A stretch of DNA of 54,037 nt from an uncultured Candidatus Saccharibacteria bacterium (GTDB lineage: Bacteria > Patescibacteriota > Minisyncoccia > Phycocordibacterales > PALSA-1337), in assembly GCA_964576745.1 (NCBI GenBank), contig CAZNUY010000003.1, forward strand, positions 1-54,037, in the 5' to 3' direction. How positions within the stretch are numbered: the stretch's first letter is position 1; every line of letters begins with the position of its first letter. The notes under the pieces were generated by a model. The model saw only the letters and a program-made list of their open reading frames with translations, was not told where the DNA came from and made no database searches. Positions 1 to 54,037 of this stretch are shown here, one piece after another. A program made the position numbers and the translations under genes.

Positions 1-59
1 AGTGCAATTATCGCCCCAACTATGACACCTTTTATTATTTGTTTTTTCATTTGATTAAT

Positions 60-1097
60 TTATACTAACTTCCCCACCTTCTCTACATGCTCCACCAACG
101 TATACGTATACCCCATCTCATTGTCGTACCATGCAAGGACTTTGACGAGATTACCACCAACGACACGAGTCATGAGAAGATCAGCGACGGAGGCGTGATG
201 ACTACCAATAATATCCGAAGAAACCAAAGGTTCATCGGAAACAGCAAATATACCTTGCCAACGATCGGTCTTAGATGCTTCGGTAAGGACTTTGTTGACC
301 TCTTCGGCAGTGGTGTCTTTCTTTGAGACGAAAGTGATATCTACGAGCGATCCAGTAACAACCGGAATACGAACAGATATACCGTCAAATAATCCTTTGA
401 GATTTTTCATAATTTTGGTCACTGCTATAGCAGCACCGGTCGAGGAAGGTACAAGATTCATCGCACCAGCTCTACCTTCACGGAAGTCCTTCTTATTTGG
501 ACCATCGACGATGCCTTGGCTTGCAGTATAGGCATGAGTTGTATTTAGCATGGCTTTTTCGATGCCGAAATTTTCATCTAGAATAGCTAAGAGTGGACCT
601 GCGGCATTTGTGGTACAAGAGGCGTTGGAGGTGATGAGGGACTTGGACAAATCTTCTTCATTCATACGCATGAGGACCATCGCGCCTTTGACCTTTGCAT
701 CGGCTTCATCTTTTGTTGGAGCAGAGACGACTACCCTCTTTGCACCTGCATCGATATGCGCTTGGGCTTTTTCTCCTGAAGTGAAGTGGCCAGTACATTC
801 GACTACGATATCGACATCGAGAGCTTTCCATGGCAACTTGGTGGCGTCTTTTTCGGAAATGAATTTGATCTCTTTGCCATTTACCAAAATAGCACTGGCA
901 TCTCCGCTGACTTTGACTTCTGCATCGAAAGCTCTATAGGCGGTATCGTGGCGAAGTAAGTAAGCGAAGTTATTGATATCGCCGAGATCATTGATGGCGA
1001 CAACCTCTATCGGACAATCAGGCTTCAATGTGATAACTCTCAAAAATGCTCGACCAATCCTTCCAAAACCATTTATTGCTACGCGTGTTTTTTTCAT
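60..1097 (-). CDS. gap: type I glyceraldehyde-3-phosphate dehydrogenase
   Basis: 345-aa ORF; N-terminal NAD-binding INGFGRIGR and catalytic-Cys motif SNASCTTN. Confidence 0.93.
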   Translation of the reverse strand: MKKTRVAINGFGRIGRAFLRVITLKPDCPIEVVAINDLGDINNFAYLLRHDTAYRAFDAEVKVSGDASAILVNGKEIKFISEKDATKLPWKALDVDIVVECTGHFTSGEKAQAHIDAGAKRVVVSAPTKDEADAKVKGAMVLMRMNEEDLSKSLITSNASCTTNAAGPLLAILDENFGIEKAMLNTTHAYTASQGIVDGPNKKDFREGRAGAMNLVPSSTGAAIAVTKIMKNLKGLFDGISVRIPVVTGSLVDITFVSKKDTTAEEVNKVLTEASKTDRWQGIFAVSDEPLVSSDIIGSHHASVADLLMTRVVGGNLVKVLAWYDNEMGYTYTLVEHVEKVGKLV

Positions 1098-1140
1098 ATA
1101 TTTATACTATTTTTATATATTGATTATATCATTTAACAAA

Positions 1141-1449
1141 CTATTTTTGTTTCTTATTTAACGCCTCCAAATTGCGCTGTAAGTCAGCAAGTTCGCGCTC
1201 GGTAGTTTGTTTTGTATGTTCAAGTTGTTGTACTTCTGCTTGCAATTTATCAGCGTTGGCCTTACTTTCCTCATATTTCTTTTTCAAACCATCAGCCTCC
1301 ATTTGCTTACGATCATATTCTTGTTTCTTACGATCTACATCGGATTGCATTCTTTTGTGCTCCTGTTTTTTTATCTCTAGCTCGCGAATTTCACGTTCAA
1401 TTCTGATTTTTAATTCTGTAACAGCGGATGTTGATGAAACGTCATGCAT
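1141..1449 (-). CDS. hypothetical coiled-coil protein (Lys/Glu/Gln-rich)
   Basis: 102-aa ORF co-oriented with neighbours; no recognisable catalytic motif. Confidence 0.4.
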   Translation of the reverse strand: MHDVSSTSAVTELKIRIEREIRELEIKKQEHKRMQSDVDRKKQEYDRKQMEADGLKKKYEESKANADKLQAEVQQLEHTKQTTERELADLQRNLEALNKKQK

Positions 1450-1506
1450 AGTATTGAGTTAATATTTTAATCAAATATGAGAATATTATACTGCAAATCA
1501 AATAAC

Positions 1507-1834
1507 GTAGCGAGAATCGAGTCTTACAGACTCTGTACAGGTTTCGCATGACTAGACCTTTTGCAAAGGCCTAGTCATATGCTCAACCTTTTCGATTCTC
1601 GCACGCACGCCCGCAGGGGCGTGCTTACCCGCACTTTCACTCACTTCGTTCGTTCAAGTGCGGGTAGCGAGAATCGAGTCTTACAGACTCTGTACAGGTT
1701 TCGCATGACTAGACCTTTTGCAAAGGCCTAGTCATATGCTCAACCTTTTCGATTCTCGCACGCACGCCCGCAGGGGCGTGCTTACCCGCACTTTCACTCA
1801 CTTCGTTCGTTCAAGTGCGGGTAGCGAGAATCGA
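1507..1834. repeat. two identical 157-bp tandem units (1509-1665, 1666-1822), each a 138-bp ORF-less core plus a copy of the tRNA-Gly 3' end
   Basis: Units identical by eye. The 19-nt tgcgggtagcgagaatcga is present at 1659-1677 and 1816-1834 (inside the tRNA). A 14-nt remnant lies at 1507-1520. Confidence 0.9.
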
Positions 1835-1886
1835 ACTCGCGTCTCAACCTTGGGAAGGTCGCATTCTACCACTAAACCATACCCGC
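1816..1886 (-). tRNA. tRNA-Gly (anticodon CCC)
   Basis: Reverse complement reads GCGGGTA..TAGTGGTAGAAT..CGACC-TTCCCAA-GGTTG..GCGAGTTCGATTCTCGC-TACCCGC-A. The cloverleaf arms pair. CCA is not encoded. Confidence 0.9.
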
Positions 1887-1936
1887 ATTGCATATTGCAT
1901 ATGTCAAACATCTGCTATCTTCATACGTCATCATCA

Positions 1937-2350
1937 TTACAAACCGACAAACTCTAACAACTTACCAAACCAACCTTTTTTTGTCTCCACCTTTTGCAAC
2001 ACCTCCGACTCTGTGCTCGATGAAACATGCAGAGCGCTGGCAACTTGATCATTCTCTACTATAACCGCTACAGATTCACCTTCTCGAACTGCACGATATT
2101 TGGTCCTGAGTTCTGCCTCAATACCCTGCTCAGTGGACAAATACTGAATCTTATTGGCCAAAACTGATCGATGCTCCTCCAGCTTTTCCAACTCGATTTG
2201 TGCAGTCTCTAGACGTTTGTAACTACCGTTCAATCGCTCTTTCATACTCCAAACAGCCTTTAGAAGAAATAGGAAAAATATGATCAAAATTACCAACGTA
2301 ATTGGTGATGAGATTATAATCCTCCAAATTCCTCGTTTGCCGTATTTCAT
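1937..2350 (-). CDS. FtsB/DivIC-like septum formation initiator (single N-terminal TM helix plus coiled coil)
   Basis: 137-aa ORF; TM segment IIISSPITLVILIIFFLFLL followed by a coiled coil and an IEAELRTKYRAVREGE-type tail. Confidence 0.5.
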   Translation of the reverse strand: MKYGKRGIWRIIISSPITLVILIIFFLFLLKAVWSMKERLNGSYKRLETAQIELEKLEEHRSVLANKIQYLSTEQGIEAELRTKYRAVREGESVAVIVENDQVASALHVSSSTESEVLQKVETKKGWFGKLLEFVGL

Positions 2351-2371
2351 AAACCACAGTATACTAGATTT

Positions 2372-2485
2372 ATGGTTTTATTTCATGAAAAAACAAAAAA
2401 GGCCGTAGGGATCGGCTTTATTGTCGTTGGCATTCTTGTTGTCGTCAGTATGATCCTCGGCTCAATACCATATTTCTGGTATTAA
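2372..2485 (+). CDS. possible 37-aa single-pass membrane peptide (MVLFHEKTKKAVGIGFIVVGILVVVSMILGSIPYFWY)
   Basis: Hand-translated short ORF below the ORF-track cutoff; hydrophobic core; no other support. Confidence 0.2.
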   Translation: MVLFHEKTKKAVGIGFIVVGILVVVSMILGSIPYFWY

Positions 2486-2505
2486 TTTTGTAGTTCAGAT
2501 GGGTT

Positions 2506-2643
2506 CAGAATAACACACGGAGCAATTGTATTTTCTGAGAGGCTCCGCAGAAATTTTCAGCAGAAAATTTCGAGGATTAAGCCAGAATTCTGCAGAATTC
2601 TGGCAGTCTCGAAGAAAGTACAATTGCTCCGTGTGTTATTCTG
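2506..2643. ncRNA. structured three-way-junction element, copy 1 (25-bp outer stem, two inner hairpins, conserved junction strands)
   Basis: 2506-2530 pairs perfectly with 2619-2643. Inner hairpins are gaaattttc-AGCA-gaaaatttc and gccagaattc-TGCA-gaattctggc. A second copy at 48441-48574 has identical junction strands and compensated stems. Confidence 0.55.
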
Positions 2644-2674
2644 TTGTCATTCTTTATACATACAAATCAAACAA

Positions 2675-4480
2675 CTACTCACCCGACCGCATTATTTTTA
2701 CAAAAACGTCTTGGGGAATATTGACGGACCCATGTTCTTTTAGTCGCTTCCTTCCCTCTTTTTGTTTCTCTCTCAATTTCATCTTGCGAGTAATGTCACC
2801 ACCAGAAAGTGTACCGGCCGCATCTTTTTTCTTACCAGAAATAGATCTTGAAGAAATAATTCTACCCAAAGCCTTTGCTTGAATTTTATACGTAAATAAT
2901 TCCCTCGGCATAATCGAATGTAGCTTTTCAACCATTTGCTCAGCTTCTTTTTCGGCACGACGTCGTGATACTACTCGTGCAAAAGCAATGACTGGTTCAT
3001 CAGCAACCAATACATCCATCCTAACTACATCGGCAATTCTTTCCTTGGTAATATCATACGATATTGAGGCATAACCGGATGAAATACTTTTCATTTCATC
3101 AAAGAAGTTGCGCATAAGCTCACGAAGTGGCATTTCCAAAATAACCATACTTCGATTGTCACCAAAATTCTCTGTTGAAATTACCTCGGCCTCATGATCG
3201 TAGAGCGACTTCATCAACCCATTGAGATACAAGGGTGGGGTGATTATTTTCATTGTTACAATAGGCTCGGTTATCTCTTTGACTTCATGATCTTCAGGAA
3301 ACAATGCTGGAGAATATACTGTGATCTTTTTGCCATTTTTCAATTCAACTTTGTAATTTATACTTGGCTGTGTAACAACTAGCTCAAGCTTGAATTCACG
3401 ACGCAAGCGTTCTGTAATTATTTCCAAATGAAGCATACCCAAAAAACCACAACGATAGCCTTTTCCCAAAGTTCCCGATGCCTCCTCTTCATAAGTAAAA
3501 GCCGAATCAGAAAGTTGTAATCTACCCAAGGCTTGACGCAAAAGTGGAAGATCGTCCTGACTTTCTGGGTATAATGAAGCCCAAACAACCGGTCGCGGAC
3601 TCTGATAACCAGGCAGTGGAGGTAAAGTGTCTCTTATTGAAGAAACCGTATCACCAACAGATGCAATGCCCGGCTCCTTTATTCCAGTTACGATATAGCC
3701 TATTTCGCCAGCAGACAACACATCTACCGGCTTATTGTCAGGAGCAAAGATACCAACTTCAATTGATTCAAATTCTTTGCCCGCCACTTTGAAGATGAGT
3801 TTGTCATGACGCCTAACTTGACCATCCATGATTCGGATAAAAACTATAACTCCGGTATGATTGGAATATTGAAAATCAAAAATCAATGATCTCAGTGGTG
3901 AATTTGCAGACGATAGATTTAGTCCATGTGGTGCTGGAACACGTTTTATAACCTCATCAAGAAGAAAAGGTACATTTTCACCTGTCTTGCCCGAGACTTT
4001 AATTACACTATCGATATCACAGTTCAACAATTGACAAACTTCTGTAACAACATCATCTGTTCTTGCTAGAGGCGAATCAATCTTACTTACAACGGGAATA
4101 ATTGTCAGTCCTGCCTCCCTAGCCATATTCAAAGTAGTCAAAGTCTGTGCTTGGACACCTTGAGTGGCGTCAACCAACAAAATTGAGCCTTCAACTGCTT
4201 TTAGAGAACGAGAAACTTCATAAGAAAAGTCAATGTGACCCGGGGTGTCGATCAAGTTTAAAATATATTCTTTGCCTCCACTATTCCACTTCATCCTGAC
4301 CGGTTGCATCTTGATCGTAATACCACGTTCACGTTCAAGCTCCATCGAATCCAAAACCTGATCTTGCATCTTTCTTTTTTCAATTGTCCCGGTAATTTCC
4401 AACATCCGGTCAGCCAAAGTAGACTTACCGTGGTCGATATGTGCAATTATTGAAAAATTACGTATATTCTCCTGATTCAT
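2675..4480 (-). CDS. lepA: translation elongation factor 4 (LepA)
   Basis: 601-aa ORF; G1 motif AHIDHGKST, DTPGH, and the LepA-type C-terminal region. Confidence 0.93.
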   Translation of the reverse strand: MNQENIRNFSIIAHIDHGKSTLADRMLEITGTIEKRKMQDQVLDSMELERERGITIKMQPVRMKWNSGGKEYILNLIDTPGHIDFSYEVSRSLKAVEGSILLVDATQGVQAQTLTTLNMAREAGLTIIPVVSKIDSPLARTDDVVTEVCQLLNCDIDSVIKVSGKTGENVPFLLDEVIKRVPAPHGLNLSSANSPLRSLIFDFQYSNHTGVIVFIRIMDGQVRRHDKLIFKVAGKEFESIEVGIFAPDNKPVDVLSAGEIGYIVTGIKEPGIASVGDTVSSIRDTLPPLPGYQSPRPVVWASLYPESQDDLPLLRQALGRLQLSDSAFTYEEEASGTLGKGYRCGFLGMLHLEIITERLRREFKLELVVTQPSINYKVELKNGKKITVYSPALFPEDHEVKEITEPIVTMKIITPPLYLNGLMKSLYDHEAEVISTENFGDNRSMVILEMPLRELMRNFFDEMKSISSGYASISYDITKERIADVVRMDVLVADEPVIAFARVVSRRRAEKEAEQMVEKLHSIMPRELFTYKIQAKALGRIISSRSISGKKKDAAGTLSGGDITRKMKLREKQKEGRKRLKEHGSVNIPQDVFVKIMRSGE

Positions 4481-4507
4481 AGTAGTCTTTACAGACTAGC
4501 AGAAAAG

Positions 4508-6187
4508 TTACATATGTTCCACTTCTGCAGGCGGTACGGGTGTCTTCCAGATCTTTTTGTGTAATGTAGTTATAACATCTTCTAACTCACGATTGTTCAG
4601 AAGTTTTAGCACTAGAACAAGAATAATTATACCCGTAAGACCTGCGCATAAGCCTTGAAGAAATAGTCCCCAAACCTTGGTCAAAGGAAATACAAGCGAG
4701 AAAACGCGAAGGCTCAAAAAGGCTACATACCCCATAATAATAGAACCAGCAAAGCTATGGAAAAGTGTAGAAAGGACGGGTTTCGAAAATCCTGGATAAG
4801 CCTTTTCGTACGTCAACCAATGTAAAACGGTATTGATAAAAGTTCCTATACTAAATGCCAATCCCAAAACCAAAACGCTCGTACCTACTTGGTCCGTAAC
4901 TTTTAACAAATCCTCAATAAAATATCGCAGGACAGGAAAAGCAAAATATGCACGATACAATGCCAAACCAGAACAAATTGTTACCACCGCTGAAATGACA
5001 TTTATGAATAAAGGCCTAGCGGTTTTGCCTTCGGCATAAAATGCTCTAACAAATAGTATTATCAGGCTCTGCCCAATCGTCGAAAAAGTAAAGATTGCCA
5101 ACATTGCAGCAGTAAGTCGGGTATCAGCCCAATCAAACTTACCAGCACCCAACACCGTTCTTACTATCTGCGCACGAAGAACAATGAATAGGACAGCAAG
5201 TGGCATTGACCAAAAGATAATATGCTGTGCAGAAGCGATCATCTTCTCTTTGAACTCTGTTATTCGACCCTTGAAAATCAACTTTGATAAAGTTGGAAAA
5301 ACTGCAGATGAATAACTTGCACCAATGAGCGTCATCGGTACTGATTGGAGGTTGAAAGCAAAATTGTATATCGATATAGAACCACTAGCCATGAGAGATG
5401 CAATCGAAACCAAAACAAAGGAAGAAAGTTGATTTGCTGATAAAGTAAGTGTGCGAGGAAAAGTGGTAATAGCAATTCTCCTAATGTCTGCCCATTTTAT
5501 ATTCAATGTAAAAACTGGAAACAACTTTTCATGGATCATAAAAGGAATCTGAATACCCATATGCAAGAAAGCTCCCACAGCAACGCCGACTGCCAAACCA
5601 GCAATACCAAAAATTGGATAACCAAACAATACTCCAGCTATTATTCCTGCATTATAAAAAACGGGACTAAAAGCATAAACCAAGAACCTATATCTCATCT
5701 GAGTCAAGCTAGAAAACAAATTTGAGAGACCAAGGAAAAATGGAGACAAGAGCATAATTCTCATCGATAAGATGAGCTCCGGTAACGCAGGATTATTGGC
5801 AAAACCAGGAATGATGATCGGTACGATATACGGGGCAACAATAAATACAACTGCACTCACCAAGATCATCCCACCAAAAAAGATAGTAAAGATACCATCA
5901 AAAAAGTTTTTTCCTTTATCTTTTGAGGATTCGAATTTCTCTATGAAATAAGGCAGGAGAATCGATGCGGAAACTAGAGAACCAATAGTAGTAAATATAA
6001 GATCCGGAACGCGAAATGCTGCATAATATATATCTAGAGCAGGGCCCGCACCAAAAGTGTACGCTAAAAGTTTATCCCGTATCAAAGCCAAAATTAGAGA
6101 AAGAAAAGCAAAAGATGCCAAGAGATAAGCGGCCTCATGTAGGCCGCGAATCTCTTGCCCTATAAATGTAAACCATCGCTTAACCAT
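4508..6187 (-). CDS. murJ: lipid II flippase MurJ/MviN
   Basis: 559-aa polytopic membrane ORF; N-terminal LSLILALIRDKLLAYTFGAG..DIYYAAFRVPD signature typical of MurJ. Confidence 0.8.
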   Translation of the reverse strand: MVKRWFTFIGQEIRGLHEAAYLLASFAFLSLILALIRDKLLAYTFGAGPALDIYYAAFRVPDLIFTTIGSLVSASILLPYFIEKFESSKDKGKNFFDGIFTIFFGGMILVSAVVFIVAPYIVPIIIPGFANNPALPELILSMRIMLLSPFFLGLSNLFSSLTQMRYRFLVYAFSPVFYNAGIIAGVLFGYPIFGIAGLAVGVAVGAFLHMGIQIPFMIHEKLFPVFTLNIKWADIRRIAITTFPRTLTLSANQLSSFVLVSIASLMASGSISIYNFAFNLQSVPMTLIGASYSSAVFPTLSKLIFKGRITEFKEKMIASAQHIIFWSMPLAVLFIVLRAQIVRTVLGAGKFDWADTRLTAAMLAIFTFSTIGQSLIILFVRAFYAEGKTARPLFINVISAVVTICSGLALYRAYFAFPVLRYFIEDLLKVTDQVGTSVLVLGLAFSIGTFINTVLHWLTYEKAYPGFSKPVLSTLFHSFAGSIIMGYVAFLSLRVFSLVFPLTKVWGLFLQGLCAGLTGIIILVLVLKLLNNRELEDVITTLHKKIWKTPVPPAEVEHM

Positions 6188-6210
6188 TGCACTATACTAG
6201 CAGATATTTG

Positions 6211-8667
6211 TTATTTTTTCTCTTTTACTGGAAGACCGGTACGCTTTTCTGGTGTTGACGCTGGAATCTTCTCATCGTTGAAGATCGATCTGCCACTTCG
6301 CAAATTTGATAGAATAAGAGCTACTTCTTCGTTATTTTCGTTTGTCTTTTGTAGATCTTCAAAAACCTCTATTGCTTTGTCGAAATCGCGCAATCTAGCA
6401 AAAGACAATCCTAGGAAGTACTTTGCATTGGCATAATCTGCCTGATACTTGATCGCTTCAATGAATGCTTGAGATGCTCCGTTGTAATCCTTTGCGTAAT
6501 ACCTAAGAAGTCCCAATTGGAATAACAAAACTGGATTCTGTGGATTGAGTTGCACAGCAATACCAGCTGCAATAACTGCATTTTGAAGATCTCCTTTGGT
6601 TGCATATATTTGCGAAAGCAAAAATACTGCATCTAGATAATTGTTTTTAACCTGAAGTGCCCTACCAAGATCCTTTATTGCATCATCATACTTACCATTC
6701 TTTGCTTCAAAATTTGCCAAATTCAAATATAGTGATGGATTGTACGGATTGAGGCTAATTGCGCTGTTATACGAAGCCAAAGCATTTTCATAACCATTTT
6801 GCATTTTTATACTTGCAGCCACCTCAGCAACTCTCGCTTCAGAAAGATAGTTATAATAATTTTTTGGATTGTATGCAGTTGCCTTTTTTGCATCAGCAAT
6901 ACCACGATTGAGTACATTATTGATGTCCGTAAGAATTGCTTGAGTAGTTGATGCGCTCGTCGTATTTGTAATTGTACTAGCCAACTTTTGAGCTGTAGCA
7001 ATAGAAATCTCAGCTTTGGATCTCCAATATACATCTGACTCATTGAGCTTGAGAGCAGTTGTGAATGCTTGATCTGCTTTTTCGAGATTTTGGTTTGTCT
7101 CGAATTCGCTAAGTCCGCGAGCAAAATAAGTAAATGCAAATATCTTCTTTATGTGCATAAGTCCAAAAATAATGAGAACTAGAATGACAACTGATACAAT
7201 CGAAGGGAATAATTTGGAGACTAATGTCCCTGATGATGGAATATATACTCTCTGATTTACAAGTCCATATGCGACACTTAGACTCACAAATAATGCAGTG
7301 ACGACAAAAGTTAACAAAATTATTGCGTGCGTTGGAATTGTGACAAATAACATCAACCAAAGGAATGTCATCATTGTAAATGAAGACAATAACATGTATC
7401 TCTTTTCAGAATCATCTGGTAATTTTTTTAGAATTCGTGTTGATAAGATTCCTAAAAATACAAACAAAAGTATCCACAATATTGTACCAACAGTACCATG
7501 AGAGGCTATGAAAGTAGGGACAAATCCAATACCGTACTGAAACTCTGTTCCCCAAGCATTTGTAGTGTTGATAATAAGTGGCTTGTAAGCCTGATATGCG
7601 TCAGAAAATCCGTTTGATCCGACTCCAAATAGAGGATAATTTTGCAAAACAGATGAAGTAACATTTAGGGTCGTTTGCCAAGGCAAGAATATTTCGAAAT
7701 GGGCTATCTTTAGTTTTGTCACGACTGAATCAAGAGTCGTAGGTCCACGATAAACTAATAGGGATAAAATTACAAAAGCAACAACAGGAAGAAGTGGTAA
7801 TGATTTTATGACTCTTTTTGTAAGTCCAATATTTTGACTAGATGTTTTATTCCATTTTTCAGAAAACAGAATTATGGATAAACCGAGAAATACGATAGCC
7901 CCAACATACCAAACTCTAATATCAGCGACGAAAATAATCCCCAAAGTTGAGATTGTGGTCAGTGTCCAGAAAATTATTTTCATCTTTTTTGATAATTGGA
8001 GAAAATTCAATCCAAACAAAGAAATGATGAGAATGAGGGTTGAGAATATTGCCAAACTATACCAACTACCCAGCATAGAAGACGTCAGGGTGGTAAAGAT
8101 ACCAAAGCTCAAGAATGTCTCACCAAAGACGACCCTCAAAAAGTGGAATAAAAATAGAACCAAGTATGACGAGACCATAGCAAAATACAAGACTATAGCT
8201 CGCTCTCGCTGTTTTTGAATCAAGTTATATGTTACAAAACCAGATAAAAACAGAGTTAACAAAAAGCCAGTAGTCAATACTTCGAAGGCCTGACCAAAGA
8301 ATGATTTTGCAAAGTGGAGACTGAGAGTCGAAGATATAACAATAGAAACAAGAAGCAGAACACTTGTTCTACACAATGATGTTGGTGGCAAAGAAATCTT
8401 TCTTTCTTTGAGAACAACAAAAGTTAAGAAGACTGCTGAAGCAATAACTCCTATATTGATCACGAGAGACTTTATCAATTCTAATGGTATATACTTACTA
8501 AACCAAAAAGATAATGGTGCTAGAATAATCGTAACAAGGAGAATATAAAAAGCGATATTATCTAGCTTGCCAGAATCAGACTTCACGGATGAGCTATTAG
8601 AAACTCCCATACCCGATCCATCTTTAACTCCAAAACTACTGTATTTATTTTCCAGTTCATTATTCAT
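6211..8667 (-). CDS. polytopic membrane protein, O-antigen ligase/Wzy-like core with C-terminal TPR repeats
   Basis: 818-aa ORF. About 500 aa of TM helices are followed by repeated TPR-like A..Y..A..L.P.N units. Confidence 0.55.
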   Translation of the reverse strand: MNNELENKYSSFGVKDGSGMGVSNSSSVKSDSGKLDNIAFYILLVTIILAPLSFWFSKYIPLELIKSLVINIGVIASAVFLTFVVLKERKISLPPTSLCRTSVLLLVSIVISSTLSLHFAKSFFGQAFEVLTTGFLLTLFLSGFVTYNLIQKQRERAIVLYFAMVSSYLVLFLFHFLRVVFGETFLSFGIFTTLTSSMLGSWYSLAIFSTLILIISLFGLNFLQLSKKMKIIFWTLTTISTLGIIFVADIRVWYVGAIVFLGLSIILFSEKWNKTSSQNIGLTKRVIKSLPLLPVVAFVILSLLVYRGPTTLDSVVTKLKIAHFEIFLPWQTTLNVTSSVLQNYPLFGVGSNGFSDAYQAYKPLIINTTNAWGTEFQYGIGFVPTFIASHGTVGTILWILLFVFLGILSTRILKKLPDDSEKRYMLLSSFTMMTFLWLMLFVTIPTHAIILLTFVVTALFVSLSVAYGLVNQRVYIPSSGTLVSKLFPSIVSVVILVLIIFGLMHIKKIFAFTYFARGLSEFETNQNLEKADQAFTTALKLNESDVYWRSKAEISIATAQKLASTITNTTSASTTQAILTDINNVLNRGIADAKKATAYNPKNYYNYLSEARVAEVAASIKMQNGYENALASYNSAISLNPYNPSLYLNLANFEAKNGKYDDAIKDLGRALQVKNNYLDAVFLLSQIYATKGDLQNAVIAAGIAVQLNPQNPVLLFQLGLLRYYAKDYNGASQAFIEAIKYQADYANAKYFLGLSFARLRDFDKAIEVFEDLQKTNENNEEVALILSNLRSGRSIFNDEKIPASTPEKRTGLPVKEKK

Positions 8668-8757
8668 TACATTTTATAAATTAAGCTATTTAATGCATTT
8701 ATTATAACAGAAAATGAAAAAAGAAATCCACAACATAATCTAATATCATAAGACAAG

Positions 8758-8786
8758 AAAATCCCACCTTTTTGAGGTGGGATTTT
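8758..8786 (-). terminator. intrinsic terminator hairpin downstream of the RNase P RNA (symmetric, could act on both strands)
   Basis: aaaatcccacc / ggtgggatttt form an 11-bp stem with a 7-nt loop; a T-run follows on the minus strand. Confidence 0.6.
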
Positions 8787-8789
8787 CAT

Positions 8790-9153
8790 TTAAGTCATAC
8801 CATAAGCCGAATTCTGTTGCATATGTCAGACATATGCATGACAACCATTTGTCTGGTCCCAAAATTGCTTTTGAGATCGAGCGGTTCTTTTTTGATAAGC
8901 CTTGCGGTTCTCAAAAACACGACCTTGCACCGAAGTAAGGATTTTGCCGTTGCAATCCTGTGTTACCACAGGCTTCATCCGTATTGCTACGGAGCTATTG
9001 TCTTTCGACTAAAGCGTCACTGTTCGCACCTCTGGTTATTAACCTGACGGGTGTTACCCGCTACTTGTTTCCACCGACTTGCGTCAGTGGCGGTGTTCGG
9101 ACTTTCCTCCCTGTATCGCAAGCGACACAGAGCGGTTGTCTGGTACAACTATC
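8790..9153 (-). ncRNA. rnpB: RNase P RNA, bacterial type
   Basis: Minus strand carries the P4 strands GGGAGGAAAGTCCGAAC and ACAGAATTCGGCTTATGG. P1 pairs AGTTGTACC with GGTATGACT. The region is more G+C-rich than its flanks. Confidence 0.8.
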
Positions 9154-9207
9154 GGAATTATACCACAAATGATAGATTTTGCAATGTGGTGATATTAGTT
9201 CTACTAG

Positions 9208-10035
9208 CTATTTTTCCAACCTTTTAACAAGTTGCTTATATGCTTTGGCGTTATTTACTGCAATCCAACATTCTGACGGTATACTGACAGCAGACAATTG
9301 TTTCTTTTTTGCTAATACCGGAAACAATACACTTTCGAAATCCGCTTTTTTATTTAGATCAAAATATTTTTCAAAGTAAGGATGAACTCCTGGCCCAAGA
9401 ATGGTTATACCGATATGTGTTGGTATTGGAATAGCCGGATACATCTCAATTTGATGTACGACATTGTTAATAATTTTCATACCAGTATAAGTATATGGTG
9501 TCTCCTCAACTACCACGACCGTGGCTAATTTATTTTGATCTAAGTGCCCCTGAGCAATATACCTTGGAAAATTACCCTTGAAATCCAGAATAACATCATC
9601 AGGATTATGAACAATAAAATAATGATTCTTTGGGATAAAATCTTGAATTATTGCATTTTTTATAGCACCACCCTTACCTACCGGCTTTTCGGGATCATAT
9701 GAATATCTGATGCTTACACCAAACTTAGACCCATCACCGAGGACATTTTCTATTGAATGAGCATTGTGAAAAACTGACGCTACAAAATTCTTGAAACCTG
9801 CGTCTCGATACATCTTTATTGCCATTTCAATCATTGTCTCACCATTTGGCAAAAGAAAAGCATTTTTATTCACCGCTTGACCATTTGTAACCTCAGAGAA
9901 TCGAGAGCTCTCACCACCAGCCATGAGAACAATTGTTGTATTGCTTACAAAATTATCCCAAACTTTATCATTAATTTTTTTGGGCTTCTTTACTCGATTA
10001 ATCTTTTTTCGTAGCTCTTTTAGTGCCTTCTTCAT
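9208..10035 (-). CDS. sugar-phosphate nucleotidyltransferase family protein
   Basis: 275-aa ORF with N-terminal LMAGGESSRF (GGxxxR NTP-transferase loop). Confidence 0.55.
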   Translation of the reverse strand: MKKALKELRKKINRVKKPKKINDKVWDNFVSNTTIVLMAGGESSRFSEVTNGQAVNKNAFLLPNGETMIEMAIKMYRDAGFKNFVASVFHNAHSIENVLGDGSKFGVSIRYSYDPEKPVGKGGAIKNAIIQDFIPKNHYFIVHNPDDVILDFKGNFPRYIAQGHLDQNKLATVVVVEETPYTYTGMKIINNVVHQIEMYPAIPIPTHIGITILGPGVHPYFEKYFDLNKKADFESVLFPVLAKKKQLSAVSIPSECWIAVNNAKAYKQLVKRLEK

Positions 10036-10087
10036 ATTGTGTGTTGTATTACAAAAATGGATATATCTATATCCATTTTTGAATCTA

Positions 10088-12412
10088 TTAGACTATTTCG
10101 CAGACACCAGAGACACAAGCGAGTTCCTTTTTGAGATCTGTTTCGTTCTGAATTTCGTAGGTAATAATTTTTGAATAATCGATATGTTCCATCCTTTTTG
10201 CCAATTCTTTGTATGTCTTTTCATCTATGGCTTCGTATGGAGCTAACTTGTAAACCACGTCTTCACGAGGCAAGAAAGAAAGTCCGCCAACAATATCCCA
10301 GTTTGAATATACCCAATTTGCAACCGCTATCCATTCATCATTACCAACAGAAATTGTTACGGATGGATTGTGTTCTGTATAATTTTCCTTGACCATTTTC
10401 CAATACTCCAACTGTTCGATAGCTGTCTGATCATCTCGGAATATCGAACCACTTGGGGCTTTGACTGGAAATTCCAAAACATAAGTGGTGGCATTTTCTG
10501 GCGACTGACCAACCTCGGGAAAATGAGGCACACCTTGATCTTTAAGCATTTTGAACAATGAATCTGTGGCAGATATACGAATCCTTCTGATGTAGAATTT
10601 TGAATGTCGTGGATGCATGCCGGAAGAACAATCTACAGTTTGTGAAAGAGTACCTGAGGGCTTAACACAAGTAATTGCGGTTGATTCGCCTATACCAAAT
10701 CTTTTGGCATATTCTTTGTTGATTTTGATAGCTTCTGCCTTGAGTTTGCGCATAACTTCTGGCTTTCGAACTACTGGGGAATCCCATTGTCCTGTTATAG
10801 AAACACCGAGAAGCCTCTCTTTTTCGCAATGTTCCTTCCATTCTTTTGAAAGATATGGGAAGTTGGTGAGACTGGACTGGTATGTACCGAGAATAGTTGC
10901 AATACGCATTTTCTTGAGTAATGTTGCTTCGGTATCCTCTGCTCGAGCAACAATCTCTGATAGGTTACAAAATTGTTTTGATTGGAGAATAATCTCGCCA
11001 CAAGGATTTGTGCCCATAGGGCCAACTATATGATTGCCTGTCTGATCAAAATATCCTTTGTACTCTTTTAAAACTTTTATTCTCCTTTCTGGTAAGGTAC
11101 TAGCTAACGATCCACGATTGAATATACCTCTCTCACCTGAACGACTCTCAATAAGAGCCATCCATTCTTTTAGGAATTCTTCATTACTTGGCTTATTTAT
11201 ATAGACAGCGGAATTATTGGATAATGCTCTATGAGGATGAGTCATGTAGAACGCACCTTTCTTTGCATCACGAACTAGTTCATCATTGAGGTCTGAAAGA
11301 GAAATCATAGCACTGCGCCTAACACCACCAGAAACAACACAATCACCAATCATACAGATAATATCGTGAAGATCGATGGTGCGCAGTCTCCTGCCCTGTC
11401 TCGCAAGCATCACCTGGCGTGCAAAAGAAAGCAATCTCATAAGTGGTGCTGGGCCAGATGATTTGCCACCCATAGTCTTGAGTCTTGCACCTTCTGGACG
11501 AAGCTGTGAAAAATCAAATTCTATGTCTTTACCAGACGCCCAGGTCTCCATACCCAGAGTGAGCGAATCTGCCCAACCCTCCTTACTATCTGGAATAACA
11601 TGTGTAGGAAGTTTCTCACCAGTCTGCATCATAATCTGTGGAAAACGTTCTACGTTGGCACTTTCTACTGCCCAACCAGCACCAGTTCCACACATTGATA
11701 TATACATAATCTCAGCAAGATCCTGGAAAGACTGCGGTGCTATAAATGAACAATTATATGCACAAACATTGGTAGCTGATGCGGCCTTACCAGCAAACTG
11801 AAGTAATCTCATAGAAGGCATCGCTTGGTGACTAAGAATAGCTTCGCGAATCTCTTTGTATTCGGTATCTTTGAGTTTATTGCCTAAATTCTCTTTCATG
11901 AAAGCAACATAACGATCGACTGTTTCGATCCAGGTCTCTCTTCGACCTTCATTATCCATCCATCTAGAATACGAACGATAATAGACAAATTCACCCAAAG
12001 CATTGCGGAAGTATTTTTTGGAATCAGTAGCTAATTTGCGGACACGCTCTGGAACTTCTACTCCTTGTAGACGCAACTTCGAGCGCTCTTCGCGGTATAA
12101 GACATAATGTTTGGCTGCTTTGACATAATCAGAACGCATCAACTCTTGTTCGACAATATCCTGACAACCTTCGACGGTAGGGACGAAATTGTTAAATTTG
12201 CGTTTAATTCTTAGTAATTCAGAATAGACCTGATTTGCTACAACCTTGGCTTCTTCTATAGTTCCCTCTCCGACTGAAGACATGCCTTTCCAAACGGCAT
12301 TAACAATCTTTTCTAGATCAAAAGGTACTATTCGACCATCTCTTTTTATAATCGTAGGGATAGAAGGGGCCTTGACCGCTCCTTTGGCGGTTGTTTTTTT
12401 CTTTTTTGGCAT
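10088..12412 (-). CDS. nrdJ: class II (adenosylcobalamin-dependent) ribonucleotide reductase with N-terminal ATP-cone
   Basis: 774-aa ORF; ATP-cone IIKRDGRIVPFDLEKI; active-site TNPCGEI..FCNLSEI; C-terminal Cys pair CVSGVCEIV. Confidence 0.85.
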   Translation of the reverse strand: MPKKKKTTAKGAVKAPSIPTIIKRDGRIVPFDLEKIVNAVWKGMSSVGEGTIEEAKVVANQVYSELLRIKRKFNNFVPTVEGCQDIVEQELMRSDYVKAAKHYVLYREERSKLRLQGVEVPERVRKLATDSKKYFRNALGEFVYYRSYSRWMDNEGRRETWIETVDRYVAFMKENLGNKLKDTEYKEIREAILSHQAMPSMRLLQFAGKAASATNVCAYNCSFIAPQSFQDLAEIMYISMCGTGAGWAVESANVERFPQIMMQTGEKLPTHVIPDSKEGWADSLTLGMETWASGKDIEFDFSQLRPEGARLKTMGGKSSGPAPLMRLLSFARQVMLARQGRRLRTIDLHDIICMIGDCVVSGGVRRSAMISLSDLNDELVRDAKKGAFYMTHPHRALSNNSAVYINKPSNEEFLKEWMALIESRSGERGIFNRGSLASTLPERRIKVLKEYKGYFDQTGNHIVGPMGTNPCGEIILQSKQFCNLSEIVARAEDTEATLLKKMRIATILGTYQSSLTNFPYLSKEWKEHCEKERLLGVSITGQWDSPVVRKPEVMRKLKAEAIKINKEYAKRFGIGESTAITCVKPSGTLSQTVDCSSGMHPRHSKFYIRRIRISATDSLFKMLKDQGVPHFPEVGQSPENATTYVLEFPVKAPSGSIFRDDQTAIEQLEYWKMVKENYTEHNPSVTISVGNDEWIAVANWVYSNWDIVGGLSFLPREDVVYKLAPYEAIDEKTYKELAKRMEHIDYSKIITYEIQNETDLKKELACVSGVCEIV

Positions 12413-12565
12413 ATGACTACGCAGGCGATGCGCAAACTTATATTCTTATAATTTAAACTATCTAATTTATTTTTCGTATCGACCGAAAAATAATTTTAAT
12501 TACTTATTAACATTGTACATCCCAAATGAAAGTAAAAAAACTGTGGACAATGATTTACATCACAA

Positions 12566-13069
12566 TTAGATTGTAAATGTAAGAGGGGTTCCAGATGCGA
12601 TACCATTTTCTTCCGCATAACCAGCGTTCAATTCTAGTACATATTTGACTGGCCGTGGTGGGAAGAAAATATTGGGATATGATTTTGGATCAACATCTCT
12701 TGTAACACCGACGACAACTTTGTCTTTATTTATCCATACTATATCAATAGGAAACGACATATTGCGCATCCAAAAACCTCTTGAAGCTATTACTGGAAAA
12801 ACAAAGAGCATTCCTGAACCAGGATCTAATGACTGGCGACCACTAAGACCGGTCTCTAATTGCTCAGATGATGTAGCAAGTTCTGCCTTGATATATCCAT
12901 TTGGAGCATGAATAAGAGTCTCTTTGGCTGAAATGGTATTTTTGCTGAGGTATTCTTCTAATGTGGGTAAAGAATTATTACTTGATAAATAAAACACGAG
13001 CGCAACCAGACCCAATACACCAATAATTACTGTAAAAATATGACTGCTAAAATTTGTTTTCTTATTCAT
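12566..13069 (-). CDS. DUF192 (COG1430) family protein with N-terminal TM anchor
   Basis: 167-aa ORF; GLSGR..L....GMLFVF...FWMRNMSFPIDIVWI pattern. Confidence 0.65.
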   Translation of the reverse strand: MNKKTNFSSHIFTVIIGVLGLVALVFYLSSNNSLPTLEEYLSKNTISAKETLIHAPNGYIKAELATSSEQLETGLSGRQSLDPGSGMLFVFPVIASRGFWMRNMSFPIDIVWINKDKVVVGVTRDVDPKSYPNIFFPPRPVKYVLELNAGYAEENGIASGTPLTFTI

Positions 13070-13070
13070 T

Positions 13071-13229
13071 TTAATTTCTAATACTCAGTGTCTTCAATAA
13101 ACTAATAAGTCCTGTAATAACCAATGCTGCTGATACAACTAGAATCATACTTGTTTCTTGCGGGATAGACAAACCGTAATTTTTGAAATAAATGAATGCA
13201 CCGGCAATTATAAAAATGTAGGGAAACAT
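13071..13229 (-). CDS. possible 52-aa two-helix membrane peptide
   Basis: Hand-translated (MFPYIFIIAGAFIYFKNYGL...). It directly follows the DUF192 gene on the same strand and is below the ORF-track cutoff. Confidence 0.25.
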   Translation of the reverse strand: MFPYIFIIAGAFIYFKNYGLSIPQETSMILVVSAALVITGLISLLKTLSIRN

Positions 13230-13289
13230 GATACTTGTTTTGAAGATACTTTATGCTAGCATTCTATCATACAAGCTAATATTTAATAT

Positions 13290-13694
13290 ATGGAACCGAT
13301 CAACATACTGCCCATAATCGTATCTTCATTAGTCGCCTTTGGTATTGGCTCATTCTGGTACTCGCCTTTCCTTTTTGGTAAAGAATGGATGGAAGGTAGA
13401 AAAATACAAGAAAGTACAATAGAAAAAAGTAGCGTTCTACGTTCATACAGTATCCAATTTGTCTTTACAGTAATCACTTTCTCCGTTCTAGCATTCCTCA
13501 TAAGCATGGCAGAAGTAAGATCCAGCACCGATGGATCTTTCGTTGGCTTACTAACATGGATTGGTTTTATTCTACCCATTTCCCTTTCTAGTGTTTTATG
13601 GAAAAGAGATACTTTTACCCTCTTTCTTATAGATGTTGTCTACAATTTGGTCATAATAACAATCGGTGGTGCAATAATCGGCGCCTGGAGGTAA
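13290..13694 (+). CDS. DUF1761-like membrane protein
   Basis: 134-aa ORF; N-terminal ...GIGSFWYSPFLFGKEWM pattern; four hydrophobic segments. Confidence 0.55.
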   Translation: MEPINILPIIVSSLVAFGIGSFWYSPFLFGKEWMEGRKIQESTIEKSSVLRSYSIQFVFTVITFSVLAFLISMAEVRSSTDGSFVGLLTWIGFILPISLSSVLWKRDTFTLFLIDVVYNLVIITIGGAIIGAWR

Positions 13695-13727
13695 TTGCCA
13701 AGTTCAATACACGTCCTAAAACTGCTT

Positions 13728-14336
13728 TTACAACGTTGACCCGACGCAATAGTACTTGAAGTTTGAATCACAAGCAGTATTACCAGTGGCTTGAGCATCC
13801 AAAAATGCACCTGTAATTGAGTTACTTAACAAAGCAGGACCCTCCATATAAAAGCGGATCTTATAACTTTTTTTGTCTGCAGAAACGACATAACCGTAGC
13901 TATATTGGTGATCCTGAGCTGTTCTATACAGTGGATCTTGAATGGAGCAGGCAAAATATGAAGGACCGATCGATGCTAGTGCCTGCTTTATAAATAATGA
14001 AAATTTCGAATCTGACATATTTGAACTATCGACTTTTCCTATTGTAGCCTTAATAAGATTCTCACTTGAAAGCGGTGTCATCATATTTGCCCAATTTTGA
14101 GGTATAGACTGATCAAATGATTGTGGTCCCAGATTGTCTGGATATACTCCATGATTGAGGTAATAAAGAGCCAATGCTTTTTGGACTTCTTTTATTTGAG
14201 TAATCCTTTGTGCATCACGACCTTTTGCTTTTGCACCCTCCAAGGCTACGAGAACAGTAGATGAAAGAACGGAAACGATAGATATAACCACTAGCAATTC
14301 AATAAGCGTAAAACCCTTTTTATATGAGATTTTCAT
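13728..14336 (-). CDS. type IV pilin / pseudopilin-like protein (prepilin-type N-terminal methylation motif)
   Basis: KGFTLIELLVVISIV signature. Start moved to the internal Met (MKISYKKGFTLIE) of ORF 13728..14369. Confidence 0.75.
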   Translation of the reverse strand: MKISYKKGFTLIELLVVISIVSVLSSTVLVALEGAKAKGRDAQRITQIKEVQKALALYYLNHGVYPDNLGPQSFDQSIPQNWANMMTPLSSENLIKATIGKVDSSNMSDSKFSLFIKQALASIGPSYFACSIQDPLYRTAQDHQYSYGYVVSADKKSYKIRFYMEGPALLSNSITGAFLDAQATGNTACDSNFKYYCVGSTL

Positions 14337-14556
14337 GGAAATTATTATATCATGGATTATGAGGGGCAAGTAGAATCTCTGACAATATTAGCGCGACCGC
14401 TTTTGGCACTCATAATCCGTGGGGGATTATTCCAATATTTGTTTATCTGGTCTTTTGTGTAGGGATCGAGATGAGTCTTGTTGAAGGAGATCGTTTTGTT
14501 CATGTGATGATTTTCCACCATTCTTTCTAGTTGACTTCATTTATCTAGCAAAAACT

Positions 14557-15837
14557 TTATAGTGGTAACATAATTTCGTAAAGCCTATAATCAGCGATAC
14601 TTCCAGCATATTCATTTAAAACCATCTTAACTTGATACGTAGTCATAAGCCTTTCTAAATACTCTAATGCTTTCATGTCCTTATTTGAAAATCCCAAATA
14701 AACCTTACCCTCTGGATTCAGATGATCATTAAGATTCTTAAAAAACTTATCAAGTACATTAAAATCATCGGTAGAAACACTATTCATCAATCTCGTATGG
14801 TTGGCAGAAATTTTCTCATGGTGAAATGGAGGATGAAATAGGATTACGTCTGCTTTTTCTTGACCAACAGGATCAAAGACCGAACCTTCTCTTACGTCTA
14901 TAATTTTTTCTAATTTAAGTCTCTTAACATTTTCCTTAGTATTTTCTACAGCTGAAGGATTAATGTCAACACTTATAACTTTTTTTGCACCATTAAGGGC
15001 GGCCAATATTCCTAGGTTGCCAGGTCCACAACCAATATCAAACACTATTTTATCTTCACAAATTTGACGCGAAATGTATTTAGCAAATGAAATTGAACTC
15101 CTAAATCTATTTGGAGGATACACATCGGGATGGATAACAAGCTCAAGACCCGCATACAATACGTTATATTTTTCATCGTACTGTTTGATGTTTTGATATA
15201 TCTGCTCTGATGTTAGAACTGGGTAATAATTTTTATTTATATAACCGCTAGCATCGTAATTAGTTATTATCTTATCGAGAACAGAGATTGCTTCCTTACC
15301 ATCTTTTACATAATAAATATTCTCTGGCAGTTTATCCCAATACAACCCCTCCTGTTTAATTTTATTACAAAGATCCTGATAAATTTCTGCCATCGGTGAT
15401 ACTATAATAATAGGTCTCTCTTCCTTACTAAGAAGCTGATTGATATGAACATCCAAGATTTCATGAAGAGTTCCTAATCCTCCTGCCATAGCAATAAATA
15501 CATCAGCCAAATCTGTCAGTCTTTGAATTCTATTTTTATATGCACTAAACCCTTCCCAATTGGTGAACCAGCTATGGATTTCGGGTTCATAATCTTTGAG
15601 ACCTACTCCGTAAACTTCACCACCGTGTGCAAATGCTTCTCTAGCAGTGACGCCCATAAGACCAACTTTTGAAGCTCCATTTACGAGAACATAACCCTTT
15701 TCAGCTAAACCACGAGCAATTTCTTTAGCGTCAGAAATATATTTTTCATTATTTGTATCATTTCCAGAACACATCAAAGTCACGTGGTATTTGTAACCAA
15801 GTTTTTCCTTTTGCTCTTTAGTGAATTTATTTAACAT
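14557..15837 (-). CDS. fusion protein: LOG/TIGR00730-like N-terminal domain plus class I SAM-dependent methyltransferase
   Basis: LOG motifs GASKVGLMG and AGGLGTLHE. Methyltransferase motif I is VFDIGCGPG; motif IV-like sequence is FHPPF. Confidence 0.7.
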   Translation of the reverse strand: MLNKFTKEQKEKLGYKYHVTLMCSGNDTNNEKYISDAKEIARGLAEKGYVLVNGASKVGLMGVTAREAFAHGGEVYGVGLKDYEPEIHSWFTNWEGFSAYKNRIQRLTDLADVFIAMAGGLGTLHEILDVHINQLLSKEERPIIIVSPMAEIYQDLCNKIKQEGLYWDKLPENIYYVKDGKEAISVLDKIITNYDASGYINKNYYPVLTSEQIYQNIKQYDEKYNVLYAGLELVIHPDVYPPNRFRSSISFAKYISRQICEDKIVFDIGCGPGNLGILAALNGAKKVISVDINPSAVENTKENVKRLKLEKIIDVREGSVFDPVGQEKADVILFHPPFHHEKISANHTRLMNSVSTDDFNVLDKFFKNLNDHLNPEGKVYLGFSNKDMKALEYLERLMTTYQVKMVLNEYAGSIADYRLYEIMLPL

Positions 15838-15918
15838 TTGTTAAATAGAATTAAAGCATTTTATTACAACATTGCATAGTTCTAAATGTTCACATACCGA
15901 AAATATAAGGGGTAATAA

Positions 15919-16431
15919 TCATGTCTCCCTATCAGAAATACTATATGTGCACAGTTTACGATTTCCGGGTTTATTTACAGCAGATAAAAGAGTAAGTTTT
16001 GGATTTGTAACAAATACTTTTATACCAGAACCGATCTTTTCTGGAAGAATGTTTAAAATAACCTTATCGATCAAACCTTCGCTCAGTGCTGAACTATTCA
16101 AGGTTGGACCACTTGTAAGTAATATATCCTGCCCTTCTAAAAAAGCATCTTTTGGAGAATTAGCAACTAAATATCCGTATTTCGGTATAAATTTATCATT
16201 ACTGGTAACAATAATCTTTTTAATATTCAAATCTTCAAAATCTTTGACCATCTCTTTTGGGTATCCTTGTATAGTTTCATATGTTTTTCTGCCCACCACA
16301 ACAGTGTCATAATTTCTGCAAATATCCAAAAAATCATCCCAAACTTCATCAGGAATAAAATCTTCACTACCATCAGGCCTTGCAATAAATCCGTCAGAAG
16401 AAATAACGTTGTATGAAGTTACCATAATCAA
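15919..16431 (-). CDS. dihydrofolate reductase-like / RibD C-terminal domain protein
   Basis: 170-aa ORF; VISSDGFIARPDGS...VVVGRKTYE pattern. Confidence 0.65.
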   Translation of the reverse strand: MIMVTSYNVISSDGFIARPDGSEDFIPDEVWDDFLDICRNYDTVVVGRKTYETIQGYPKEMVKDFEDLNIKKIIVTSNDKFIPKYGYLVANSPKDAFLEGQDILLTSGPTLNSSALSEGLIDKVILNILPEKIGSGIKVFVTNPKLTLLSAVNKPGNRKLCTYSISDRET

Positions 16432-16514
16432 AGTATAACAAGCCTAAAGATAAATTACATTCACATATGTAGAAGCTGACAATTGAATAATTGCATAAAT
16501 ATTGCTGACACTTA

Positions 16515-17657
16515 TTATTTATTACTTCTAAGAAACAAACTTTTCATTCCTATTAGACTGCTACATAATATTGCAAAATACATAAATAAAACAATTACAA
16601 GTGTTATTAAATTAATATATCCAGGCCATATATACATACCAATTTGGTCAATGTTTGACTGCGTCCCACTGTCAGGATTACTAGGATTATAAGGTGGAGC
16701 GACTCTTAGATGAAGTTTTTGAAAATCTTCAACATTAACACCTTTACATATCGTATCTCTTGGTAGGATATTAATAACTGAACTCTTGTCATCAATACTC
16801 AATCTAAGACTAATTGTATCCGCCTCGAGTCCATTTATAAAACAAAAACTCACCTGCTTAGTCCACGGCGGATCGAAGAACGGAAAAATATAACTCAACC
16901 ACTTCCCAACTTCATCAACATATCCCAACTCATTTGTTGAGAGGTATTCGATACTATCAGTAGGATTGCCGATAATAACACTTTGTATATAAGACTGAAA
17001 TAATTTTGACTTATCTATATTATATTTATTAAAACAAATATAAAATGACAACCCAATACAAATAACGGACACAATGAACAAGTTCCAAAAATATACTCTT
17101 TTCCAGATGTTTGAAATATAGAACCAAGGAATAATACCTACTTTCCTTTTGTATTCTAAATACCTATCCCCAAACTTTTTCTCAAGAAATCCATCCTCTT
17201 TTTTAATTACATACAACATAAAAAGTATGACAGGCAACATTAAAAAAGCCAACCAATAATGTAACTGGAGGTATATTCCAACACCAGTGAGTGCTGCCCC
17301 AGCATAGTATGGGTGTCGAGTAAATTTATACGGTCCACCTGTAAATAAAACATCACCGGAATCATCTCCCATAAATCCCCAATCTTTATTTCTATAAAAA
17401 CGAGTCCATATCATTAACGATAAACCAAGCAAGGAAAACAAAACACCCAAGTAGTAGCTAGGATTTGTAGTGTTTGTTTTCACTATCTCTAATAAGAGCA
17501 GTATTGGGAGTAAGAAAGAAATAAAGATCTCAATAATCTTTCTTCCCCAATAAATAAAGGAGGTAACCATTTTTCTATCCCTTTTTCCTTGTATCAAGGT
17601 AAAGCTATTTCGGAATACGATAAATCCTAAAAGTAATGCTATTGTCACTAATTTCAT
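16515..17657 (-). CDS. membrane methyltransferase (ICMT/PEMT-like) with about 200-aa C-terminal extension of unknown function
   Basis: 380-aa ORF; FTRHPYYAG motif within TM helices. Confidence 0.6.
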   Translation of the reverse strand: MKLVTIALLLGFIVFRNSFTLIQGKRDRKMVTSFIYWGRKIIEIFISFLLPILLLLEIVKTNTTNPSYYLGVLFSLLGLSLMIWTRFYRNKDWGFMGDDSGDVLFTGGPYKFTRHPYYAGAALTGVGIYLQLHYWLAFLMLPVILFMLYVIKKEDGFLEKKFGDRYLEYKRKVGIIPWFYISNIWKRVYFWNLFIVSVICIGLSFYICFNKYNIDKSKLFQSYIQSVIIGNPTDSIEYLSTNELGYVDEVGKWLSYIFPFFDPPWTKQVSFCFINGLEADTISLRLSIDDKSSVINILPRDTICKGVNVEDFQKLHLRVAPPYNPSNPDSGTQSNIDQIGMYIWPGYINLITLVIVLFMYFAILCSSLIGMKSLFLRSNK

Positions 17658-17677
17658 AGAATGAATGCTACCACTCG

Positions 17678-17700
17678 TTCACCACATTCACAATATTCAC
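17678..17700 (+). repeat. three TTCAC iterons at exact 9-bp spacing
   Basis: TTCAC at 17678, 17687 and 17696, immediately left of the junction copy at 17703. Confidence 0.7.
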
Positions 17701-17702
17701 AA

Positions 17703-17753
17703 TGTGACCCAACGGCCAAGTAGGTCGATATGCCTATTTAGGAGTCGACCTCG
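17703..17753. repeat. interrupted copy of the island-left junction (tgtgaccc.acgg + 25-nt insert + ggagtcgacctcg)
   Basis: Matches 18329-18353 (tgtgaccctacggggagtcgacctcg), including the island-specific cctcg that is absent from the tRNA. Confidence 0.65.
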
Positions 17754-17781
17754 ACTTCTGCCTTTATTGAATTTTTCTGAA

Positions 17782-18309
17782 TCACTTATGTGCAACAAAA
17801 ATTCCTTCAATATTTTCCAGCATTGTCTTATAAGAATCTTCATCAAAGCTGGTCCAAAATCCTATGAATTTACCATTATTAACTTTTTTACGAGGTAACC
17901 TTCCAGCAACAATATAATAACTTAATTTTTCAAGAACTTTTTTGTCTTCGTTGTTTATACTAATATCTTTCAAGTCTTCGAGCATTGAAATCAAATTATG
18001 ATGTGAATATTTTCCTGGTATGCACAACTCATCATTTTTACAAGTTATATTACCTTGACTAACCAACAAACCTTTAAGTAAGCACTCTATCGTCATACCT
18101 CGAAGCATCATGATCGTAGTCATGTAATCATTACATCCAATCTCTGCATTATTTTTCAAGTTCATCACTGATAACCAATTATCCGTTTCCAATTTTTCAT
18201 AAGCTTTCTTAAGCCTATCGGAATATGTTTGCCAAAGATTTAAATCTAAGACAATTTCGCAAAATTTTTTTGTGGAATCTTTATGATTCATTCTTTTTTT
18301 TAAGTACAA
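17782..18309 (-). CDS. hypothetical protein (weak HEPN-like helical pattern, not assignable)
   Basis: 175-aa ORF lying between the two junction copies. Confidence 0.45.
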   Translation of the reverse strand: MYLKKRMNHKDSTKKFCEIVLDLNLWQTYSDRLKKAYEKLETDNWLSVMNLKNNAEIGCNDYMTTIMMLRGMTIECLLKGLLVSQGNITCKNDELCIPGKYSHHNLISMLEDLKDISINNEDKKVLEKLSYYIVAGRLPRKKVNNGKFIGFWTSFDEDSYKTMLENIEGIFVAHK

Positions 18310-18326
18310 GATCTTAATTTCTAATT

Positions 18327-18348
18327 TTGTGACCCTACGGGGAGTCGA
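18327..18348. repeat. distal att-like direct repeat (copy of tRNA-Glu 3' end)
   Basis: Identical to 36710-36731. Confidence 0.85.
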
Positions 18349-18500
18349 CCTCGCCTCTCACTCGCTACCCGCTCGTTCGGGCTGGTCACCGGCTCGGCTG
18401 TTTCGCTTGCTAGCGAAACATGCCTCCGCCGTTCGCCTCCCCGACGCTCGCGCGCAGGCGCGAGCTTAGGCTCACACTCGCTACGCTCGTGTGACCTATT
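18349..18500. other. G+C-rich ORF-less structured module with a split reverse complement of the tRNA-Glu 3' end around a GCAG-loop hairpin
   Basis: ttcgcctccccg (18432-18443), AC, hairpin gctcgcgc-GCAG-gcgcgagc (18446-18465), T, taggctcaca (18467-18476), then the degenerate target gtgtgaccta (18489-18498). Confidence 0.6.
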
Positions 18501-18584
18501 AGCTTGGCTTTCAGAACTTACTAAACAAAGAGATTATATCAATTTGGCTCTAACTAATCTATCAGGTATTCTTGCTGAATAAAG

Positions 18585-18606
18585 TTCACGACGTTCACAC
18601 GTTCAC
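18585..18606 (+). repeat. three TTCAC iterons (spacing 9 and 8 bp)
   Basis: TTCAC at 18585, 18594 and 18602. Confidence 0.6.
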
Positions 18607-19109
18607 TCTATTTTTCTCCTATCTTTGTTTTTCTTTCTTTCCTCTCTTCGGATTCGTCTCTCTTCAGCTTTTTTCTCTTCTGCCTCTTTTCGAGCCTTCA
18701 TCTCTTCAGGAGTGACTACTCGCATATAATTCATGATCTTATAACCCTTTAAGTGCTCGAATGGATCAACGAATCTGTACCACTTTTCCATATGGGTATA
18801 ATCCTTTCCATCTTTTTCTCTCGTCTTAACCGAGTGAGATTTCAATAAATCTTTTGGTGGTAAAAAGTCCTTGTTGTCTTCAATGAGAAAGAGTTGTGCG
18901 TGAGTGCCCTTACCGTAGTAACTTATAGTTCGAGCTTTGAGAATACCTTCTTTAACCCATCTTCGAATGGTAACTGCCTTGAGCTCAAAGTTATATTCCA
19001 AATCAAATTCGCTATACCAACTATCCTTATCCTTTGCGAGAGAAGCTGGAATCTCTCCTTCATCAATTGCTTTCTGACAAACAAGACACTTTATTCCATA
19101 TTCGTCATA
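18603..19109 (-). CDS. HTH (excisionase/MerR-like) DNA-binding segment with Lys/Arg/Glu-rich tail; same frame as 19110..19952 and separated from it only by TAG
   Basis: Motif AVTIRRWVKEGILKA. The frame is open from 19109 down to TGA at 18603. The ORF track starts at a TTG at 19001, and no ATG lies upstream. Confidence 0.5.
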   Translation of the reverse strand, partial: YDEYGIKCLVCQKAIDEGEIPASLAKDKDSWYSEFDLEYNFELKAVTIRRWVKEGILKARTISYYGKGTHAQLFLIEDNKDFLPPKDLLKSHSVKTREKDGKDYTHMEKWYRFVDPFEHLKGYKIMNYMRVVTPEEMKARKEAEEKKAEERRIRREERKKNKDRRKIE

Positions 19110-19952
19110 CTAATTGTCACCTTCATTCATAATAGAGTGACCGCAAATAAAACAACGATAACCACGACCTTCGAGATGGAACCCTTTAGGGTTAGCCTTT
19201 AATTTCTCCTGAAGTATTTTTTCTTTCTCCTCCCATTCTTTCACAATTTTCCCCATGTTTTCCAATCTCCATTTTTGATCCCGATATTCGGCACCTTGTT
19301 CATCTGTTAGACAGAAACGATCCCGATCCTTAGCAAAATCAGCATCAAATTCATCATCCTTTTCTTTTGCGTGTCTCCATTCGTATTCATCAGTTTCTGT
19401 GTAGCCACATTTCGGGCAAGAGTTAGTTGTTATAACCTTTTTATCATCATCTTTTCTCCTTGTTTCGAGAGGAGTGCTGCAATGCAGACATAGTATGGGT
19501 TTAACTCTCCACTCTTCACCATCTGAAAAGAAAGCTCTGCGAGGAAGACATTTATTTGGGCAGTCATACATAAATAAAACACGATCAGGTTTTTCAAGAT
19601 CGGTCCAAAGGTCTTTGAATGTCACCTTCATTCTATTTCGGCATGTAAGGCAACGAATATCTTCTGGTGCTTGAGCTGAAGCGTAAAAATCATCTCTCTG
19701 CTTATCTTTATCCATCCATTCCTGAATAGTTTTATTTCTATTTAAATATCTTTCTCCCTTCGTAATATTAAGAGATAGTTTTTTAGCATAAGCTTCAGCA
19801 GCAGCTGCATCTTCTTCACTAATTGAGCCATCTTCAGGAAGAGGCTTTTTTGATTCCGTAAAGAATTTTTCTATACGCCGACACTCTTCTACAGTGTGTC
19901 TGTCATAGAGATCGGAATAATATTGTTTAGATTTAAGATGTGGTTCTGACAT
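19110..19952 (-). CDS. multi-zinc-ribbon protein (three CxxC...CxxC units, the last one completed only downstream of its TAG stop)
   Basis: 280-aa ORF; CLTCRNRM..CPNKC, CLHCSTP..CPKCG, CFICGHS then TAG. Confidence 0.6.
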   Translation of the reverse strand: MSEPHLKSKQYYSDLYDRHTVEECRRIEKFFTESKKPLPEDGSISEEDAAAAEAYAKKLSLNITKGERYLNRNKTIQEWMDKDKQRDDFYASAQAPEDIRCLTCRNRMKVTFKDLWTDLEKPDRVLFMYDCPNKCLPRRAFFSDGEEWRVKPILCLHCSTPLETRRKDDDKKVITTNSCPKCGYTETDEYEWRHAKEKDDEFDADFAKDRDRFCLTDEQGAEYRDQKWRLENMGKIVKEWEEKEKILQEKLKANPKGFHLEGRGYRCFICGHSIMNEGDN

Positions 19953-19957
19953 AGAAT

Positions 19958-22810
19958 TTATTCATCTTCTTGTTCTTTTTTCAGCATTTTCCTCTTCTCC
20001 AATTCTGCCTGATGTTCTTTCTCACTAGCTGCTATCATCTGTTTTAAGATAGTCACTGTTTCGGCAATAAATCTCTGACCTTTCTTTGAGCTAGTATTGT
20101 TAGCAAGAGCCTCTATTTCATTCACCTTGGCTTGCCATGCCTTACCAAAAAGATTTTCGCCAGCTGGGCCACTTACTGATCCAACATTTGTAAGATACCC
20201 TTTAAGAGTTCGTATGAGGTCTTTGTCATCTGTGATTTCAACTAGCCTGAGACAAAATTGAATATCAATGGAATCAAATTTCGGTAGTAATTCAATAGCT
20301 TCTGCAATTTGTTTTTTCTTACCACTCAACACGAGATCGTAGATAATTTCTTGAGCAATAGAAGGTGCAAACGAATCCAGAAGGCTGGAAAGGTTGTAGC
20401 TAAAGACAGAAATCTTTCCTAAATGCTTTTTACTCCAAACTTTTACTATTTCTTTTACTTTGTCAGTATTCTTTTCAAAGAGTGGTTTAAGTTCGTCTGC
20501 GTGTCTCGGAATAGCCTGATAATAGTGACCTAATTCAAAGGTTTTTGAGGATTTCTGTTTTTCAAGCATTCTTCGGTAGAGGACATCCATAAATAGCTCA
20601 AAATCAACTTCCCCTAAGGCAATTAAAATTTCAGTACCGTGGTGTTCTAAGGAAGAGACCTTTACTAATAGACCAGCAAAATGTTCTAAATCCACTTTTG
20701 GCCAGTCGGATAATGAGAGCATTCCGTCTCTTAAAGCAAAATCTATGGTCATCAAATTTAAAATAACCTGGTCTGGATAATTTTTCAGTAACTCAAGAAA
20801 AATCTTTCGACATTTTCCGGGGTCTAAGGCTGATATTCTGAAAACCCCATATAGGACATAGTAAAAATTTGGATATTTTAAGGGGAGCGCTTCAAAATCA
20901 AATTTATCCTTTCTAAATATAATATTTTCAAGAATTGAAATGTCTTCAGGAGAAACTTTGTCTACATTTCCTTTATCTAAATATATAAAGGAGGCAGCGA
21001 TAGCGACTGCAAAGTCAGGCTGCTTCTTGTGTGATAGAAAATCGATAACCGAATCTAGGATTGCACGATTGCCGCTATTTCTAATTCCACCTATGAGCTC
21101 TGCCAATTTTGTAGATAAAGGCAGATTACTTTGGACCGACTGCTCGATTAGTTTTTTTGCTACATTAGGTTTAGTTTTACCTACATCAACTAGAAAAGTC
21201 TTAAAATTGACGAGACCGTTTAATGGTTCCAACTCGCTCATTTTTGCAACATCAGACAAATCTTTCAGGTACTTTTTCAGATTCCCTTCCGAAATTGTTT
21301 GTACATGCTTGTCTATGGCTTCTTTCCATTCTCGATCTACTGTTTGATAGTCGTCTTCGTCTCGCAATTGAAAAGCTTGGCCGATGAGAAGACGATATAA
21401 ACCATATATTCCTTTATCATTTTGAAGTCTTTCTAAAAGCTTTCCAACTGGTGGAACGCTACCGCCATGAACCCTCTTCATCCAACCGAGCTGCTGCTCT
21501 AGCTTTAAGACAATTGGAGATTCAACAATAATTTTATTATCTTCGAGGATAATATTTGTAATTTCTTTGATGAAAAATCTCACATCACCTTCAATCATTT
21601 TCTGCGCTTTTTCTTTTTGTTCATCAGGACCAATTTCATGAGATACATGAGTAGAGTGCAGTATTATCTCTAAAATCTTCAGTTTATCCTGAACCTTAGC
21701 TATCTTGAACATAGAGATAAGTTCAATAACCACTTTTCTTCTAAATTTTGCTAAGTAGGGACTTGCATTTAGTGGTCCTCGGTGGAAAACCATCGTAATA
21801 TCATCTCTCATTGAAGTCCCATCATATGAAGGTTCAAGTAAAGATTCGTAAACAATTTTTAGGGTATCAATGTTGCTGATCTTTTCCTTGATGTCATGGG
21901 TTTCCAGAAAAGCATGCACAGCTTCTTGAGGACCATATCCCAAAGAAATTAACGCATGGTAATTATATGCGGCAACATGCTTCATTTTCTCAATAAGTAC
22001 ACTCTGAATGTTTTTATTAATTTCTATTTTGGAAAAAGAATATAAAAGATTAAAAACCTCCTTTGGCTCGAAGTATCGAATTACATCAAGAGCTTCTATG
22101 TATACTTTAAGCACTCTCTCATTTGCTGGAGAATTGTTTGCTTCAGATAGTAACTTTTGTCCGATAGATAGAATATGTGGAACAACTAGATGTTCACCTT
22201 TAACAGAACGATAATGAGCTAATTTCTCAAGGGTTTTTATTCTTTCAATTAGCACTTCTGGAGCAAGATAACCAACATCTTTTTGGTCAGCAAGTAAATC
22301 CTTTATAAGATGATCGTTCGTTTTATTGAAATGATGATTACATATGTCTTTCCACTCCTTGAGATAAGAATCGTCACCCTTCTTTATAATATTTTTCCTA
22401 TTAAAATATAATCTCTTTTCAGCAGGAACATTGCTTTTACCTAATATAGTTGCAGCTGTCTCTTTGCTTAAATAAAGCCAATACGCTACTTGTTCCGTAG
22501 GGTCAACTGCAATAAATAAAAGTGGTAAGTTGGAGGAAGCTGCATAAGCTAGCAGTTTGGATGGACATAATGAGAATGGGGCTTTAGTTTTCTTGGCATA
22601 GGAAAGCGGCTTGATTTGCACTTCCAAATTCAAACCAGTTGTTTCTCTTTTTGAGTTGAGGAGTTGTAAGTGTCCATCTGTATCCGGATATGTATCATCT
22701 CCCGATGTGAGCTTTTCTATTAACTTGTCAGATAAAATCTGCTTGAGAACGCCAATTTCCTGTTTTTCTATTGCTTTGCTTTTTGAGTAAACTGAGCGTT
22801 TGATTGCCAT
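19958..22810 (-). CDS. 950-aa protein: N-terminal DUF4365-like PD-(D/E)xK nuclease fold plus about 800-aa alpha-helical repeat region
   Basis: YPDTDGHLQL ... LEVQIKPLS ... PLLFIAVDPTEQVAYWLYL pattern. The rest is helical with no recognisable motif. Confidence 0.55.
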   Translation of the reverse strand: MAIKRSVYSKSKAIEKQEIGVLKQILSDKLIEKLTSGDDTYPDTDGHLQLLNSKRETTGLNLEVQIKPLSYAKKTKAPFSLCPSKLLAYAASSNLPLLFIAVDPTEQVAYWLYLSKETAATILGKSNVPAEKRLYFNRKNIIKKGDDSYLKEWKDICNHHFNKTNDHLIKDLLADQKDVGYLAPEVLIERIKTLEKLAHYRSVKGEHLVVPHILSIGQKLLSEANNSPANERVLKVYIEALDVIRYFEPKEVFNLLYSFSKIEINKNIQSVLIEKMKHVAAYNYHALISLGYGPQEAVHAFLETHDIKEKISNIDTLKIVYESLLEPSYDGTSMRDDITMVFHRGPLNASPYLAKFRRKVVIELISMFKIAKVQDKLKILEIILHSTHVSHEIGPDEQKEKAQKMIEGDVRFFIKEITNIILEDNKIIVESPIVLKLEQQLGWMKRVHGGSVPPVGKLLERLQNDKGIYGLYRLLIGQAFQLRDEDDYQTVDREWKEAIDKHVQTISEGNLKKYLKDLSDVAKMSELEPLNGLVNFKTFLVDVGKTKPNVAKKLIEQSVQSNLPLSTKLAELIGGIRNSGNRAILDSVIDFLSHKKQPDFAVAIAASFIYLDKGNVDKVSPEDISILENIIFRKDKFDFEALPLKYPNFYYVLYGVFRISALDPGKCRKIFLELLKNYPDQVILNLMTIDFALRDGMLSLSDWPKVDLEHFAGLLVKVSSLEHHGTEILIALGEVDFELFMDVLYRRMLEKQKSSKTFELGHYYQAIPRHADELKPLFEKNTDKVKEIVKVWSKKHLGKISVFSYNLSSLLDSFAPSIAQEIIYDLVLSGKKKQIAEAIELLPKFDSIDIQFCLRLVEITDDKDLIRTLKGYLTNVGSVSGPAGENLFGKAWQAKVNEIEALANNTSSKKGQRFIAETVTILKQMIAASEKEHQAELEKRKMLKKEQEDE

Positions 22811-22887
22811 ACATTATTTTTACATATACATTCATAGTCTTAGTTAAAGCGGATTTTAGCATTTTTTAGGCTTAAAATAAAGAAAAA

Positions 22888-22917
22888 TCGCACCTGCTGC
22901 CGAAGCTACAGGTGCGA
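22888..22917 (-). terminator. intrinsic terminator after purM (symmetric hairpin with A/T runs on both sides)
   Basis: tcgcacctg ... caggtgcga form a 9-bp stem, flanked by aaaaa and attttt. Confidence 0.6.
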
Positions 22918-22942
22918 GTATTTTTCAGGAACTTGTTCGAAC

Positions 22943-24046
22943 TCATCGAACCGCCAGCGTCTCGCCCGCGTACTCGAGACCTTTCGGCTTGATGACGACT
23001 TTCTTGTCGCCGTTCTCGATGTGCCCGGCAGCCAGAGCCTTGAGGCCGAGCTGTTGCGTCACCCCGAGAACTTTCTCGACGTCGGCTTCCGCCACGTAGA
23101 GCGCAAACCCTGCGCCCATGTTCAGGTTGCCGTAGGCTTCCTGATCATCGACCGGTCCATGCTCCTGGATGAAGCTGAAGATCGGAAGCTGCGTCGGAAG
23201 CGTGTCGATCATGTAGGCGAAAGGCTGCGTTGCCCGCATGAGCTTGCGCCAGCCGTGGCCGGTGACGTTCACCGCGTAGTGAATATCAACGCCTGCATCG
23301 AGGCAGTCTTCGACGAGGCCGACGTAAATGTGTGTCGGATCGAGAAGTGCTTCGCCGTAGCTTCGGCCGTCAGAGAGTTTCGTGAGATACCCGTCCGGCA
23401 GCTTATCGGCAATCTTGCGCGCGAGCGTGAGCCCGTTCGCATGGATACCCGAGCTTTCGACAATCACGATCATGTCGCCGTGAGCGATCTTACCGATGAT
23501 CAGACGCTCCTTCGGCTTCACGATTCCAATCGCGGAACCGGAGAGCACAACGGCTTCCGGAACCACGACACCCTTGAGAGTCGGCGTTTCGCCTCCGCCC
23601 CAAGTGCAGCGGGCCAAGTCGCAGGCTTTCTTCCAGCCGTTGACCAGATCGCGGGTGCGGTTCTCGTCATTGAACCAGTCTGAGACGCCGACTGCGAGAT
23701 GCATGGCGACCGAGAGAGGCAATGCGCCGAGTGTCACCAGGTCATTCACGATCATGGCGACCGTGCACTGAGCGACATGGTCGTAATACGATTTGCCGGT
23801 GAGGGCATACATCGCGTCCGCGACCAGGTTCTTGGTGCCGAGGCCTTCCTCCACATGAGCGAAGTAACTTTTAGCCGCTTCGATCAGGTAGGCGCTTTCG
23901 CCTCGTGAGGGTTCGAACTCCCGGAACTCGCCGCCATTGAGACGAGCGATGTTGCCAGCTGTTTCTCGCGCAGCAAGCTGCGCCATCCGTTTGAATGGGT
24001 CCATGGCATCGTAATTGACACCGGTACCCGCGTAGGTCATGTTCAT
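22943..24046 (-). CDS. purM: AIR synthase (PurM) family, phosphoribosylformylglycinamidine cyclo-ligase-like
   Basis: 367-aa G+C-rich ORF; EEGLGTKN (DGVGTK-like) and PurM-type N- and C-terminal domain layout. It is a divergent subtype. Confidence 0.7.
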   Translation of the reverse strand: MNMTYAGTGVNYDAMDPFKRMAQLAARETAGNIARLNGGEFREFEPSRGESAYLIEAAKSYFAHVEEGLGTKNLVADAMYALTGKSYYDHVAQCTVAMIVNDLVTLGALPLSVAMHLAVGVSDWFNDENRTRDLVNGWKKACDLARCTWGGGETPTLKGVVVPEAVVLSGSAIGIVKPKERLIIGKIAHGDMIVIVESSGIHANGLTLARKIADKLPDGYLTKLSDGRSYGEALLDPTHIYVGLVEDCLDAGVDIHYAVNVTGHGWRKLMRATQPFAYMIDTLPTQLPIFSFIQEHGPVDDQEAYGNLNMGAGFALYVAEADVEKVLGVTQQLGLKALAAGHIENGDKKVVIKPKGLEYAGETLAVR

Positions 24047-24090
24047 GTGTTGCTCCTTTTCTTTTGTGAAATGTTCAGATGCTGAACGTG

Positions 24091-24118
24091 ATATTACTTA
24101 AAATTTGACAAAAAGCAA
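24091..24118 (-). promoter_or_regulatory. sigma-70-like promoter of purM (TTGCTT, 16 nt, TAATAT)
   Basis: Plus strand atatta at 24091-24096 and aagcaa at 24113-24118. The whole module is nearly identical to the one upstream of purD. Confidence 0.55.
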
Positions 24119-24129
24119 ATAAAATAGGC

Positions 24130-24150
24130 CTACGATTTTTTAGGTCGTAG
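24130..24150 (-). terminator. weak hairpin terminator after purD
   Basis: ctacga/tcgtag stem with an A/T-rich loop and flank. Confidence 0.3.
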
Positions 24151-24177
24151 ACCATTTTGAGTTGGAGCAACACAACT

Positions 24178-25494
24178 TCATACTCCGAGAGACTTCGCGC
24201 CGATGTCCTTGCGATAATGCGCTCCTTCGAAATGAATGCACTCGACTCCGTTGTAAGCGTGATCGAGAGCTTCCTGAAGAGTTGCACCGAGTGCGGTGAC
24301 ACCGAGAACACGACCACCGGCAGTGACGAGCTGGCCATCAGCCTGTTTGGTCCCTGCATGGAACACGACGACGCCCGGAAGAATCTCGGCGTTATCGATG
24401 CCTGTGATCGGCAAACCTTTCTTGTAGTCGGGCGACGGATAGCCGCCAGACGCCATCACGATGCAGGCAGCGAAGCCGGGGTTCCACTCGACGTTAATCT
24501 CATGGAGCCGTCCATCAGCACATGCCTCGAAGATGTCGAGCAGATCAGTTTTCAGAAGTCGCATGTAAACCTGGGTCTCCGGATCACCGAATCGGGCGTT
24601 GAACTCGAGCACCGACAGGTCCCATTCGGGAACTGCTGGTGGATCGTTTCTCCGGACTTTGAGTCCCGGATAGAGTAAGCCAACAAACGGCGAGCCTTTT
24701 CCACGAAGACCTTCGAGGATCGGACCGACAATCTGTTCACCTGCAGCATCGTGGCTCACGAACCACGGCACCGGAGCAATCGTTCCCATTCCGCCGGTAT
24801 TCGAACCCTTGTCGCCGTCGAAGACAGGCTTATGGTCCTGAGCCGAGGGAAACATCTTGAACGACTTACCGTCGCAGAAGGCGTGGATTGAAACTTCTTG
24901 TCCTCCAGCGAACTCCTCGACAATGACTTCATCGCCGGCGCTTCCATGGAGCTTCTTGACCATGATCTCATCGAGAGCTTGTTCGGCTTCTGCGAGATCG
25001 TGGCAGACGTATGCCCCCTTTCCGAGAGCGAGACCCGATGCCTTCACCACGATCGGCAAACCTTGGTAGGCCGCGAAGTGGCGTCGGACATGTTCGAGTG
25101 CCTGCGTATGGTCAGTGTAAACATCGAAGTGCGAGGTTGGCACGCCTGAATCTTTCATGAGGCGTTTCGAGAACACCTTCGATGCTTCGATCTGCGCTGC
25201 GGCTTTGCTCGGACCGAAGATCTTCAGTCCTTTTGCCTGGAACGCATCAACGATGCCGAGCGCCAGCGGATCATCCTGACCCACAATGGTGAAATCAATT
25301 CCTTCCTTGAGTGCGAAGGCCAAGAGACCGTCCACATCCGTCGCTTTCACTGGGACGTTTTCTGCGATCTGTGCCGTGCCAGCATTGCCGGGGGCAACGT
25401 AGAGTTTTCCGAGACGTGGCGACTGATGAAGCTTCCATCCAATGGAATGCTCACGACCGCCACCACCAACGAGTAGTACTTTCATCTGGTTCAT
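24178..25494 (-). CDS. purD: phosphoribosylamine-glycine ligase (GAR synthetase)
   Basis: 438-aa ORF; MKVLLVGGGGREHSIGWKL N-terminus and ATP-grasp layout. Confidence 0.9.
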   Translation of the reverse strand: MNQMKVLLVGGGGREHSIGWKLHQSPRLGKLYVAPGNAGTAQIAENVPVKATDVDGLLAFALKEGIDFTIVGQDDPLALGIVDAFQAKGLKIFGPSKAAAQIEASKVFSKRLMKDSGVPTSHFDVYTDHTQALEHVRRHFAAYQGLPIVVKASGLALGKGAYVCHDLAEAEQALDEIMVKKLHGSAGDEVIVEEFAGGQEVSIHAFCDGKSFKMFPSAQDHKPVFDGDKGSNTGGMGTIAPVPWFVSHDAAGEQIVGPILEGLRGKGSPFVGLLYPGLKVRRNDPPAVPEWDLSVLEFNARFGDPETQVYMRLLKTDLLDIFEACADGRLHEINVEWNPGFAACIVMASGGYPSPDYKKGLPITGIDNAEILPGVVVFHAGTKQADGQLVTAGGRVLGVTALGATLQEALDHAYNGVECIHFEGAHYRKDIGAKSLGV

Positions 25495-25542
25495 GACTTG
25501 GTTCTCCTTTTCTTTTGTTAGAGGTTCTGTGTTCTGAGGCTG

Positions 25543-25570
25543 ATATTACCTAAAATTTGACAAAAGGCAA
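25543..25570 (-). promoter_or_regulatory. sigma-70-like promoter of purD (TTGCCT, 16 nt, TAATAT)
   Basis: Plus strand atatta at 25543-25548 and aggcaa at 25565-25570. Confidence 0.55.
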
Positions 25571-25585
25571 TAAAAATTTGAAAAG

Positions 25586-25613
25586 TTGCAAAAAAGATAT
25601 TTTTAATTAATAT
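25586..25613 (+). promoter_or_regulatory. sigma-70-like promoter of purN (TTGCAA, 16 nt, TAATAT), divergent from the purD promoter
   Basis: ttgcaa at 25586-25591 and taatat at 25608-25613; RBS taggagatagg before the ATG at 25653. Confidence 0.5.
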
Positions 25614-25652
25614 TCTTTTTAGATCATCAAACCAAATATAGGAGATAGGCAC

Positions 25653-26324
25653 ATGAGCAAATCGAAAGTTCTTGTCTTCGCGTCAGGGTCGGCTGAAGGT
25701 GGCGGATCGGGCTTTGAAAAGCTCATCCTTGCTTCCCGAGGTGGACCACTTGATGCAGACATCGTCGCAGTTGTTTCAAATCATGCAAACGGAGGAGTGC
25801 GTGCTCGGGCAGATAAGCTCGGCGTTCCCTTCCTCCACTTCCCGAAGCCATGGACCGCAGAAGCGTATCAAAAGTTCGCCTCCGAATCCGGTGCAGACTT
25901 CTTTGCGCTCTCCGGCTGGCTGAAATTGGTGACCGGACTCGATCCGGTTACCCGATTCAATTCACGGACTGTCTTCAACATTCATCCCGGACCACTTCCG
26001 GACTTTGGTGGTCCGGGACTGTATGGGCATCATGTCCACGAAGCAGTCATCGCAGCTTTCGGCCGGCGCGAGATCACACACTCGGCTGTTTCGATGCATT
26101 TCGTCACCGGCGAATATGATCGCGGACCGGTTTTCTTCCGGTGCAACGTCAAAATCAACGGAGACGATACAGCCGACACGATTGGCACCCGGGTCAATCA
26201 GCAGGAGCATATCCATCAGCCGAAAATCACCAGCATGGTGGTAAACGGTCTGATCAAGTGGGATGGAATCAATCCCGATTCGCTCCAAGTTCCGGAAGGA
26301 TACTCGGTCGAATGCTTCGCCTGA
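25653..26324 (+). CDS. purN: phosphoribosylglycinamide formyltransferase
   Basis: 223-aa ORF; VLVFASGS...NIHPGPLPDFGG formyltransferase motifs. Confidence 0.85.
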   Translation: MSKSKVLVFASGSAEGGGSGFEKLILASRGGPLDADIVAVVSNHANGGVRARADKLGVPFLHFPKPWTAEAYQKFASESGADFFALSGWLKLVTGLDPVTRFNSRTVFNIHPGPLPDFGGPGLYGHHVHEAVIAAFGRREITHSAVSMHFVTGEYDRGPVFFRCNVKINGDDTADTIGTRVNQQEHIHQPKITSMVVNGLIKWDGINPDSLQVPEGYSVECFA

Positions 26325-26345
26325 TTTACGCGCATGCGCATCATC

Positions 26346-26380
26346 ATGAGCGGTTCTGAAAAACGGACCGCTCATTTTTT
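26346..26380 (+). terminator. intrinsic terminator after purN
   Basis: tgagcggt / accgctca form an 8-bp stem followed by tttttta. Confidence 0.6.
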
Positions 26381-26402
26381 ATTTGAAATTAAGCAATTTT
26401 TG

Positions 26403-26430
26403 TTGCTTAAAGTCTAATTTTGAGTAATAT
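26403..26430 (+). promoter_or_regulatory. sigma-70-like promoter of purL (TTGCTT, 16 nt, TAATAT)
   Basis: ttgctt at 26403-26408 and taatat at 26425-26430. Confidence 0.5.
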
Positions 26431-26506
26431 GACGACTAGATAGCACCTCTCGGAGGTGCATTGTTTTTTGTCATCCCAAACGTAAACAACAAAAGAAGGA
26501 GAAGCC

Positions 26507-29500
26507 ATGATCTATCGCATGTATCGCCAGATGGACAGCGGCCTAGAACTTGGTTTCTACGTCGAAACCACTGGCCAGCTGTCCGAGCCGGAGCTTCAAC
26601 AGCTCCAATGGCTCATCGCAGAAACGTTCGAGCCGGCAAAGACCGGACTTGAACCCAGCCTCACAGCAGACGTTGTCGAGATTGGACCCAGGCTCTCGAT
26701 CGAGACTCCGTTCTCATCGAATGCCGTCTCTATCTGCCAGGCCATGGGGCTCGGCAGAATCACGCGCATCGAGCGCACGCATCGCTACGCCGGCAACGGC
26801 AGCTCGGACCACATTCTCAAGACTCGTCTTGATCGGATGACCGAGCAGCACTACCCCAGCGGGATCGAGACCTTTGACACCGGCGTCTCGCCGGATGATG
26901 TCCGAGTGATCGATCTCATTGGCCGCGGAAAGGCAGCTCTCGAGGAGATGAACAGCGCACTTGGCCTCGGCATGGATGCCAGAGACCTCGAGTACTATCA
27001 GCATCTCTTTGCGGAAGTCCTGAAAAGGAATCCGACCGACGTCGAACTATTCCAGCTGGGCAATGCCAACAGCGAGCACAGCCGGCACTGGTACTTCAAA
27101 GGTCAGATCGTCATCGACGGAACGCCGATGCAGGAGACTCTGTTCGAGATCGTTCAGCGACCGCTGAAAAATCTCGGCAGCGAAAACTGCAGCCTCGTTG
27201 CCTTCAGGGACAACGCCGGTGTGATCCAGGGATTTGGCACGCGTCTTATCCTTCCGGTCACGCCGGGCAAGCCTTCGGAAATGCGGCTCATGGAAAAGGT
27301 GATTCACATCACCTGCACCGCTGAGACGCACAACCATCCCACGTTCGTCGCACCGTTCCCCGGAGCTCAGACAGGAGCCGGCGGTCGGATACGCGACAAC
27401 AGCGCAGTCGGACGCGGCGGTATCGTCGGCATCGGTGTCGCCGGTTACTTTGTCGGAAACCTTTTCATTCCGGGTCACGAGATTCCTGGAGAGGCTATCG
27501 GCAAGGATAAGCCGTCGAAGTACGCTTCGCCGCTTTCGATCTTGATCGAGGGCAGCAACGGCGTGTCGAGCTACGGCAACCAGTTCGGCGAGCCTCTCAC
27601 ACTCGGCTTCACCAGAACCTACGGTCAGATGATCGGCAAAGAATGGCGCGAGCCACGCAAGCCGATTCTCTACAGCGGTGGCGTCGGGCATCTGTTCGAC
27701 GGGCATACTGCGAAGGAGACATCTGAAGTTGGAATGCTCATCGTGCGCATCGGCGGTCCTGCCTATCCCATCGGGGTCGGCGGCGGCTCAGCCTCAAGCA
27801 TGATGCAGGGCCAGAACACCGAGACGCTTGATTTCAACTCCGTTCAACGCGGTAACGCAGAGATGGAGAATCGTGCGAACCGAGTCATTCGGGCCTGTGT
27901 TGAGATGGGAGACAGCAATCCCATTTCGAGCATTCACGATCAAGGCGCTGGTGGTCCGAGTAATGTCCTTACGGAGTTGCTTGAGCCACTTGGTGGCAAG
28001 ATCAGCATTCGCGGTATCGTACTTGGTGACAAGACGATGTCCGTCCTCAAAATCTGGAGCGCCGAATTCCAAGAAGGATACGGACTCCTGATCAGGCCGG
28101 AGCAGATCGAGCTTTTCAAGTCGATCTGCAAGCGCGAGCGCGTCAACTGCGAAGTCCTCGGAGAAATCGACGGAAGCGGAAACGTTGTCGTTGAAGACTC
28201 CCTCAACGGGACAACGCCCGTAAGTCTCAACCTGGAGCAGATTCTCACGAACATGCCCCAGAAGACGTTCGAGTCAAATCGGCGGACCGAAGGCCTCAAG
28301 CCTCTGGACCTGCCGGACGTCACAGTCGCCGAAGCGCTTGAAAAAGTGTTCAGGCTTCCCAGCGTCGGCTCGAAAGGGTTCCTCGTTCACAAGGTGGACC
28401 GAAGCGTCACTGGGCTTGTATCGCAGCAGCAATGCTGCGGGATCGCCCAGATTCCAATCGCCAATGTAAGCGTGAATGCTCAGAGCCATTTCGGTTTGAG
28501 CGGAAGCGCCTCTGCAGTCGGCGAACAGCCAGTGAAGATGTTGATCGATCCGAAAGCTGGAGCTCGAATGGCGGTGGCAGAAATGTTCACCAACATGGCC
28601 TCGGCGCGGATCAGCGGTATCGGAGACATTCGATGCCGTGCAAACTGGATGTGGCCTGCGAAGTTACCACACGAAGGTGCCTTACTCTATGACGCTGCGG
28701 TTGCTATGTCTGACCTCATGGTTGGGCTCGGCATCGCAGTCGATGGCGGAAAGGACAGCCTTTCGATGGCTGCGACGATTTCGGGAGAGCTCGTAAAGGC
28801 TCCCGGAAGTTTGGTGATTCTCGGATACGCACCCGTGTCTGACATTACCAAGAAGGTCACGCCGGACATCAAAAAGCCCGGCGCTAGCAGTCTCGCATTG
28901 ATCGATCTTGGTCAGGGCAAAAATCGCCTCGGCGGTTCAGCTCTGGCTCAGGCATTCAACCAGCTCGGCGATAAGTCGCCTGACGTTGAAAATCCCAAGC
29001 TCCTCAAGAACGCGTTTCTTGCGGTGCAGCAGATGATCGGCGAAGGGTTGATTCTGTCTCTGCATGATCGAAGCGACGGCGGCCTCATAACCGCAGTAGC
29101 TGAGATGTGCATGGCGAGCCGGTGCGGATTCAATGTGAGCATCCCTCACGCTGCAGAAGCTCTGGCCGTCCTCTTTGGCGAGGAACCCGGGTTCGTTATT
29201 GAACTCGAGACTGTAAACGAAAAGCGGATTGTTGAAATCTGCGAATCGTTCGAAGTGCCGATCTCCACGATCGGTATCACCCTCGACAGCACATCATGCG
29301 TCGTCGATGCAAAAGATGCCGGAGAACTGTTCAGAAGTACTGTGATGGAACTCCGGAGCTGGTGGGAAGCCACAAGCGCCAAGATCGAAGAGCTGCAGAT
29401 GAACTCTGCGTGTGCCGAAGAAGAATACTCTGGTCACGAGGACCAGCTTCCCGGCATCGGTACGGCTCCGTCGTATCAGCTCTCATTCGCTCCAGTGGAA

Positions 29501-30331
29501 ACGCTTCCGGAAGTTTTGGAAGCGTCGGACAAGCCTTGCGTGGCAGTTTTACGCGAGGAAGGCACCAACGGCGACCGAGAAATGCTGGCTGCCTGTGCAG
29601 CTGCCGGTTTTGCTCCATGGGAAGTCACGATGAGTGATCTCCTTGAAGGCAGGATCGATCTGGATCAGTTCCAGGGCATCATCTTTGCCGGAGGGTTCTC
29701 CTACATGGACGTGTTCGACAGTGCAAAAGGCTGGGCAGGAACAATTCTTTTCAACGAGAAGTTGAGGGAGATGTTCAACCGTTTCTACGCCCGCGAGGAT
29801 ACGTTCTCGCTCGGCGTGTGCAACGGCTGTCAGCTGATGGCGCTGCTCGGATGGGTTCCCTGGAAAGGAATCGCCGGTGAAAAGCAGCCGAGATTCGTTC
29901 ACAACACTTCTGGCCGGTTTGAGTCTCGATGGGTGCAGGTGGAAGTTCTACCTAGCCCGTCGGTGCTTCTTGCCGGCATGGAAGGATCGAGGATCGGCGT
30001 GTGGGTCGCTCATGGTGAAGGTCTGCTGGTCTACCCAGATCAGTCGATCGCGCAGGAAGTTGCAGAGCGCAAGCTCTCTCCTCTCGCATACCTTGATCCG
30101 CACGGCAATCGGACGGAAGCATATCCGTACAATCCGAACGGCTCGCCGCTGGGGATTACGGCTCTGTGCTCTCCGGACGGGCGCCATCTTGCGATGATGC
30201 CTCATCCAGAACGTTGTTTCCGTTTGTGGCAATGGCCTTGGAAGCCAAACTCATGGAAAAGCCTCGAGGCTTCCCCATGGCTCCGAATGTTTCAGAACGC
30301 CAGACAATGGTGCATGGAACACCGGGCCTAG
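26507..30331 (+). CDS. purL: single-chain (large) phosphoribosylformylglycinamidine synthase
   Basis: 1274-aa ORF; TAETHNHPT and DNSAVGRGG synthetase motifs; C-terminal glutaminase GVCNGCQLM and MPHPER. Confidence 0.93.
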   Translation: MIYRMYRQMDSGLELGFYVETTGQLSEPELQQLQWLIAETFEPAKTGLEPSLTADVVEIGPRLSIETPFSSNAVSICQAMGLGRITRIERTHRYAGNGSSDHILKTRLDRMTEQHYPSGIETFDTGVSPDDVRVIDLIGRGKAALEEMNSALGLGMDARDLEYYQHLFAEVLKRNPTDVELFQLGNANSEHSRHWYFKGQIVIDGTPMQETLFEIVQRPLKNLGSENCSLVAFRDNAGVIQGFGTRLILPVTPGKPSEMRLMEKVIHITCTAETHNHPTFVAPFPGAQTGAGGRIRDNSAVGRGGIVGIGVAGYFVGNLFIPGHEIPGEAIGKDKPSKYASPLSILIEGSNGVSSYGNQFGEPLTLGFTRTYGQMIGKEWREPRKPILYSGGVGHLFDGHTAKETSEVGMLIVRIGGPAYPIGVGGGSASSMMQGQNTETLDFNSVQRGNAEMENRANRVIRACVEMGDSNPISSIHDQGAGGPSNVLTELLEPLGGKISIRGIVLGDKTMSVLKIWSAEFQEGYGLLIRPEQIELFKSICKRERVNCEVLGEIDGSGNVVVEDSLNGTTPVSLNLEQILTNMPQKTFESNRRTEGLKPLDLPDVTVAEALEKVFRLPSVGSKGFLVHKVDRSVTGLVSQQQCCGIAQIPIANVSVNAQSHFGLSGSASAVGEQPVKMLIDPKAGARMAVAEMFTNMASARISGIGDIRCRANWMWPAKLPHEGALLYDAAVAMSDLMVGLGIAVDGGKDSLSMAATISGELVKAPGSLVILGYAPVSDITKKVTPDIKKPGASSLALIDLGQGKNRLGGSALAQAFNQLGDKSPDVENPKLLKNAFLAVQQMIGEGLILSLHDRSDGGLITAVAEMCMASRCGFNVSIPHAAEALAVLFGEEPGFVIELETVNEKRIVEICESFEVPISTIGITLDSTSCVVDAKDAGELFRSTVMELRSWWEATSAKIEELQMNSACAEEEYSGHEDQLPGIGTAPSYQLSFAPVETLPEVLEASDKPCVAVLREEGTNGDREMLAACAAAGFAPWEVTMSDLLEGRIDLDQFQGIIFAGGFSYMDVFDSAKGWAGTILFNEKLREMFNRFYAREDTFSLGVCNGCQLMALLGWVPWKGIAGEKQPRFVHNTSGRFESRWVQVEVLPSPSVLLAGMEGSRIGVWVAHGEGLLVYPDQSIAQEVAERKLSPLAYLDPHGNRTEAYPYNPNGSPLGITALCSPDGRHLAMMPHPERCFRLWQWPWKPNSWKSLEASPWLRMFQNARQWCMEHRA

Positions 30332-30354
30332 GGATATGTTCCAAAGCCAATCCT

Positions 30355-30392
30355 GACCCCTTGCGTAGCAATGCGCGAGGGGTCTTTTATTT
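30355..30392 (+). terminator. intrinsic terminator after purL
   Basis: gaccccttgcg / cgcgaggggtc form an 11-bp stem (one G-U pair) followed by ttttattt. Confidence 0.65.
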
Positions 30393-30416
30393 AGATTCAA
30401 TTATATTAAAGCGACA

Positions 30417-30430
30417 TTCACAACATTCAC
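30417..30430 (+). repeat. two TTCAC iterons, 9-bp spacing
   Basis: TTCAC at 30417 and 30426. Confidence 0.6.
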
Positions 30431-30559
30431 AGTACATGGGGAAATTTAGGGAAAAAAGTGCCAAAAAGGAGCTCTTTTTCGCTCTATTTGGCCTAGGAGT
30501 GCACCTATTTTCACCTTTTTGCACTAGCGATTTGGAAAATTGCTGATGTTGCTATAACA

Positions 30560-30582
30560 TTCACAATATTCACGATGTTCAC
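30560..30582 (+). repeat. three TTCAC iterons, 9-bp spacing
   Basis: TTCAC at 30560, 30569 and 30578 (acattcaca atattcacg atgttcacg). Confidence 0.7.
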
Positions 30583-31813
30583 GTCCGAGGCTCGGCAGAC
30601 TGCCTCTATGAAGATGAAAATGACCATGTTAATGACATATTTACCTGAATGGAAAATCTATCTATGGAGAAAACTTTTATTGGAAGAAGAGAGTAATTTT
30701 AATGATCCTATCCTGCTCACTAGGTTCGTATTCTTTACTGAAATAGAACAACGACAAGAAACACGTAAGCGTCTGCTGCACTCCATTGATAGCCTGAACA
30801 ATGCCAAAAACGCTGCTCTAGTAACTAGATCACCAATGCTGATTGCTGATGGCAATCACACATCTCATACCGACGCTTACTATTCCTCTTATCCAAAGAA
30901 AGTAGGCTTGGCTCTTATCGAATTAGCAGAAAGTGATCCTGTTGCAATAAAGATTGAGAAAATAAATCTAAAGAAGGGTGATAAAAACAAAGATGTTACC
31001 GTTTCTGAACTGAAAGAGTTTCTTACTCCCTCATCAGATGTAATTTCTTTTGAGTACCTACAACTCAAAATAAAACTTGATAAAAAGGCTCTTGAGAAAA
31101 GACTAGGCACCTATCTGGATGCCTTCAGGGAAGGTGCTCTCCTTGCTGGACCAGACATTCGTTATTACTTCTTTGAAAAGCAGAAAGAAGATATTACTCG
31201 GTCCCTTCAGAATATGGCTAAAAAGTATGGAAATAAGAACATCACATTCACTTTAGATGAATTGGCCAAGAAAGGTGGATGGTATCAAAGAGACGAAAGA
31301 AACTACCGTCCTTTTGAAACCCTTTTTACACTGGAAAAACTGGGAGAGCTTGAGATTCATGACCTAAGAAAACATGAGATCATTCTTTCATTGAAGAAAT
31401 ACCTTTCGGCCGAGACTAAACAGTCTGCAGCTGGACCATCTATTCAAAAATCAGCTATTGAATCCATAAAATCAATTACTTTCATCTCTGAAAATAAGAA
31501 AGCAGATAAGGTGTCTTCTTTCTATATCAATCACCACATTCACGATGTTCACAAAATGCAGCGTTTGAGTGGTGAGGTCCGCAAATTAGCCAGGGTTGCA
31601 GCTGGTGAAGAAGTACCTTTTGAGAAGCAGACCCATGACTATATAAACACAAACAAGAATTGCGTACTCTATCGCAATGGCAAATATAAGCTGACCAAGA
31701 TCATTGACGGTCACAGCAGACCTCTCAAAATCAGTCGTGGCATCGAAGTAGAAATTATTGATGACAAGGTATTTAAGCGAAGACTAGCTGCAGCCGATAA
31801 AAACTCTGCTTAA
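30575..31813 (+). CDS. hypothetical island protein; start uncertain (the annotated ATG lies inside the iteron array; a later Met run MKMKMTM is possible)
   Basis: 412-aa ORF with AT-rich, host-like composition and no recognised motif; contains an internal iteron cluster at 31530-31552. Confidence 0.5.
   Translation: MFTSEARQTASMKMKMTMLMTYLPEWKIYLWRKLLLEEESNFNDPILLTRFVFFTEIEQRQETRKRLLHSIDSLNNAKNAALVTRSPMLIADGNHTSHTDAYYSSYPKKVGLALIELAESDPVAIKIEKINLKKGDKNKDVTVSELKEFLTPSSDVISFEYLQLKIKLDKKALEKRLGTYLDAFREGALLAGPDIRYYFFEKQKEDITRSLQNMAKKYGNKNITFTLDELAKKGGWYQRDERNYRPFETLFTLEKLGELEIHDLRKHEIILSLKKYLSAETKQSAAGPSIQKSAIESIKSITFISENKKADKVSSFYINHHIHDVHKMQRLSGEVRKLARVAAGEEVPFEKQTHDYINTNKNCVLYRNGKYKLTKIIDGHSRPLKISRGIEVEIIDDKVFKRRLAAADKNSA
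31530..31552 (+). repeat. three (A/T)TCAC iterons, 9-bp spacing, inside a CDS
   Basis: ATCAC at 31530, TTCAC at 31539 and 31548. Confidence 0.5.
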
Positions 31814-31874
31814 AGCAAGCTTAATCTTGCCGAAAGCCTGAAATCCCTTACAGCAGGGGCTTTTTTGTTATTGC

Positions 31875-31902
31875 TTTAAGAGCTATTTAAGCGTGCTTTA
31901 AG
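31875..31902 (+). promoter_or_regulatory. three TTTAAG direct repeats at 11-bp phasing, candidate operator upstream of 31964
   Basis: TTTAAG at 31875, 31886 and 31897. Confidence 0.35.
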
Positions 31903-31963
31903 TTTATCTCCGGACCTACGATGTAAGCAGATTTTTGCGAAATCTTTTATCAAAAATAATTAA

Positions 31964-32248
31964 ATGCTTATGAGAAAACATGTAACCAAGGTCCCGTTAG
32001 ATGACAATGAAAAATATCTGTCGAATGACATTGATGTAGCAGTAACGCTGCTATGCAAAGGCTATACCCTCGAAGATATTAAACTTCTTACCAATAAAAA
32101 GGCTACTTTCGTATTCAAAGATCATCCAGCTATTAAGGCTGCAGTTGATGGCTTTTGGAGTAACCGGATAGAAGTCCATCCTCTTGAGTTTGCGAATATT
32201 CGCAAGAACTTAAAATCACGCATTTACGCAATGCAGAAAGATTACTAA
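31964..32248 (+). CDS. DUF5659-like small protein
   Basis: 94-aa ORF. The pattern LLCKGYTL..I......ATFVF.D...I..AV..FW........P.EF.N..K.LKSRIY recalls DUF5659 (from memory). Confidence 0.5.
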   Translation: MLMRKHVTKVPLDDNEKYLSNDIDVAVTLLCKGYTLEDIKLLTNKKATFVFKDHPAIKAAVDGFWSNRIEVHPLEFANIRKNLKSRIYAMQKDY

Positions 32249-32263
32249 ACCAAATAAACAAAA

Positions 32264-33634
32264 ATGTATATGAATAATTACGAAGAACGAAAAGATAGAC
32301 CTATCTTTAAAACTACACTTTTGACTGGTGATGCTCTCTACGAAATGGTATACAGTCCGGTCCAGAAGAAAAGCTCCTATATCAAAACGGACCGACTTGG
32401 ACATACGGAAAACCTGGAGGAAGTAGAACTTGATGGTTATAAATACAGACCCTTGCCGCCAACCTATACCCTTGTAGACAAAAAGATTATTCACTTCCCA
32501 TCAATGGCAGCTTCTTACGAAAGCGAGGAAGAGATCTTAAATGAAATCAGAATCTTCATTCATAAGTACTTGGATATTTCTGAAATCTTTGAGCAGATCG
32601 CTAGTTATTACGTGCTCTTTACCTGGCTATTTGATCGCTTTAATGAGGTCCCATATCTCCGAGCCATTGGTGACTTTGGAAGTGGCAAATCACGCTTTAT
32701 CCAAGCAATAGGCATGCTTTGCTATAAACCGATAATGACTTCAGGCGCTACTGGCAGCGCTCCAATTTTCAGAATCCTAAGCCAGATACAAGGCACTCTA
32801 GTCATGGATGAAGCAGATTTCAAGTTTTCGGATATGACTTCTGAAATGATTAAAATCTTGAACTCTGGGTATCAGAAAGGAACTGCTGTTATGCGATGTA
32901 ATCCAAAAACTTTTGATCCAGAAGCATTTGATGTGTATGGTCCTAAGATTATTGCTACTCGTGAGACGTTTTCTGATAAGGCTCTTGAGAGTAGATTCTT
33001 GGTTGAGGAAATGGGTGCAGGAAAATTAAGGACCGACATTCCGAGAACACTAGATGAGACGTTCTATTCTGAAGCTGAAGCAATTAGAAATAAGCTACTC
33101 ATGTGGAGACTGAAGAATTATTTTGCTCCAATCGAAAGACGAACAGAAATTATCGAGGGTATTCATCCTCGACTAAATCAGATCGTGATTCCTCTCATGT
33201 CCATCATCAAGAATGACACCATTCGAGAGCACCTAAAGACATTCATCATTAAATACAACAGTGAGTTAATAGCTGATCGAGGTCTTACGTGGGAAAGTGA
33301 TATTGTTTTTGCAATTCTCAAGATTGAGCACGAAACAGGAGCTAGTGAGGTTACAGTCAAAAAAATAACCGAGGAAGTGAATAAAGAAAGTGACATCACT
33401 GACGACACTCTCCAAGCCAGGAAAGTGGGCTGGTATCTTCGCTCCAAATTACAACTAAAGTCATACAGAGGCAGACACGGTTTTACTCTTTCTTTTAAGG
33501 TAAATCGTAAGCGATTGGATATGTGGAAGGAACGCTTCGGTATTACCGATGCAGATATTCGAGGTGAACAAGTGAATGTCGTGAACGATGTGAACGTGCA
33601 GGAAGAGATTAAGCCAGAAGAAATAGCATTTTAA
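32264..33634 (+). CDS. P-loop NTPase (possible replication/mobilisation helicase-type ATPase of the island)
   Basis: 456-aa ORF; Walker A GDFGSGKS and Walker B LVMDEADF; the C-terminus is encoded by inverted iterons. Confidence 0.6.
   Translation: MYMNNYEERKDRPIFKTTLLTGDALYEMVYSPVQKKSSYIKTDRLGHTENLEEVELDGYKYRPLPPTYTLVDKKIIHFPSMAASYESEEEILNEIRIFIHKYLDISEIFEQIASYYVLFTWLFDRFNEVPYLRAIGDFGSGKSRFIQAIGMLCYKPIMTSGATGSAPIFRILSQIQGTLVMDEADFKFSDMTSEMIKILNSGYQKGTAVMRCNPKTFDPEAFDVYGPKIIATRETFSDKALESRFLVEEMGAGKLRTDIPRTLDETFYSEAEAIRNKLLMWRLKNYFAPIERRTEIIEGIHPRLNQIVIPLMSIIKNDTIREHLKTFIIKYNSELIADRGLTWESDIVFAILKIEHETGASEVTVKKITEEVNKESDITDDTLQARKVGWYLRSKLQLKSYRGRHGFTLSFKVNRKRLDMWKERFGITDADIRGEQVNVVNDVNVQEEIKPEEIAF
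33564..33594 (-). repeat. four TTCAC iterons in inverted orientation (GTGAA on the plus strand), spacing 8, 9 and 9 bp
   Basis: GTGAA at 33564, 33572, 33581 and 33590. Confidence 0.6.
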
Positions 33635-33652
33635 AAACCTAACTTAAATTTT

Positions 33653-34177
33653 ATGGAAAACAATCAAAATAAAGGTGGTCCAAAAACTCCTGAAGGAAAA
33701 GCTGTATCAAAACTTAACGCTCTCAAACATGGAATTTTGAGCCAGGAAGTGATGGTTGAGGGAGAAGATGAGAATACTCTCAAAAGTCTTAGTGAAGCTC
33801 TTATAGACGAACTGAAGCCTGGAGGACCGATTGAAGAGATGTTGGTGGACCGAATTATCTCTAGCCTATGGCGACTACGCCGATCCGTATCGGCCGAGAG
33901 GAACGCAATGGAATATATCAAAAATGAAGGTTTTCTTCTGGCTGGAATTGATGGTGTTTTTGATCCAAAACAAGACGCTCGTATCAAAGCCAAGAATATG
34001 CTTACCCATGAAGGGATTGAGACAATCTTACGCTACGAGACAACTATTGAAAGAAGTCTCTTAAAAGCGCTGCATGAACTAGAAAGAATCCAGGCTAAGA
34101 GAAGTGGTAAAGACGTTCCTCTGCCATCTGTGCTGGATGTGAATATTGATAGTTCGTTTGGCAAAAACGACCTGTAA
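33653..34177 (+). CDS. hypothetical protein (N-terminal GGPKTPEGKAVSKLNALKHGILS motif)
   Basis: 174-aa ORF in the co-oriented island gene string. Confidence 0.5.
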   Translation: MENNQNKGGPKTPEGKAVSKLNALKHGILSQEVMVEGEDENTLKSLSEALIDELKPGGPIEEMLVDRIISSLWRLRRSVSAERNAMEYIKNEGFLLAGIDGVFDPKQDARIKAKNMLTHEGIETILRYETTIERSLLKALHELERIQAKRSGKDVPLPSVLDVNIDSSFGKNDL

Positions 34178-34222
34178 ATATGGAGAATCCTTAATGATTT
34201 CGGCAGAAATATTGAAATTGAT

Positions 34223-34798
34223 ATGAGAAAGAACGAAGCTGACAACTACAAGAAAATACAGATATGGTGGCTTTTACGAGATATAAAGACAGGTCACAAA
34301 AATACCACTCTTACCTGGGGTGAGAATGGGTCCGATGGGAGTATAAATGTTGGTGTAATGCTGGTGGGTCCTGATAAATATGCTCGATTGACGTATAGCC
34401 AGACAGACAGGACCGGAAAGAATACAGACTTTGATTATAAGGTCCCAATTATTGAAACTCCCTGTAACTTTGGTAGCACTCGTTATTGGTTTAAGTGTCC
34501 ACTTATGAAAGATGGCCAACTATGTGGCCGACGTGTGGGCGTGCTCTATAAAGTCGATGATTATTTTGGCTGCCGGCATTGCTACAACCTCACTTACAGA
34601 TCACAAAATATAAATCGCAGGGATAAACTCTTCCCAATATTTAAAGCCTTTGAGATAGGAAAGAAAATGGAAAAACTCGGTGAGGCTAAGCGCTACACCT
34701 ACAAAGGAAAACTCACAAAGAAATTTAAGAAGCTGCAACAACTAGAAGAACAATCACTTGCAAACATCCAGAGCATTGCAGCGATGGAAAGACGCTAA
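34223..34798 (+). CDS. hypothetical Cys-rich (zinc-ribbon-like) protein
   Basis: 191-aa ORF; CNFGSTRYWFKCP...CGRRVGVLY...CRHCYNLTY. Confidence 0.5.
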   Translation: MRKNEADNYKKIQIWWLLRDIKTGHKNTTLTWGENGSDGSINVGVMLVGPDKYARLTYSQTDRTGKNTDFDYKVPIIETPCNFGSTRYWFKCPLMKDGQLCGRRVGVLYKVDDYFGCRHCYNLTYRSQNINRRDKLFPIFKAFEIGKKMEKLGEAKRYTYKGKLTKKFKKLQQLEEQSLANIQSIAAMERR

Positions 34799-34802
34799 CA
34801 CT

Positions 34803-35045
34803 ATGGAAAATAATTTATCAAATAATTCCAATACTGATCCTAAAACACCAACTCTTTCAAAAGTTGATTCAGAAACTGTGGATAAAAGTTCTGAAAAGCG
34901 TGCAAAGGGGTATATTCTTTCTGACGAAACTTTCAGAGCTTTGACGGATTTAGGCGATATTTTGAGAAGTATCCATCAGGACATGATTGATGAGGGGTAC
35001 GAGTTCGTTGATGGGACAATCCAGAAGAAAATTGATAAAATTTAA
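34803..35045 (+). CDS. hypothetical small protein immediately upstream of the recombinase
   Basis: Internal ATG (MENNLSNN...) of ORF 34758..35045, chosen to avoid overlap with the preceding gene. Confidence 0.4.
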   Translation: MENNLSNNSNTDPKTPTLSKVDSETVDKSSEKRAKGYILSDETFRALTDLGDILRSIHQDMIDEGYEFVDGTIQKKIDKI

Positions 35046-35048
35046 GTA

Positions 35049-36773
35049 ATGAAGATGAATATGAAAGATGAGGAAAAACTATTTAAAGACATTGAGAACG
35101 GAAAATATCGTGAGTTCTATTTGGTCTATAATCGAAAAAGCACTGATGAACCTGACAATCAAAAGAACTCTATTTCATATCAAAAGAATCAGAATGTCCG
35201 ATTTGCAAAGTTAGAAGGATTGCCACTAGCGCCTCTCACCCTCAAAAGTTTTTGTGCAGACGGCATTATTTCAGAAAAACATTCAGGCTTTAAGGAAGAT
35301 AGTGAGATTACTATCACGAATGAGGGATTGGTCCAATATAAAATCGAGAGACCAAAATTCCAGAAACTTTTAATGTATTTAAGCCGAGGACTTTTTAAGG
35401 GTATTGTTTGTCTTTGTTGGGACCGAGTAAGTAGAAATAAAGGTGATGATACGGTTGTAAGAAAGCTTATGAAGAATGGCATTGATGTTCGGTTCGTCTT
35501 TGCCAAATACGACAAAACTAGCTCTGGTGAACTTCATATGGACATTGATGGCATGTTCTCGCAGCATCACTCACGAGTAACAAGTGAAAAAGTGTCTTTA
35601 ACAATTAAGCACGCTAGAGAGAAAGGTAAATGCACTAACCGAGCTCCTATCGGTTATCTCAATGAAGGAAATATGGATTATAAGCCGCTGGACCCTGAAA
35701 GAGCGCCCATAATCCGTAGACTTTATGAGCTTTATAGTACCGGAGATTGGAGCTTATCTGATCTAGCTCGATATGCAAATGAGCAAGGCTTAACTACCGT
35801 TGCTATGAGACGTAAGAGAACAGAGGAAGAGAAACTCGCTGAAGAGGAAGATGATAATTTGATAGATATTCCAAAAGTATCTCGTCCAATTACCCAAAAT
35901 CATGTTCACCGGATGCTGACTAGTCCATTTTATATTGGAATGGTCCCTGCTGGTAATGGAAAACATACTCGAAGTTCAAGCCATCAACCATTAGTACCGG
36001 TAAATCTTTTTAATGATGTACAGCAACTATTAAGAAAGAACAAAACGAGTATTCACTATACTGAAAAGTTAGACCTTCCATTACGAGGGTTGGTTCGATG
36101 CGCTCTGTGTCAACGAATTTATACTCCTTACGTGAAAAAAGGCATTACTTATTACAGTTCACGATGTGTTGCTGGTTGTGAGAATAAGACTAAAAATTTT
36201 AATTTCGATTATATTGCTGACAAAATTGGTGAAAAGATAGCAAAACTTCACTATACCGAAGACGAACTAGCTGAAATGGATGCTCGCAGCAGTACCCAAA
36301 TATCTTTATTGGAAGAAAAACGATCAACGAAAATAGAAGAGATGGAAAGAAAGAAGAAAGTTCTTCGTGAGCAACTAAAATATATTAGGGTTGATAGACT
36401 TCCGCTTTTACATAGTGGGGCTTATACACCTGAAGGTATTGTGGCTGAGGAAAAGAGACTTGAAGGAGAGATTGCAGCACTAATGACTGACGAACAAGTT
36501 TCAGAGGAAGCAATGTCAGAAACAGTGAAGGACATAACGCAACTTTCAGAACTCCTAAAAAGGTCCGTACCTTATTACGATTTTGCAAAACCACACAAAA
36601 AAGAGTTGATTGCCCGTTGTATCTTTTCAGAACTCTTGTTGTCCGGAGATACGTTGCAACATAAGGTTAAAAAAGGATTTGAGGCCTTTGAAAACCGTTT
36701 TGTTGCGAATTGTGACCCTACGGGGAGTCGAACCCCGATTACAGCCTTGAGAAGGCCGTGTCCTAACCATTAG
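35049..36773 (+). CDS. large serine recombinase (integrase)
   Basis: 574-aa ORF; resolvase-type catalytic region YLVYNRKSTDE...SYQK and CWDRVSRN; recombinase domain; zinc-ribbon CALCQRIY...; coiled-coil tail. The last 20 codons and the TAG stop are antisense to tRNA-Glu. Confidence 0.85.
   Translation: MKMNMKDEEKLFKDIENGKYREFYLVYNRKSTDEPDNQKNSISYQKNQNVRFAKLEGLPLAPLTLKSFCADGIISEKHSGFKEDSEITITNEGLVQYKIERPKFQKLLMYLSRGLFKGIVCLCWDRVSRNKGDDTVVRKLMKNGIDVRFVFAKYDKTSSGELHMDIDGMFSQHHSRVTSEKVSLTIKHAREKGKCTNRAPIGYLNEGNMDYKPLDPERAPIIRRLYELYSTGDWSLSDLARYANEQGLTTVAMRRKRTEEEKLAEEEDDNLIDIPKVSRPITQNHVHRMLTSPFYIGMVPAGNGKHTRSSSHQPLVPVNLFNDVQQLLRKNKTSIHYTEKLDLPLRGLVRCALCQRIYTPYVKKGITYYSSRCVAGCENKTKNFNFDYIADKIGEKIAKLHYTEDELAEMDARSSTQISLLEEKRSTKIEEMERKKKVLREQLKYIRVDRLPLLHSGAYTPEGIVAEEKRLEGEIAALMTDEQVSEEAMSETVKDITQLSELLKRSVPYYDFAKPHKKELIARCIFSELLLSGDTLQHKVKKGFEAFENRFVANCDPTGSRTPITALRRPCPNH
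36710..36731. repeat. tRNA-proximal att-like direct repeat
   Basis: Identical to 18327-18348; covers the last 19 nt of tRNA-Glu plus 3 nt. Confidence 0.85.
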
Positions 36774-36784
36774 ACGATAGGGCC
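36713..36784 (-). tRNA. tRNA-Glu (anticodon CTC)
   Basis: Reverse complement reads GGCCCTA-TC-GTCT-AATGGTTA-GGAC-A-CGGCC-TTCTCAA-GGCTG-TAAT-CGGGG-TTCGACT-CCCCG-TAGGGTC-A, 72 nt, and all arms pair. Confidence 0.9.
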
Positions 36785-36823
36785 ATGTGAGATCCGAACA
36801 ATTAAATTCAAACGAATCACTAA

Positions 36824-38143
36824 CTACACCTTTTCCAACCACTCTTTTTCTTGCCTTACGAGCAGTCTATCGGCTTTTTCGGGTTCTTTCAAGAGTGCTT
36901 TGACCACGCGCTCCATCCGGATAGATTGAGATCCTTTTATCAAAATAACATCATTTGGATTGATCATTGGGAACAAAGTACCAGCGACTTCGGTAGAACG
37001 GTCAAAAGTCAAAACATTTTCTTCTTTCATACCTGATTTTATCGCTTCCTCGGCGGTGGCGTACGAGCGACTACCGACAGTAATGAGAATGTTGGCCACT
37101 TCAGCCACCTTCTTCCCTATTTCCCTATGTTGATCCGCCGAATATTTACCCAATTCCATCATGTCGCCGAGAACAGCGATCTTCTGACCACCAGTCTGGA
37201 TAGATTTGAGAGTATCAAGAGCAGTGACGACGGCGTCAGGAGAAGAATTGTAACTATCATCAATGATTATAGAATCATTTAGACCATTCAAAACATTCAT
37301 TCTTCCCTTTGGGGATTCGTGATTTTGCAGGGCAGAAATAACATTGTCAATATTTAATCCTTTGGACTTGGCTACTGCTATTGCGCAAAGATTTGGATAA
37401 ATGAGAGTACTACCCAAGACTTTTTTGTTTACCACCTCGTAATTTTTGCCATCTACTTGAATGCTAAATCCATAACCAGCAGGAAAATTATTTTCATATA
37501 CTATATGACCATTTGAACCACGGACTTCAGCGTTCTGACTTAGACCAAAAGTGATGACCTTGATATTAGTATCTAGCATTTTTGCAATGCTCAGAACTTT
37601 TTCATCATCACCATAGAGTATTACTGTACCACCCGATCTAACATTAGTTGCAAGGGCGGATTTTTCTAAGAATACCTGTTCTGCCGAATCAAAAAATTCT
37701 ACGTGTACAGGCGTGTTTGCAATCTTTGTTATAACAGCAATATTTGGACGAAGCCATCTAGCAACACTCTTTATGTCATTTGGATGATCTGCACCAATTT
37801 CTAGAACCAAAGTATCCGGATACGTTGTCCTTTTCATTATCAAAACAAAACCTTTCCAAATATTTTTTGACCAACCAGAGAGACTTTTCCAAGCATTTGG
37901 CGCGCCAATAATAGTTAGTGGTAGTCCAATCTCACTATTCATACTCTTATCACTTTTGCGGACGTAACCACCCCCGCTTCGAAGAGCGGTATATATTGCA
38001 TCTTTTGTTGAAGTCTTGCCGACACTACCCGTAACGGCAATGATAAAAGGCTTGTATTTGGCCAGAATCAATCGAGATTCTATGGTCAAAATGAAGGTCA
38101 AAATTTTCTTGATTAAATACATATAATGACGTGACTGCATCAT
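36824..38143 (-). CDS. murF: UDP-N-acetylmuramoyl-tripeptide--D-alanyl-D-alanine ligase
   Basis: 439-aa ORF; P-loop AVTGSVGKTSTK; Mur ligase layout; dcw-cluster position. Confidence 0.85.
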   Translation of the reverse strand: MMQSRHYMYLIKKILTFILTIESRLILAKYKPFIIAVTGSVGKTSTKDAIYTALRSGGGYVRKSDKSMNSEIGLPLTIIGAPNAWKSLSGWSKNIWKGFVLIMKRTTYPDTLVLEIGADHPNDIKSVARWLRPNIAVITKIANTPVHVEFFDSAEQVFLEKSALATNVRSGGTVILYGDDEKVLSIAKMLDTNIKVITFGLSQNAEVRGSNGHIVYENNFPAGYGFSIQVDGKNYEVVNKKVLGSTLIYPNLCAIAVAKSKGLNIDNVISALQNHESPKGRMNVLNGLNDSIIIDDSYNSSPDAVVTALDTLKSIQTGGQKIAVLGDMMELGKYSADQHREIGKKVAEVANILITVGSRSYATAEEAIKSGMKEENVLTFDRSTEVAGTLFPMINPNDVILIKGSQSIRMERVVKALLKEPEKADRLLVRQEKEWLEKV

Positions 38144-38150
38144 ACCTTTT

Positions 38151-39869
38151 TTATCTATCTGGCGCTATATTGAAATAATTGATAAGAAATTTTGCAATTT
38201 GATCGAATGGTTCGGTCAGAGTATCAGCAGCATATTCTGTTCCTTTTGGATAAACTTGAAATAGAAAGACTAAGTATTTTGGACTATATGCTGGAAAATA
38301 TCCAAAGAAAGAGTGTAAGTACCGATCAGGATAATATCCACCTTTTACATGGTCAGCCATCTGAGCAGTACCAGTTTTTGCTGCAATACTATAATGCTCA
38401 TTTTTTATTTTTCCCTGAAGAAGGGTTTCATCTACTACTTTGACAAGCATCTTTGTCACATCATCGGTTGTTTCTTTTTTCAGTATCGGGCCATTTTTTT
38501 GAATTGGCAAAATTTTGTTCGTGCCATCTGTATAACGAATTTCTCGGACTAAATGCGGGGTAATGGTGTAACCACCATTGGCAAGAACTGAAAGGGCTTT
38601 TGTAACAGCAATTGGCGAAACTGCAATACCTTGACCATATGCGGCGGTTGCAATTTCTACATCCCTACCAGTACGAAGGTTTCCAACAATTCCAGTTGCT
38701 TCATTGGGTAAATCAATACCAGTTTTTGAACCAATGCCATAACTGAAAAAATATTTAGCAAAGTCATCTTTTCCAACTTTAAGAGCCAGCGTAGCTGCAC
38801 CAACATTGAGAGAATAACTCAGCAAGTCTTGCATAGTTGTCTTACCTCGAGCTTTGTTATCGTGATTTGCTATTTTCTTACCACTTAGAGTCATCATGCC
38901 CGTATCTTCATAAGTAGAATTGATCGTCACCGCACCAAAATCTAGAGCTGTCGCCATTGTCAGTGGTTTTATTATTGATCCCATTTCATAAGCATTTTCC
39001 ACGAGTGGATTTGAAAAAACTTTTACATCACTTATACCACTAGTATCATTTGGATTAAAATTTGGCAAAGAAGCCATTGCCAAAATTTCTCCGTTATTGG
39101 GATCTATAATAACACCTCCAATATTTTCTGGTTGCCATTTATTCTTAGTTTGTTCTAGGATTTTTTCTAAATATTTTTGAGCTGTAGGTTCTATTGTTGT
39201 CACGATATCACCCTGTTTATGTAAAGAATTATTTTCATCATCTATATTTTTATTACCAAAAAGCTCTGCAAATAAATAGTTATTAGACGCTAGATTTGAA
39301 CGTCTCAAAACATTTTCATAAAATCTCTCCAATCCATAACGACCAACAATAGCACTTGAACTTGCACTTTCACCCAACAATCCAAGTTCATGAGATAACA
39401 TCTGATTGCCGGGGTATATTCTCCAAACTTCCTTGGTGGCTCCAAGACCTGCAATTTTTAGATTCCGAATTGATACGGCTATTTCTTCAGAAACCTGACT
39501 TGCTAATTCTTCATATTTATCATTTTTTTTACCGGCTTTCCTCAAAAATTCCTCTTCCTCAATATCGATATAGTCTGAAATAGCTCGAAATACAGTCTGA
39601 GGATCAGAAATCAAACTTGGATTGATGTATATTTTATAGCCACTTTTCAACGTTGCTCCTTGAACTTTTGTACTATCTTTTGCAGTGAGAAATATCGAAC
39701 CTCGATTTAAAATAGTCACGTCTTTCTCAACATACTGTAATTCTGCTTTCTTTGCATATTCACTTCCCCGCACTATCTGTAACCAATACAAAGTCGAAAC
39801 CAGCGCTACTCCAACTAGTAGCGCAATAATGAGGACTATTCTTGCTCTAAATTTAATACTAGCGTTCAT
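38151..39869 (-). CDS. ftsI: class B penicillin-binding protein (FtsI-type transpeptidase)
   Basis: 572-aa ORF; SIIK (SxxK), SLN (SxN) and KTGTA motifs; dcw-cluster position. Confidence 0.8.
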   Translation of the reverse strand: MNASIKFRARIVLIIALLVGVALVSTLYWLQIVRGSEYAKKAELQYVEKDVTILNRGSIFLTAKDSTKVQGATLKSGYKIYINPSLISDPQTVFRAISDYIDIEEEEFLRKAGKKNDKYEELASQVSEEIAVSIRNLKIAGLGATKEVWRIYPGNQMLSHELGLLGESASSSAIVGRYGLERFYENVLRRSNLASNNYLFAELFGNKNIDDENNSLHKQGDIVTTIEPTAQKYLEKILEQTKNKWQPENIGGVIIDPNNGEILAMASLPNFNPNDTSGISDVKVFSNPLVENAYEMGSIIKPLTMATALDFGAVTINSTYEDTGMMTLSGKKIANHDNKARGKTTMQDLLSYSLNVGAATLALKVGKDDFAKYFFSYGIGSKTGIDLPNEATGIVGNLRTGRDVEIATAAYGQGIAVSPIAVTKALSVLANGGYTITPHLVREIRYTDGTNKILPIQKNGPILKKETTDDVTKMLVKVVDETLLQGKIKNEHYSIAAKTGTAQMADHVKGGYYPDRYLHSFFGYFPAYSPKYLVFLFQVYPKGTEYAADTLTEPFDQIAKFLINYFNIAPDR

Positions 39870-40215
39870 TTCTCAAAGCCATGTGATTAAACTGATCATT
39901 ATAACCAATTTGTAACACAGGGACCTTTGAGATATACATACTAACTTTACCTTTGGTCATACCGTAGTCACCAAGATTATCTGGGTTTATATTTCCAGAA
40001 AGACTGAGATACTGAGAATCCAGTTCATCAACACTACTACTCAATACTGTCATTTTTGCCTCTGTTTGTTGGACGGCAACAGTATTGGATATAACTTTAA
40101 ACAGATTTAAAGAATACATTACGACTAGAATCAAACACCCAATCAAAAAGGTGTACGATATTATTTTCAGATTATCATTCAATTTGCTGTATGTCTGGGT
40201 GATTGCTTTAGTCAT
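39859..40215 (-). CDS. FtsL-like small bitopic membrane protein
   Basis: 118-aa ORF with a single TM helix, located between rsmH and ftsI. Confidence 0.4.
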   Translation of the reverse strand: MTKAITQTYSKLNDNLKIISYTFLIGCLILVVMYSLNLFKVISNTVAVQQTEAKMTVLSSSVDELDSQYLSLSGNINPDNLGDYGMTKGKVSMYISKVPVLQIGYNDQFNHMALRNER

Positions 40216-40232
40216 ATTTTATTAAAATTTAC

Positions 40233-41180
40233 TTATAATTTTGTTTTTTCTAAAATTCTCAATTTTGCACTTCGTGACCTTGGATTTTCTAATATTTCTT
40301 GCTCTTTTGCGGTAATCGGTTTTTTTGTAATTATTATTGCTTCATCGTTCAATTTTTCTTTAAAAAATTCTTTGACAATTCTATCTTCCAAACTATGAAA
40401 TGAAATAACTGCAAATCTTCCGCCTTTATTCAAAACTTCGTAACCTTTTCTCAAACCTTCCTTGAGCGCTCCAAGCTCATCGTTGACCGCTATCCTCAAA
40501 GCCTGAAATGTCTTTGTTGCCGGATGTATCCTGCCCCTCCTATAGAATCCTGGAACTGAGATCTTGACCAATTCTGCTAGCTCCATCGTGGATTCAATCT
40601 GCTTTTTCAAGCGATAATTGATGATCGCTCTAGCTATCCTTCTTGCAAATTTCTCTTCTGCATAACCAAAGATAATATTTGCTATAACCTCTTCATCCCA
40701 TTTATTGACTATATCTTTTGCGGTAAAAGGATACTTTTCTGGATCACCCATTGTCATAAGCAAAGGTTCATCTTTCTGGAAAGTAAATCCACGGTCGGAA
40801 TTATCCAGTTCATCTGATGAAATACCCAAATCCAAGAGAATAATGTCGACTTTGGAAATTTGATGCTTCGACAAGACAGAGTCTAGATTTCTAAAATTCT
40901 CATTTTGGAGAATCAGATTTTTGCTTTGATTCTTTAGAGTTATTTTGGCCCGATCGAGAGCTAATTGATCTCGATCCAAACCGACGATAACGTCTAGTTT
41001 ACCATCGAGCGCTTTTGCAATAGCAAGAGCATGACCTGCACCTCCTAAAGTACCATCAAGATATACATTAGTCCTCTTAAGAGTACCTGTTTTTTGTCTC
41101 TCTTTTGGTACTAGACCATCGACAACTTCATGTAAAAGAACAGCCTTATGAACACTTTCTCTAAATTTGGCACTCTCCAT
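40233..41180 (-). CDS. rsmH: 16S rRNA (cytosine1402-N4)-methyltransferase RsmH/MraW
   Basis: 315-aa ORF; HKAVLLHEV..YLDGTLGGAGHA..SFHSLEDR motifs. Confidence 0.9.
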   Translation of the reverse strand: MESAKFRESVHKAVLLHEVVDGLVPKERQKTGTLKRTNVYLDGTLGGAGHALAIAKALDGKLDVIVGLDRDQLALDRAKITLKNQSKNLILQNENFRNLDSVLSKHQISKVDIILLDLGISSDELDNSDRGFTFQKDEPLLMTMGDPEKYPFTAKDIVNKWDEEVIANIIFGYAEEKFARRIARAIINYRLKKQIESTMELAELVKISVPGFYRRGRIHPATKTFQALRIAVNDELGALKEGLRKGYEVLNKGGRFAVISFHSLEDRIVKEFFKEKLNDEAIIITKKPITAKEQEILENPRSRSAKLRILEKTKL

Positions 41181-41184
41181 AAGA

Positions 41185-41625
41185 TTAGATCATGCCAGCC
41201 TGACCGAGTTTCTCCGCCAGAGCACCAGCCTTACTCTCTACGTCACCGCGATATGAATTCCAAGCATCTTCATCCCAGAGCTCAGCGCGATCCTTGACAC
41301 CTATGAAGACTACTTTATTCTTCAACTTTGCTCGTTCGCGCAAATATTCCGGAAGAAGCATTCGACCAACACCATCAATCTCGACCTCAACCGCTCCTCC
41401 TAAGAGGTAGCGGTTGAAACCTCGATTGTCCGCCTGGAGTATCGAGCTTTCTTTCACTGACAAACGCTCGGCTATCTTTTCCCATTCCTTCATCGAAAAG
41501 ATGAACAAACAAGAATCGAGACCTGGCGTAATTACCACTTTCTTTCCCATTTCCTTGCGAAATTTCGCCGGAAGGGAGAGGCGGTTTTTGTCATCGATAG
41601 TGTGAGAGTATTGCCCGATGATCAT
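41185..41625 (-). CDS. mraZ: transcriptional regulator MraZ
   Basis: 146-aa ORF with two DxxxR-type repeats (IDDKNRLSLPAKFR; IDGVGRMLLPEYLR). Confidence 0.9.
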   Translation of the reverse strand: MIIGQYSHTIDDKNRLSLPAKFRKEMGKKVVITPGLDSCLFIFSMKEWEKIAERLSVKESSILQADNRGFNRYLLGGAVEVEIDGVGRMLLPEYLRERAKLKNKVVFIGVKDRAELWDEDAWNSYRGDVESKAGALAEKLGQAGMI

Positions 41626-41691
41626 ATGCTTGTAGGAATTGTGGTATTAGAGTGATCGTTCAAAATTTAAAATTATGAGATTCACCGCATA

Positions 41692-41728
41692 CCACTTCTT
41701 CCCACTTAGTGGATATTTTATACCACTT
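41692..41728 (-). promoter_or_regulatory. candidate MraZ operator: three AAGTGG boxes on the minus strand, spacing 10 and 21 bp
   Basis: Plus-strand CCACTT at 41692, 41702 and 41723, upstream of mraZ. MraZ is known to bind phased GTG-containing direct repeats in its own promoter. Confidence 0.45.
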
Positions 41729-41766
41729 TGATGATTTTTTCCAATAAAAACAGTGGATAAGTCCTT

Positions 41767-41803
41767 CTGAGGCGCAACCTCAGTCACTGAGGCTGCGCCT
41801 CAG
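41767..41803. repeat. REP doublet (inverted pair of 17-nt hairpins)
   Basis: ctgaggcgcaacctcag-tca-ctgaggctgcgcctcag. Confidence 0.75.
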
Positions 41804-41871
41804 GAAAAATTTATTGTTTTTTGATAATTATTTTATCTAGATTTTATCTCTGTCTGATATTATTGGCGTCA

Positions 41872-41888
41872 CCGAGGCTGCGCCTCGG
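41872..41888. repeat. single variant REP hairpin just upstream of the RAYT start codon
   Basis: ccgaggctgcgcctcgg. Confidence 0.6.
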
Positions 41889-41894
41889 GAAAAA

Positions 41895-42503
41895 ATGTCT
41901 TACCACCACATATACAATCGCGGTGCGCACAAAGCTCCAATTTTCCATGAAAATTCTGATTATATTCGCATGTTGAAACTACTCTATGTTGCGAATTCTT
42001 CCTCAGCTTTTCAACTCCGAGACCACGGAGAAGCTAATATCTTCGAAATAAATCGTTCGGACACACTTCTTGATATTGTCTGCTATTGCTTGATGCCGAA
42101 CCATATACATATAGCAGTAAAATCCAAAAGTGATCTTGAAAACGACCCCAGTATCACAAAGTTTATGCATAAACTATGCACTGGTTATTCTATGTATTTC
42201 AATTTGAAGTACAAACACTCCGGGACACTTTGGGAAGGTGGTTTTAAGAAAAAAATTGCAGATGACGAATTAGATTATATAAAAATTCTCATAAATTACA
42301 TTCACCTAAATCCATACAGCATCAAAGAACCTCAAATGACAAAAGAAGCCAGAAAGGAACATCCTCAAGAAGCTTTTGAATATTCTAAAAATTACGAATA
42401 CTCGAGCCTAAAAGATTATCTCGGCGAAGTTAGACCCCAAGGCACTATCCTTTGCGATAGCGAACTCAAAATATGGCTCAACACTGAGGCGCAACCTCAG
42501 TGA
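41895..42503 (+). CDS. REP-associated tyrosine transposase (RAYT, IS200/Y1 HUH family)
   Basis: 202-aa ORF; HUH motif MPNHIHIAV; downstream YIHLNPY Tyr motif; flanked by REP doublets. Confidence 0.8.
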   Translation: MSYHHIYNRGAHKAPIFHENSDYIRMLKLLYVANSSSAFQLRDHGEANIFEINRSDTLLDIVCYCLMPNHIHIAVKSKSDLENDPSITKFMHKLCTGYSMYFNLKYKHSGTLWEGGFKKKIADDELDYIKILINYIHLNPYSIKEPQMTKEARKEHPQEAFEYSKNYEYSSLKDYLGEVRPQGTILCDSELKIWLNTEAQPQ

Positions 42504-42520
42504 CTGAGGCTGCGCCTCAG
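42484..42520. repeat. REP doublet overlapping the stop codons of both RAYT and lysS
   Basis: ctgaggcgcaacctcag-tga-ctgaggctgcgcctcag. The spacer tga is the RAYT stop, and the lysS stop (42517-42519) lies in the second hairpin. Confidence 0.75.
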
Positions 42521-43971
42521 TTCCGCGGTTTAACCAACGGGAACAACTGCGTTTCTCGAAGAGGTTTGTTGGAAAGCACTGCAAATAACCGCTCACCAAA
42601 ACCAAAGCCACAAGTTGGAGGCATGCCGTGTTCGAGCATAGTGACAAATTCATCGTCAGACATCATTGCCTCTCTGTCGCCACCATCCAAAAGTTTCTTT
42701 TGCTCAGCAAAACGTTCTGCTTGATCGAGAGGGTCATTTAGCTCAGAATATCCTCTACCTATCTCGCTTCCAGCTATTATTGGTTGGAACATCTGCACCA
42801 CATCCCTACCAGAGACGCTCTTCGCCAGAGGTGCAACCAACTTTGGATGATTGATCAAGAACGCAGGACCAGCGATATTCTTGCGACAATATTTCCACAA
42901 GGTGTCGATAAGTCTCTCACGGTTTGCCCCTTCATAACTGATCTTGAGCTCGCTCAAGCGGTCTTTTATTTCTTCATCGGTAGCCGAAAGAATATCAACT
43001 CCAGTCTGTTTCTTTATTTCCTCAGAATAATCAATCTCAACCCAATCGTGATTGAGGTCAAAACTATGATCACGATATGTGAACTTGGTAGTACCAAATA
43101 CTTCATTTGCAATCTTGCGATACATCTTTACTACAAGAGCCATTCCGTCATGGTAATCAGCATATGACCAATAAAACTCCATATTTGTAAACTCTTGTAA
43201 ATGTTCCACACTCGAACCTTCGTTGCGATAGACTCGGCCAATCTCAAACGTTTTTGGAAAACCTCCTGCCATCAGCCTCTTTTGCCACAATTCACCGACA
43301 GAAATTCGTAAATATACGTCAAGATCAAAATCGTTGTGATGTGTTTTAAACGGTGTTGCTTCTGCTCCGCCAGTAGTCACTTCCAAAGTAGGAGTCTCAA
43401 CCTCAAGAAAGCCTTCTTCTTCGAGAAAATTTCGAGTCACCTTCCAAAACCTGGCTTTTTTGTAAAATAATTCTCGCCCCTCTGGATCCATAATAAAATC
43501 CAAATATCTTTTGCGAAGCTTCTCGTCTGGATCGACGAGACCGTGCCATTTTTCTGGTAATGGTAATAGCGCCTTGGAAGTCATGGTCCAAGATGAAACC
43601 AGAAGACTTTGTTCTCCTCTTTGAGTTACAAAAAATGTACCAGTGACACTAATAATGTCACCTATATCAACGGCCGAATTGAATAAATCAAATAGGTCAG
43701 ATTGTAAGACGTCCTTTTTTATTACCGCCTGAAATGTTGCCTTACCATCATCTAGAACAACGAATAAAATTGCACCTTGCCCTCTGATAGCCATAACACG
43801 CCCGCAAAGAGAAACCTCTTTCTTTTCTTTTTCGAAGTCCACGAAATTTGCCCTTGCATCAGCCAGACAAAAAGTCCTTGGAACCTTGGCTGGATAAGCA
43901 TCCATTCCAGCCTTCTTCAATAATTCCAGTTTTTTTAATCTTGCGGACCTTAATTCTTCTAATGAAGCCAT
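42517..43971 (-). CDS. lysS: class II lysyl-tRNA synthetase
   Basis: 484-aa ORF; OB-fold N-terminal domain; class II motifs (FEIGRVYRNEG; GFGFGERL). Confidence 0.9.
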   Translation of the reverse strand: MASLEELRSARLKKLELLKKAGMDAYPAKVPRTFCLADARANFVDFEKEKKEVSLCGRVMAIRGQGAILFVVLDDGKATFQAVIKKDVLQSDLFDLFNSAVDIGDIISVTGTFFVTQRGEQSLLVSSWTMTSKALLPLPEKWHGLVDPDEKLRKRYLDFIMDPEGRELFYKKARFWKVTRNFLEEEGFLEVETPTLEVTTGGAEATPFKTHHNDFDLDVYLRISVGELWQKRLMAGGFPKTFEIGRVYRNEGSSVEHLQEFTNMEFYWSYADYHDGMALVVKMYRKIANEVFGTTKFTYRDHSFDLNHDWVEIDYSEEIKKQTGVDILSATDEEIKDRLSELKISYEGANRERLIDTLWKYCRKNIAGPAFLINHPKLVAPLAKSVSGRDVVQMFQPIIAGSEIGRGYSELNDPLDQAERFAEQKKLLDGGDREAMMSDDEFVTMLEHGMPPTCGFGFGERLFAVLSNKPLRETQLFPLVKPRN

Positions 43972-43973
43972 TT

Positions 43974-44444
43974 TTATTTTATTATGTCTTCTATTTTGTA
44001 GTTTATCTTGCCTTTTGGAGCTGAAACTGTGACATTATCGCCCTTTTTGTGGCCAACAAGAGCCAACCCAAGTGGTGATAAATTTGAGATCTTACCCAAA
44101 GACATATCTGATTCTTCTGAACCAACAAGTGTATAAAGAAAAGATTTGTTATCACCGTCTTTTTGTAATCTAAAAGTAGAACCTATCGTAATAACATCAG
44201 TGCCTCCAGTTCCAATCATTACAGAATTTTTGATCAAATTTTCGAGTTTTCCTATACGAGCCTCGACTTCTGCTTGATCTTCACGAGCTTGATGATACTC
44301 TGCATTCTCTGACAAGTCACCAAGTTTCTTTGCATATTCGAGATGCTCAGCTATCTCTTTTCTCTTATTGACCTTCAAAAATTCTAGCTCTTTAACGAGT
44401 TCTTGATGTTTTTCTGCGGTCAGATATTGTACTTCGTTTGACAT
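43974..44444 (-). CDS. greA: transcription elongation factor GreA
   Basis: 156-aa ORF; N-terminal coiled coil with GDLSENAEY and a C-terminal FKBP-like domain. Confidence 0.9.
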   Translation of the reverse strand: MSNEVQYLTAEKHQELVKELEFLKVNKRKEIAEHLEYAKKLGDLSENAEYHQAREDQAEVEARIGKLENLIKNSVMIGTGGTDVITIGSTFRLQKDGDNKSFLYTLVGSEESDMSLGKISNLSPLGLALVGHKKGDNVTVSAPKGKINYKIEDIIK

Positions 44445-44527
44445 TTTATTGATGTTAGTTGATTCGATAAATTGTAGCAGAATTTACTGCAAAACTCAAA
44501 CAAACGAAATTATACAAGTAAAAATAA

Positions 44528-46243
44528 TTATTGTGAAGAAAGATATTCTGGCGTATTATCTCGCATCCATTCTAGTGTCTGACGGATGACTGCACCTGCC
44601 CCAACCTGATAATTGACCGTTCCTTTCTCCAACATAACCACAAAAGCATACCGCGGATTTTTATAAGGCCAATAACCAGTCATCCAAGAATTGATCTTTT
44701 CTTTTGAATAACCCAGCTCAGCAGTACCAGATTTTGCGGCTATTTCTATAAAAGGTACATTTAGCGATGCTGAAGTACCTTCTGTAACCGACATCCTCAT
44801 TCCTTCGTGAATAATGTCAAAATACGATCTCGGTATGTTAACTTGTGATTCGATATGCGGTTTTCTATCAGCAAGAATGGTCGGGGTATATATTGTTCCA
44901 TTATTTGCTATAGCTGATACCGCACGAGCGATCTGAATAGGAGTCACTTGAAAACCATACTGTCCAATGGACGTGTGGTAAGTATTTCCAACGAACCAAG
45001 CTTCATTAAATGTTTTTTTCTTCCATTCTGGAGTTGGTATTGTTCCCGCTTTATTTATAAGAATAGAGCTACTACCATCCAGGGTCGTTGTTCCAAAACC
45101 GAACATTTGCAAGTATTCATCAATCTTACGAATACCCAAACCCTTCTGATCTTTGAAGCCTCCGCCGACTGTATAGAAATAGGCATCCGAAGAAACCGCA
45201 ATCGCTTTCCTCATATCCACTGAGCCATGATTTTTCCAGTCACGAAAAACCGTAGACTTGGTCTCATCATAAGGATTTGGGATTGAAATTGATCCATTTG
45301 TTACAATTATTTTGTCTGGAGATATTATATTTTCATTCAAAACACCGAGAGAGACAAACAATTTTACTATCGACCCCGGCGTATACAAACCATCAATGGC
45401 CCGATCTAGAAAAGGTAAACTTTTATCATTCAAGAGCGCCTTTATTTGACTGTTGTCTTTTTTGTCTGACATCACCTGTGAGCTATATTCTGGATAACTC
45501 GTCAAAGCCAAGACTTCGCCATTGTTTATATCGACTATGACTCCTGCTCCGCCGGCAAAGCCAACTTTCTCGGCTACATCTTTTATATTTTGATAAAGTA
45601 CACTCTGGACGCGACTGTCTATGGATAATTTTATATTATTTCCCTGAATCGCTGGCCTAGTAACACTCTCTGAAACAATCTTGTTATGGGCATCTACCTC
45701 TACAAGACGGACACCGTGCTTGCCTCTCAATTGATCATCAAAATAACCTTCGGCACCAGCCTCGCCTTCAAAATCTTCTTGATAATAAAAACCATTATTA
45801 TCTTTTGATGGATATTTTACATAACCTAAAATATGAGATAGGCCTGTCGATGTTGCATATTTTCGAATTGCAACGGTATCACTACTCGTAGCATTGTCCA
45901 ATGGAGCATTCCAAGCCAACTGAATACCATTTCTATCAATAATCAAACCGCGACCTGCAAATAGCGGTATCGGACGAAGCGAATTGTTCTCACTCCTCTC
46001 TAGATATTCTTGACCGTGAATGATCTGCAATTTAAAGGCTTGACTAACAAAAACCAAAGCAATAAGCAAAAATACCGCAACAACTGAATATAGTGACCTT
46101 CGTGAAATTGATTTTTCGAGACGCCCTTCAAATTGTGAGGTATCATAATTTGGTAGATTACTTGAATCAAGCAAAATTTCATCAGGGCTAATTTCCTCAA
46201 TTCCCTTTTTATTATTAATAAATTTTGCTATTTTTTTGAACAT
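44528..46243 (-). CDS. mrdA: penicillin-binding protein 2 (elongasome transpeptidase)
   Basis: 571-aa ORF; SIVK (SxxK), SSD and KSGTA motifs; follows mreBCD. Confidence 0.8.
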   Translation of the reverse strand: MFKKIAKFINNKKGIEEISPDEILLDSSNLPNYDTSQFEGRLEKSISRRSLYSVVAVFLLIALVFVSQAFKLQIIHGQEYLERSENNSLRPIPLFAGRGLIIDRNGIQLAWNAPLDNATSSDTVAIRKYATSTGLSHILGYVKYPSKDNNGFYYQEDFEGEAGAEGYFDDQLRGKHGVRLVEVDAHNKIVSESVTRPAIQGNNIKLSIDSRVQSVLYQNIKDVAEKVGFAGGAGVIVDINNGEVLALTSYPEYSSQVMSDKKDNSQIKALLNDKSLPFLDRAIDGLYTPGSIVKLFVSLGVLNENIISPDKIIVTNGSISIPNPYDETKSTVFRDWKNHGSVDMRKAIAVSSDAYFYTVGGGFKDQKGLGIRKIDEYLQMFGFGTTTLDGSSSILINKAGTIPTPEWKKKTFNEAWFVGNTYHTSIGQYGFQVTPIQIARAVSAIANNGTIYTPTILADRKPHIESQVNIPRSYFDIIHEGMRMSVTEGTSASLNVPFIEIAAKSGTAELGYSKEKINSWMTGYWPYKNPRYAFVVMLEKGTVNYQVGAGAVIRQTLEWMRDNTPEYLSSQ

Positions 46244-46316
46244 AATTTGATAATAATTATTTGTCGAACTTAATTATCGCACATAGATGTTTTGGTAAAA
46301 CCCAGAATACAATTTA

Positions 46317-46583
46317 TCACTTTCTAAGTACCTTTTTTAGCCAATAGAAGATCAAGTATACGCTAACAGAGTATATCAGACCAGCAAAACCAAATATGCC
46401 TAAATTTTCATTGAAGCCAAATAAAGCATCGAATATGAGACCGAAAATGATAAGTTCAAAAAAATTATTGAAATATAAAATAGCTACTAATGAGACAACT
46501 ACAGCCACAACCCACCAGCCATAAATTACCGACAATAGCAGTACAAGATCAATTAAAATTCTTGAAAAATTATTTTTAATCAT
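46317..46583 (-). CDS. mreD: MreD-like small polytopic membrane protein
   Basis: 88-aa hydrophobic ORF between mreC and mrdA; call based on position. Confidence 0.4.
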   Translation of the reverse strand: MIKNNFSRILIDLVLLLSVIYGWWVVAVVVSLVAILYFNNFFELIIFGLIFDALFGFNENLGIFGFAGLIYSVSVYLIFYWLKKVLRK

Positions 46584-47355
46584 TAGAAATACTAATTTTA
46601 ACCCATTTTAATTCATAAATATTGATAGGAGCTGAAAAAATAATCTTTTCGAAAGTTAAAGATGGATTGGAATCGATGTTGGTGACTTTACCCAACGGTT
46701 TGCTTCCTATATCCAAAGAAACAACAAAATCATCTAGGGAAATATTGAGACCCCTGGGAAGCTCAATCTCGTACTGACCACCACCCCTCCCTGTCGCAAC
46801 CGCTCCGACATAATTCTTTCCGATCTGAACCTCGTGTTTTTCCATGGGAGATGAAAATAGCAATACTTTTGAGGTATTCTTGAAGACATCGATAACCCGA
46901 CCGATCGGCACTTCCCCGGTCGTATAGACAATACTAGAAGTTGAAACATCCTGATTGGTACCAGCATCAACTATGAGTTCATCATAAGCAACGAAAGGTG
47001 GTTTCTTTATTATTGGCGCAATAATATAGTCCGTCGATGTCGATATATTGAGAATTTTTCTAAATTCTTCATTTTCATTTTCTATGTATGAAGTTATTGC
47101 CAGACTGGAAGAATTGCTTTCTATCTGTTGTTTGAGCAAAGCATTTTCATTTAATAATTTCTCGACGTCGTTGAGACTGCCATTATTGATAGAATATTCG
47201 AGACGCCAAAATGGACTAATGATGCTATTTACGAGAGCGGGAATAAAATGTGGAAATAAATAATTGAACATAACAAAAATAAGAACGACAACAATGATTG
47301 TCCAAAGGTAAATACTTTTTATCCAGCTTTTTTTATTTCTTTCTATGTATATCAT
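46576..47355 (-). CDS. mreC: rod shape-determining protein MreC
   Basis: 259-aa ORF; N-terminal TM helix, coiled coil and beta-rich C-terminal domain; follows mreB. Confidence 0.6.
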   Translation of the reverse strand: MIYIERNKKSWIKSIYLWTIIVVVLIFVMFNYLFPHFIPALVNSIISPFWRLEYSINNGSLNDVEKLLNENALLKQQIESNSSSLAITSYIENENEEFRKILNISTSTDYIIAPIIKKPPFVAYDELIVDAGTNQDVSTSSIVYTTGEVPIGRVIDVFKNTSKVLLFSSPMEKHEVQIGKNYVGAVATGRGGGQYEIELPRGLNISLDDFVVSLDIGSKPLGKVTNIDSNPSLTFEKIIFSAPINIYELKWVKISISND

Positions 47356-48400
47356 CTTCGCTTTGCAATAGGATTGAATTATATTTCTCTAAATTTTCCA
47401 AAATTATGCCTGCACCGCGAGCAATAGCGGTAAGTGGATCTTCGGCGATGGTGACGGGAAGTTGCAAAGTTTCTGATAATAATTTGTCCAAGCCTTTTAT
47501 GAGTGCCCCACCACCAACCAAAAATATGCCTCGCTTCATAATATCGGCCAAAATTTCTGGTGGGGTTGTCTCGATAACTTCACGAGTCGAGTTAACTATA
47601 ACCTCTATAGACTGACCAATGGCTTCACGGACATCTGAATCGGTGATAACAACTTCTCGAGGTAGGCCAGTGATGAGATCTCTACCACGGATGGTTGTCT
47701 CGAGTGGCTCACCGGGTACGACGGCTCCGACCGCAATCTTGATGTATTCGGCTGTCGTCTCGCCAATAAGGATTTTGAACTCATTTCGAATGTAAGAAAT
47801 AATATCATTGTTCAATTTGTCACCTGCAATTTTGAGACTTTTTGACTGGACGATGCCACCGAGAGAAATGACAGCAATATCTGCGGTACCACCACCAATA
47901 TCCATAACCATACTACCGATGGGTTCGAATATGGGTAGTCTAATACCAACTGCTCCAGCTATCGGCTGCTCGACGACATAGACCTCTCTTGCTCCAGCGT
48001 TCTTGGTTGCATCACGGACTGCCCTAACTTCGACGTTTGTCACTCCTGAAGGTACACCGACGACGACTCGTGGACCGAGGAGCTTTTTTGGCATGTACTC
48101 CCCCGCCTGCTTGAGCAAGTAAGCGATCATCTCTTCGGTAACCTCGAAATCTGAAATGACACCGTCGACGAGTGGTCGAACGGCTTTTATGTGAGCAGGA
48201 GTTCTACCCAACATGTCCTTTGCCGCTTTGCCGACTGCTACTACTTGACCAGTTTTTTCATTTACAGCAACAACTGATGGTTCGGAGACTACAATACCCT
48301 TACCTTCGACATATACAAGAGTATTTGCGGTACCTAGATCGATACCAACATTGTTGGAGAGTTTATTCAAAATTTTTTCTTTGGTCTCCTTGAAATTCAT
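47333..48400 (-). CDS. mreB: rod shape-determining actin homologue MreB
   Basis: VGIDLGTANTLVY, DIGGGTADIAV and GGGALIKGL motifs. Start set at the internal Met (MNFKETKEK). Confidence 0.92.
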   Translation of the reverse strand: MNFKETKEKILNKLSNNVGIDLGTANTLVYVEGKGIVVSEPSVVAVNEKTGQVVAVGKAAKDMLGRTPAHIKAVRPLVDGVISDFEVTEEMIAYLLKQAGEYMPKKLLGPRVVVGVPSGVTNVEVRAVRDATKNAGAREVYVVEQPIAGAVGIRLPIFEPIGSMVMDIGGGTADIAVISLGGIVQSKSLKIAGDKLNNDIISYIRNEFKILIGETTAEYIKIAVGAVVPGEPLETTIRGRDLITGLPREVVITDSDVREAIGQSIEVIVNSTREVIETTPPEILADIMKRGIFLVGGGALIKGLDKLLSETLQLPVTIAEDPLTAIARGAGIILENLEKYNSILLQSEDDIHRKK

Positions 48401-48440
48401 ATAAGTGAACATTATCATAAAGGCAAAAAAAGAGGAACAT

Positions 48441-48574
48441 GTAAGTCAAAAGCACAAACATTACTTTCTTCGAGGCCGCCCAAATTCTGCAGTATTTGGG
48501 CTTAATCCTCAGAATTCTTTGCTAAGAATTCTTGCGGAGCCTCTCAGAAAATAATGTTTGTGCTTTTGACTACT
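48441..48574. ncRNA. structured three-way-junction element, copy 2 (inverted relative to copy 1)
   Basis: 20-bp outer stem 48444-48463 / 48552-48571. Inner hairpins are gcccaaat..atttgggc and agaattctt-TGCT-aagaattct. Junction strands ctttcttcgag, ttaatcctc and tgcggagcctctcagaaaa are the exact reverse complements of those in copy 1. Confidence 0.55.
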
Positions 48575-48624
48575 TGATTCCTGGCAGTTTACGGTGTATA
48601 AATCCATCGGGAAAGATAAAAACC

Positions 48625-48834
48625 ATGACAACAACCGAAAACCCTCATGTGTGGTTCTGCAGGGAGTGCAAAAAGAAGGGTTCCATGTTCTCAAATGATG
48701 CAGACGACTGGTTGATGGTCAATAAAGAGCATGGTATCTCTTCTCCTACTTGCAGAGGACTAGTTCGCACCGTTCCCGCAACGGAGGCAGAACAAGATCC
48801 GGAAATCAGGAATTACAAGGATTGGGCGGACTAG
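48625..48834 (+). CDS. hypothetical 69-aa protein
   Basis: Internal ATG (MTTTENPHVWFCRECKKKG...) of ORF 48532..48834. The upstream part of that ORF overlaps the structured element. Confidence 0.35.
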   Translation: MTTTENPHVWFCRECKKKGSMFSNDADDWLMVNKEHGISSPTCRGLVRTVPATEAEQDPEIRNYKDWAD

Positions 48835-48852
48835 AAGTACCAACACCTCGAC

Positions 48853-49040
48853 TTGACAGGTGGCACTAAATAATTTAGTATTCACACCGATCTAGCTGTT
48901 GACCGAACTCCGGTTGAAGTTCTTGGTCGGAAAACACAGCTAGGGGGAGGGCCACGCCCTCGTCGCGGCAAATCAAGTGATTCTGCCCGTCATCAACCAG
49001 CCGGCCGAAGGGTAACTCCTGAGGCCGGTTCTTTCATTCA
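48853..49040 (+). ncRNA. candidate stand-alone structured sRNA with its own promoter-like and terminator-like signals (family unknown)
   Basis: TTGACA (48853), 17 nt, TAGTAT (48876). Long-range stem ctagctgt (48892) / acagctag (48936). Hairpin gagggc-CAC-gccctc. Terminal hairpin ccggcc (49001) / ggccgg (49023) followed by a T-rich tract. G+C is higher than in the flanks. Confidence 0.3.
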
Positions 49041-49060
49041 TAGAAAAACAGAAGATTTGC

Positions 49061-49078
49061 ACTACACTTAGGTGTAGT
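49061..49078 (-). terminator. possible terminator hairpin after the SMC-like gene
   Basis: actacac / gtgtagt stem; the T-run on the minus strand is a few nt downstream. Confidence 0.3.
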
Positions 49079-49096
49079 ACTCAAATATCACTCTTA

Positions 49097-51439
49097 TTAC
49101 TTCGCGACCGCAACCGCATCTTCAAAGGCGATCGATAGAAGTCTCGAAGCACCATCAGCTCCCATTGTCACACCATATATGATACCGGCACGAGACATGG
49201 TTTCGCGGTTGTGAGTGATGAGGATGAGTTGAGAGCGCTTGGAAAGATTTTCGATCATATCGCTGTACTTCTTGGAATTGGCTTCATCGAGAGCGGCGTC
49301 GGTTTCATCCAAAATAATAAATGGTGGTGGATTGACTTGAGAAATTGCAAACAACAGAGCAATCGAGGTTAGGGCGCGTTCGCCACCCGAGAGCATCATG
49401 AGACCTTTTACTCTTTTTTTTGGTAATGAGACATTGACATCGAGACCTTCTAGACTATTTTTATCATTTTCATTTTCCAACCTAGAAGTAACATCGCCAT
49501 CTTCATCACCTTCAGACCCGCCGAGCAAATTATTCAAATCATCAATATCAGAGCTTTTTTTCTTTTTTACTTCTTTGACGATATCGAGAGAAGCACTACC
49601 CCCACCGAACATGAGAGTAAAATAATTGTTAAATTCACTATTGATCTTTTGAATACCATTTTTGAATTCAAAATCAATTTTAACATCGAGGTCGCGAATA
49701 AGGTTATGCAATTCATCTTTTGCCTTTGATAGATCCTCGAGCTCTTTTTGCAAGAAAATATCTCGCTGTTCTGTTTCATTACACTCCTTCATAACCTCCC
49801 CACCACCACCGGCTCCATAATCCTCCATGCGGATCTTGTTTCGCTCAATTTTCTTTTTTCTTTCTTCTTGGGCACTTCTGGAGTTTTCACCAGACAACGT
49901 TAGCTCGACACCTGAAATATTTTTCGTGTCACCATGTCCATTCTCTGTCACCATACTTTGCAACAAATCCTTGTAGTCAGTTGCTTCCCTGCCAACCATT
50001 ATGCCGGCTTGTCCCAATTCTTGTTTGAATGATGCCTCAGCACGAGTCACAACCTCAAGTCTACTATTCAAAAAAGCCAAAATATTCCTGATTTCATTTT
50101 GTCTAGCTATTATTTTGAAAATATTCTTTTCGGCTTCACGGTCTGTATCCTTCTCTTTTTCTATTGTCTCGCGAAGTTGATTGTACTCGAGAGTCAGGTC
50201 TCTTTCTCGGTTCTTTACAGCTTCTATCTTACCTTCGACTTCATGCTTTTCACCATTCAACTTTTCTATTTCAGCAGTGGACTCACCGATGAGAGCTGAG
50301 TCAGTCTTGGCACGATGTCCAGCAACAAATGAACGTAACAAGTTTATAATTTCACGGAAAAGTTGCCCCGCATCCGAAAGCGAATTTAATGATTCTATTT
50401 TTGAAATGACATCTTCGACATCGCGAAGATATACAGTCTGAAAAGCTTCCTGTTTTTGACGAATTTGTTCTTTCTCAATTGTTCTTTTGTTTGCATTGAT
50501 CTCTCCGTCGATACGGCCCAAATCACGGACCAATCCGTCTCGCTCTACACGGATATCTTTGAGTCGCTCTTCCAATGCAACCACTTGCACCGTTTTTTTG
50601 TCAGCCGATTTTGATTGAGTAATTATTTTTTTGGCCAGAGTCAATTCATTCTCAAGTTTTTGCAATTCGGCTTTTGGTTCTTTGAGTTCAGCATCGATCT
50701 TGGCTTTTTCATTTTTTATATAAATTTCTTCGATAGCAAAATATTCACGGTACATAGTGATGAGTTCCTTGCGGAGCTCTTCTGCCTTTTCGAGTTTTTC
50801 TACCTGCTTTTTGAGGAACTTGAGATGAGGAGCTATCTCTCTCCTCAATGATTCGACTTGTTTCATATTCTCTTCGGTCTTTTCGAGTTTGCGAATACTC
50901 TCCAACTTTTTCCATTGATAGATTTTGAGACCAAGTGCATCCTCGATCATTTCACGTCTTTCACGAATCGAGGCTCCCAAAATACGATCAGCTTCACCCT
51001 GAGAAATGATGTGATGCCCCGTTGCACCGATATGTGCAGATGCGAGAAGTTCGACAATATCCTTGAGACGAACTTGGCTACCATTCAATAAATATTCGTT
51101 GACACCGTCACGGTTGACGACGCGTTCGATACTGACATCTTCAAAGTCGATCGATGGGAAAAGTCTACGAGTATTGTCGAAAGTTAGCTTTACGCTAGCG
51201 CGGTTTGCTCTTGCGATAGAAATAGAGTCACCACCACCATTCCAGATCATATCCTCACCTTTTTTGCCTCGAAGAGATTTGATCGATTGCTCACCCAAGA
51301 CAAAACGAAAAGCCTCAGCAATGTTTGATTTGCCGGAGCCGTTTGGACCAACGATACCTGTGATGGTCGAAGTGAAATTGAGGCTTGCCTTTTTTGCAAA
51401 TGACTTGAAGCCAGAAAGTTCGAGTGATTTTAGGTACAT
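49097..51439 (-). CDS. smc: SMC-family chromosome segregation ATPase, unusually short (about 780 aa)
   Basis: N-terminus MYLKSLELSGFKSF..GPNGSGKSN; C-terminus LSGGERALTSIALLFA and ILDETDAALD; long coiled coil between. Start set at the internal Met. Confidence 0.75.
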   Translation of the reverse strand: MYLKSLELSGFKSFAKKASLNFTSTITGIVGPNGSGKSNIAEAFRFVLGEQSIKSLRGKKGEDMIWNGGGDSISIARANRASVKLTFDNTRRLFPSIDFEDVSIERVVNRDGVNEYLLNGSQVRLKDIVELLASAHIGATGHHIISQGEADRILGASIRERREMIEDALGLKIYQWKKLESIRKLEKTEENMKQVESLRREIAPHLKFLKKQVEKLEKAEELRKELITMYREYFAIEEIYIKNEKAKIDAELKEPKAELQKLENELTLAKKIITQSKSADKKTVQVVALEERLKDIRVERDGLVRDLGRIDGEINANKRTIEKEQIRQKQEAFQTVYLRDVEDVISKIESLNSLSDAGQLFREIINLLRSFVAGHRAKTDSALIGESTAEIEKLNGEKHEVEGKIEAVKNRERDLTLEYNQLRETIEKEKDTDREAEKNIFKIIARQNEIRNILAFLNSRLEVVTRAEASFKQELGQAGIMVGREATDYKDLLQSMVTENGHGDTKNISGVELTLSGENSRSAQEERKKKIERNKIRMEDYGAGGGGEVMKECNETEQRDIFLQKELEDLSKAKDELHNLIRDLDVKIDFEFKNGIQKINSEFNNYFTLMFGGGSASLDIVKEVKKKKSSDIDDLNNLLGGSEGDEDGDVTSRLENENDKNSLEGLDVNVSLPKKRVKGLMMLSGGERALTSIALLFAISQVNPPPFIILDETDAALDEANSKKYSDMIENLSKRSQLILITHNRETMSRAGIIYGVTMGADGASRLLSIAFEDAVAVAK

Positions 51440-51451
51440 GTAAATGCGCAT

Positions 51452-51470
51452 ACAGAGGTGTCACCTCTGT
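51452..51470. repeat. 19-nt palindrome acagaggtgtcacctctgt, left copy
   Basis: Identical to 51868-51886. Confidence 0.85.
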
Positions 51471-51867
51471 AATATATATTGTATCGCGTTTGGCGGAAGT
51501 TCGCATCTGCGAGGCGAGGCCTCGCCTCGAGAAAAAGCAAAGCCGAGGAAAACCCCGGCTTGAAATTTGCGCTTTTGCATGTCAGTATCCCTGACATGTC
51601 TGCATGTGTTCGTCGACACACTCGACACGGATCCTCCTACCACACTTGTTGCAAACTTCGCAACAAGAAGTGGCATGAGCAACCGATTCGCTTTCATTCG
51701 GGTCATGACACCTACAATTGCAGGTATCATTGCCGAGATGATGCCAACTCGGCTGAGGACCACTGCTACCATGAATAGCCAGCAAAACACCGACATAATT
51801 TGTGTTCATATTCCACAACATCTTACAACTTTCTTAAAATATAGTCAAACAGATGTCTGACATATGC

Positions 51868-51886
51868 ACAGAGGTGTCACCTCTGT
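51868..51886. repeat. 19-nt palindrome acagaggtgtcacctctgt, right copy
   Basis: Identical to 51452-51470. Confidence 0.85.
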
Positions 51887-51895
51887 TTCTCTGCC

Positions 51896-52594
51896 CTACC
51901 ACCCTTTGATAGCTAGCGCCTTCTCTGCCGCCTGTTGTTCAGCTTCTTGTTTGGAAGGACCTACACCCGTTGCAATCTGCACATCATTCAAAAAAACTCC
52001 AAGTGTGAACTTTTTATCATGATCTGGTCCGACTTCCTTGAGCGTCTTGTACGATGGTGTGATACCAGTCTTCTCTTGAGATTTTTCTTGGAAACGACTC
52101 TTGGCATCAATCCAAGTTTTATTGGCAACGATCTCTTCGATATCAATAACATTCAATATATGTTCTGAAATAAAATTAGCGGCAATATTGTAACCTTGAT
52201 CCAGATAGATTGCACCAATGATCGCTTCAACGGTATTTGCAAGAATGATGGAACGAGCACGACCAGTGTCCTTAGTCTCACCTTTTGAAAGGAGAATGTA
52301 GTCGTTGAGACCAATATGCTCGGCAACCTTTGTGAGGCTAACGGTGTTCACGATAGCAGAACGGTATGCTGTAAGCGCACCCTCAGCCTTCTGAGGATAT
52401 TTTCTAAACAAAAAACTAGTGACTACCAATTCCAAAACAGCATCTCCTAGAAATTCGAGACGCTCGTTGTGTTCCATGCCTTTGGTGCGATTTTCATTGA
52501 GATACGAACGGTGAGTACAAGCTATCTCCAGAAGTCCGACATCTGCAAAAGTTACACCGATATGCTTTGCAAGTTTTTCAAAATCTTTCTTCAT
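51896..52594 (-). CDS. rnc: ribonuclease III
   Basis: 232-aa ORF; signature ERLEFLGDAVL and a C-terminal dsRBD. Confidence 0.92.
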   Translation of the reverse strand: MKKDFEKLAKHIGVTFADVGLLEIACTHRSYLNENRTKGMEHNERLEFLGDAVLELVVTSFLFRKYPQKAEGALTAYRSAIVNTVSLTKVAEHIGLNDYILLSKGETKDTGRARSIILANTVEAIIGAIYLDQGYNIAANFISEHILNVIDIEEIVANKTWIDAKSRFQEKSQEKTGITPSYKTLKEVGPDHDKKFTLGVFLNDVQIATGVGPSKQEAEQQAAEKALAIKGW

Positions 52595-52643
52595 GTTATT
52601 TATTCAAATTATTTCCGTCGGGAGTATTTAATATATAACTTAA

Positions 52644-53558
52644 TTATTTACTATCAAACTTATTTTCTGTAAGTATCTTTATAGACTGAGTGACTATCGG
52701 CAAAATATCATTATAAAAATTAAGTTCTAGAATGTCAGCCAACTTGAACCATTTTGCATCATCAAGTCCGGGTTTATCTGCTAATTTGAGATCTGTAAAT
52801 TTTGATTCGGCAAGATAATAATGAACTTGCTTTCGGATTTTACCTTTTTCTGGATCATTGGCAATATACTCATTCGATCCGAGGTCGGCGATAATTTTGA
52901 CATCAAGACCAACTTCTTCTTTGACTTTGGACACCGTACCTTCTTTGGGATCCACACCCTCCAATATTTTGCCTTTTGATAATGTCCAGTGGCCAAAGAC
53001 GTCGTGAACGAACGCCAAATAAATCTCTGATCCATCTCTAGCACAAATAACTGCCCCACCCAAATGTTGGATAGGCATACTTTCATAAGGAATATCAGCT
53101 ATCTTTGGTTTGACTGGTGAGACTGCATCTTTGTCTGGTTCACCGAGCTCTTTGTAGACAGCGCCCATGACGCCGTTTATGAAGCGTCCGGATGTCTCAC
53201 CCCCAAATGTCTTGCCGAGTTCTATCGCTTCATTGATTGCAACTTTTGCTGGCACATCCTTGCGGTCAGAAAAAAGTAATTCGTACAAACCAATACGAAG
53301 AACATTGCGATCGATAGGAGAAATTTTGTCCAATGGCCAATCTGGTGCGGCTTTCTCAATAATATGATTGAGATCTTCCCTTTTTGCCAAAATACCCTTT
53401 GTTAGGTTTTCTATAAATGAAACGTCTGACATCCCAGGAGCGAACTCAAGAGAATTCCTCTTTATGATACTTGAAATATCGATATCCTTTTGACCATTAA
53501 AATCCCACTCGAAGAGTGTTTGGAGAACTACTGAACGAGATAGGTGACGATTTGCCAT
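52644..53558 (-). CDS. nusB: NusB antitermination factor fused to a C-terminal Nudix-like domain
   Basis: N-terminus RHLSRSVVLQTLFEWDF...INEAIELGKTFGGETSGRFINGVMG (NusB). C-terminus KGKILEGVDPKEGTVSKVKEEVGL aligns residue-for-residue in length with the MutT Nudix box, but RE is replaced by SK. Confidence 0.75.
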   Translation of the reverse strand: MANRHLSRSVVLQTLFEWDFNGQKDIDISSIIKRNSLEFAPGMSDVSFIENLTKGILAKREDLNHIIEKAAPDWPLDKISPIDRNVLRIGLYELLFSDRKDVPAKVAINEAIELGKTFGGETSGRFINGVMGAVYKELGEPDKDAVSPVKPKIADIPYESMPIQHLGGAVICARDGSEIYLAFVHDVFGHWTLSKGKILEGVDPKEGTVSKVKEEVGLDVKIIADLGSNEYIANDPEKGKIRKQVHYYLAESKFTDLKLADKPGLDDAKWFKLADILELNFYNDILPIVTQSIKILTENKFDSK

Positions 53559-53623
53559 ATTATTTAAAGAACAATTTCATTATCATTATTTATCTTTTTC
53601 AAACTTACTTCGATCGGTGATCT

Positions 53624-53821
53624 CTAGGCCTTTGCTTTGATTTTCTTTGGGGCCATATCGATGACCTTTCTTCCTTTATAAGAACCGCAATTCATACAAA
53701 TACGGTGACTCTGGTGCAAAGCGTTGCAATTTTTGCACTTAGAAAAATGAACGACCGTAAGAGCGTGATGTGATCGTCTATTATTGCGATGTGAGCGCGT
53801 TGCGCGCATTCGGTTTACCAT
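53624..53821 (-). CDS. rpmF: 50S ribosomal protein L32
   Basis: 65-aa product MVNRMRATRSHRNNRRSHHAL...CKNC...CMNCGSYKG. The upstream part of ORF 53624..54010 is judged non-coding. Confidence 0.8.
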   Translation of the reverse strand: MVNRMRATRSHRNNRRSHHALTVVHFSKCKNCNALHQSHRICMNCGSYKGRKVIDMAPKKIKAKA

Positions 53822-53982
53822 GACACTAATATTACATATTTTTATTTTTTGTGCAACTTCTACAAAACTCTCGAAATGTAACAATCCCCCGCGAGGTCTT
53901 AGTACCCGATTTAAGATCGTTCGTATTTCTGAAGCATTGATAGAAGATAAAAAATCTGTTACAGTCTTATCCGTAAGTATTA

Positions 53983-54037
53983 CCGCCCATAGCTCAGTCT
54001 GGTAGAGCACTCGCCTCTTAAGCGATTGGTCGTTGGT
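53983..54037 (+). tRNA. tRNA-Lys (anticodon CTT), 3' part truncated by the window end
   Basis: TAGCTCAGTCTGGTAGAGC D-arm and anticodon loop CTCTTAA. The 5' boundary is approximate and one anticodon-stem pair is mismatched. Confidence 0.55.

Follow-up and report, generated by a model that had tools for sequence, protein, structure and literature searches.

Can the 3′ end of a tRNA gene be the lodging of a unit that encodes no protein, and if so, what does the unit carry and how does it come to be there? The question is raised by a perfect tandem array directly behind the tRNA-Gly(CCC) gene in a stretch of 54,037 nucleotides, the whole of which is called the window here. TRF reports this array only, at 1507–1834, with a period of 157, 2.1 copies, 100% matches and no indels; a repeat search finds 1507–1663 to be identical (100%) to 1664–1820.

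The array and the folding of its units

ARAGORN and Rfam place tRNA-Gly(CCC) on the minus strand at 1815/1816–1886 (Rfam tRNA, 68.3 bits), so the array constitutes the 3′ trailer of the tRNA. The gene (1816–1886) has the T-arm GCGAG-TTCGATT-CTCGC, the acceptor 3′ strand TACCCGC and the discriminator A at 1816; CCA is not encoded. Its 19-nt end, TCGATTCTCGCTACCCGCA, at 1816–1834, recurs as a direct copy at 1659–1677 (minus strand), running from T-loop T55/C56 to discriminator A73; no further match with ≤3 mismatches is present in the window, and shuffles expect none. The proximal type A unit (1659–1815, minus strand, 157 nt by TRF and the repeat search) consists of a leader, two tRNA-complementary arms around the hairpin hp1, the domains P2 and P3 and the terminal 19-nt tRNA-end copy, in this order. 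The distal type A unit (1507–1658, minus strand) is identical, with a terminal tRNA copy that ends at ...CTCGCTAC after 14 nt; this truncated copy, TCGATTCTCGCTAC / GTTATTTGATTTGCAGTATAAT, is the 14-nt remnant at 1507–1520 (minus strand). The junction there is old, being common to L001, L002 and the type B-bearing relative L092. The initial annotation had described two identical 157-bp units with 19-nt tRNA ends, a 14-nt remnant, complements of the target and a hairpin, and all of these are found where it had placed them (TRF, repeat search). Its description of the core as ORF-less also holds, as the units contain no convincing ORF, only frames of 30–56 aa that are broken by indels in relatives. 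A small protein was rejected as a candidate product, since these frames are unconserved, the P2 hairpin is replaced and indels of 9 and 7 nt occur. In the neighbourhood of the array are a DivIC-like gene, gap and an ORF for a coiled-coil protein; the DivIC-like protein and a Mur ligase matched nothing in exact look-ups.

An assembly artefact, which the initial annotation had named as a way in which the tandem arrangement could fail, does not account for it. The unit–unit junction (P3, full tRNA end and leader) has only 14 nt in common with any single-copy path; the same junction occurs in L003, an independent assembly of the same species, and, as a different sequence variant, in L084 and L085. 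At least two copies are therefore real, with an exact number that is insecure in short-read assemblies; the single copy in L001 is likewise insecure and could be a collapsed loop.

All parts of the unit lie on the minus strand, and segment 1659–1789 folds at −76.7 kcal/mol (z = −10.8). The leader, CTTGAACGAACGAAGTGAGTGAAAGT (1790–1815; second copy 1633–1658), was delimited in alignments; it is kept in all type A variants, except for the loss of one T in L002, and stands alone as a remnant in L011. Arm 1, AAGTGCGGGTA (1783–1793; second copy 1626–1636), contains GCGGGTA, the acceptor 5′ strand of the tRNA; in the folds it pairs either with the preceding tRNA end, through TACCCGCACTT, or with the following copy, through TACCCGC. 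The 8-bp hairpin hp1, GCACGCCC-CUGC-GGGCGUGC (1762–1781; second copy 1605–1624), separates it from arm 2, GCGAGAATCGAA (1748–1759; second copy 1591–1602), which joins GCGAG, the T-stem 5′ strand, to a complement of the T-loop and forms helix P1 with the terminal tRNA copy. The complementarity is exact over 11 nt for arm 1 in both units (with 1656–1666 and 1813–1823) and over 12 nt for arm 2 in both units (with 1824–1835). The P2 domain (1696–1746; second copy 1539–1589) comprises an AGGUU/AACCU stem and a long hairpin, the sequence of which is wholly swapped in L002 and L084 with pairing retained. The P3 hairpin, GAGUC(U)-GUA-(A)GACUC (1676–1690; second copy 1519–1533), abuts the terminal tRNA copy; in L084 it reads GGUCC...GGACC, with three compensatory pairs and an unchanged UGUAA loop. 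Conservation of the hairpin and its spacing in relatives, on which the initial annotation had staked its interpretation, is found for hp1: its 8-bp stem exists in four compensating versions (window, L002, L084 and the copy at tRNA-Glu described below) around the same CTGC loop, with constant flanks, A before the stem and G-T/C after it.

Since the arms comprise the acceptor 5′ strand, the T-stem 5′ strand and the complement of the T-loop, the transcript can form a three-way junction resembling a tRNA minihelix, in which hp1 sits where the D-arm, the anticodon arm and the variable region would be. The helix with the module's own terminal copy has 17–20 bp in L084 and only 14 bp in the window lineage, because the last copy there is truncated. 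An alternative helix with the preceding tRNA end is longer, at 23 bp, and is preferred in minimum-free-energy folds of the tRNA with its trailer. The complementarity of arm 2 includes G53/T54/T55, present in the intact tRNA only, and arm 1 is unvarying though its downstream partner is absent in the window, L001 and L002.

Covariation and a copy at tRNA-Glu(CTC)

ORF-less structured modules of ~140–170 nt were found behind tRNA-Gly(CCC) in about 10 of about 50 related Paceibacteria loci. They are of two kinds, type A, as in the window, and type B. The sample is small, with three type A variants, six type B variants and one variant at tRNA-Glu, all from metagenome assemblies. In the six type B variants, 93.7% of cells are paired, and two-sided pair changes affect 25 of the 55 pairs, compared with 11.7 ± 2.3 in shuffles (0/500) and ≤4 with slid partners; the three type A variants have two-sided changes in 10 of 45 pairs, compared with 3.3 ± 1.5 (0/500) and ≤1. 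Sequence is conserved in the first 35 nt and in the loops CUGC and UGUAA. The tRNA-sense strand folds more stably than its complement, by 4–12 kcal/mol, in seven of eight variants, and the G·U pairs are located on this strand. Covarying stems and retained loops demonstrate, at the level of sequence comparison, that the structure of the modules is under selection. Such covariation is compatible with RNA and with single-stranded DNA alike, and it cannot separate the two.

A third family member, with tRNA-Glu(CTC) as its target, lies at 18329–18510 on the minus strand (covariance model 93 bits, E = 1e-18; fold −90.1 kcal/mol, z = −5.3). It is a hybrid of a type A 5′ half and a type B core. A degenerate tRNA-Glu end, TAGGTCAC (18491–18498), is followed by the leader, arm 1 GTGTGAGCCTA (18467–18477), hp1 GCTCGCGC-CTGC-GCGCGAGC (18446–18465), arm 2 CGGGGAGGCGAAC (18431–18443), the type B core (18342–18439) and an exact copy of the tRNA-Glu end (18329–18348), all on the minus strand. 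The latter repeats the last 20–22 nt of tRNA-Glu(CTC) at 36712–36784 (minus strand), and the arms match this tRNA at 9/11 and 12/13 positions. The initial annotation had suggested looking for a copy beside another tRNA 3′ end with matching arms, and this copy, with both arms retargeted to tRNA-Glu, is one. The sequences demonstrate retargeting to a second tRNA within one family. The order at this site is tRNA-Glu, an 18-kb recombinase-bearing segment, the module and the repeat; the site also holds a foreign purine-biosynthesis cluster.

The modules do not resemble catalogued RNAs. Rfam scans at E ≤ 10 of the Gly units, five type B loci and the Glu copy returned no relevant family, and ARAGORN found only two genuine tRNAs in the window, recognising neither the units nor the Glu copy, as was also the case with Rfam. 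Pattern scans of viral contigs for types A and B gave 0 matches, and a metagenome scan yielded only one further type A genome (L084/L085). In the 54 kb, the covariance model detected a single type B core; in ~700 kb of loci it detected none off tRNA ends. Sequences 3′ of 60 Arg/Phe tRNA genes in the loci, and those immediately following tRNA-Glu in the window, showed no such architecture. Literature searches produced no description of such modules. They are a previously undescribed mobile family, and their structured RNA class is absent from Rfam.

Turnover at the tRNA tails and candidate helpers

Occupied and unoccupied sites can be compared directly. L084 presents a clean filled site, with two units followed by the TACTTCGC... 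terminator, which comes immediately after the tRNA in the unoccupied relatives L007 and L030; unoccupied sites were also found in the genomes compared with the window (L004, L087, L094 and L100). The tRNA always precedes the module and a terminator-like hairpin follows it (L084, L022, L033); the module lies in the tRNA sense within the tRNA transcription unit in 10/10 variants. Near relatives differ at the Gly site: the window has two type A units, L092 a type B module and a 1.67-kb island, and L087 and L004 are empty. L092 shares 95% identity of the DivIC-like protein and 88% identity of left-flank DNA with the window. Its order is tRNA, type B, repeat, 1.67-kb island, repeat, and three successive tRNA-end copies separate the module and the island. 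The insertion footprint at a tRNA 3′ end, proposed in the initial annotation, agrees both with the filled and empty sites and with these successive copies. The type B cores of L092 and L006 are 100% identical, with lepA 75% and gap 85% identical in the same genomes; L002 is a mosaic with its breakpoint at the tRNA, and L011 and L006 contain eroded copies. Tandem doubling arose independently in two type A lineages. These comparisons demonstrate that the cassette has been gained, lost, exchanged between lineages and tandemly duplicated, and that it has spread horizontally. The tails of tRNA-Gly(CCC) and tRNA-Glu(CTC) are recombination hotspots in these reduced genomes.

The geometry of the repeats is asymmetric. 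The left edge falls at T-loop C56 ± 1 in 10/10 measured copies; the right edge is variable, 11 to 41+ nt past the left edge. No tyrosine integrase was found among the 30 ORFs of the window, and PF00589 is absent from the 25 most often matched Pfam families of 65 ORFs downstream of tRNA-Gly in relatives. Candidate helpers are the large serine recombinases located immediately next to tRNA-Gly in L005 and L062. The tRNA-abutting large serine recombinase islands of the clade (at Gln, Lys and Gly tRNAs) have neither a long tRNA repeat nor a module, and the sole sequence shared at the inner junction in the window is TAGG(G)TCAC; the link to serine recombinases is therefore circumstantial, and they were rejected as the obvious mobiliser. 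The islands also bear rolling-circle Rep genes (REP_ORF2-G2P, Phage_CRI). That the module is an integral end of recombinase islands is unsupported, because the 1.67-kb island of L092 and the Rep and recombinase islands lack it. The modules are not linked to any known family of guide-using enzymes, and no reverse transcriptase was found near the units. An IS200-like Y1 transposase is encoded at 41895–42503, 40 kb from the Gly units, with no visible link to them.

Competing explanations and known systems

The explanation put forward here, which we regard as having about an even chance of being correct, is a non-autonomous tRNA-tail cassette that encodes a structured RNA and is moved by recombination at the repeated tRNA end. 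Protein-less cassettes of ~140–170 nt would lodge at the segment from the T-loop to the 3′ end of particular tRNA genes of Paceibacteria (Patescibacteria/CPR), in the tRNA sense between tRNA and terminator, each terminating in a duplicate of the tRNA's final ~19 nt. The cassette RNA is probably co-transcribed with the tRNA, or transcribed from its own promoter in the Glu copy. The terminal tRNA copy may then pair with the two internal arms to give P1, a helix like the acceptor and T-stem, with hp1 in place of the tRNA body and P2 and P3 in place of the T-loop. RNase P, RNase Z and the CCA-adding enzyme could plausibly act on such a helix and release a stable structured RNA. Movement would proceed by recombination in the repeated tRNA end, for which the cassette encodes no enzyme. 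Either a site-specific recombinase acting in trans or homologous or short-homology recombination, with arms provided by the conserved tRNA and by the terminal copy, may be responsible; the fixed left edge at C56 and the variable right edge fit both. Several points count against the cassette explanation, namely the shorter helix with the terminal copy, the pairing of arm 2 with G53–T55, the invariance of arm 1 and the lack of an associated recombinase. A 157-bp duplex circle would also be an awkward recombination substrate, which counts against the proposal as well. If the explanation is correct, the smallest integrative cargo at tRNA genes can be a single folded RNA and does not have to be a gene; this RNA would borrow the promoter, the terminator and probably the processing enzymes of a tRNA and spread protein-less among ultra-small CPR genomes. 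In annotating these genomes, a partial tRNA copy behind a tRNA gene can be taken as a possible sign of an RNA module rather than a prophage scar.

The arms admit another interpretation, favoured by the initial annotation. Placed around a hairpin, they may make up a programmable guide, consisting of RNA or of folded single-stranded DNA, that pairs with the 3′ part of the tRNA gene or pre-tRNA and directs a trans-supplied recombinase, nuclease or ribozyme to insert the cassette; each insertion would regenerate the target, so arrays would build up. We hold this to be unlikely. It is suggested by a common scaffold (leader, arm 1, A, 8-bp CTGC hairpin, GT, arm 2) that carries arms for Gly in type A or Glu at 18329–18510, by arms that follow the T-stem variants CTCGC, CTCGG, CCCCG and CTCCC across hosts, by complementarity that passes the left edge of the repeat into G53–T55, found only in the intact target, by an arm 1 that is invariant where its cis partner is truncated, and by tandem copies that arose twice. 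However, the split antisense copy noted in the initial annotation, exact as a complement, does not have to mean a guide: the arms are the tRNA's own acceptor 5′ strand GCGGGTA and T-stem 5′ strand GCGAG, and a tRNA-like helix closed on the module's own terminal copy produces the same complementarity as a guide would show. It is contiguous and confined to one strand, exactly as a tRNA-like cis helix needs. The repeats of L033, L040 and L047 are exact matches to the host, but the arms there are imperfect, which suggests that the arms follow the repeat and do not choose it. Against guide-type recognition, no enzyme of a known guide-using family is linked to the modules, searches found no protein partner, and Rfam matched none of the guide RNA families, bridge and omega RNAs included. 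Direct repeats that span 11 to 41+ nt and vary at the right edge are what att-site or homology recombination typically leaves, and known RNA-guided insertion does not leave them. A targeting device of this kind, protein-less and programmable, with a scaffold and exchangeable arms that select the insertion site for a recombinase or ribozyme from elsewhere by pairing with the last ~21–23 nt of the tRNA gene or precursor, is improbable; if real, it would be a guide-directed system of another kind than IS110 bridge RNAs, TnpB/IscB omega RNAs and group II introns. The conserved scaffold with arms rewritten for Gly or Glu makes a base-pairing role in the choice of integration site directly testable.

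It is similarly doubtful that the modules act as folded single-stranded DNA, either as a single-strand origin of rolling-circle replication or as a folded attachment site like attP of CTX phage or attC of integrons, in which an arm and the terminal copy would pair to imitate the double-stranded end of the tRNA gene, to be recognised by a recombinase of the host or of a helper. Strand-specific structure, covarying stems and conserved loops speak for it, the P1/P0 helices reproduce the tRNA gene duplex from the T-loop to the 3′ end, and the rolling-circle Rep genes of the tRNA-abutting serine-recombinase islands imply that single-stranded intermediates exist in these organisms. Yet the islands with Rep and recombinase lack the module, the integron R''/R' consensus is absent on sequence inspection, and the tRNA-sense position within the tRNA transcription unit in 10/10 variants is explained by an RNA role and not by a DNA role. 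A functionless decay product is highly improbable. The modules would then be attL and attR leftovers of larger islands or a degenerate tandem tRNA-Gly paralogue, and the tandem pair a simple duplication by unequal crossover. Islands that target tRNA genes normally leave partial tRNA copies and tandem accretions behind (PMC9897764; bioRxiv 10.1101/2020.12.28.424599; PMC1762012); such accretion is seen in L092 and the tRNA-Glu region of the window, and the copies in L011 and L006 are eroded. Scars, however, would not be expected to have 45–55 bp with compensatory changes and constant loop sequences across genomes, the same two core types recurring at two tRNAs or 100% identity between diverged genomes. 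Covariation largely refutes this origin, and the 3 + 6 + 1 distinct variants argue against one recent clone.

Some narrower identities were considered and rejected. A vertically inherited tRNA paralogue is excluded by the turnover of A, B and empty sites in close relatives and by identical cores in diverged genomes. Hammerhead and other known ribozymes, group II domain V and integron attC lack a motif or a required neighbour. A retron ncRNA has a superficially similar topology (closing helix and hairpins), but a reverse transcriptase is absent from the neighbourhood. A MITE does not fit repeats of unfixed length, 11 to 41+ nt, with copies at tRNA ends only. IS110 bridge RNA, IS200/IS605 guides and omega RNA were dismissed for want of an adjacent cognate enzyme gene and of an Rfam match at E ≤ 10.

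Guide-bearing RNAs of mobile elements include the IS110 bridge RNA, IS200/IS605 guides and omega RNAs, and the EBS–IBS pairing of group II introns. As in the modules, an element-encoded structured ncRNA has retargetable, target-complementary segments flanking a scaffold hairpin. The modules differ in having no cognate enzyme gene in or next to them and no family match, in complementarity of 20–23 nt to one strand only and in long direct repeats. A closer layout is that of the E. coli tyrT trailer (rtT RNA; Rfam RtT), where tandem ~178-bp repeats directly behind the tRNA gene each end in the last 19 nt of the tRNA, and a small RNA is released from the tRNA precursor. The Gly units share this layout of tandem trailer repeats, each closing with ~19 nt from the tRNA terminus, but only by analogy: they have no RtT match at E ≤ 10 and no sequence or covariance-model similarity to it. 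rtT is not known to contain an internal complement of the tRNA end, to have copies retargeted to other tRNAs or to be horizontally mobile.

Acceptor/T-arm mimics are known from bacterial Y RNAs (PMC4201824), viral tRNA-like structures (PMC8127992) and the tRNA-like domain of tmRNA. In these RNAs, as in the modules, an acceptor-like helix built from the 3′ end and a strand upstream of it stacks on a T-stem-like helix, and the remainder of the RNA takes the place of parts of the tRNA. Unlike them, the modules have a paired T-loop replaced by two hairpin domains, and their helix copies the neighbouring tRNA nucleotide for nucleotide, with ARAGORN and Rfam blind to it.

Among mobile elements, IMEX elements exploit Xer and have no recombinase of their own. 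CIMEs are non-autonomous elements flanked by att sites (PMC5704250). The modules resemble both in having no recombinase, in site specificity and in forming arrays with autonomous elements; like CIMEs, they are flanked by att repeats, lack recombination genes and occur in arrays with larger elements (L092; the tRNA-Glu site of the window). CIMEs and IMEX are deletion derivatives or carry genes and have a known helper, whereas a module is one structured RNA-sized unit with candidate helpers only. T-loop (class II) attachment sites of tRNA-targeted elements were defined in the classification of Williams 2002, as cited in PMC1762012, and tandem accretion at tRNA genes is documented for tycheposons (bioRxiv 10.1101/2020.12.28.424599) and tRNA gene fragments (PMC9897764). 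Class II elements and the modules alike repeat the tRNA from the T-loop to the 3′ end and leave it restored and intact; newer inserts push older ones outward with partial tRNA copies between them, and filled and empty sites are both seen. The modules are distinguished by having no integrase or any other gene, by a length of ~140–170 bp as opposed to kilobases and by a conserved, covarying interior that contains an internal complement of the att repeat.

Array and module family behind tRNA-Gly(CCC)

A new family of protein-less, structured and horizontally mobile cassettes mimics and complements the tail of the tRNA that precedes it, in at least two target versions. In the window, the trailer of tRNA-Gly(CCC) (1816–1886, minus strand), read in the tRNA sense, is one tandem array (1507–1834; period 157, 2.1 copies, 100% identity according to Tandem Repeats Finder) whose units encode no proteins. 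The two identical units reported in the initial annotation were recovered again by a separate repeat search, and its observation is confirmed: two full 19-nt tRNA ends with a 14-nt remnant, two exact complements of 12 and 11 nt and the 8-bp hairpin (hp1) are all in place, and none of them occurs in shuffled sequence. The unit-to-unit junction shares only 14 nt with single-copy paths and so cannot be built from them; it was found again in an independent assembly (locus L003) and, in another sequence variant, in L084 and L085. The duplication is therefore real, with two copies or more; the exact copy number and the single copy in L001 were read from short-read assemblies and are not secure.

According to its lepA relatives, the window belongs to Patescibacteria, among Paceibacteria/‘Taylorbacteria’-like genomes. 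The gene order is TPR, murJ, lepA, DivIC/FtsB-like, tRNA-Gly(CCC), array, 102-aa coiled-coil ORF and gap; gap directly follows the tRNA in the more distant relatives L094 and L100. Between lepA and the DivIC-like gene lies a 138-nt long hairpin (2506–2643; −76.4 kcal/mol, z = −12.7) with an outer stem of ~25 bp and two inner hairpins, conserved in L004, L087 and L088 at 77–94% identity.

About 50 related tRNA-Gly(CCC) loci were surveyed. The site is empty in most relatives with identical tRNA, and no module is present at the tRNA-Gly site of L087 and L004. Type A, the form found in the array, has three sequence variants (window, L001 and L003; L002; L037, identical to L084, and L085), and L011 carries the type A leader alone as a remnant. 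Type B is GC-rich, similar in length and located in the same place; its carriers are L006, L022, L033, L040, L047 and L088–L093. Both types share the order of leader, segment complementary to the tRNA 3′ part, two hairpin domains (P2 and P3) and, at the end, a direct repeat of the last ~19 nt of the tRNA itself. This end copy and the complementary segment track the host T-stem variant (CTCGC, CTCGG, CCCCG or CTCCC). Rfam scans matched no family to the members.

Structure and the split complement

Covariation was analysed in both types. Among six type B variants, 93.7% of cells are paired and 25 of 55 pairs changed on both sides (shuffles 11.7 ± 2.3, 0/500; slid partners at most 4); the three type A variants have 96.2% of cells paired and 10 of 45 such pairs (shuffles 3.3 ± 1.5, 0/500; slid partners at most 1). 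In type A, the hp1 stem exists as GCACGCCC, GCAGTCGC and GCGTCCGC, the P3 stem as GAGUC vs GGUCC, and the P2 hairpin is replaced entirely between variants; the CUGC and UGUAA loops, like the first 35 nt, are fixed. The window unit folds with −76.7 kcal/mol (z = −10.8), and in seven of eight variants the tRNA-sense strand folds more stably than the complementary strand. These comparisons indicate that the module is a selected structure, read in the tRNA sense.

In that sense, arm 1 (GCGGGUA) equals the tRNA acceptor 5′ strand, and arm 2 comprises the T-stem 5′ strand (GCGAG) followed by the T-loop complement AAUCGAA; hp1 between them occupies the place of the D-arm, anticodon arm and variable region. 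With the following tRNA-end copy, the arms are predicted to form a 7 + 11 bp acceptor/T-stem-like helix that would close a three-way junction with P2 and P3. Type B follows the same logic, with a 4-nt bulge instead of the hairpin (GCG-ACGA-GGUG + CCGAG + AAUCGAAC).

The initial annotation had paired the arms with the preceding tRNA end over 23 bp, and energy minimisation of tRNA plus trailer indeed prefers this junction. Such pairing stays in contention because arm 2 complements G53/T54/T55, outside the module's own repeat, because arm 1 is invariant despite a truncated downstream partner (window, L001, L002) and because the tRNA-Glu copy described below retains its upstream partner (TAGGUCACAC:GUGUGAGCCUA). 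A tRNA-like helix formed in cis within a co-transcribed RNA would explain the complementarity most simply; that the modules constitute a guide-directed system of a new kind, in line with the proposed guide-type target recognition, seems improbable.

The tRNA-Glu copy and the serine recombinase island

An exact 20–22-nt copy of the tRNA-Glu(CTC) 3′ end is located at 18329–18348, 18.4 kb from the gene (36712–36784), with a 160-nt module immediately upstream in the tRNA sense. The 5′ half of this module is type A-like (leader, arm 1, A, 8-bp hairpin with a CTGC loop, GT, arm 2); the 3′ half is a type B core, which a covariance model built on that core scores at 93 bits. For the arms of this module, tRNA-Glu fits (GUGUGAGCCUA at 9 of 11 positions, CGGGGAGGCGAAC at 12 of 13) and tRNA-Gly does not. 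This makes types A and B a single modular family whose arms can be exchanged. Scanning with the covariance model gave no further type B cores in the window or about 700 kb of related loci, and the module architecture is absent from 60 Arg/Phe tRNA genes of the loci and from within 500 nt of the window tRNA-Glu gene. An extended −10-like motif noted by eye only, TGATATAAT (18530–18538, minus strand), lies ~30 nt upstream of the Glu copy and could be its own promoter.

The 18.4-kb segment bounded by tRNA-Glu(CTC) and the exact 20–22-nt end copy (18329–36784) encodes a 574-aa large serine recombinase (35049–36773, plus strand) whose reading frame runs into tRNA-Glu, several ORFs without Pfam hits and a purM-like/purD/purN/purL cluster with 51–57% GC vs about 36–41% elsewhere. 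The whole segment is probably an integrated island of composite make-up whose cargo includes foreign purine-synthesis genes. TAGG(G)TCAC is the sole tRNA-like sequence at the inner edge of the recombinase island, which we infer was inserted later, between tRNA-Glu and the older module.

Large serine recombinases also abut tRNA 3′ ends elsewhere in the clade: Gly (L005, 6570–8024; L062, 6491–6631), Gln (L104, 10001–11520) and Lys (L112, 10001–11522), the gene ends overlapping convergent Gly-CCC, Gln-TTG or Lys-TTT tRNA genes. This large Patescibacteria family has more than 3500 relatives at E ≤ 1e-20. Rolling-circle Rep genes (REP_ORF2-G2P, Phage_CRI) directly precede the recombinase gene in L104 and in L112, the Lys case. 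No long tRNA repeat or module was found in these islands, and tRNA repeats of at least 10 nt were not found within 10 kb of the recombinases. L112 has, a short way upstream of tRNA-Lys(TTT), repeats of that gene's first 12 nt (11552–11563) and first 9 nt (11629–11637). Tyrosine integrases are absent from 30 window ORFs and from the 25 most frequently matched Pfam families among 65 ORFs downstream of the relatives' tRNA-Gly. An IS200-like Y1 transposase domain (PF01797, E = 6e-7) is present in a 202-aa ORF (41895–42503, plus strand) that has no visible link to the tRNA modules.

Insertion, turnover and movement

Serial insertion at the tRNA end, as first proposed, is supported by filled and empty sites and by tRNA-end copies between inserts. 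The filled site of L084 has two units, next a complete tRNA end and then the TACTTCGC... terminator hairpin; in the empty sites of L007 and L030, the TACTTCGC... hairpin comes directly after the tRNA. The contents of the site differ between close relatives. L092 retains the window synteny (DivIC-like protein 95% identical, left flank 88% identical in DNA); in its site, a type B module and a full tRNA end come first, followed by a two-gene island of 1.67 kb and a truncated junction of CGATTCTCGCTAC with GTTATTTGATTTGCAGTATAAT, common to L092 and the window. This insert (L092, 8601–10265), between full and truncated tRNA-Gly ends, encodes a 152-aa ORF and a DUF5677 ORF and no recombinase. L092 and L006 share one identical type B core, with lepA only 75% and gap 85% identical. 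L002 (1–2708 vs window 88–2574) is a mosaic genome that switches at the tRNA/module: identity to the window is 76% on the left of tRNA-Gly and 97% on the right, over the coiled-coil ORF and gap. In L006, the type B module is followed (6340–6365, minus strand) by a patchwork tRNA-end copy, CGATTCTCGCT + GATTCTCCCT + GATTCACG..., in which two T-stem variants occur together with the beginning of a second leader; this suggests that a tandem array with parts of different origin has eroded here.

Across ten copies, the repeat starts at T-loop C56 (±1) and ends 11, 13, 20, 20, 21, 27, 29 or 41+ nt past the start. A site-specific recombinase supplied in trans might move the module. Host homologous or short-homology recombination, with the conserved tRNA body and the terminal tRNA copy serving as arms of the incoming DNA, would need no enzyme of the module's own and would account for the variable right edge, the L002 mosaic and, via unequal exchange, the tandem doubling; acting alone, however, it leaves the same left edge in both core types unexplained.

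A fixed left and a variable right edge characterise T-loop attachment sites (class II of Williams 2002, cited in PMC1762012), and the module repeats have this geometry. Partial tRNA copies between stacked inserts are a sign of successive integrations (PMC9897764; bioRxiv 10.1101/2020.12.28.424599). We class the cassettes with tRNA-end integrative DNA, as a variant.

Follow-up and report, generated by a model that had tools for sequence, protein, structure and literature searches.

Two intergenic elements of roughly 135 nt, each able to fold into a three-way junction, lie in the 54,037-nucleotide stretch of Candidatus Saccharibacteria DNA analysed here (the window). They share identical junction strands on stems of different sequence, and a reading of the sequence alone had seen in this combination of conserved single strands and covarying helices the classical signature of a functional structured nucleic acid. 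The question raised by this locus is whether the elements encode a structured RNA, or whether their pairing arose and is maintained at the level of DNA. Their parts are as follows.

2506–2643, + strand: copy 1, whole element, core on the + strand (MFE −84.4 kcal/mol, z −18; 149 bits with covariance model R1), flanked by the stop codon of lepA (2675, minus strand) and by an ORF of 37 aa (2372–2485, +)
2506–2530 / 2619–2643, + strand: copy 1, perfect 25-bp outer stem
2506–2536, + strand: copy 1, 5′ arm of the outer stem, 31 bp with 2613–2643; 2506–2525 locus-specific, the proximal ~11 nt semi-conserved and including U at 2531 (conserved U·G wobble)
2531–2549, + strand: copy 1, junction strand ttttctgagaggctccgca
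2537–2538, + strand: copy 1, one side (G-A) of the internal loop with tandem G·A/A·G, opposite the G-A at 2611–2612
2539–2544, + strand: copy 1, P2 5′ strand GAGGCU, pairing with AGUCUC at 2605–2610
2545–2549, + strand: copy 1, junction strand CCGCA, the same in 34 of the 35 copies, L168 having CCACA
2550–2571, + strand: copy 1, hairpin P3 (hairpin 1), 9 bp with an AGCA tetraloop (2559–2562)
2572–2580, + strand: copy 1, junction strand GAGGAUUAA, with deviations confined to L169 (GAGUAUUAA) and the truncated copy of L166 (GGGGAUUAA)
2581–2604, + strand: copy 1, hairpin P4 (hairpin 2), 10 bp with a UGCA tetraloop (2591–2594), stacked directly on P2
2605–2618, + strand: copy 1, junction strand agtctcgaagaaag
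2605–2643, + strand: copy 1, 3′ side, with P2 3′ strand (2605–2610), G-A (2611–2612) and outer stem 3′ arm (2613–2643)
48441–48574, minus strand: copy 2, whole element, core on the minus strand (146 bits with covariance model R1), 24 nt upstream of mreB (47333–48418, minus strand)
48538–48543, minus strand: copy 2, P2 5′ strand GAGGCU, pairing with GGCCUC at 48472–48477
48511–48532, minus strand: copy 2, hairpin P3, AGAAUUCUU-AGCA-AAGAAUUCU, with four pairs unlike copy 1, all compensated
48478–48501, minus strand: copy 2, hairpin P4, GCCCAAAUAC-UGCA-GAAUUUGGGC, with one A·A mismatch (pair 87:94)

The layout of copy 1 first proposed (outer stem, junction strands and two hairpins) was confirmed from the sequence and by folding, as was its relation to copy 2, whose junction strands are identical at 19/19, 9/9 and 11/11 positions and whose outer stem is a perfect 20-bp helix of unrelated sequence. 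Two details needed revision. All hairpin changes had been called compensatory, which is true of the four changed pairs of hairpin 1, but hairpin 2 of copy 2 contains one uncompensated pair (A-ctgcag-A). Likewise, the extension of the outer stem with its tandem GA/AG stands, but what had been read as a gag/ctc pairing is really a 6-bp helix, P2. Between the two copies, P2 exchanges G·U for G-C and U-A for U·G, with pairing only on the strand chosen in the sequence-only reading. On that strand copy 1 folds 10 kcal/mol better than on the opposite one (−74.2 kcal/mol), and none of 200 shuffled sequences folded as well (z = −18.4). No other inverted repeat of 18 nt or more in the 54-kb window has separated arms (searched up to 300 nt apart): apart from the two copies, only two 19-nt overlapping palindromes were reported.

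The statement that the element belongs to no known family also stood. Rfam 15, whose families include hammerhead, twister, twister-sister, hatchet, pistol and HDV-like ribozymes, riboswitches, 6S, Y RNA and tRNA/tmRNA, was applied at gathering threshold to the whole window and in E-value mode to copy 1, to the isolated core and to a type-2 relative (below). At gathering level neither copy was matched. The best E-value matches, to miRNA-precursor models, reached 42 bits where 83 are required and are miRNA/snoRNA long-hairpin noise: these models come nearest only because the element is a long hairpin. The isolated core and the type-2 relative gave nothing better than E = 0.06, and ARAGORN reported only the two real tRNAs.

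A multi-copy family in Saccharibacteria

The two window elements belong to a family of ~135-bp intergenic elements, previously undescribed, that occurs in many copies per genome and only in a narrow group of Saccharibacteria. About 40 further copies, some of them truncated and up to 10 per MAG, were gathered from Saccharibacteria MAGs and metagenome contigs through collection scans, covariance-model searches and look-ups of lepA and RAYT neighbours. One genome scan and one metagenome scan were made, both limited to exact patterns: the former gave 21 matches in four Saccharibacteria MAGs among GTDB genomes (10, 7, 4 and 2 per MAG) and the latter 11 additional copies, while covariance model R1 found more in contigs syntenic at lepA. 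The search for more copies that had been suggested from the sequence thus returned the same architecture in 35 full-length copies from other genomes, a recurrence that makes it more than chance. A type-2 relative keeps the two hairpins on entirely different junction strands; loci L023–L142 were excluded as chance matches in IMG/VR of its 16-base junction pattern, which is too loose. The type-1 junction pattern had 0 matches in the viral contigs scanned, the element had no match in PLSDB plasmids, and a search of the Saccharibacteria/Patescibacteria literature on structured RNA, repeats and ncRNA found nothing relevant. Saccharibacteria and other CPR bacteria have tiny genomes and very few characterised non-coding elements, and a structured element present in at least ~10 copies per ~1-Mb genome likely matters to the cell.

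All copies are intergenic and dispersed, with lepA and mreB among the housekeeping genes beside them, and 12 of 20 have a stop codon 2–35 nt from the stem. Their orientation relative to flanking genes is random: approximately five locus states are sense and six antisense in tandem-gene contexts, the split relative to the nearest stop codon is 5 versus 5, and neither GC skew nor gene strand shows a relation to it. Copy 2 is orthologous to copies in L015, L148, L152 and L166, and L011 has the same locus with an inverted core. Presence among close relatives is patchy (L158, L160 and L170 lack the element), and both truncated copies (a remnant in L003, and L162) and chimeras (L006, L156) occur. 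As a separate observation, copies of the element are breakpoints of genome rearrangements and of assemblies, several contigs ending inside an element.

Locus-specific arms and an invariant core

The core is enclosed by a near-perfect inverted repeat, at least 23 bp long in every copy and mostly 24–32 bp, whose sequence is specific to the locus. Identity between copies falls from 56% in the proximal part to 31% in the distal part, the ~11 bp next to the core being semi-conserved. Within any genome the arms are mutually different, none of the copies is short-armed and most occupy orthologous sites, where arm sequences drift in an apparently neutral way. An indel in one arm has its mirror image in the other (L010- and L147a differ by 1 bp in each), and the core has been flipped in place at four of seven orthologous locus groups (A, C, D and F). 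These comparisons show that the arms are kept complementary by changes mirrored in both and that the core has repeatedly been flipped in place, which is what replication template switching or inverted-repeat recombination produces. According to passages in PMC8604942, PMC8794818 and PMC13100816, template switching between inverted-repeat arms homogenises the arms, inverts spacers and creates or maintains hairpins, and a part of the last of these documents the expansion of inverted repeats by the same route. Since template switching explains the compensated arms, no selection on RNA is needed for them, and the “fully compensated stems” of the sequence-only reading are not in themselves the classical mark of an RNA in this case: the outer stem is an inverted repeat of DNA, with a sequence peculiar to each locus. 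Whether RNA or single-stranded DNA, the element neatly illustrates from nature why covariation-based ncRNA discovery calls for care: template switching can yield “perfect covariation” together with spacer inversion. Inverted repeats shaped by template switching resemble it in their homogenised arms, multi-nucleotide changes mirrored between the arms, inverted spacers and expansion; however, template switching is a mutational process and not a function, and it leaves the invariant single strands unexplained.

A bolder variant, in which the locus-specific arms carry targeting information, found no support: 29 concatenated arms had no blastn match at E ≤ 10 in 50,697 phage records. At the lepA site, L170 lacks the element, and lepA and a convergent small ORF abut with no hairpin, so that no pre-existing hairpin served as a target, at least at this locus; the flanking spacers are missing as well, and this is therefore not a clean excision or insertion scar. 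L158, L160 and L169 have an unrelated insert of ~700 nt at the lepA-site position.

Inside the arms, the core of ~88 nt is almost invariant. On the sense strand it forms a three-way junction in which the tandem G·A closes P2 and the junction strands are invariant; its two hairpins have the fixed lengths of 9 and 10 bp and end in (A/U)GCA tetraloops, and U·G wobbles are conserved at two positions. Mean pairwise identity descends in steps from 99.8% at unpaired core positions (about half of them free of constraint by the search patterns) through 98.5% in P2, 74% in P3 and P4 and 56% in the proximal stem to 31% in the distal stem. Across the 35 copies, 97.1% of helix cells are paired, compared with 71.2% in shuffles and 34–52% in slid controls, double changes occur at 39 of 50 pairs, and RNAalifold recovered the same helices independently. 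In these 35 copies all four helices covary. P2 changes from G-C to A-U at two pairs in L169; P3 has double changes at eight of nine pairs (99.7% of cells paired) and P4 at seven of ten (99.1%), with only two G·U intermediates in 665 cells of these two hairpins. Only L169, with UGCA, departs from the AGCA loop of P3 seen in the other 34 of 35 copies.

The non-Watson-Crick positions carry a strand signature. U·G is found at columns 29:116 in 23 of 35 copies and at 42:103, the closing pair of P2, in 33 of 35. In the tandem G·A/A·G, column 36 and partner columns 109–110 are invariant and column 35 is G in at least 90% of 22 copies; read on the opposite strand, the loop would consist of U·C/C·U mismatches. 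The variable arms contain ~11 G·U versus ~3 A·C. Copies lying antisense score as well with the covariance model as sense copies. Stems have drifted to genome-specific variants, and the single strands inside the same tract are unchanged; in CAZYBH, one P3 variant is found in 4/4 copies and one P4 variant in three, while orthologous copies elsewhere differ. Taken together, these data show purifying selection on the unpaired nucleotides of the core and concerted evolution that homogenises the copies within a genome; single strands that do not vary, and non-Watson-Crick pairs specific to one strand, can be accounted for only if a folded single strand is under selection. The original diagnosis of a functional structured nucleic acid is supported by the core and not by the compensated outer stem. 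G·U/U·G pairs and tandem G·A are standard elements of RNA helices, but in single-stranded DNA no mismatches are more stable than T·G and tandem G·A, and the strand signature therefore does not tell RNA and single-stranded DNA apart.

Likeness to known repeat elements

Because it is multi-copy and interspersed, randomly oriented to genes, and includes chimeric and truncated copies, the element looks more like REP- or MITE-type repeats than like a single ncRNA gene. With the REP/BIME/REPIN sequences and their RAYT proteins, as portrayed in passages of PMC3116915, PMC3733652 and PMC5581495, it shares a palindromic, high-copy, extragenic nature in either orientation, often just downstream of genes. 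The long hairpin formed as a single strand and the long vertical persistence are common to both, and the genome of the element has a single-copy RAYT-like gene (41895–42503) flanked by short palindromes. Yet REPs and REPINs conserve 20–40 nt palindromic arms with an unpaired GTAG/CGTC tag and vary in the loop or spacer, whereas the arms of the element are unrelated between copies (31% identical distally), its interior is an invariant three-way junction and not a loop, and there is no consistent GTAG or CGTC tag, GTAG occurring in few locus groups; moreover, the inverted repeats at the RAYT-like gene are not this element.

Bacterial MITE-like repeats (Correia, ERIC, RUP/BOX) give hairpin transcripts that are sensitive to RNase III/E. 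The Correia (Neisseria), ERIC (enterobacterial) and RUP/BOX (pneumococcal) repeats are likewise 100–150 bp long, intergenic and present in dozens of copies, fold over their whole length when transcribed, affect neighbouring mRNAs and are recombination substrates (PMC3184786). They differ in having conserved terminal inverted repeats and target-site duplications: in the element the core and not the termini is conserved, no direct repeats flank it, and filled and empty lepA sites differ without a duplication, so we rejected a MITE of the Correia or ERIC kind. Ends of IS200/IS605, their MITE derivatives (PATEs) and integron attC sites resemble the element in that a strand-specific single-stranded fold is recognised and mismatches are conserved on one strand only; IS200/IS605 also place two hairpins on the same strand, and attC conserves structure and not sequence at a site right after an ORF. 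However, the element has no adjoining tnpA/tnpB or intI, no arrays and no cleavage-site motif. For attC the conservation pattern is the opposite, with conserved outer R boxes (R″/R′) around a variable centre, and the copies here are dispersed by housekeeping genes. An intrinsic terminator was dismissed, as the scan placed no site at either copy and the sequences after the stems are heterogeneous. So was an inverton (invertible promoter switch): the core does flip, but the distal arms lack a consensus and no promoter was found inside the core, where the variation of P3 and P4 between copies makes a fixed −35/−10 impossible.

Transcribed RNA, single-stranded DNA and other explanations

We tentatively favour, at somewhat less than an even chance, a sense-strand RNA that is matured by the window's RNase III and presents two tetraloop hairpins to a protein. 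The gene at 51896–52594 encodes a canonical RNase III with a dsRBD, and helices of 23 bp or more are long enough for this enzyme, which acts on helices of at least ~20 bp and leaves 2-nt 3′ overhangs. The active form would be the sense-strand RNA, in which the long closing helix would hold no sequence information and simply be double-stranded RNA. Cleavage of this helix by RNase III would leave a Y-shaped RNA of ~95–105 nt that retains the semi-conserved ~11-bp proximal stem, and retention in the mature RNA would explain why only these ~11 bp are semi-conserved. Two same-type tetraloop hairpins would then be offered at fixed geometry to a protein partner, probably dimeric, and copies flipped into an untranscribed orientation may be kept intact through gene conversion from other copies. 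Known RNase III stems (rRNA operon, phage T7 intercistronic and, by analogy, animal pri-miRNA) similarly combine a long closing helix of free sequence with strict pairing, and the enzyme is encoded in the element's own window; the random orientation to genes is unlike rRNA or phage sites.

This orientation counts against the RNA reading. Promoter and terminator consensus scans around both copies stayed at chance level, with no conserved promoter, and an RNA needing both arms could not carry its own promoter through inversion. The near-absence of G·U in P3 and P4 is easier to reconcile with DNA hairpins or templated correction than with drift in an RNA, and high copy number, chimeras, truncations and patchy distribution are typical of repeat DNA. 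In its most specific form, which we regard as possible but rather doubtful, the RNA reading would describe a new class of Y-shaped small RNAs of this Saccharibacteria (CPR) lineage, with at least 10 dispersed genes per ~1-Mb genome, a pri-miRNA-like, sequence-free RNase III helix of 25–30 bp, and a role as bivalent scaffold or sponge for an (A/U)GCA-reading protein, kept uniform by gene conversion while its loci are remodelled and flipped by template switching. If an RNA, the element would stand for a previously undescribed class of ncRNA whose gene architecture is unusual and which has a putative protein partner.

Alternatively, the sense fold may form in single-stranded DNA, such as the lagging-strand template or incoming transforming DNA, as the substrate of a hairpin-recognising DNA enzyme. 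The candidate would be the Y1/HUH RAYT-like protein, a dimer of which could bind the two (A/U)GCA hairpins of a REPIN- or IS200/IS605-MITE-like repeat, mobile or domesticated, whose arms were generated and expanded later by template switching. We consider this rather unlikely, if a serious contender. The protein encoded at 41895–42503 matches Y1_Tnp above the Pfam cutoff (E = 5.7e-7), its sole NCBIfam match is “REP-associated tyrosine transposase”, and it contains the HUH (NHIHI) and YIHLNPY motifs; its gene is single-copy and syntenic in a relative. In IS608, a dimer of the Y1 transposase TnpA holds two hairpins, and two direct-orientation hairpins on one strand, as in the element, are how such dimers hold them. 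The gene is flanked by inverted GC-rich palindromes with loop GCA/TGC, GCA being the core of both element tetraloops, and hairpins with such loops appear over-represented in the window, at ~16 of 41 hairpin-list rows in a rough estimate made with no shuffle control. The scarcity of G·U intermediates, the repeat-like traits (multi-copy, intergenic, random orientation, chimeras, truncations, patchy presence) and the inverted-repeat expansion documented in part of PMC13100816 all agree with this explanation. Against it, the palindromes flanking the gene are a different repeat (CTGAGGC-GCA-GCCTCAG) and not the three-way-junction element, in the window as in L166, so that the defining REP-RAYT linkage was looked for and is absent. 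This flanking repeat varies between genomes (GCCGAGGT-GCA-ACCTCGGC in L166), while P2 does not, and a likeness of P2 (CTGA-GAGGC...GCCTC) to it was rejected on this ground. The RAYT-like family extends across Patescibacteria, whereas the element is restricted to a narrow clade. There is no sign of recent transposition, given that the arms within a genome all differ, none is short and most sites are orthologous; neither a target-site duplication nor a conserved terminal cleavage motif was found, GTAG standing near the arm ends in few locus groups; and, in contrast to IS200/IS605 insertions, the copies are oriented regardless of gene strand and GC skew. As to an IS200/IS605 derivation, two same-strand hairpins and a genomic Y1 enzyme are thus present, and cleavage motif, linkage and orientation bias are absent. 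If single-stranded DNA, the element would extend the REP/RAYT-type system to CPR with an inverted design of conserved interior and free arms.

We think it improbable that the element is an orientation-independent cis element, in which a hairpin of ~30 bp acts on either strand between neighbouring genes as an RNase III site, a 3′-exonuclease block or a transcription barrier while the core itself does nothing. A mode of action of this kind has been proposed for transcribed Correia, ERIC and REP elements. The intergenic position of all copies, the nearby stop codon in 12 of 20, the great stability of both strands (−84 and −74 kcal/mol), the presence of RNase III and the A- and T-tracts at the outer arm ends of several copies (L007, L016, L022, L143, L150), which resemble bidirectional terminators, would suit it, and a passage of PMC3733652 places REPs mostly downstream of coding regions, where they are plausibly transcribed. 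It fails, however, to explain 26 invariant unpaired core nucleotides, fixed-length hairpins and strand-specific non-Watson-Crick pairs beside randomised arms; moreover, no consistent U-tract follows the stem, ~10 copies per genome are too few for a general terminator, and in L170 lepA and the convergent ORF abut without any hairpin.

Less probable still is a functionless palindromic repeat DNA that persists only via template-switch correction and gene conversion between copies, even though mirrored arm indels, spacer inversions, chimeras, truncations and within-genome concerted evolution are all in line with it and parts of PMC8794818 and PMC8604942 describe template switching as making and maintaining hairpins without selection. 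Gene conversion acts within a genome and cannot keep 26 unpaired nucleotides identical across at least six diverged genomes, whose flanking genes are ~75% identical at the DNA level and in which adjacent stem positions drift to genome-specific variants, and template switching would erase the conserved U·G and G·A asymmetries. A self-cleaving ribozyme or riboswitch of known or new class, suggested by the three-way junction with invariant junction strands and by a CUGA...GA motif superficially like the hammerhead core, is barely credible: no model matched even at E ≤ 10 on the isolated core, the junction segments CCGCA, GAGGAUUAA and none (5, 9 and 0 nt) do not fit the CUGANGA, GAAA and UH (7, 4 and 1–3 nt) that a hammerhead needs, the random gene-relative orientation excludes a cis-regulatory riboswitch, and the type-2 relative keeps the hairpins with entirely different junction strands.

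With regard to a partner gene, clustering of the ORFs (60 aa or longer) located up to 3 kb away from each copy gave none that is adjacent or consistent, the recurrent neighbour clusters being the element's own translations, syntenic orthologues and MreB paralogues (locus groups C and F). In two locus groups, a MazF/PemK-like protein, assigned by eye, is encoded 0.8–2.6 kb from the element.

The three-way-junction core and its closing helix

The element combines a selected, strand-specific three-way-junction core with a sequence-free closing helix, is remodelled and flipped as DNA, and undergoes gene conversion between its copies. Reading and aligning both loci of the window reproduced, base for base, the layout proposed by a sequence-only reading, including the identity of the junction strands.

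Copy 1, 2506-2643 (+): perfect outer stem of 25 bp
Copy 2, 48441-48574 (minus strand): perfect outer stem of 20 bp, unrelated in sequence to that of copy 1

That reading took every stem change to be compensatory, which holds for all four differing pairs of hairpin 1 and for two pairs of hairpin 2, but it had overlooked an A·A mismatch in hairpin 2 of copy 2. The additional pairing it saw between the junction strands and the outer stem is present in the predicted fold of copy 1 and could be refined: the outer stem (25 + 6 bp) is followed by a tandem G·A/A·G internal loop and a 6-bp helix, P2 (GAGGCU/AGUCUC), and the three-way junction bears P3 (9 bp, AGCA loop) and P4 (10 bp, UGCA loop), with P4 placed directly against P2 with zero linker nucleotides. 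The + strand of copy 1 folds with -84.4 kcal/mol (z = -18), its complement with -74.2 kcal/mol. When the 54 kb were scanned for inverted repeats of at least 18 nt, only these two copies had separated arms, the two remaining pairs being 19-nt overlapping palindromes. The window belongs to a metagenome scaffold of 63.5 kb.

Searching GTDB genomes, one per species, for an exact pattern yielded 21 copies, spread over four Saccharibacteria MAGs (10, 7, 4 and 2 per MAG), and one chance match; a differently anchored pattern added 11 copies from metagenome contigs. A covariance model (R1), the route to further copies proposed in the sequence-only reading, recovered more of them in the window-syntenic contigs L166, L167, L168 and L169 (L numbers denote loci or contigs from other genomes or metagenomes), together with truncated copies in L162 and L163. 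The element had no match in viral, phage or plasmid collections, Rfam 15 holds no matching family, in line with the initial failure to assign one, and our search of the literature on structured RNA, repeats and ncRNA of Saccharibacteria/Patescibacteria found nothing relevant.

The 22 first-collected copies align without gaps over 144 columns, and identity falls stepwise from the unpaired core out to the distal stem.

Mean pairwise identity by part of the element
Unpaired core positions: 99.8%
P2: 98.5%
P3 + P4: 74%
Outer stem, proximal 11 bp: 56%
Distal outer stem: 31% (random)

Across 35 copies, 97.1% of pair cells hold standard pairs, compared with 71.2% in shuffles and 34-52% with slid partners; double changes occur at 39 of 50 pairs, and all four helices covary, P2 by way of a diverged copy in L169 in which two G-C pairs have become A-U. 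P3 and P4 are constant in length, with (A/U)GCA loops. Three non-Watson-Crick features are conserved on one strand: the U·G pair that closes P2, another U·G at columns 29:116, and the tandem G·A/A·G. On the opposite strand they would read as C·A and pyrimidine-pyrimidine mismatches. The ratio of G·U to A·C in the variable arms is about 11 to 3. This strand-specific conservation and the G·U excess show that selection acts on the folded form of one particular single strand.

A relative of the element (type 2; L004 5283-5424 (+), 70 bits) has the same architecture of a long closing stem, an AGCA-loop hairpin and a UGCA-loop hairpin; its junction strands (CGUAUGCA / GAAUCAGA / GU) are unrelated to those of type 1, and both P2 and the tandem G·A are absent. 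Since the junctions differ, the common feature is the pair of tetraloop hairpins, which points to a hairpin-reading partner, probably a bivalent one. Type-2 sequence also occurs in L021 (3265-3461) and L006 (6860-6895), where its outer arms enclose a type-1 element, and the two types are neighbours in opposite orientation in L004.

Loci and arms as evolving DNA

All copies are intergenic, often occupying almost the whole spacer, with a stop codon 2-35 nt away in 12 of 20. Their orientation relative to neighbouring genes is random, with tandem-gene contexts giving 5 sense and 6 antisense locus states, and bears no relation to GC skew, and antisense copies score as well as sense copies with the covariance model. 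The neighbours are housekeeping genes (lepA and murJ at copy 1; mreB, mreC and an SMC-like gene at copy 2), and a comparison of ORFs near the copies found no gene that recurs beside them. In the relative L170 (89% LepA identity) lepA directly adjoins a convergent small ORF and the hairpin is absent; at that locus, therefore, the arms did not exist beforehand as a target. In relatives with 88-90% LepA identity, about 300-700 nt of GC-rich non-coding sequence (e.g., GGGGTCCCGCATCGCTGG...) replaces the element after lepA; in L158 and L160 this sequence has no Rfam match at the gathering threshold. Two small ORFs without a Pfam match lie beside the copies, the one at 2372-2485 also kept in L005, L167, L168 and L170.

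L158 11810-12100: GC-rich sequence in place of the element
L160 11890-12300: the same
L169 3310-3700: the same
2372-2485 (+): 37-aa hydrophobic ORF, convergent with lepA, beside copy 1
48625-48834 (+): 69-aa Cys-rich ORF, divergent from mreB, beside copy 2

Copies sort into orthologous locus groups across genomes; four of the seven include copies whose core runs the opposite way between collinear flanks, with arms that remain homologous. Behind lepA, the window, L167 and L168 carry the core antisense to that gene, and L005, L162 and L163 carry it in sense orientation; upstream of mreB, L011 has the core flipped relative to the window. Arm changes are mirrored in both arms, as in a 1-bp indel between L010- and L147a and a difference of about 15 bp between the window and L168. 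Chimeric copies (L006 6727-6870; L156 5815-5939) combine left and right arms from two different loci, other copies are truncated (an L003 remnant at 5149-5200; L162 11840-11881, equal to L163 2620-2661), and L011, L012, L145, L146 and L166 end within an element, indicating that the repeats are breakpoints of genome rearrangement and assembly. The copies of one genome have P3/P4 variants in common, different from those of their orthologues elsewhere, which is concerted evolution.

Three papers document that template switching between inverted-repeat arms homogenises the arms, inverts the spacer, expands inverted repeats and creates or maintains RNA hairpins (PMC8604942, PMC13100816, PMC8794818). 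A perfect, “fully compensated” outer stem is thus expected from mutation alone. The sequence-only reading had taken covarying stems and conserved single strands together as the classical mark of a functional structured nucleic acid; the compensated outer stem is weak evidence for RNA, whereas the invariant single strands do need explaining. Template switching does not account for them, because neighbouring stem positions drift to genome-specific variants while the single-strand nucleotides stay fixed. Nor does it explain the conserved asymmetries, which templated correction would erase.

Carrier molecule, candidate partners and known systems

We infer from these patterns which molecule is active and how it works; RNA is our leading, still tentative, candidate. 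Non-Watson-Crick pairs of these kinds are usual components of RNA helices, which counts toward it. The closing helix, semi-conserved only in its proximal ~11 bp, would be an ideal substrate for RNase III, whose canonical gene in the window makes it a candidate processing enzyme, and gene conversion could keep flipped, untranscribed copies intact. The main rival reading, in which a Y1/HUH enzyme acts on the element as single-stranded DNA, is plausible but less probable. The element's repeat-like population biology, its random orientation, the missing G·U intermediates of P3 and P4 and a RAYT-like gene in the window all speak for such a substrate; however, the element is not linked to that gene and there is no sign of recent transposition. 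A purely cis hairpin function is improbable, functionless DNA more so and a ribozyme or riboswitch scarcely credible, since these readings leave the invariant core unexplained or failed direct tests.

51896-52594 (-): RNase III gene, Ribonuclease_3 and dsrm (dsRBD) domains
52644-53558: nusB-NUDIX fusion adjoining it
41895-42503 (+): RAYT-like gene, 202-aa Y1/HUH “IS200-like” protein matching Pfam Y1_Tnp
41766-41805, 41868-41890 and 42484-42522: palindromic flanks of the RAYT-like gene
51451-51471 and 51868-51886: palindrome ACAGAGGT-GTC-ACCTCTGT, around a 111-aa ORF (51461-51796) without Pfam match
51509-51529: palindrome GCGAGGC-GAG-GCCTCGC inside that stretch, an inverted doublet in L010 (3719-3826)

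The sole NCBIfam match of the RAYT-like protein, “REP-associated tyrosine transposase”, lies below the model cutoff. Its gene is single-copy, has mraZ on one side and a class II aminoacyl-tRNA synthetase gene on the other, a synteny kept in a relative (L166), and has thousands of homologues across Patescibacteria. Its inverted GC-rich palindromes (CTGAGGC-GCA/TGC-GCCTCAG; GCCGAGGT-GCA-ACCTCGGC in L166) form a RAYT-like arrangement; they differ from the three-way-junction element and vary between genomes, whereas P2 does not.

Closest in working are REP/REPIN and Correia-type interspersed palindromic repeats, an alternative likeness being RNA excised from a processing stem, yet the element belongs to none of these families. 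The linkage expected of a REP-RAYT member was tested and is absent, as are the conserved arms or terminal inverted repeats of REP/MITE-type elements and a target-site duplication. Compared with known bacterial repeat families its design is reversed, with an invariant structured interior and free self-complementary arms.

Other features of the window

Four further regions were recorded.

1507-1834: perfect 157-bp tandem repeat (2.1 copies, 100% identical), overlapping the 3' end of tRNA-Gly(CCC) 1815-1886 (-)
18325-18510 (-): ~180-nt GC-rich intergenic stretch in an AT-rich genome, fold -90 kcal/mol, z = -5.5
~22900-30400: purine-biosynthesis cluster (AIR-synthase-like gene, purD, purN, large-type purL of 1274 aa)
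30575-36784: run of + strand ORFs, mostly without Pfam match, with one DUF5659 protein

Each 157-bp unit carries a GC-rich palindrome (GCACGCCC-GCAG-GGGCGTGC), and the appearance of the repeat suggests either that an attachment site was duplicated or that a duplication occurred very recently. The 18325-18510 stretch, which includes a 9-bp AGCA-loop hairpin and matches no Rfam family, may represent a structured RNA that lacks annotation, or else several REP-like palindromes clustered together. The GC content of the purine cluster (48-55%, against about 38% in the rest of the window) suggests horizontal acquisition. At the end of the + strand ORF run lies a gene for a large serine recombinase of 574 aa (35049-36773), abutting or overlapping tRNA-Glu(CUC) 36712-36784 (-), and the run is probably an integrated mobile element.

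Follow-up and report, generated by a model that had tools for sequence, protein, structure and literature searches.

Three insertions probably stacked at the 3' end of tRNA-Glu(CUC), the newest a large serine recombinase element with a predicted attP inside its own gene

The DNA between the two copies of a 22-nt repeat in the 54,037-nt stretch analysed here (the window) is, in our assessment, probably not one island but an accretion array of three insertions stacked at the 3' end of tRNA-Glu(CUC). The newest unit would be an 18.2-kb element carrying a large serine recombinase (LSR) (~18490-36717), the next an older GC-rich cassette (18327-18489), and the oldest a cassette with a HEPN-like ORF. 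The repeat itself most likely belongs to the older small non-coding cassette beside the LSR element and is not a footprint of the serine recombinase. The initial annotation had described a single 18.4-kb island; tRNA-Glu does carry an insertion of mobile DNA that encodes a large serine recombinase, but the one island gives way to the stack.

The repeat (TTGTGACCCTACGGGGAGTCGA) is exact and occurs only twice, at 18327-18348 and 36710-36731, and none of 100 shuffles matched it. The right copy, located by exact repeat search, is the reverse complement of the last 20 nt of tRNA-Glu plus 2 nt beyond, and its earlier reading as a genuine tRNA end was confirmed by ARAGORN and Rfam (RF00005, 60.6 bits), which place an intact tRNA-Glu(CUC) on the minus strand at 36712-36784, on the attB-derived side of attR. 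The left copy is the terminal tRNA-end copy of the ORF-less cassette. Between the two, the genes are those first listed: hypothetical and defence-like genes, a purine block and a plus-strand module ending in the recombinase. Housekeeping genes had been thought to lie on both sides. On the right this holds, with murF and a PBP gene, but the left flank is doubtful: none of 40 genomes of the genus has its SLOG-methyltransferase gene (14557-15837) at E<=1e-20, one partial match at 36% identity aside.

The LSR element ends at two copies of a 7-nt core, TGTGACC, one in attL (18490-18496) and one in attR (36711-36717), placed by comparing attL and attR in 14 elements. Only these 7 nt are common to both LSR-element junctions in this window, a length ordinary for serine integrases. 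The initial annotation had considered it unusual for a serine integrase to occur together with a long tRNA-type repeat; this did not survive, since the junctions share TGTGACC alone and a 141-nt cassette of an independent family lies between core and repeat. Integration swaps the last 28 LSR codons (LAWLSELTKQRDY..., stranded at 18490-18582) for 20 antisense tRNA codons, so the gene in its prophage form (35049-36773, plus strand) encodes 574 aa, and the attL core is followed by an orphaned plus-strand tail, CDLLAWLSELTKQRDYINLALTNLSGILAE, closed by a stop codon. The TGTGACC copy at 18490 and the tail remnant after it were missing from the initial annotation. Joining the TGTGACC copies at 36711 and 18490 yields a 585-aa ORF ending in ...NCDLLAWLSELTKQRDYINLALTNLSGILAE and a stop codon, and homologues not bordering a tRNA have intact tails homologous to the restored one (...CDPIAWLSEV..., ...DPTDWLSEL...).

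The attP of the element would occupy about 50 bp among the final codons of the LSR gene, and we reconstructed the site as 36680-36717 plus 18497-18520. Its putative P' half-site motif, TGAAAACC (36689-36696, plus strand), falls within the FENRF codons, and its inverted partner, the P motif GGCTTTCA, lies at 18506-18513; in the joined site the inverted motifs TTTGAAAACCG and TGGCTTTCAGAAC would flank GTGACC, which the tRNA carries, in reverse complement, as its last bases. Crossover is predicted within GTGA, at the extreme tip of the tRNA gene, which would leave the tRNA intact and make a long duplication unnecessary. The T-loop TCGAAC of the tRNA is probably the outer motif of attB, where it lies 5 bp nearer the centre than its attP counterpart TCAGAAC. 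The inverted repeat of attP has its geometric centre 1 nt left of the shared GTGA; a central dinucleotide TG at that centre was rejected, since in several elements attL and attR disagree there. No conservation was seen in the host-side (B') arm of attB across the compared elements. Integration would split the LSR gene into a prophage form with 20 tRNA-antisense codons and a 28-codon native tail at the far junction. If the element is currently active, the attP junction should read GTTTTGTTGCGAATTGTGACCTATTAGCTTGGCTT, joined as TGTGACC/TATTAGC, and the attB that keeps the cassette should read ACTCGCTACGCTCGTGTGACCCTACGGGGAGTCGA; the genome's own assembly holds no contig with either junction.

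The recombinase itself carries an N-terminal catalytic domain of the resolvase type (PF00239, 52 bits, cut-off 23.3) with the serine nucleophile in the motif RKS31 within YNRKS31T...Q, followed by a Recombinase domain above its cut-off (PF07508, 50.9 bits). The Zn-ribbon match is weak (PF13408, 18.9 bits, below the Pfam cut-off of 25.3), and the sequence has CALC...CVAGC cysteines and a charged helical stretch. PHROGs assigned the protein to integrase family phrog_95 (3.4e-52), with phrog_125 over residues 24-276, while a PDB sequence search with the LSR found no relative.

The same junction anatomy recurs among 80 homologues with 48-78% identity. For about 35 of them, most from Patescibacteria, the end is a convergent tRNA-Glu, and for others it is tRNA-Val, Leu, Ala or Ser. 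The LSR gene spans the junction in about 40 loci, with the orphaned tail marking the opposite end; by means of this WLSEL tail the far junction was located in about 14 elements, 4.7-11.4 kb away. The cores shared in these elements measure 4-15 nt and always contain GTGA, or GTGGGC for Val and Leu, which as read from sequence is the short central attP/attB identity expected to hold the crossover dinucleotide. The P arm has the consensus TCaGAAC at +20 to +26, the B arm TCGAAC at +16 to +21, and the P' arm the inverted motif. From this spacing, in which attP has its outer motif about 5 bp farther out than attB, we infer the half-site roles.

With attP placed within its gene, the recombinase may exist as two isoforms. 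The free circle would encode the conserved amphipathic tail WLSEL-x-K/R-x-R-D/E-Y-I..AI..L, in place of which the prophage form would have tRNA-antisense codons; one isoform might act in integration and the other in excision or locking. That the tail swap works as a switch of directionality or stability, and that the T-loop is a universal outer motif, is together with the two isoforms a tentative reading that we think more probably wrong than right. If it holds, the family could hop among tRNA species by changes in the core codons alone.

The older cassette has its own structure and its own distribution. Its body (18349-18489, minus strand) is a GC-rich stretch of 141 nt free of ORFs, carrying an antisense tRNA-end copy split by a GC hairpin (18432-18476). 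Read in the tRNA sense, from 18489 to 18327, the unit behind the tRNA end comprises this split antisense copy and a closing 20-nt direct copy. The body represents the 'type 2' variant (CGCCGGAGCAT...GAGAGGCGAGG). Elsewhere in this genome, cassettes of the same family stand by themselves behind tRNA-Gly, Lys, Arg, Ala and other tRNAs, and in the parallel cassettes at tRNA-Gly, Lys and Arg, and at tRNA-Glu of a related genome, the arms match the respective tRNA. In three cases, L038 among them, the cassette occurs alone or between the tRNA and an LSR remnant. The 141-nt cassette here would already have stood behind the tRNA when the LSR element arrived, having brought its own 20-22-nt tRNA-end copy. 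The oldest unit (17703-18326, minus strand) contains a HEPN-like ORF of 175 aa (17782-18309) that ends in ...GTCGAGG beside a tRNA-end copy interrupted by 25 inserted nt (17703-17753), with which the unit closes; L038 has a similar split copy. As enzymes that might move the cassettes, IS110 and TnpB were looked for and gave no match. A reverse transcriptase was also considered as the mover and set aside, its seven matches having a DGR-type LGNLTSQ motif and no link to tRNAs.

Two other origins of the repeat have to be weighed against the stack. Were both 22-nt copies the attL and attR of one 18.4-kb serine-recombinase island, the 141-nt module would be its own attP arm and the repeat a long identity block restoring the tRNA. 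This appears unlikely: in 12 of the ~14 resolved elements the 400 nt outside the core contain no long tRNA-end copy, modules stand alone at other tRNAs and tRNA-proximal of LSR remnants, and there is a second, degenerate core at precisely the place of the core in all relatives. The repeat is exact, as one island would have it, and the LSR frame in this window runs across the module without a stop as far as the WLSEL tail (639 aa), for which reason a cassette-containing attP may be possible for this single copy; L033, the only other element with a long copy, has a like layout, but its frame through the module meets a stop. A single island predicts a circle joined via the 22-mer, with the junction ...AATTGTGACCCTACGGGGAGTCGACCTCGCC... 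/ ...GCGAATTGTGACCCTACGGGGAGTCGACCTCGCC, and a cassette-free empty site, TCTAATTTTGTGACCCTACGGGGAGTCGAACCCCG.

Islands moved by tyrosine integrases typically show a long duplicated tRNA 3' end and usually have the integrase gene beside the tRNA, and such an integrase, lost or encoded elsewhere, might have inserted the whole interval with the serine recombinase as cargo or resolvase. We hold this to be very improbable. A search for tyrosine recombinase remnants, proposed in the initial annotation, gave no PF00589 match in six frames of the window, family searches with the island ORFs likewise returned no tyrosine recombinase, and the single match in the genome is a 334-aa Xer-like tyrosine recombinase on another contig. 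The LSR gene spans the junction in its many relatives, with the tail at the other end, and the element is not bounded by a long tRNA-end repeat but stops 141 nt inside it, at the 7-nt core. A tyrosine-integrase origin could hold for the small cassettes alone. The synteny comparison that had likewise been proposed turned up three related genomes in which the PBP/murF-tRNA-Glu(ctc) site carries neither LSR nor cassette; it covers the murF-tRNA side, the side downstream of tRNA-Glu being non-syntenic in the genus.

The LSR element is integrative, moved by its own LSR and probably self-replicating. All backbone genes are on the plus strand: a 412-aa protein with no assigned function (30575-31813), a DUF5659 protein conserved in 17 loci (31964-32248), a P-loop NTPase with the motifs GDFGSGKS and VMDEAD (32264-33634), and three small ORFs of 174, 191 and 95 aa (33653-35045) conserved in 12-40 related loci. 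The NTPase keeps 65-83% identity across 28 related loci and is likely the helicase part of a replicative primase-helicase, because some of its homologues are fused to Prim-Pol and PriCT_1 domains. TTCAC iterons precede the 412-aa gene (30417-30430 and 30560-30582) and, with 9-bp phasing, lie just inside the left element end (18585-18606, plus strand), where two related loci also have them. Family searches with the three small ORFs returned no matches, and one of the three could be a directionality factor. A single-sequence AlphaFold model of a 456-aa protein was discarded (pLDDT 33.5). PHROGs, Pfam and NCBIfam detected no prophage genes (capsid, terminase, tail), the PHROGs matches being the integrase and a weak Lar-like one.

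The cargo comprises two Zn-ribbon ORFs and a defence-like 950-aa protein with a DUF4365 nuclease-like head (18603-22810, minus strand), followed by purM and purD on the minus and purN and a large purL on the plus strand (22943-30331). The pur-block ORFs have 53-60% G+C in a contig of 38%, and the jump from 35% to 58% is abrupt. This jump, a bin contamination estimate of 8% and a second purM copy on another contig might suggest a chimera in which the G+C-rich block or its junctions are mis-joins of the metagenome assembly. Such an artefact is extremely improbable, given that Logan contigs assembled independently from one run (SRR6747782) match the window at 100% identity over 18336-23252 and 23573-36766, with both G+C jumps and attR inside them. 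The spacers within the block are A+T-rich and host-like, and a homologous pur block adjoins another serine recombinase in a related genome. The genes cover steps 2-5 of purine synthesis, so that elements of this kind carry nucleotide metabolism into bacteria in which it is generally missing.

Read in this way, the apparent anomaly disappears, as the serine integrase here is canonical with a short core, and stacked tRNA insertions are seen to be able to mimic a single island with a long repeat. The homologues define a large, mostly Patescibacteria-borne clade of serine integrases that target the extreme 3' end of a tRNA, have attP in their own gene and have their C-terminus altered by integration. 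Literature searches returned no paper on a serine integrase with attP inside its own gene and nothing on tRNA-targeting serine integrases in Patescibacteria, which does not prove that none exists. The short, precisely predictable attP and attB sites suit the building of integrase tools.

The LSR shares with phiC31, Bxb1 and the Listeria A118/LI integrase the Resolvase plus Recombinase architecture (with a putative Zn-ribbon), the catalytic serine and a short identical core. As in phage-type large serine integrases, its attP is quasi-palindromic and has its outer motif about 5 bp more distant from the centre than attB does, a spacing reportedly modelled by Rutherford and Van Duyne in 2013. Unlike those enzymes, it targets the extreme 3' end of a tRNA gene, its attP forms part of the integrase coding sequence itself, and its carrier is a small primase-helicase element devoid of capsid genes. 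The ORF-less tRNA-end cassettes of Patescibacteria, of which there is apparently no published description, have the same layout as the one here, which lies enclosed by the LSR element on one side and an older cassette on the other. In the parts of the work on Prochlorococcus tycheposons available to us, these are likewise cargo-carrying integrative elements with site-specific integrases, primases and helicases; they differ in that nearly all use tyrosine recombinases, in host phylum and in backbone genes, and those parts describe no attP-in-gene layout. Myxophage Mx8 also has attP within the coding sequence of int, and its integration recombines the gene, giving it a different 3' end and changed properties (PMC6070905); there the enzyme is a tyrosine integrase, whereas here it is a serine recombinase whose new tail comes from the antisense strand of a tRNA.

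As the initial annotation had described, the 22-mer TTGTGACCCTACGGGGAGTCGA occurred in two exact copies, at 18327-18348 and 36710-36731 of the window; there was no further copy, and 0 of 100 shuffles matched it. By ARAGORN and Rfam, tRNA-Glu(CUC) occupies 36712-36784 of the minus strand, which makes the right copy the reverse complement of the genuine tRNA 3' end. The window is one complete 54-kb contig; its genome (G000) totals 828 kb in 89 contigs. The gene list between the repeats was also as first given, with minus-strand genes, a foreign block and a plus-strand module. Minus-strand cargo comprised two Zn-ribbon ORFs, a 950-aa DUF4365 protein, purM and purD, with purN and a large purL on the plus strand; the four pur ORFs had 53-60% G+C versus 38% for the contig, and their spacers were A+T-rich. 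A second purM copy (contig C27 of G000, 3058-4161; 85% aa and 81% nt identity to the island copy), likewise a G+C-rich ORF within an A+T-rich contig, could be a paralogue or a sign of strain mixture in the bin. The plus-strand module encoded a 412-aa protein, a DUF5659 protein, a 456-aa P-loop protein, three small ORFs and the 574-aa large serine recombinase (LSR; Resolvase and Recombinase domains, catalytic motif RKS31), whose ORF crosses the right repeat copy so that its final 20 codons are antisense tRNA.

The missing end of this gene lies at the other side of the element. Window 18490-18582 codes for CDLLAWLSELTKQRDYINLALTNLSGILAE followed by a stop, and fusing TGTGACC at 36711 with its counterpart at 18490 regained a 585-aa ORF with this tail. 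Same-genus LSR homologues (57-62% identity) likewise adjoin tRNA-Glu except for two copies in genome G005, one of which, on contig C42, has a longer C-terminus (...YDPIGWLSELL...). Scanning one genome per species gave 80 homologues (48-78% identity); about 35 of the 80 terminate within a convergent tRNA-Glu, more distant ones terminate in tRNA-Val, Leu, Ala or Ser, and those of Bacteroidota, Pseudomonadota and other phyla keep the ...DPxxWLSEL... tail intact. Loci related to the window's LSR were placed among Patescibacteria/Paceibacteria. Copies from Bacteroidota/Alphaproteobacteria were interleaved with Patescibacteria copies in the LSR tree, which suggests transfer between phyla. Homologues with intact WLSEL tails (L059, L061, L080, L084, L092, L102 and others; 50-57% identity) sit on large contigs of Bacteroidota and Alphaproteobacteria, isolates included.

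With the orphaned LSR tail as query against upstream flanks, the far junction could be placed for about 14 elements, at a distance of 4.7-11.4 kb from the tRNA. Identity between the left and right junctions (attL and attR) was just 4-15 nt and always included GTGA (GTGGGC for Val and Leu); in the window it was 7 nt. A long copy of the tRNA end occurred no more than 400 nt beyond the core in just two cases, locus L033 and the window. From these short cores and the orphaned-tail junction, the LSR element therefore spans ~18490-36717 (18.2 kb). Thus a mobile element at tRNA-Glu is supported and the proposed 18.4-kb island bounded by the 22-mers is not; the short core is ordinary for a serine integrase. 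Behind single tRNA-Glu genes, four (L045:3376-6151) and two to three (L037:6-2179) tandem orphaned LSR tails indicate repeated integration with older copies decaying. Outside the window, at C1:9527-11188, the genome encodes another large serine recombinase, its second (540 aa, ~24% identity, tail ...EWGGYRESNPN and stop), which also runs into a convergent tRNA, tRNA-His; the layout in which the gene spans the attachment site is therefore not restricted to one clade.

On either side of GTGACC stand two motifs in inverted orientation, TTTGAAAACCG over codons FENRF and TGGCTTTCAGAAC over codons WLSEL; naturally intact genes and the two arms of the window both show them, with conservation extending to synonymous positions. 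The free-element site attP, ~50 bp, thus lies within the LSR gene. The consensus arms carried TCaGAAC at +20..+26 (P arm) and TCGAAC, the T-loop, at +16..+21 (tRNA arm), and comparison of these arms found no conservation in the host-side arm of the host site attB. The outer motif of attP is 5 bp farther out than that of attB, an offset by which such enzymes reportedly distinguish the two sites, according to work on a Listeria integrase and its attP. Several elements have different bases in attL and attR immediately left of GTGA; crossover is therefore put within GTGA, which would be at the tRNA's discriminator end. Past the attachment site, the LSR tail varies in sequence and retains an amphipathic pattern, suggesting a protein-level role in the free form.

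The long repeat belongs to a cassette, an ORF-less GC-rich unit behind a tRNA with a copy of its 3' end. Read in tRNA sense from 18489 to 18349, the window's unit opens with a short linker that leads into 9 nt antisense to the acceptor 3' strand, an A, a GC hairpin and GT; then come 12 nt antisense to the T-arm and a structured body ending GAGAGGCGAGG, with the 22-mer after it. In the same genome, like-designed units, the arms of each fitting its own tRNA, lie directly behind tRNA-Gly (two exact 157-nt tandem units, window 1507-1834), tRNA-Lys, tRNA-Arg, tRNA-Ala and a partial tRNA on contig C8; a three-sequence alignment showed compensatory changes in arms and hairpins. In G011, L038 and G014 a cassette either separates the tRNA from an LSR remnant or occurs on its own, the reverse of the window's order; because both orders are seen, cassettes and LSR elements each insert at that tRNA tip independently of the other, and the newest unit is the one nearest the tRNA. 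These comparisons confirm the cassette layout and its independence from the LSR element. Across G000, at least 6 of 27 detected tRNA genes, tRNA-Glu aside, are trailed by ORF-less cassettes or short tRNA 3'-end duplications (window 1507-1834; C11:435-603 and 11136-11279; C43:~40-453; C8:~27230-27400; C5:28941-29005), among them a 64-nt duplication unit behind tRNA-Phe.

DNA downstream of tRNA-Glu looks hypervariable. Across 40 genomes of the genus, nothing corresponded to the supposed housekeeping flank at 14557-18309 (SLOG-methyltransferase, RibD_C-like, PEMT/ICMT-like and HEPN-like genes). Its HEPN-like ORF terminates in ...GTCGAGG, abutting a third copy of the tRNA end (17703-17753) that is split by a 25-nt insert; L038 has a similarly split copy. 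The similar 25-26-nt inserts (window 17716-17740, L038:~1911-1936; T.AAT..GCA.AT.GACCTACT.GG) split the copy at an identical position in two unrelated genomes. Just beyond the oldest tRNA-end copy of the window lies a TTCAC iteron cluster (17678-17700), its order at odds with the left-end layout of the LSR element.

A tyrosine integrase could have left such a repeat, and contig C64 carries the genome's single Xer-like gene; a six-frame search for remnants found no PF00589 match in the window, which argues against that origin. That the interval is no island is contradicted by synteny: in G013, G002 and G033, PBP/murF-tRNA-Glu(ctc) is followed by unrelated genes in place of the window's island, and different LSR elements occupy this site in other genus members. 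The G+C jumps might suggest a chimeric assembly, a reading contradicted by Logan contigs of SRR6747782, which are identical (100%) to window 18336-23252 and 23573-36766 and cross both jumps and attR, and by genome G021, where purL, purN and purM homologues (73-83% identity) lie beside another serine recombinase.

We read the LSR element as a putative integrative, self-replicating element. Its 456-aa protein contains the Walker A and B motifs and has over 1,600 close homologues, of which two are fused to Prim-Pol and one of these also to PriCT_1. TTCAC repeats with 9-bp phasing numbered 10 against 0.1 expected, 9 of the 10 in or beside the island, and no virion genes were found. Related elements measure 5-11 kb and use the corresponding slot for other cargo (NUDIX, nucleoside deoxyribosyltransferase, methyltransferases); purine and defence-like genes make the window's copy the largest of those seen. 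Elsewhere in G000 (C1, C40, C54, C76, C11) are five to seven reverse-transcriptase genes of ~350 aa with the DGR-type LGNLTSQ motif.

The repeat itself is confirmed, and its pairing with a serine integrase, initially called unusual, is explained away. An attP within the integrase gene is already known for the Mx8 tyrosine integrase (PMC6070905). Tycheposons are tRNA-associated cargo elements with serine recombinases a minority. One large survey, devoted to serine recombinases, dropped sites whose identity blocks exceeded 20 bp, and tRNA goes unmentioned in its main text (PMC10083194). Our literature search found no report of a serine integrase combining an attP in its own gene with a tRNA-terminus target, and this predicted combination would be the remaining new feature. 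The LSR resembles canonical serine integrases in its working, with their Resolvase and Recombinase domains and short core, but differs from them in aiming at a tRNA terminus and carrying attP inside its own gene.

Follow-up and report, generated by a model that had tools for sequence, protein, structure and literature searches.

Analysis of a 54,037-nt stretch of DNA (the window) revealed, at positions 18349 to 18496, a single copy of a family of noncoding units of about 130 to 160 bp. On its left, the unit is bounded by a direct repeat (DR1; 18328 to 18348, plus strand), in which the complete tRNA-Glu 3' end (TGTGACCCTACGGGGAGTCGA) is present in displaced form and reads antisense; it is identical to positions 36711 to 36731. 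The identity of DR1 to the tRNA-Glu gene ends inside the T-loop (...TCGA|C). Folding placed a first inner stem-loop at 18347 to 18387 (plus strand); its stem, GACC/GGTC, begins on the final two bases of DR1, and its loop carries the motif CTCGCTACCCGCTCG. This "type 2" scaffold is also present in the related locus L075, with one difference in about 110 nt. The second inner stem-loop, likewise located by folding, occupies 18390 to 18431 on the same strand and reads CGGC-tc-GGC-(GTTTCGCT TGCT AGCGAAAC)-GCC-tcc-GCCG. Its short stems covary in L059 and L061, as judged by eye.

The stem-loops are followed on the plus strand by a module in which a hairpin separates two segments that copy tRNA-Glu. 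The A segment (ttcgcctccccg; 18432 to 18443) is a sense copy of tRNA-Glu positions 54 to 65, i.e., the T-loop and the 3' strand of the T-stem, with matches at 11 of 12 positions. The dinucleotide AC (18444 to 18445), the hairpin SL-C (GCTCGCGC GCAG GCGCGAGC), and a single T (18466) together occupy 18444 to 18466 and sit exactly at the tRNA 65/66 boundary. The B segment (TAGGCTCACA; 18467 to 18476) is a sense copy of the acceptor 3' strand, the discriminator, and the following bases (9 of 10 matches). Next comes a 12-nt apical spacer (18477 to 18488; to 18489 if the following G is counted), which carries the recurrent loop motif CTCGCTACGCTCG. This spacer is also present in L047, and related motifs were found in the Gly units described below and in the units of L057, L068, L071, and L072. 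The coordinates and sequences that the initial annotation had given for this module (the hairpin gctcgcgc-GCAG-gcgcgagc at 18446 to 18465, the B segment as taggctcaca, and gtgtgaccta at 18489 to 18498) were exact to the base, and its counts of matches to tRNA-Glu, 11/12 and 9/10, were correct.

The live tRNA-Glu(ctc) gene lies at 36712 to 36784 on the minus strand. Its 3' end (36711 to 36731 in plus-strand coordinates) is the pairing partner of A and B and was formerly the right tip of the unit. The gene is now separated from the unit by an 18.2-kb island (18497 to 36710, outside the element; absent in L075 and L077), which carries high-GC purM/purD/purN/purL as cargo and a large serine recombinase (35049 to 36773, plus strand). 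Comparison with the junctions of small islets in L075, L066, and L047 identified the TGTGACC at 18490 to 18496 (plus strand) as the stump of a tRNA 3'-end copy, which once formed the end of the unit and completed tRNA-Glu. What had been described as a degenerate right-hand target copy is simply this stump, severed by the insertion of the island. An older tRNA-Glu 3'-end copy together with the first unit bases (DR0, GGAGTCGACCTCG; 17703 to 17752, plus strand) is orthologous to the left repeat of L075. DR0 is interrupted by a 25-nt GTAG-hairpin insertion, and DR0 and DR1 flank a HEPN-like islet (about 17753 to 18327).

A repeat search revealed two 157-bp copies, 100% identical, beside tRNA-Gly(ccc) (1507 to 1820, plus strand; 1507 to 1663 and 1664 to 1820). 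Read as units, these repeats comprise a partial left repeat (1507 to 1520), an internal tRNA-end copy (1658 to 1677), and a last unit that stops where the live tRNA-Gly 3' end starts (1815 to 1834). Each Gly unit consists of SL-A (GAGTC TTACA GACTC), GTAC, SL-B, A, AC-SL-C-T, B, and a spacer. The two modules, located by sequence and pattern match at 1591 to 1634 and 1748 to 1791 (plus strand), are identical (TTCGATTCTCGC AC GCACGCCC GCAG GGGCGTGC T TACCCGCAC), and the second is complementary at 21 of 21 positions to the adjoining tRNA-Gly 3' end. The tRNA-Gly(ccc) gene, predicted at 1815 to 1886 on the minus strand, is the partner and putative target of these units. The sole error in the layout reported initially concerned the spacer at this site, which had been noted as about 19 nt and is actually 23 nt long (1792 to 1814).

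Architecture, tRNA tracking, and copy number of the unit family

The layout N12-AC-hairpin-T-N9 was found in about 20 distinct units on Paceibacteria-type contigs, beside tRNAs of at least 11 identities. The units adjoin tRNA-Gly(ccc), Gly(tcc), Glu(ctc), Glu(ttc), Ser(gct), Arg(tct), Arg(cct), Leu(gag), Pro(cgg), and Val(tac) and, in one case, a decayed tRNA end. Read on the strand antisense to the tRNA, the layout opens with a displaced tRNA 3'-end copy, whose tRNA identity ends in the T-loop at ...TCG|R, followed by SL-A, a joiner (GTAC or GTGA), SL-B, the 12-nt A segment (positions 54 to 65), AC-SL-C-T, the B segment of about 9 nt, and the apical spacer. A second tRNA 3'-end copy closes the unit and today completes the live tRNA gene. 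Unit orientation and insertion point relative to the tRNA were constant in all units seen. The A and B flanks were split at tRNA position 65/66 in every unit, and the junction bases AC and T were conserved. A and B are sense tRNA sequence on the DNA strand opposite the tRNA gene and are therefore complementary to the antisense strand of that gene. The term "antisense" that had been applied to them holds for the tRNA only if the transcript is codirectional with the tRNA; otherwise, the segments are sense copies.

The initial annotation had proposed, from two members, that the variable flanks each track their own tRNA, and it had suggested comparing N12 and N10 statistically with the adjoining tRNA. 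In this comparison, 126 of 154 variable flank positions matched the cognate tRNA across 11 tRNA identities (permutation mean, 74; maximum, 118). None of 100,000 permutations reached this value, and the A and B flanks were each significant separately. Tracking thus extends to at least 11 tRNA identities. The hairpin pattern ACGCNCGCNCGCAGGNGCGNGCT had three matches in the window, compared to 0.00 expected from 100 shuffles, and in 224 kb of related loci, AC-stem-GCAG-stem-T hairpins were confined to modules flanking tRNAs.

Because most of SL-C was prescribed by the pattern used to find the first units, about 14 in number, the sequence conservation of SL-C is partly a matter of ascertainment. 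Six units found independently of the search pattern (two at L067-Val, the distal unit of L057, and those of L071, L072, and L075) correct this. In these units, A is exactly 12 nt long and is followed by a 2-nt junction (AC; TC once), a stem of 8 to 9 bp, T, and B, and the conserved module spacing claimed earlier was thereby borne out. A scan of a genome collection gave 54 matches, of which 51 were chance matches in GC-rich genomes; the real ones were L009, L046, and L047. The metagenome matches L055, L056, L062, L064, and L065 were rejected because their "stems" are unpaired. In viral contigs, the module pattern had no match and the SL-A/GTAC pattern had nine, all by chance in coding sequence; these scans revealed no autonomous or phage-borne relative and no excised circle. 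The literature searched contained nothing relevant to an earlier description of such units. The units appear to be a previously undescribed family of strongly folded tRNA-3'-end insertion elements of about 150 bp in Paceibacteria.

The units behave as mobile, with 0, 1, or 2 copies at one tRNA in close relatives. At tRNA-Gly(ccc), L073 and L074 have no unit, L070 has a stump, L071 and L072 have one unit each, and the window has two identical ones. The stump in L070, which consists of GTAGCGAGAATCG, T7, and the tRNA, is not a clean excision product; in L088, a GAPDH relative, the stretch read contained no tRNA-Gly. The tRNA-Glu(ctc) site is empty in L078 and holds one unit in each of L075, L076, and L077. 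Arrays at a single tRNA mix different scaffolds (L067-Val and L057), and one scaffold (SL-A, GTAC, SL-B, AC-SL-C-T) was found at unrelated tRNAs in different genomes. Individual units are mosaic, with a breakpoint at the A segment. Such mosaics already suggest a scaffold phylogeny incongruent with the host and tRNA phylogenies, an incongruence that would speak against the by-product explanation considered below.

Fold of the unit and covariation of its stems

A and B pair with the copy of the tRNA end to form helices of 12 bp and 6 to 9 bp, with SL-C branching between them, so that a three-way junction results. The joint between element and tRNA is located exactly at the end of the 12-bp helix. 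As in a guide, A lies 5' of SL-C and pairs with the tRNA-end copy whose 3' end is the junction ...TCG|R. In six units, the DNA fold of lowest energy was the three-way junction (z values, -5.4 to -10.2); z was -10.2 for the second Gly module and -5.35 for the reconstructed Glu fold (unit plus tRNA-Glu end).

Alignment cells of the three hairpins were scored for pairing. In SL-A, 100% of the cells were paired, including 22 cells with changes on both sides, and in SL-C, 95.8% were paired, with five pairs changed on both sides; in neither case did any of 500 shuffles score as high. At the base of SL-B, where the stems were chosen by eye, 93% were paired. These compensatory changes bear out the earlier statement that the hairpin stems differ in sequence yet stay paired. 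Compensated changes in perfect DNA palindromes can also arise by template switching without selection. Only 2 of the 189 cells counted in SL-A, SL-C, and the SL-B base were G:U. G:U pairs were equally frequent on the two strands (24 versus 25), and folding energy likewise showed no strand preference.

Searches against Rfam revealed no family at gathering score in the window and ten loci, nor in permissive searches of both modules. With Rfam 15, only real tRNAs and RNase P matched, and the weak matches of the units had E values of at least 0.12. ARAGORN predicted no gene within the units. The near-absence of G:U pairs, the lack of strand asymmetry, and the lack of an Rfam match point to a fold in DNA rather than RNA. 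A tRNA-like or permuted tRNA gene, in which SL-A would be the anticodon arm, was rejected as a reading of the unit, since there is no cloverleaf, ARAGORN and Rfam were negative, and the loop types vary. A primer-binding site of the retroviral type was rejected because the module copies the gene, including the bases after the discriminator, and not the CCA-tailed tRNA.

Candidate mechanism and comparison with known systems

We interpret the units as nonautonomous mobile elements specific for the 3' parts of tRNA genes, in which the module would act in cis as a single-stranded DNA fold-back or guide for an enzyme supplied in trans. We put the probability of this reading at somewhat under one half (about 0.45). 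The module would be the cis-acting site of the element in its single-stranded DNA state. The segments flanking a protein-bound hairpin would pair with tRNA 3'-end sequence, and this pairing would set the element tip and the insertion point in the target tRNA gene, 3' of the T-loop ...TCG; the right tip of the element would then rebuild the tRNA. A and B could alternatively pair with the left tRNA-end copy or with a target. Of the functions offered by the initial annotation, a folded single-strand att substrate and guide-like target selection stay the best readings. A role in sequestering the 3' half of the tRNA within a precursor is disfavored: in L046, a scan found a terminator-like hairpin on the tRNA strand between tRNA-Ser and the module, and spacers with a similar A-run, hairpin, and T-run were seen by eye in L061, L069, and L075.

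A candidate for the trans-acting enzyme is a Y1 HUH transposase of the REP-associated (RAYT-like) type encoded at 41895 to 42503 (plus strand). Its product matched Pfam Y1_Tnp with 30.1 bits (cutoff, 23) and NCBIfam REP_Tyr_transpos with 32.9 bits, which is below the cutoff of that family. The gene is flanked by REP-like palindromes (41767 to 41894 and 42484 to 42526), and is syntenic in L075 and L078, the two relatives' loci that span the region. Apart from its product and the serine recombinase of the island, no recombinase turned up in the window or in the neighboring ORFs searched. No unit lies next to the gene, which is located at a conserved housekeeping position. A likeness of the flanking palindromes to SL-C was looked for, and none was seen.

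A more specific and doubtful form of this reading is that the units are natural DNA-guided programmable single-strand transposons, with a guide of about 21 nt split around the protein-bound hairpin and an HUH (RAYT/IS200-like) or other enzyme in trans. The split guide would pair with the tRNA antisense strand and place the cut in the T-loop, at a distance of one 12-bp helix; the same guide would recognize the element's own tRNA-rebuilding tip; a new tRNA target would need only matched changes of guide and tip. If this is true, the units would be the smallest known site-specific mobile elements bearing their own long nucleic-acid target "address," and their redirection to at least 11 tRNA genes on one scaffold would be a natural experiment in how target specificity is encoded and altered. 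They would also represent a candidate compact, protein-light, programmable DNA insertion system and a natural counterpart of engineered long-guide IS608.

Elements of the IS200/IS605 family (IS608) and the gene-less PATEs are likewise small and carry subterminal hairpins, and a Y1 HUH transposase acting in trans mobilizes nonautonomous IS200/IS605 copies; a gene for such an enzyme is present in the window. According to PMC3201880, the target and end cleavage sites of IS608 are recognized not by the protein but through base pairing with guide bases that lie 5' of the foot of the hairpin. In engineered IS608, 8 to 13 nt of added complementarity 3' of the hairpin gave targets of 12 to 17 nt; the resulting arrangement, in which guides on both sides of the hairpin pair with a near-contiguous target and insertion takes place 3' of the pairing, has the geometry of A-SL-C-B relative to the tRNA end (PMC5934647). 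The natural guides of IS200/IS605 are 4 nt long, whereas those of the units are 12 plus 9 nt. IS200/IS605 elements have separate left and right hairpins, whereas one module of the units could serve both ends and the target, and the unit hairpin is a perfect palindrome that branches from a three-way junction. No transposase is encoded next to the units. IS200/IS605 elements make no long repeats; the 20-nt repeats of the units would arise, under the single-strand reading, because the right tip equals the target. Repeats of this length are equally consistent with crossover by an ordinary integrase within the T-loop. In the window, GC skew and gene orientation suggest that the strand compatible with IS608 polarity is the leading-strand template, whereas the active strand of IS608 is preferentially on the lagging-strand template.

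The palindromes of REP/BIME are GC-rich, and a domesticated Y1 HUH enzyme, RAYT, processes them in the form of single-stranded hairpins (PMC8266576). The window resembles such systems in holding a RAYT-like gene with its own REP-like palindromes. REP/BIME, however, has a GTAG-type tetranucleotide 5' of the palindrome and is dispersed intergenically in high copy number, whereas SL-C is preceded by NNAC and the units are confined to tRNA 3' ends.

Integron attC sites and the attP(+) of CTX phage are imperfect inverted repeats of one strand that are folded into sites read by shape. The units resemble them in that small units accumulate in arrays with the newest beside a fixed site and in that structure is kept while sequence varies. 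In the units, however, the fixed site is the tRNA T-loop, and the arms are copies of the tRNA end that bear a branching hairpin in place of extrahelical bases. The units lack an IntI or Xer-type recombinase as well as a GTTRRRY or dif-like core; the window ORFs scanned encode no tyrosine recombinase, and the junction ...TCG|R lies in the T-loop. The bridge (seek) RNAs of IS110/IS1111 and the homing guides of CRISPR-associated transposons are element-borne programmable guides, with tRNA genes among their targets, and bridge RNAs hold bipartite guides within a structured scaffold, like A and B around SL-C. These guides are RNAs accompanied by adjacently encoded DEDD recombinases or Cas effectors, neither of which is present here. 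The pairing pattern is also different, since both segments of the units pair with one strand, and nothing points to RNA.

Alternative explanations and other insertions at tRNA 3' ends

The units may instead be miniature integrative elements (cis-mobilizable or "attP-only" remnants) moved by a tyrosine integrase on double-stranded DNA with crossover in the T-loop, which we consider unlikely. In that case, the inverted, hairpin-split copy would serve for arm-type binding or as an accessory to structure, or it would be irrelevant to target choice. The size of a unit resembles that of a phage attP with arms. As in tRNA islands, the units show direct repeats of the tRNA 3' end that stop in the T-loop, a crossover in a loop, and a regenerated tRNA, and the arrays appear to grow by fresh insertions beside the tRNA, as is typical of tRNA-gene elements. 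Tandem arrays of integrative elements flanked by tRNAs are known, e.g., tycheposons, which likewise combine insertion at the tRNA 3' end, regeneration, border repeats, and tandem accretion (10.1101/2020.12.28.424599). The units differ from tRNA islands in being gene-less, 130 to 160 bp long, and densely folded and in carrying the inverted, hairpin-split target copy. Moreover, scanning of the window ORFs of 100 aa or more and of neighboring ORFs revealed no tyrosine recombinase, and no cognate integrase was found in any unit, array, or neighboring ORF examined. Closely related scaffolds occupy different tRNAs, so a sequence-reading integrase would have to accept many cores. Double-stranded binding sites also leave the covariation of three hairpins and the fixed distance of 12 nt between the T-loop and SL-C unexplained.

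It is still less probable that the unit is a structured RNA gene or cis-RNA, either a 3' trailer controlling tRNA maturation or an antisense or tRNA-minihelix-like RNA from the opposite strand, with its spread being secondary. Such a role would account for the strong conserved folds, the covariation, and the conserved loop and junction bases (TTACA, GTAC, GCAG, and AC/T), and the units are GC-rich blocks within an AT-rich genome and lie immediately downstream of tRNA genes. An RNA, however, agrees poorly with the scarcity of G:U pairs, the equivalence of the strands, and the negative Rfam searches. The terminator-like hairpin of L046 parts tRNA-Ser from the module, with similar spacers seen by eye in the three other loci named above, and the presence of 0 to 2 copies at one tRNA in near-identical genomes would be odd for a maturation device. 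No promoter-like sites were found in a scan that was not tuned to this phylum and carries little weight.

We regard it as very improbable that the units are immobile and functionless by-products of local duplication or quasi-palindrome template switching, or decayed tandem att sites. Template switching can create and homogenize inverted repeats, and tRNA 3' ends are hot spots for the accumulation of several elements, an example being the window's DR0/DR1/DR2 series. Against this stand the occurrence of one scaffold at unrelated tRNAs in different genomes, the invariable split at 65/66 with conserved AC and T, and the presence of different scaffolds within one array.

The initial annotation had read the module as a component of the serine recombinase island that marks its distal end, and it had expected an association with serine recombinases. 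In L075, L076, and L077, whose MurF is 95% identical, the Glu unit directly adjoins tRNA-Glu without the 18-kb island; the unit is thus not part of the island. The junction of the island is TGTGACC|C, present at 18490 to 18496 and 36711 to 36717, and the islets in L075, L066, and L047 share its left end, TGTGACC|TA..TTTCAGAACTT. The island entered later, between the Glu unit and tRNA-Glu, at TGTGACC|C. The island and the small TGTGACC-bounded islets are of the ordinary tRNA-gene integrative kind. The att site of a large serine recombinase is confined to about 25 to 30 bp in either direction from the crossover dinucleotide. The distance from the island junction to the A segment and SL-C is 25 to 65 bp, and both are missing from other junctions of the same islet family. 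The recombinase would therefore seem to use a conventional site (TGTGACC|C) that excludes the module, an outcome that had been named in advance as contradicting the initial reading. A tblastn search with the window recombinase revealed no homologue in the 13 other first-collected module loci; only the tRNA-antisense tail matched, in L066. These 13 loci also contained no integrase domain, and the expected association did not hold. The Gly units are entirely without an island. Although the module does lie at the far end of the island in the window, with the recombinase at the other end beside tRNA-Glu, its role as a guide or att component of the island is hardly credible.

Whatever the mechanism, the family explains GC-rich folded intergenic blocks beside tRNA genes of Patescibacteria, which would otherwise be taken for island ends, att sites, or unknown small RNAs. 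The tRNA 3' ends in these reduced genomes gather at least three independent kinds of inserts: the mini-units, the TGTGACC-bounded islets with the serine recombinase islands, and the GTAG-hairpin mini-insertions. The last of these also occur within the loops and repeats of the units.

Modules in the window and their relatives

The module described in the initial annotation at the tRNA-Glu-directed insertion unit (Glu unit) was confirmed by sequence check, element by element and position by position. The A segment TTCGCCTCCCCG (18432-18443) is followed directly 3' by AC, the hairpin GCTCGCGC-GCAG-GCGCGAGC (18446-18465; SL-C), a T, the B segment TAGGCTCACA (18467-18476), a 12-nt spacer, and the right-hand element GTGTGACCTA (18489-18498). 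The Gly module is present in two copies (1591-1634 and 1748-1791) within an exact 157-bp tandem repeat adjoining tRNA-Gly(ccc) (1815-1886, minus strand). The tRNA-Glu(ctc) gene is located at 36712-36784 (minus strand), and its 3' end, TGTGACCCTACGGGGAGTCGA, is present again at 18328-18348. The hairpin pattern matched three times in the window, with zero matches expected. The flanking segments correspond to the T-loop and T-stem 3' strand (tRNA positions 54-65) and to the acceptor 3' strand (66 on). The proposed split-antisense architecture holds as an inverted, hairpin-split tRNA copy, but the segments have the tRNA's own sequence and are located on the opposite strand from the gene, so that an inverted copy of the tRNA 3' end is interrupted by the hairpin precisely where T-stem and acceptor stem meet.

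A scan of species-representative genomes revealed three true relatives (loci L009, L046, and L047, on Paceibacterota/Taylorbacteria-type contigs); its other matches were chance occurrences in GC-rich genomes. A metagenome scan with a tighter pattern added ten (L057 to L061, L063, and L066 to L069). Synteny and inspection, independent of the hairpin sequence, yielded two units at tRNA-Val of L067, the distal unit of L057, and those of L071 and L072 at tRNA-Gly and of L075 to L077 at tRNA-Glu. All relatives are metagenomic fragments. The host tRNAs are Gly-ccc, Gly-tcc, Glu-ctc, Glu-ttc, Ser-gct, Arg-tct, Arg-cct, Leu-gag, Pro-cgg, and Val-tac, together with one decayed tRNA end. In 224 kb of related sequence, AC-stem-GCAG-stem-T hairpins were confined to tRNA-flank modules.

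Target tracking and fold of the units

Tracking of each unit's own tRNA by the variable segments, first suggested by the two modules of the window, proved to hold generally across the family. Scoring was limited to positions differing among tRNAs, of which the A and B segments have seven each. The cognate tRNA was matched at 126 of 154 positions (permutation mean, 74; maximum, 118; 0/100,000 reaching 126), in an ungapped comparison that lowers the score of L063, whose A segment has a 1-nt deletion. Each segment was significant alone, the B segment being kept less well. The six independently found units all have an A segment of exactly 12 nt, then AC (TC once), a perfect 8- to 9-bp stem, and T. 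Conservation of the SL-C sequence and of the GCAG loop is inflated, because most units came from a search pattern that fixes 21 module bases; the independently found units differ in their stems and, in two cases, in their loops (ATAG and TACCCA).

On the tRNA-antisense strand, a unit starts with a displaced tRNA 3'-end copy, whose identity to the gene ends in the T-loop (...TCG/R, the slash marking the end). There follow stem-loop SL-A, often with a 5-bp stem beginning on the last T-loop bases and a TTACA or CTACG loop; a joiner (GTAC, GTGA, or GTGC); stem-loop SL-B, with a long stem and a variable tip; the A segment; AC, SL-C, and T; the B segment; an apical spacer, often an A-run, loop, and T-run, in which a CTCRCTNCGYTCG-like loop motif recurs; and the 3' end of the live tRNA gene. 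A "type 2" scaffold replaces SL-A and SL-B in the Glu unit of the window, L075, L059, L061, and one L066 unit.

Strong covariation was observed in the stems. The proportion of paired cells was 100% in SL-A (22 double-change cells), 95.8% in SL-C (both-side changes in five pairs), and 93% at the base of SL-B, and in each case 0/500 shuffles scored as high; the SL-A and SL-B stems were extracted manually. Folding with DNA parameters gave one shared structure in six units (z, -5.4 to -10.2), a three-way junction formed by the A segment, SL-C, B segment, spacer, and tRNA end; among the six is the Glu unit after in silico rejoining to tRNA-Glu. In the predicted fold, the element/tRNA junction is the exact end of the 12-bp A helix. 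The data show that the units are non-coding, target-specific, structure-dependent mobile elements. The folding nucleic acid is more likely DNA than RNA, because G:U cells are few (2 of 189 counted), G:U pair numbers are equal on both strands, L046 has, between tRNA and module, a tRNA-strand hairpin resembling a terminator, and no Rfam family was matched; the units are accordingly not classed as Rfam RNAs.

Variable presence, mosaicism, and the serine-recombinase island

Relatives were ranked by GAPDH identity for tRNA-Gly(ccc) and by MurF identity for tRNA-Glu(ctc). At tRNA-Gly(ccc), L073/L074 (83%) have no unit, L071 and L072 (91% and 85%) have one each, and the window has two identical units. 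L070, the closest relative of the window (95%, left flank as in the window), carries at 3570-3600 only GTAGCGAGAATCG, a 13-nt partial tRNA-end copy, then seven T's and the tRNA, a state that fits neither an unoccupied site nor the product of clean excision. At tRNA-Glu(ctc), L078 (82%) is empty, and in L075, L076, and L077 (95%) a single type-2 unit adjoins the tRNA directly. Single-tRNA arrays with differing scaffolds (tRNA-Val of L067, and L057) must have arisen by successive insertions, not local duplications. The left 110 nt of the Glu unit is one base off L075; its right part (SL-C, B segment, and spacer) is unrelated to L075 and matches L047, of which the left part differs. The units are thus mosaics, the Glu unit having its breakpoint at the A segment. 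L071 and L072 differ chiefly in three compensated pairs in SL-C.

The 18.2-kb island (18497-36710) contains a large serine recombinase ORF (35049-36773). The module had been regarded as the distal end of this island, a view contradicted by L075 and L077, where MurF and tRNA-Glu are followed by the unit, one small islet, and then directly the genes at 14.5 to 16.4 kb of the window, the intervening 20 kb being absent. The left end of the island (TGTGACC/TA...GCTTTCAGAACTT...AGAGATTATAT, from 18490) was seen again at islets in L075, L066, and L047, and its right end abuts TGTGACC/CTACGG in tRNA-Glu. TGTGACC junctions at both ends indicate that the island entered the extreme tRNA 3' end, between a pre-existing unit and the gene; the supposed degenerate right-hand copy is the stump left by this insertion. 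On this sequence comparison, the island is evidently a separate, later event than the Glu unit. The suggested association of modules with serine recombinases was not borne out, as the 13 other first-collected module loci contained no recombinase homologue, and the Glu module does not qualify as a serine-recombinase att site.

The recombinase ORF runs across the island/tRNA junction, its last ~20 residues being tRNA-Glu antisense. This tail was also found at tRNA-Glu of L066 (tblastn), and in locus L090 a different ORF likewise reads into tRNA-Glu. The island genes at 22943-30331 (purM-like, purD, purN-like, and a 1274-aa single-chain purL; 51 to 60% GC versus ~38% in the genome) make up a purine-biosynthesis cargo foreign to this Patescibacteria-type genome. 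A HEPN-like islet (~17753-18327) lies between DR0 (17703-17752) and DR1 (18328-18348), each consisting of the tRNA-Glu end and the first bases of the unit, so a unit's displaced repeat can itself serve as an insertion site. The islet has one ORF (17782-18309, minus strand) with weak HEPN/RnlA-like matches. Iteron-like (G/A)TTCAC runs with ~10-bp spacing are located at tRNA-proximal islet ends and inside the island (17676-17702, 18583-18606, 30549-30582, and 31519-31552; L066, ~7228-7262) and may be binding sites of an island-encoded protein.

Candidate mechanism and other small elements

Among known systems, those nearest to the units are IS200/IS605 guide-hairpin ends, folded attC and CTX attP sites, REP/RAYT, and ordinary tRNA-gene islands. 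The units share the guide hairpin with IS200/IS605, and typical repeats and tRNA regeneration with integrase elements; they are neither integron attC sites nor REP sequences. In IS608, the transposase holds a hairpin, and pairing with the cleavage or target site is made by the bases immediately 5' of the hairpin foot (PMC3201880). IS608 extended by 8 to 13 complementary bases immediately 3' of the hairpin integrates at 12- to 17-nt targets, 3' of the paired sequence (PMC5934647). IS608 offers a precise precedent for the module geometry.

Our leading interpretation, held tentatively (probability, about 0.45), is a mobile unit whose module acts in cis as a folded or guide site in single-stranded DNA. 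The A segment would pair with the T-loop and T-stem portion of the target, with insertion at the 3' end of that portion, and the B segment with the adjoining acceptor portion. The right tip of the unit, a tRNA 3' end, would be required to rebuild the gene; since it is itself a tRNA 3' end, one module could recognise left border, right tip, and new target. If the tip were selected for tRNA function, and A and B for pairing, both would come to track the tRNA. Alternatively, the repeats seen would also arise from a T-loop integrase working on double-stranded DNA, but no integrase was seen among the scanned neighbouring ORFs. The units showed no linkage to any enzyme gene. Of the probability given to the single-strand reading, somewhat more than half goes to the specific version in which an HUH enzyme uses the module as a DNA guide. 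A RAYT-like Y1 HUH gene (41895-42503), with its own REP-like palindromes and a position conserved in L075 and L078, and GTAG-plus-hairpin mini-insertions within unit loops and repeats make HUH-type single-strand chemistry plausible in these genomes; the replication orientation apparent in this stretch, the window, disagrees with the IS608 rule. The literature searched contained no description of tRNA-tracking, hairpin-split units, which are rated a variant, so far without description found, among tRNA-gene-specific insertion elements, with a substantial chance that their mechanism is new in kind.

The RAYT-like transposase gene has a REPtron-like arrangement (41767-41894/41895-42503/42484-42526) adjoining mraZ, conserved in L075 and L078. 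Its flanking inverted GC-rich palindromes are CTGAGGCGCAACCTCAG/CTGAGGCTGCGCCTCAG, with GTCA or GTGA directly before. Insertions of 17 to 25 nt starting with CC(C/A)AGTAGG, then a small hairpin (GTAG plus palindrome, as in REP sequences), are located at 17716-17740, at ~250-274 of L071 (minus-strand view), and at ~9606-9622 of L075. One splits DR0, an old tRNA-Glu end copy, in the window and its L075 orthologue; the related one in the L071 Gly unit lies in the SL-A loop, after TTAC. They may be a second, still smaller mobile hairpin element. Two copies of a ~130- to 140-bp palindrome (2506-2643 and 48444-48571; arms of 39 to 40 nt, 85 to 90% complementary; 84% complementarity between the copies over 92 nt) resemble a miniature inverted-repeat element with no relation to the tRNA units. 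Beside tRNA-Ile(tat) of L061, the tRNA 3' half is partially duplicated (8183-8228), without a module, as far as into the anticodon loop; this is the footprint left by another type of integration, one that uses the anticodon loop.
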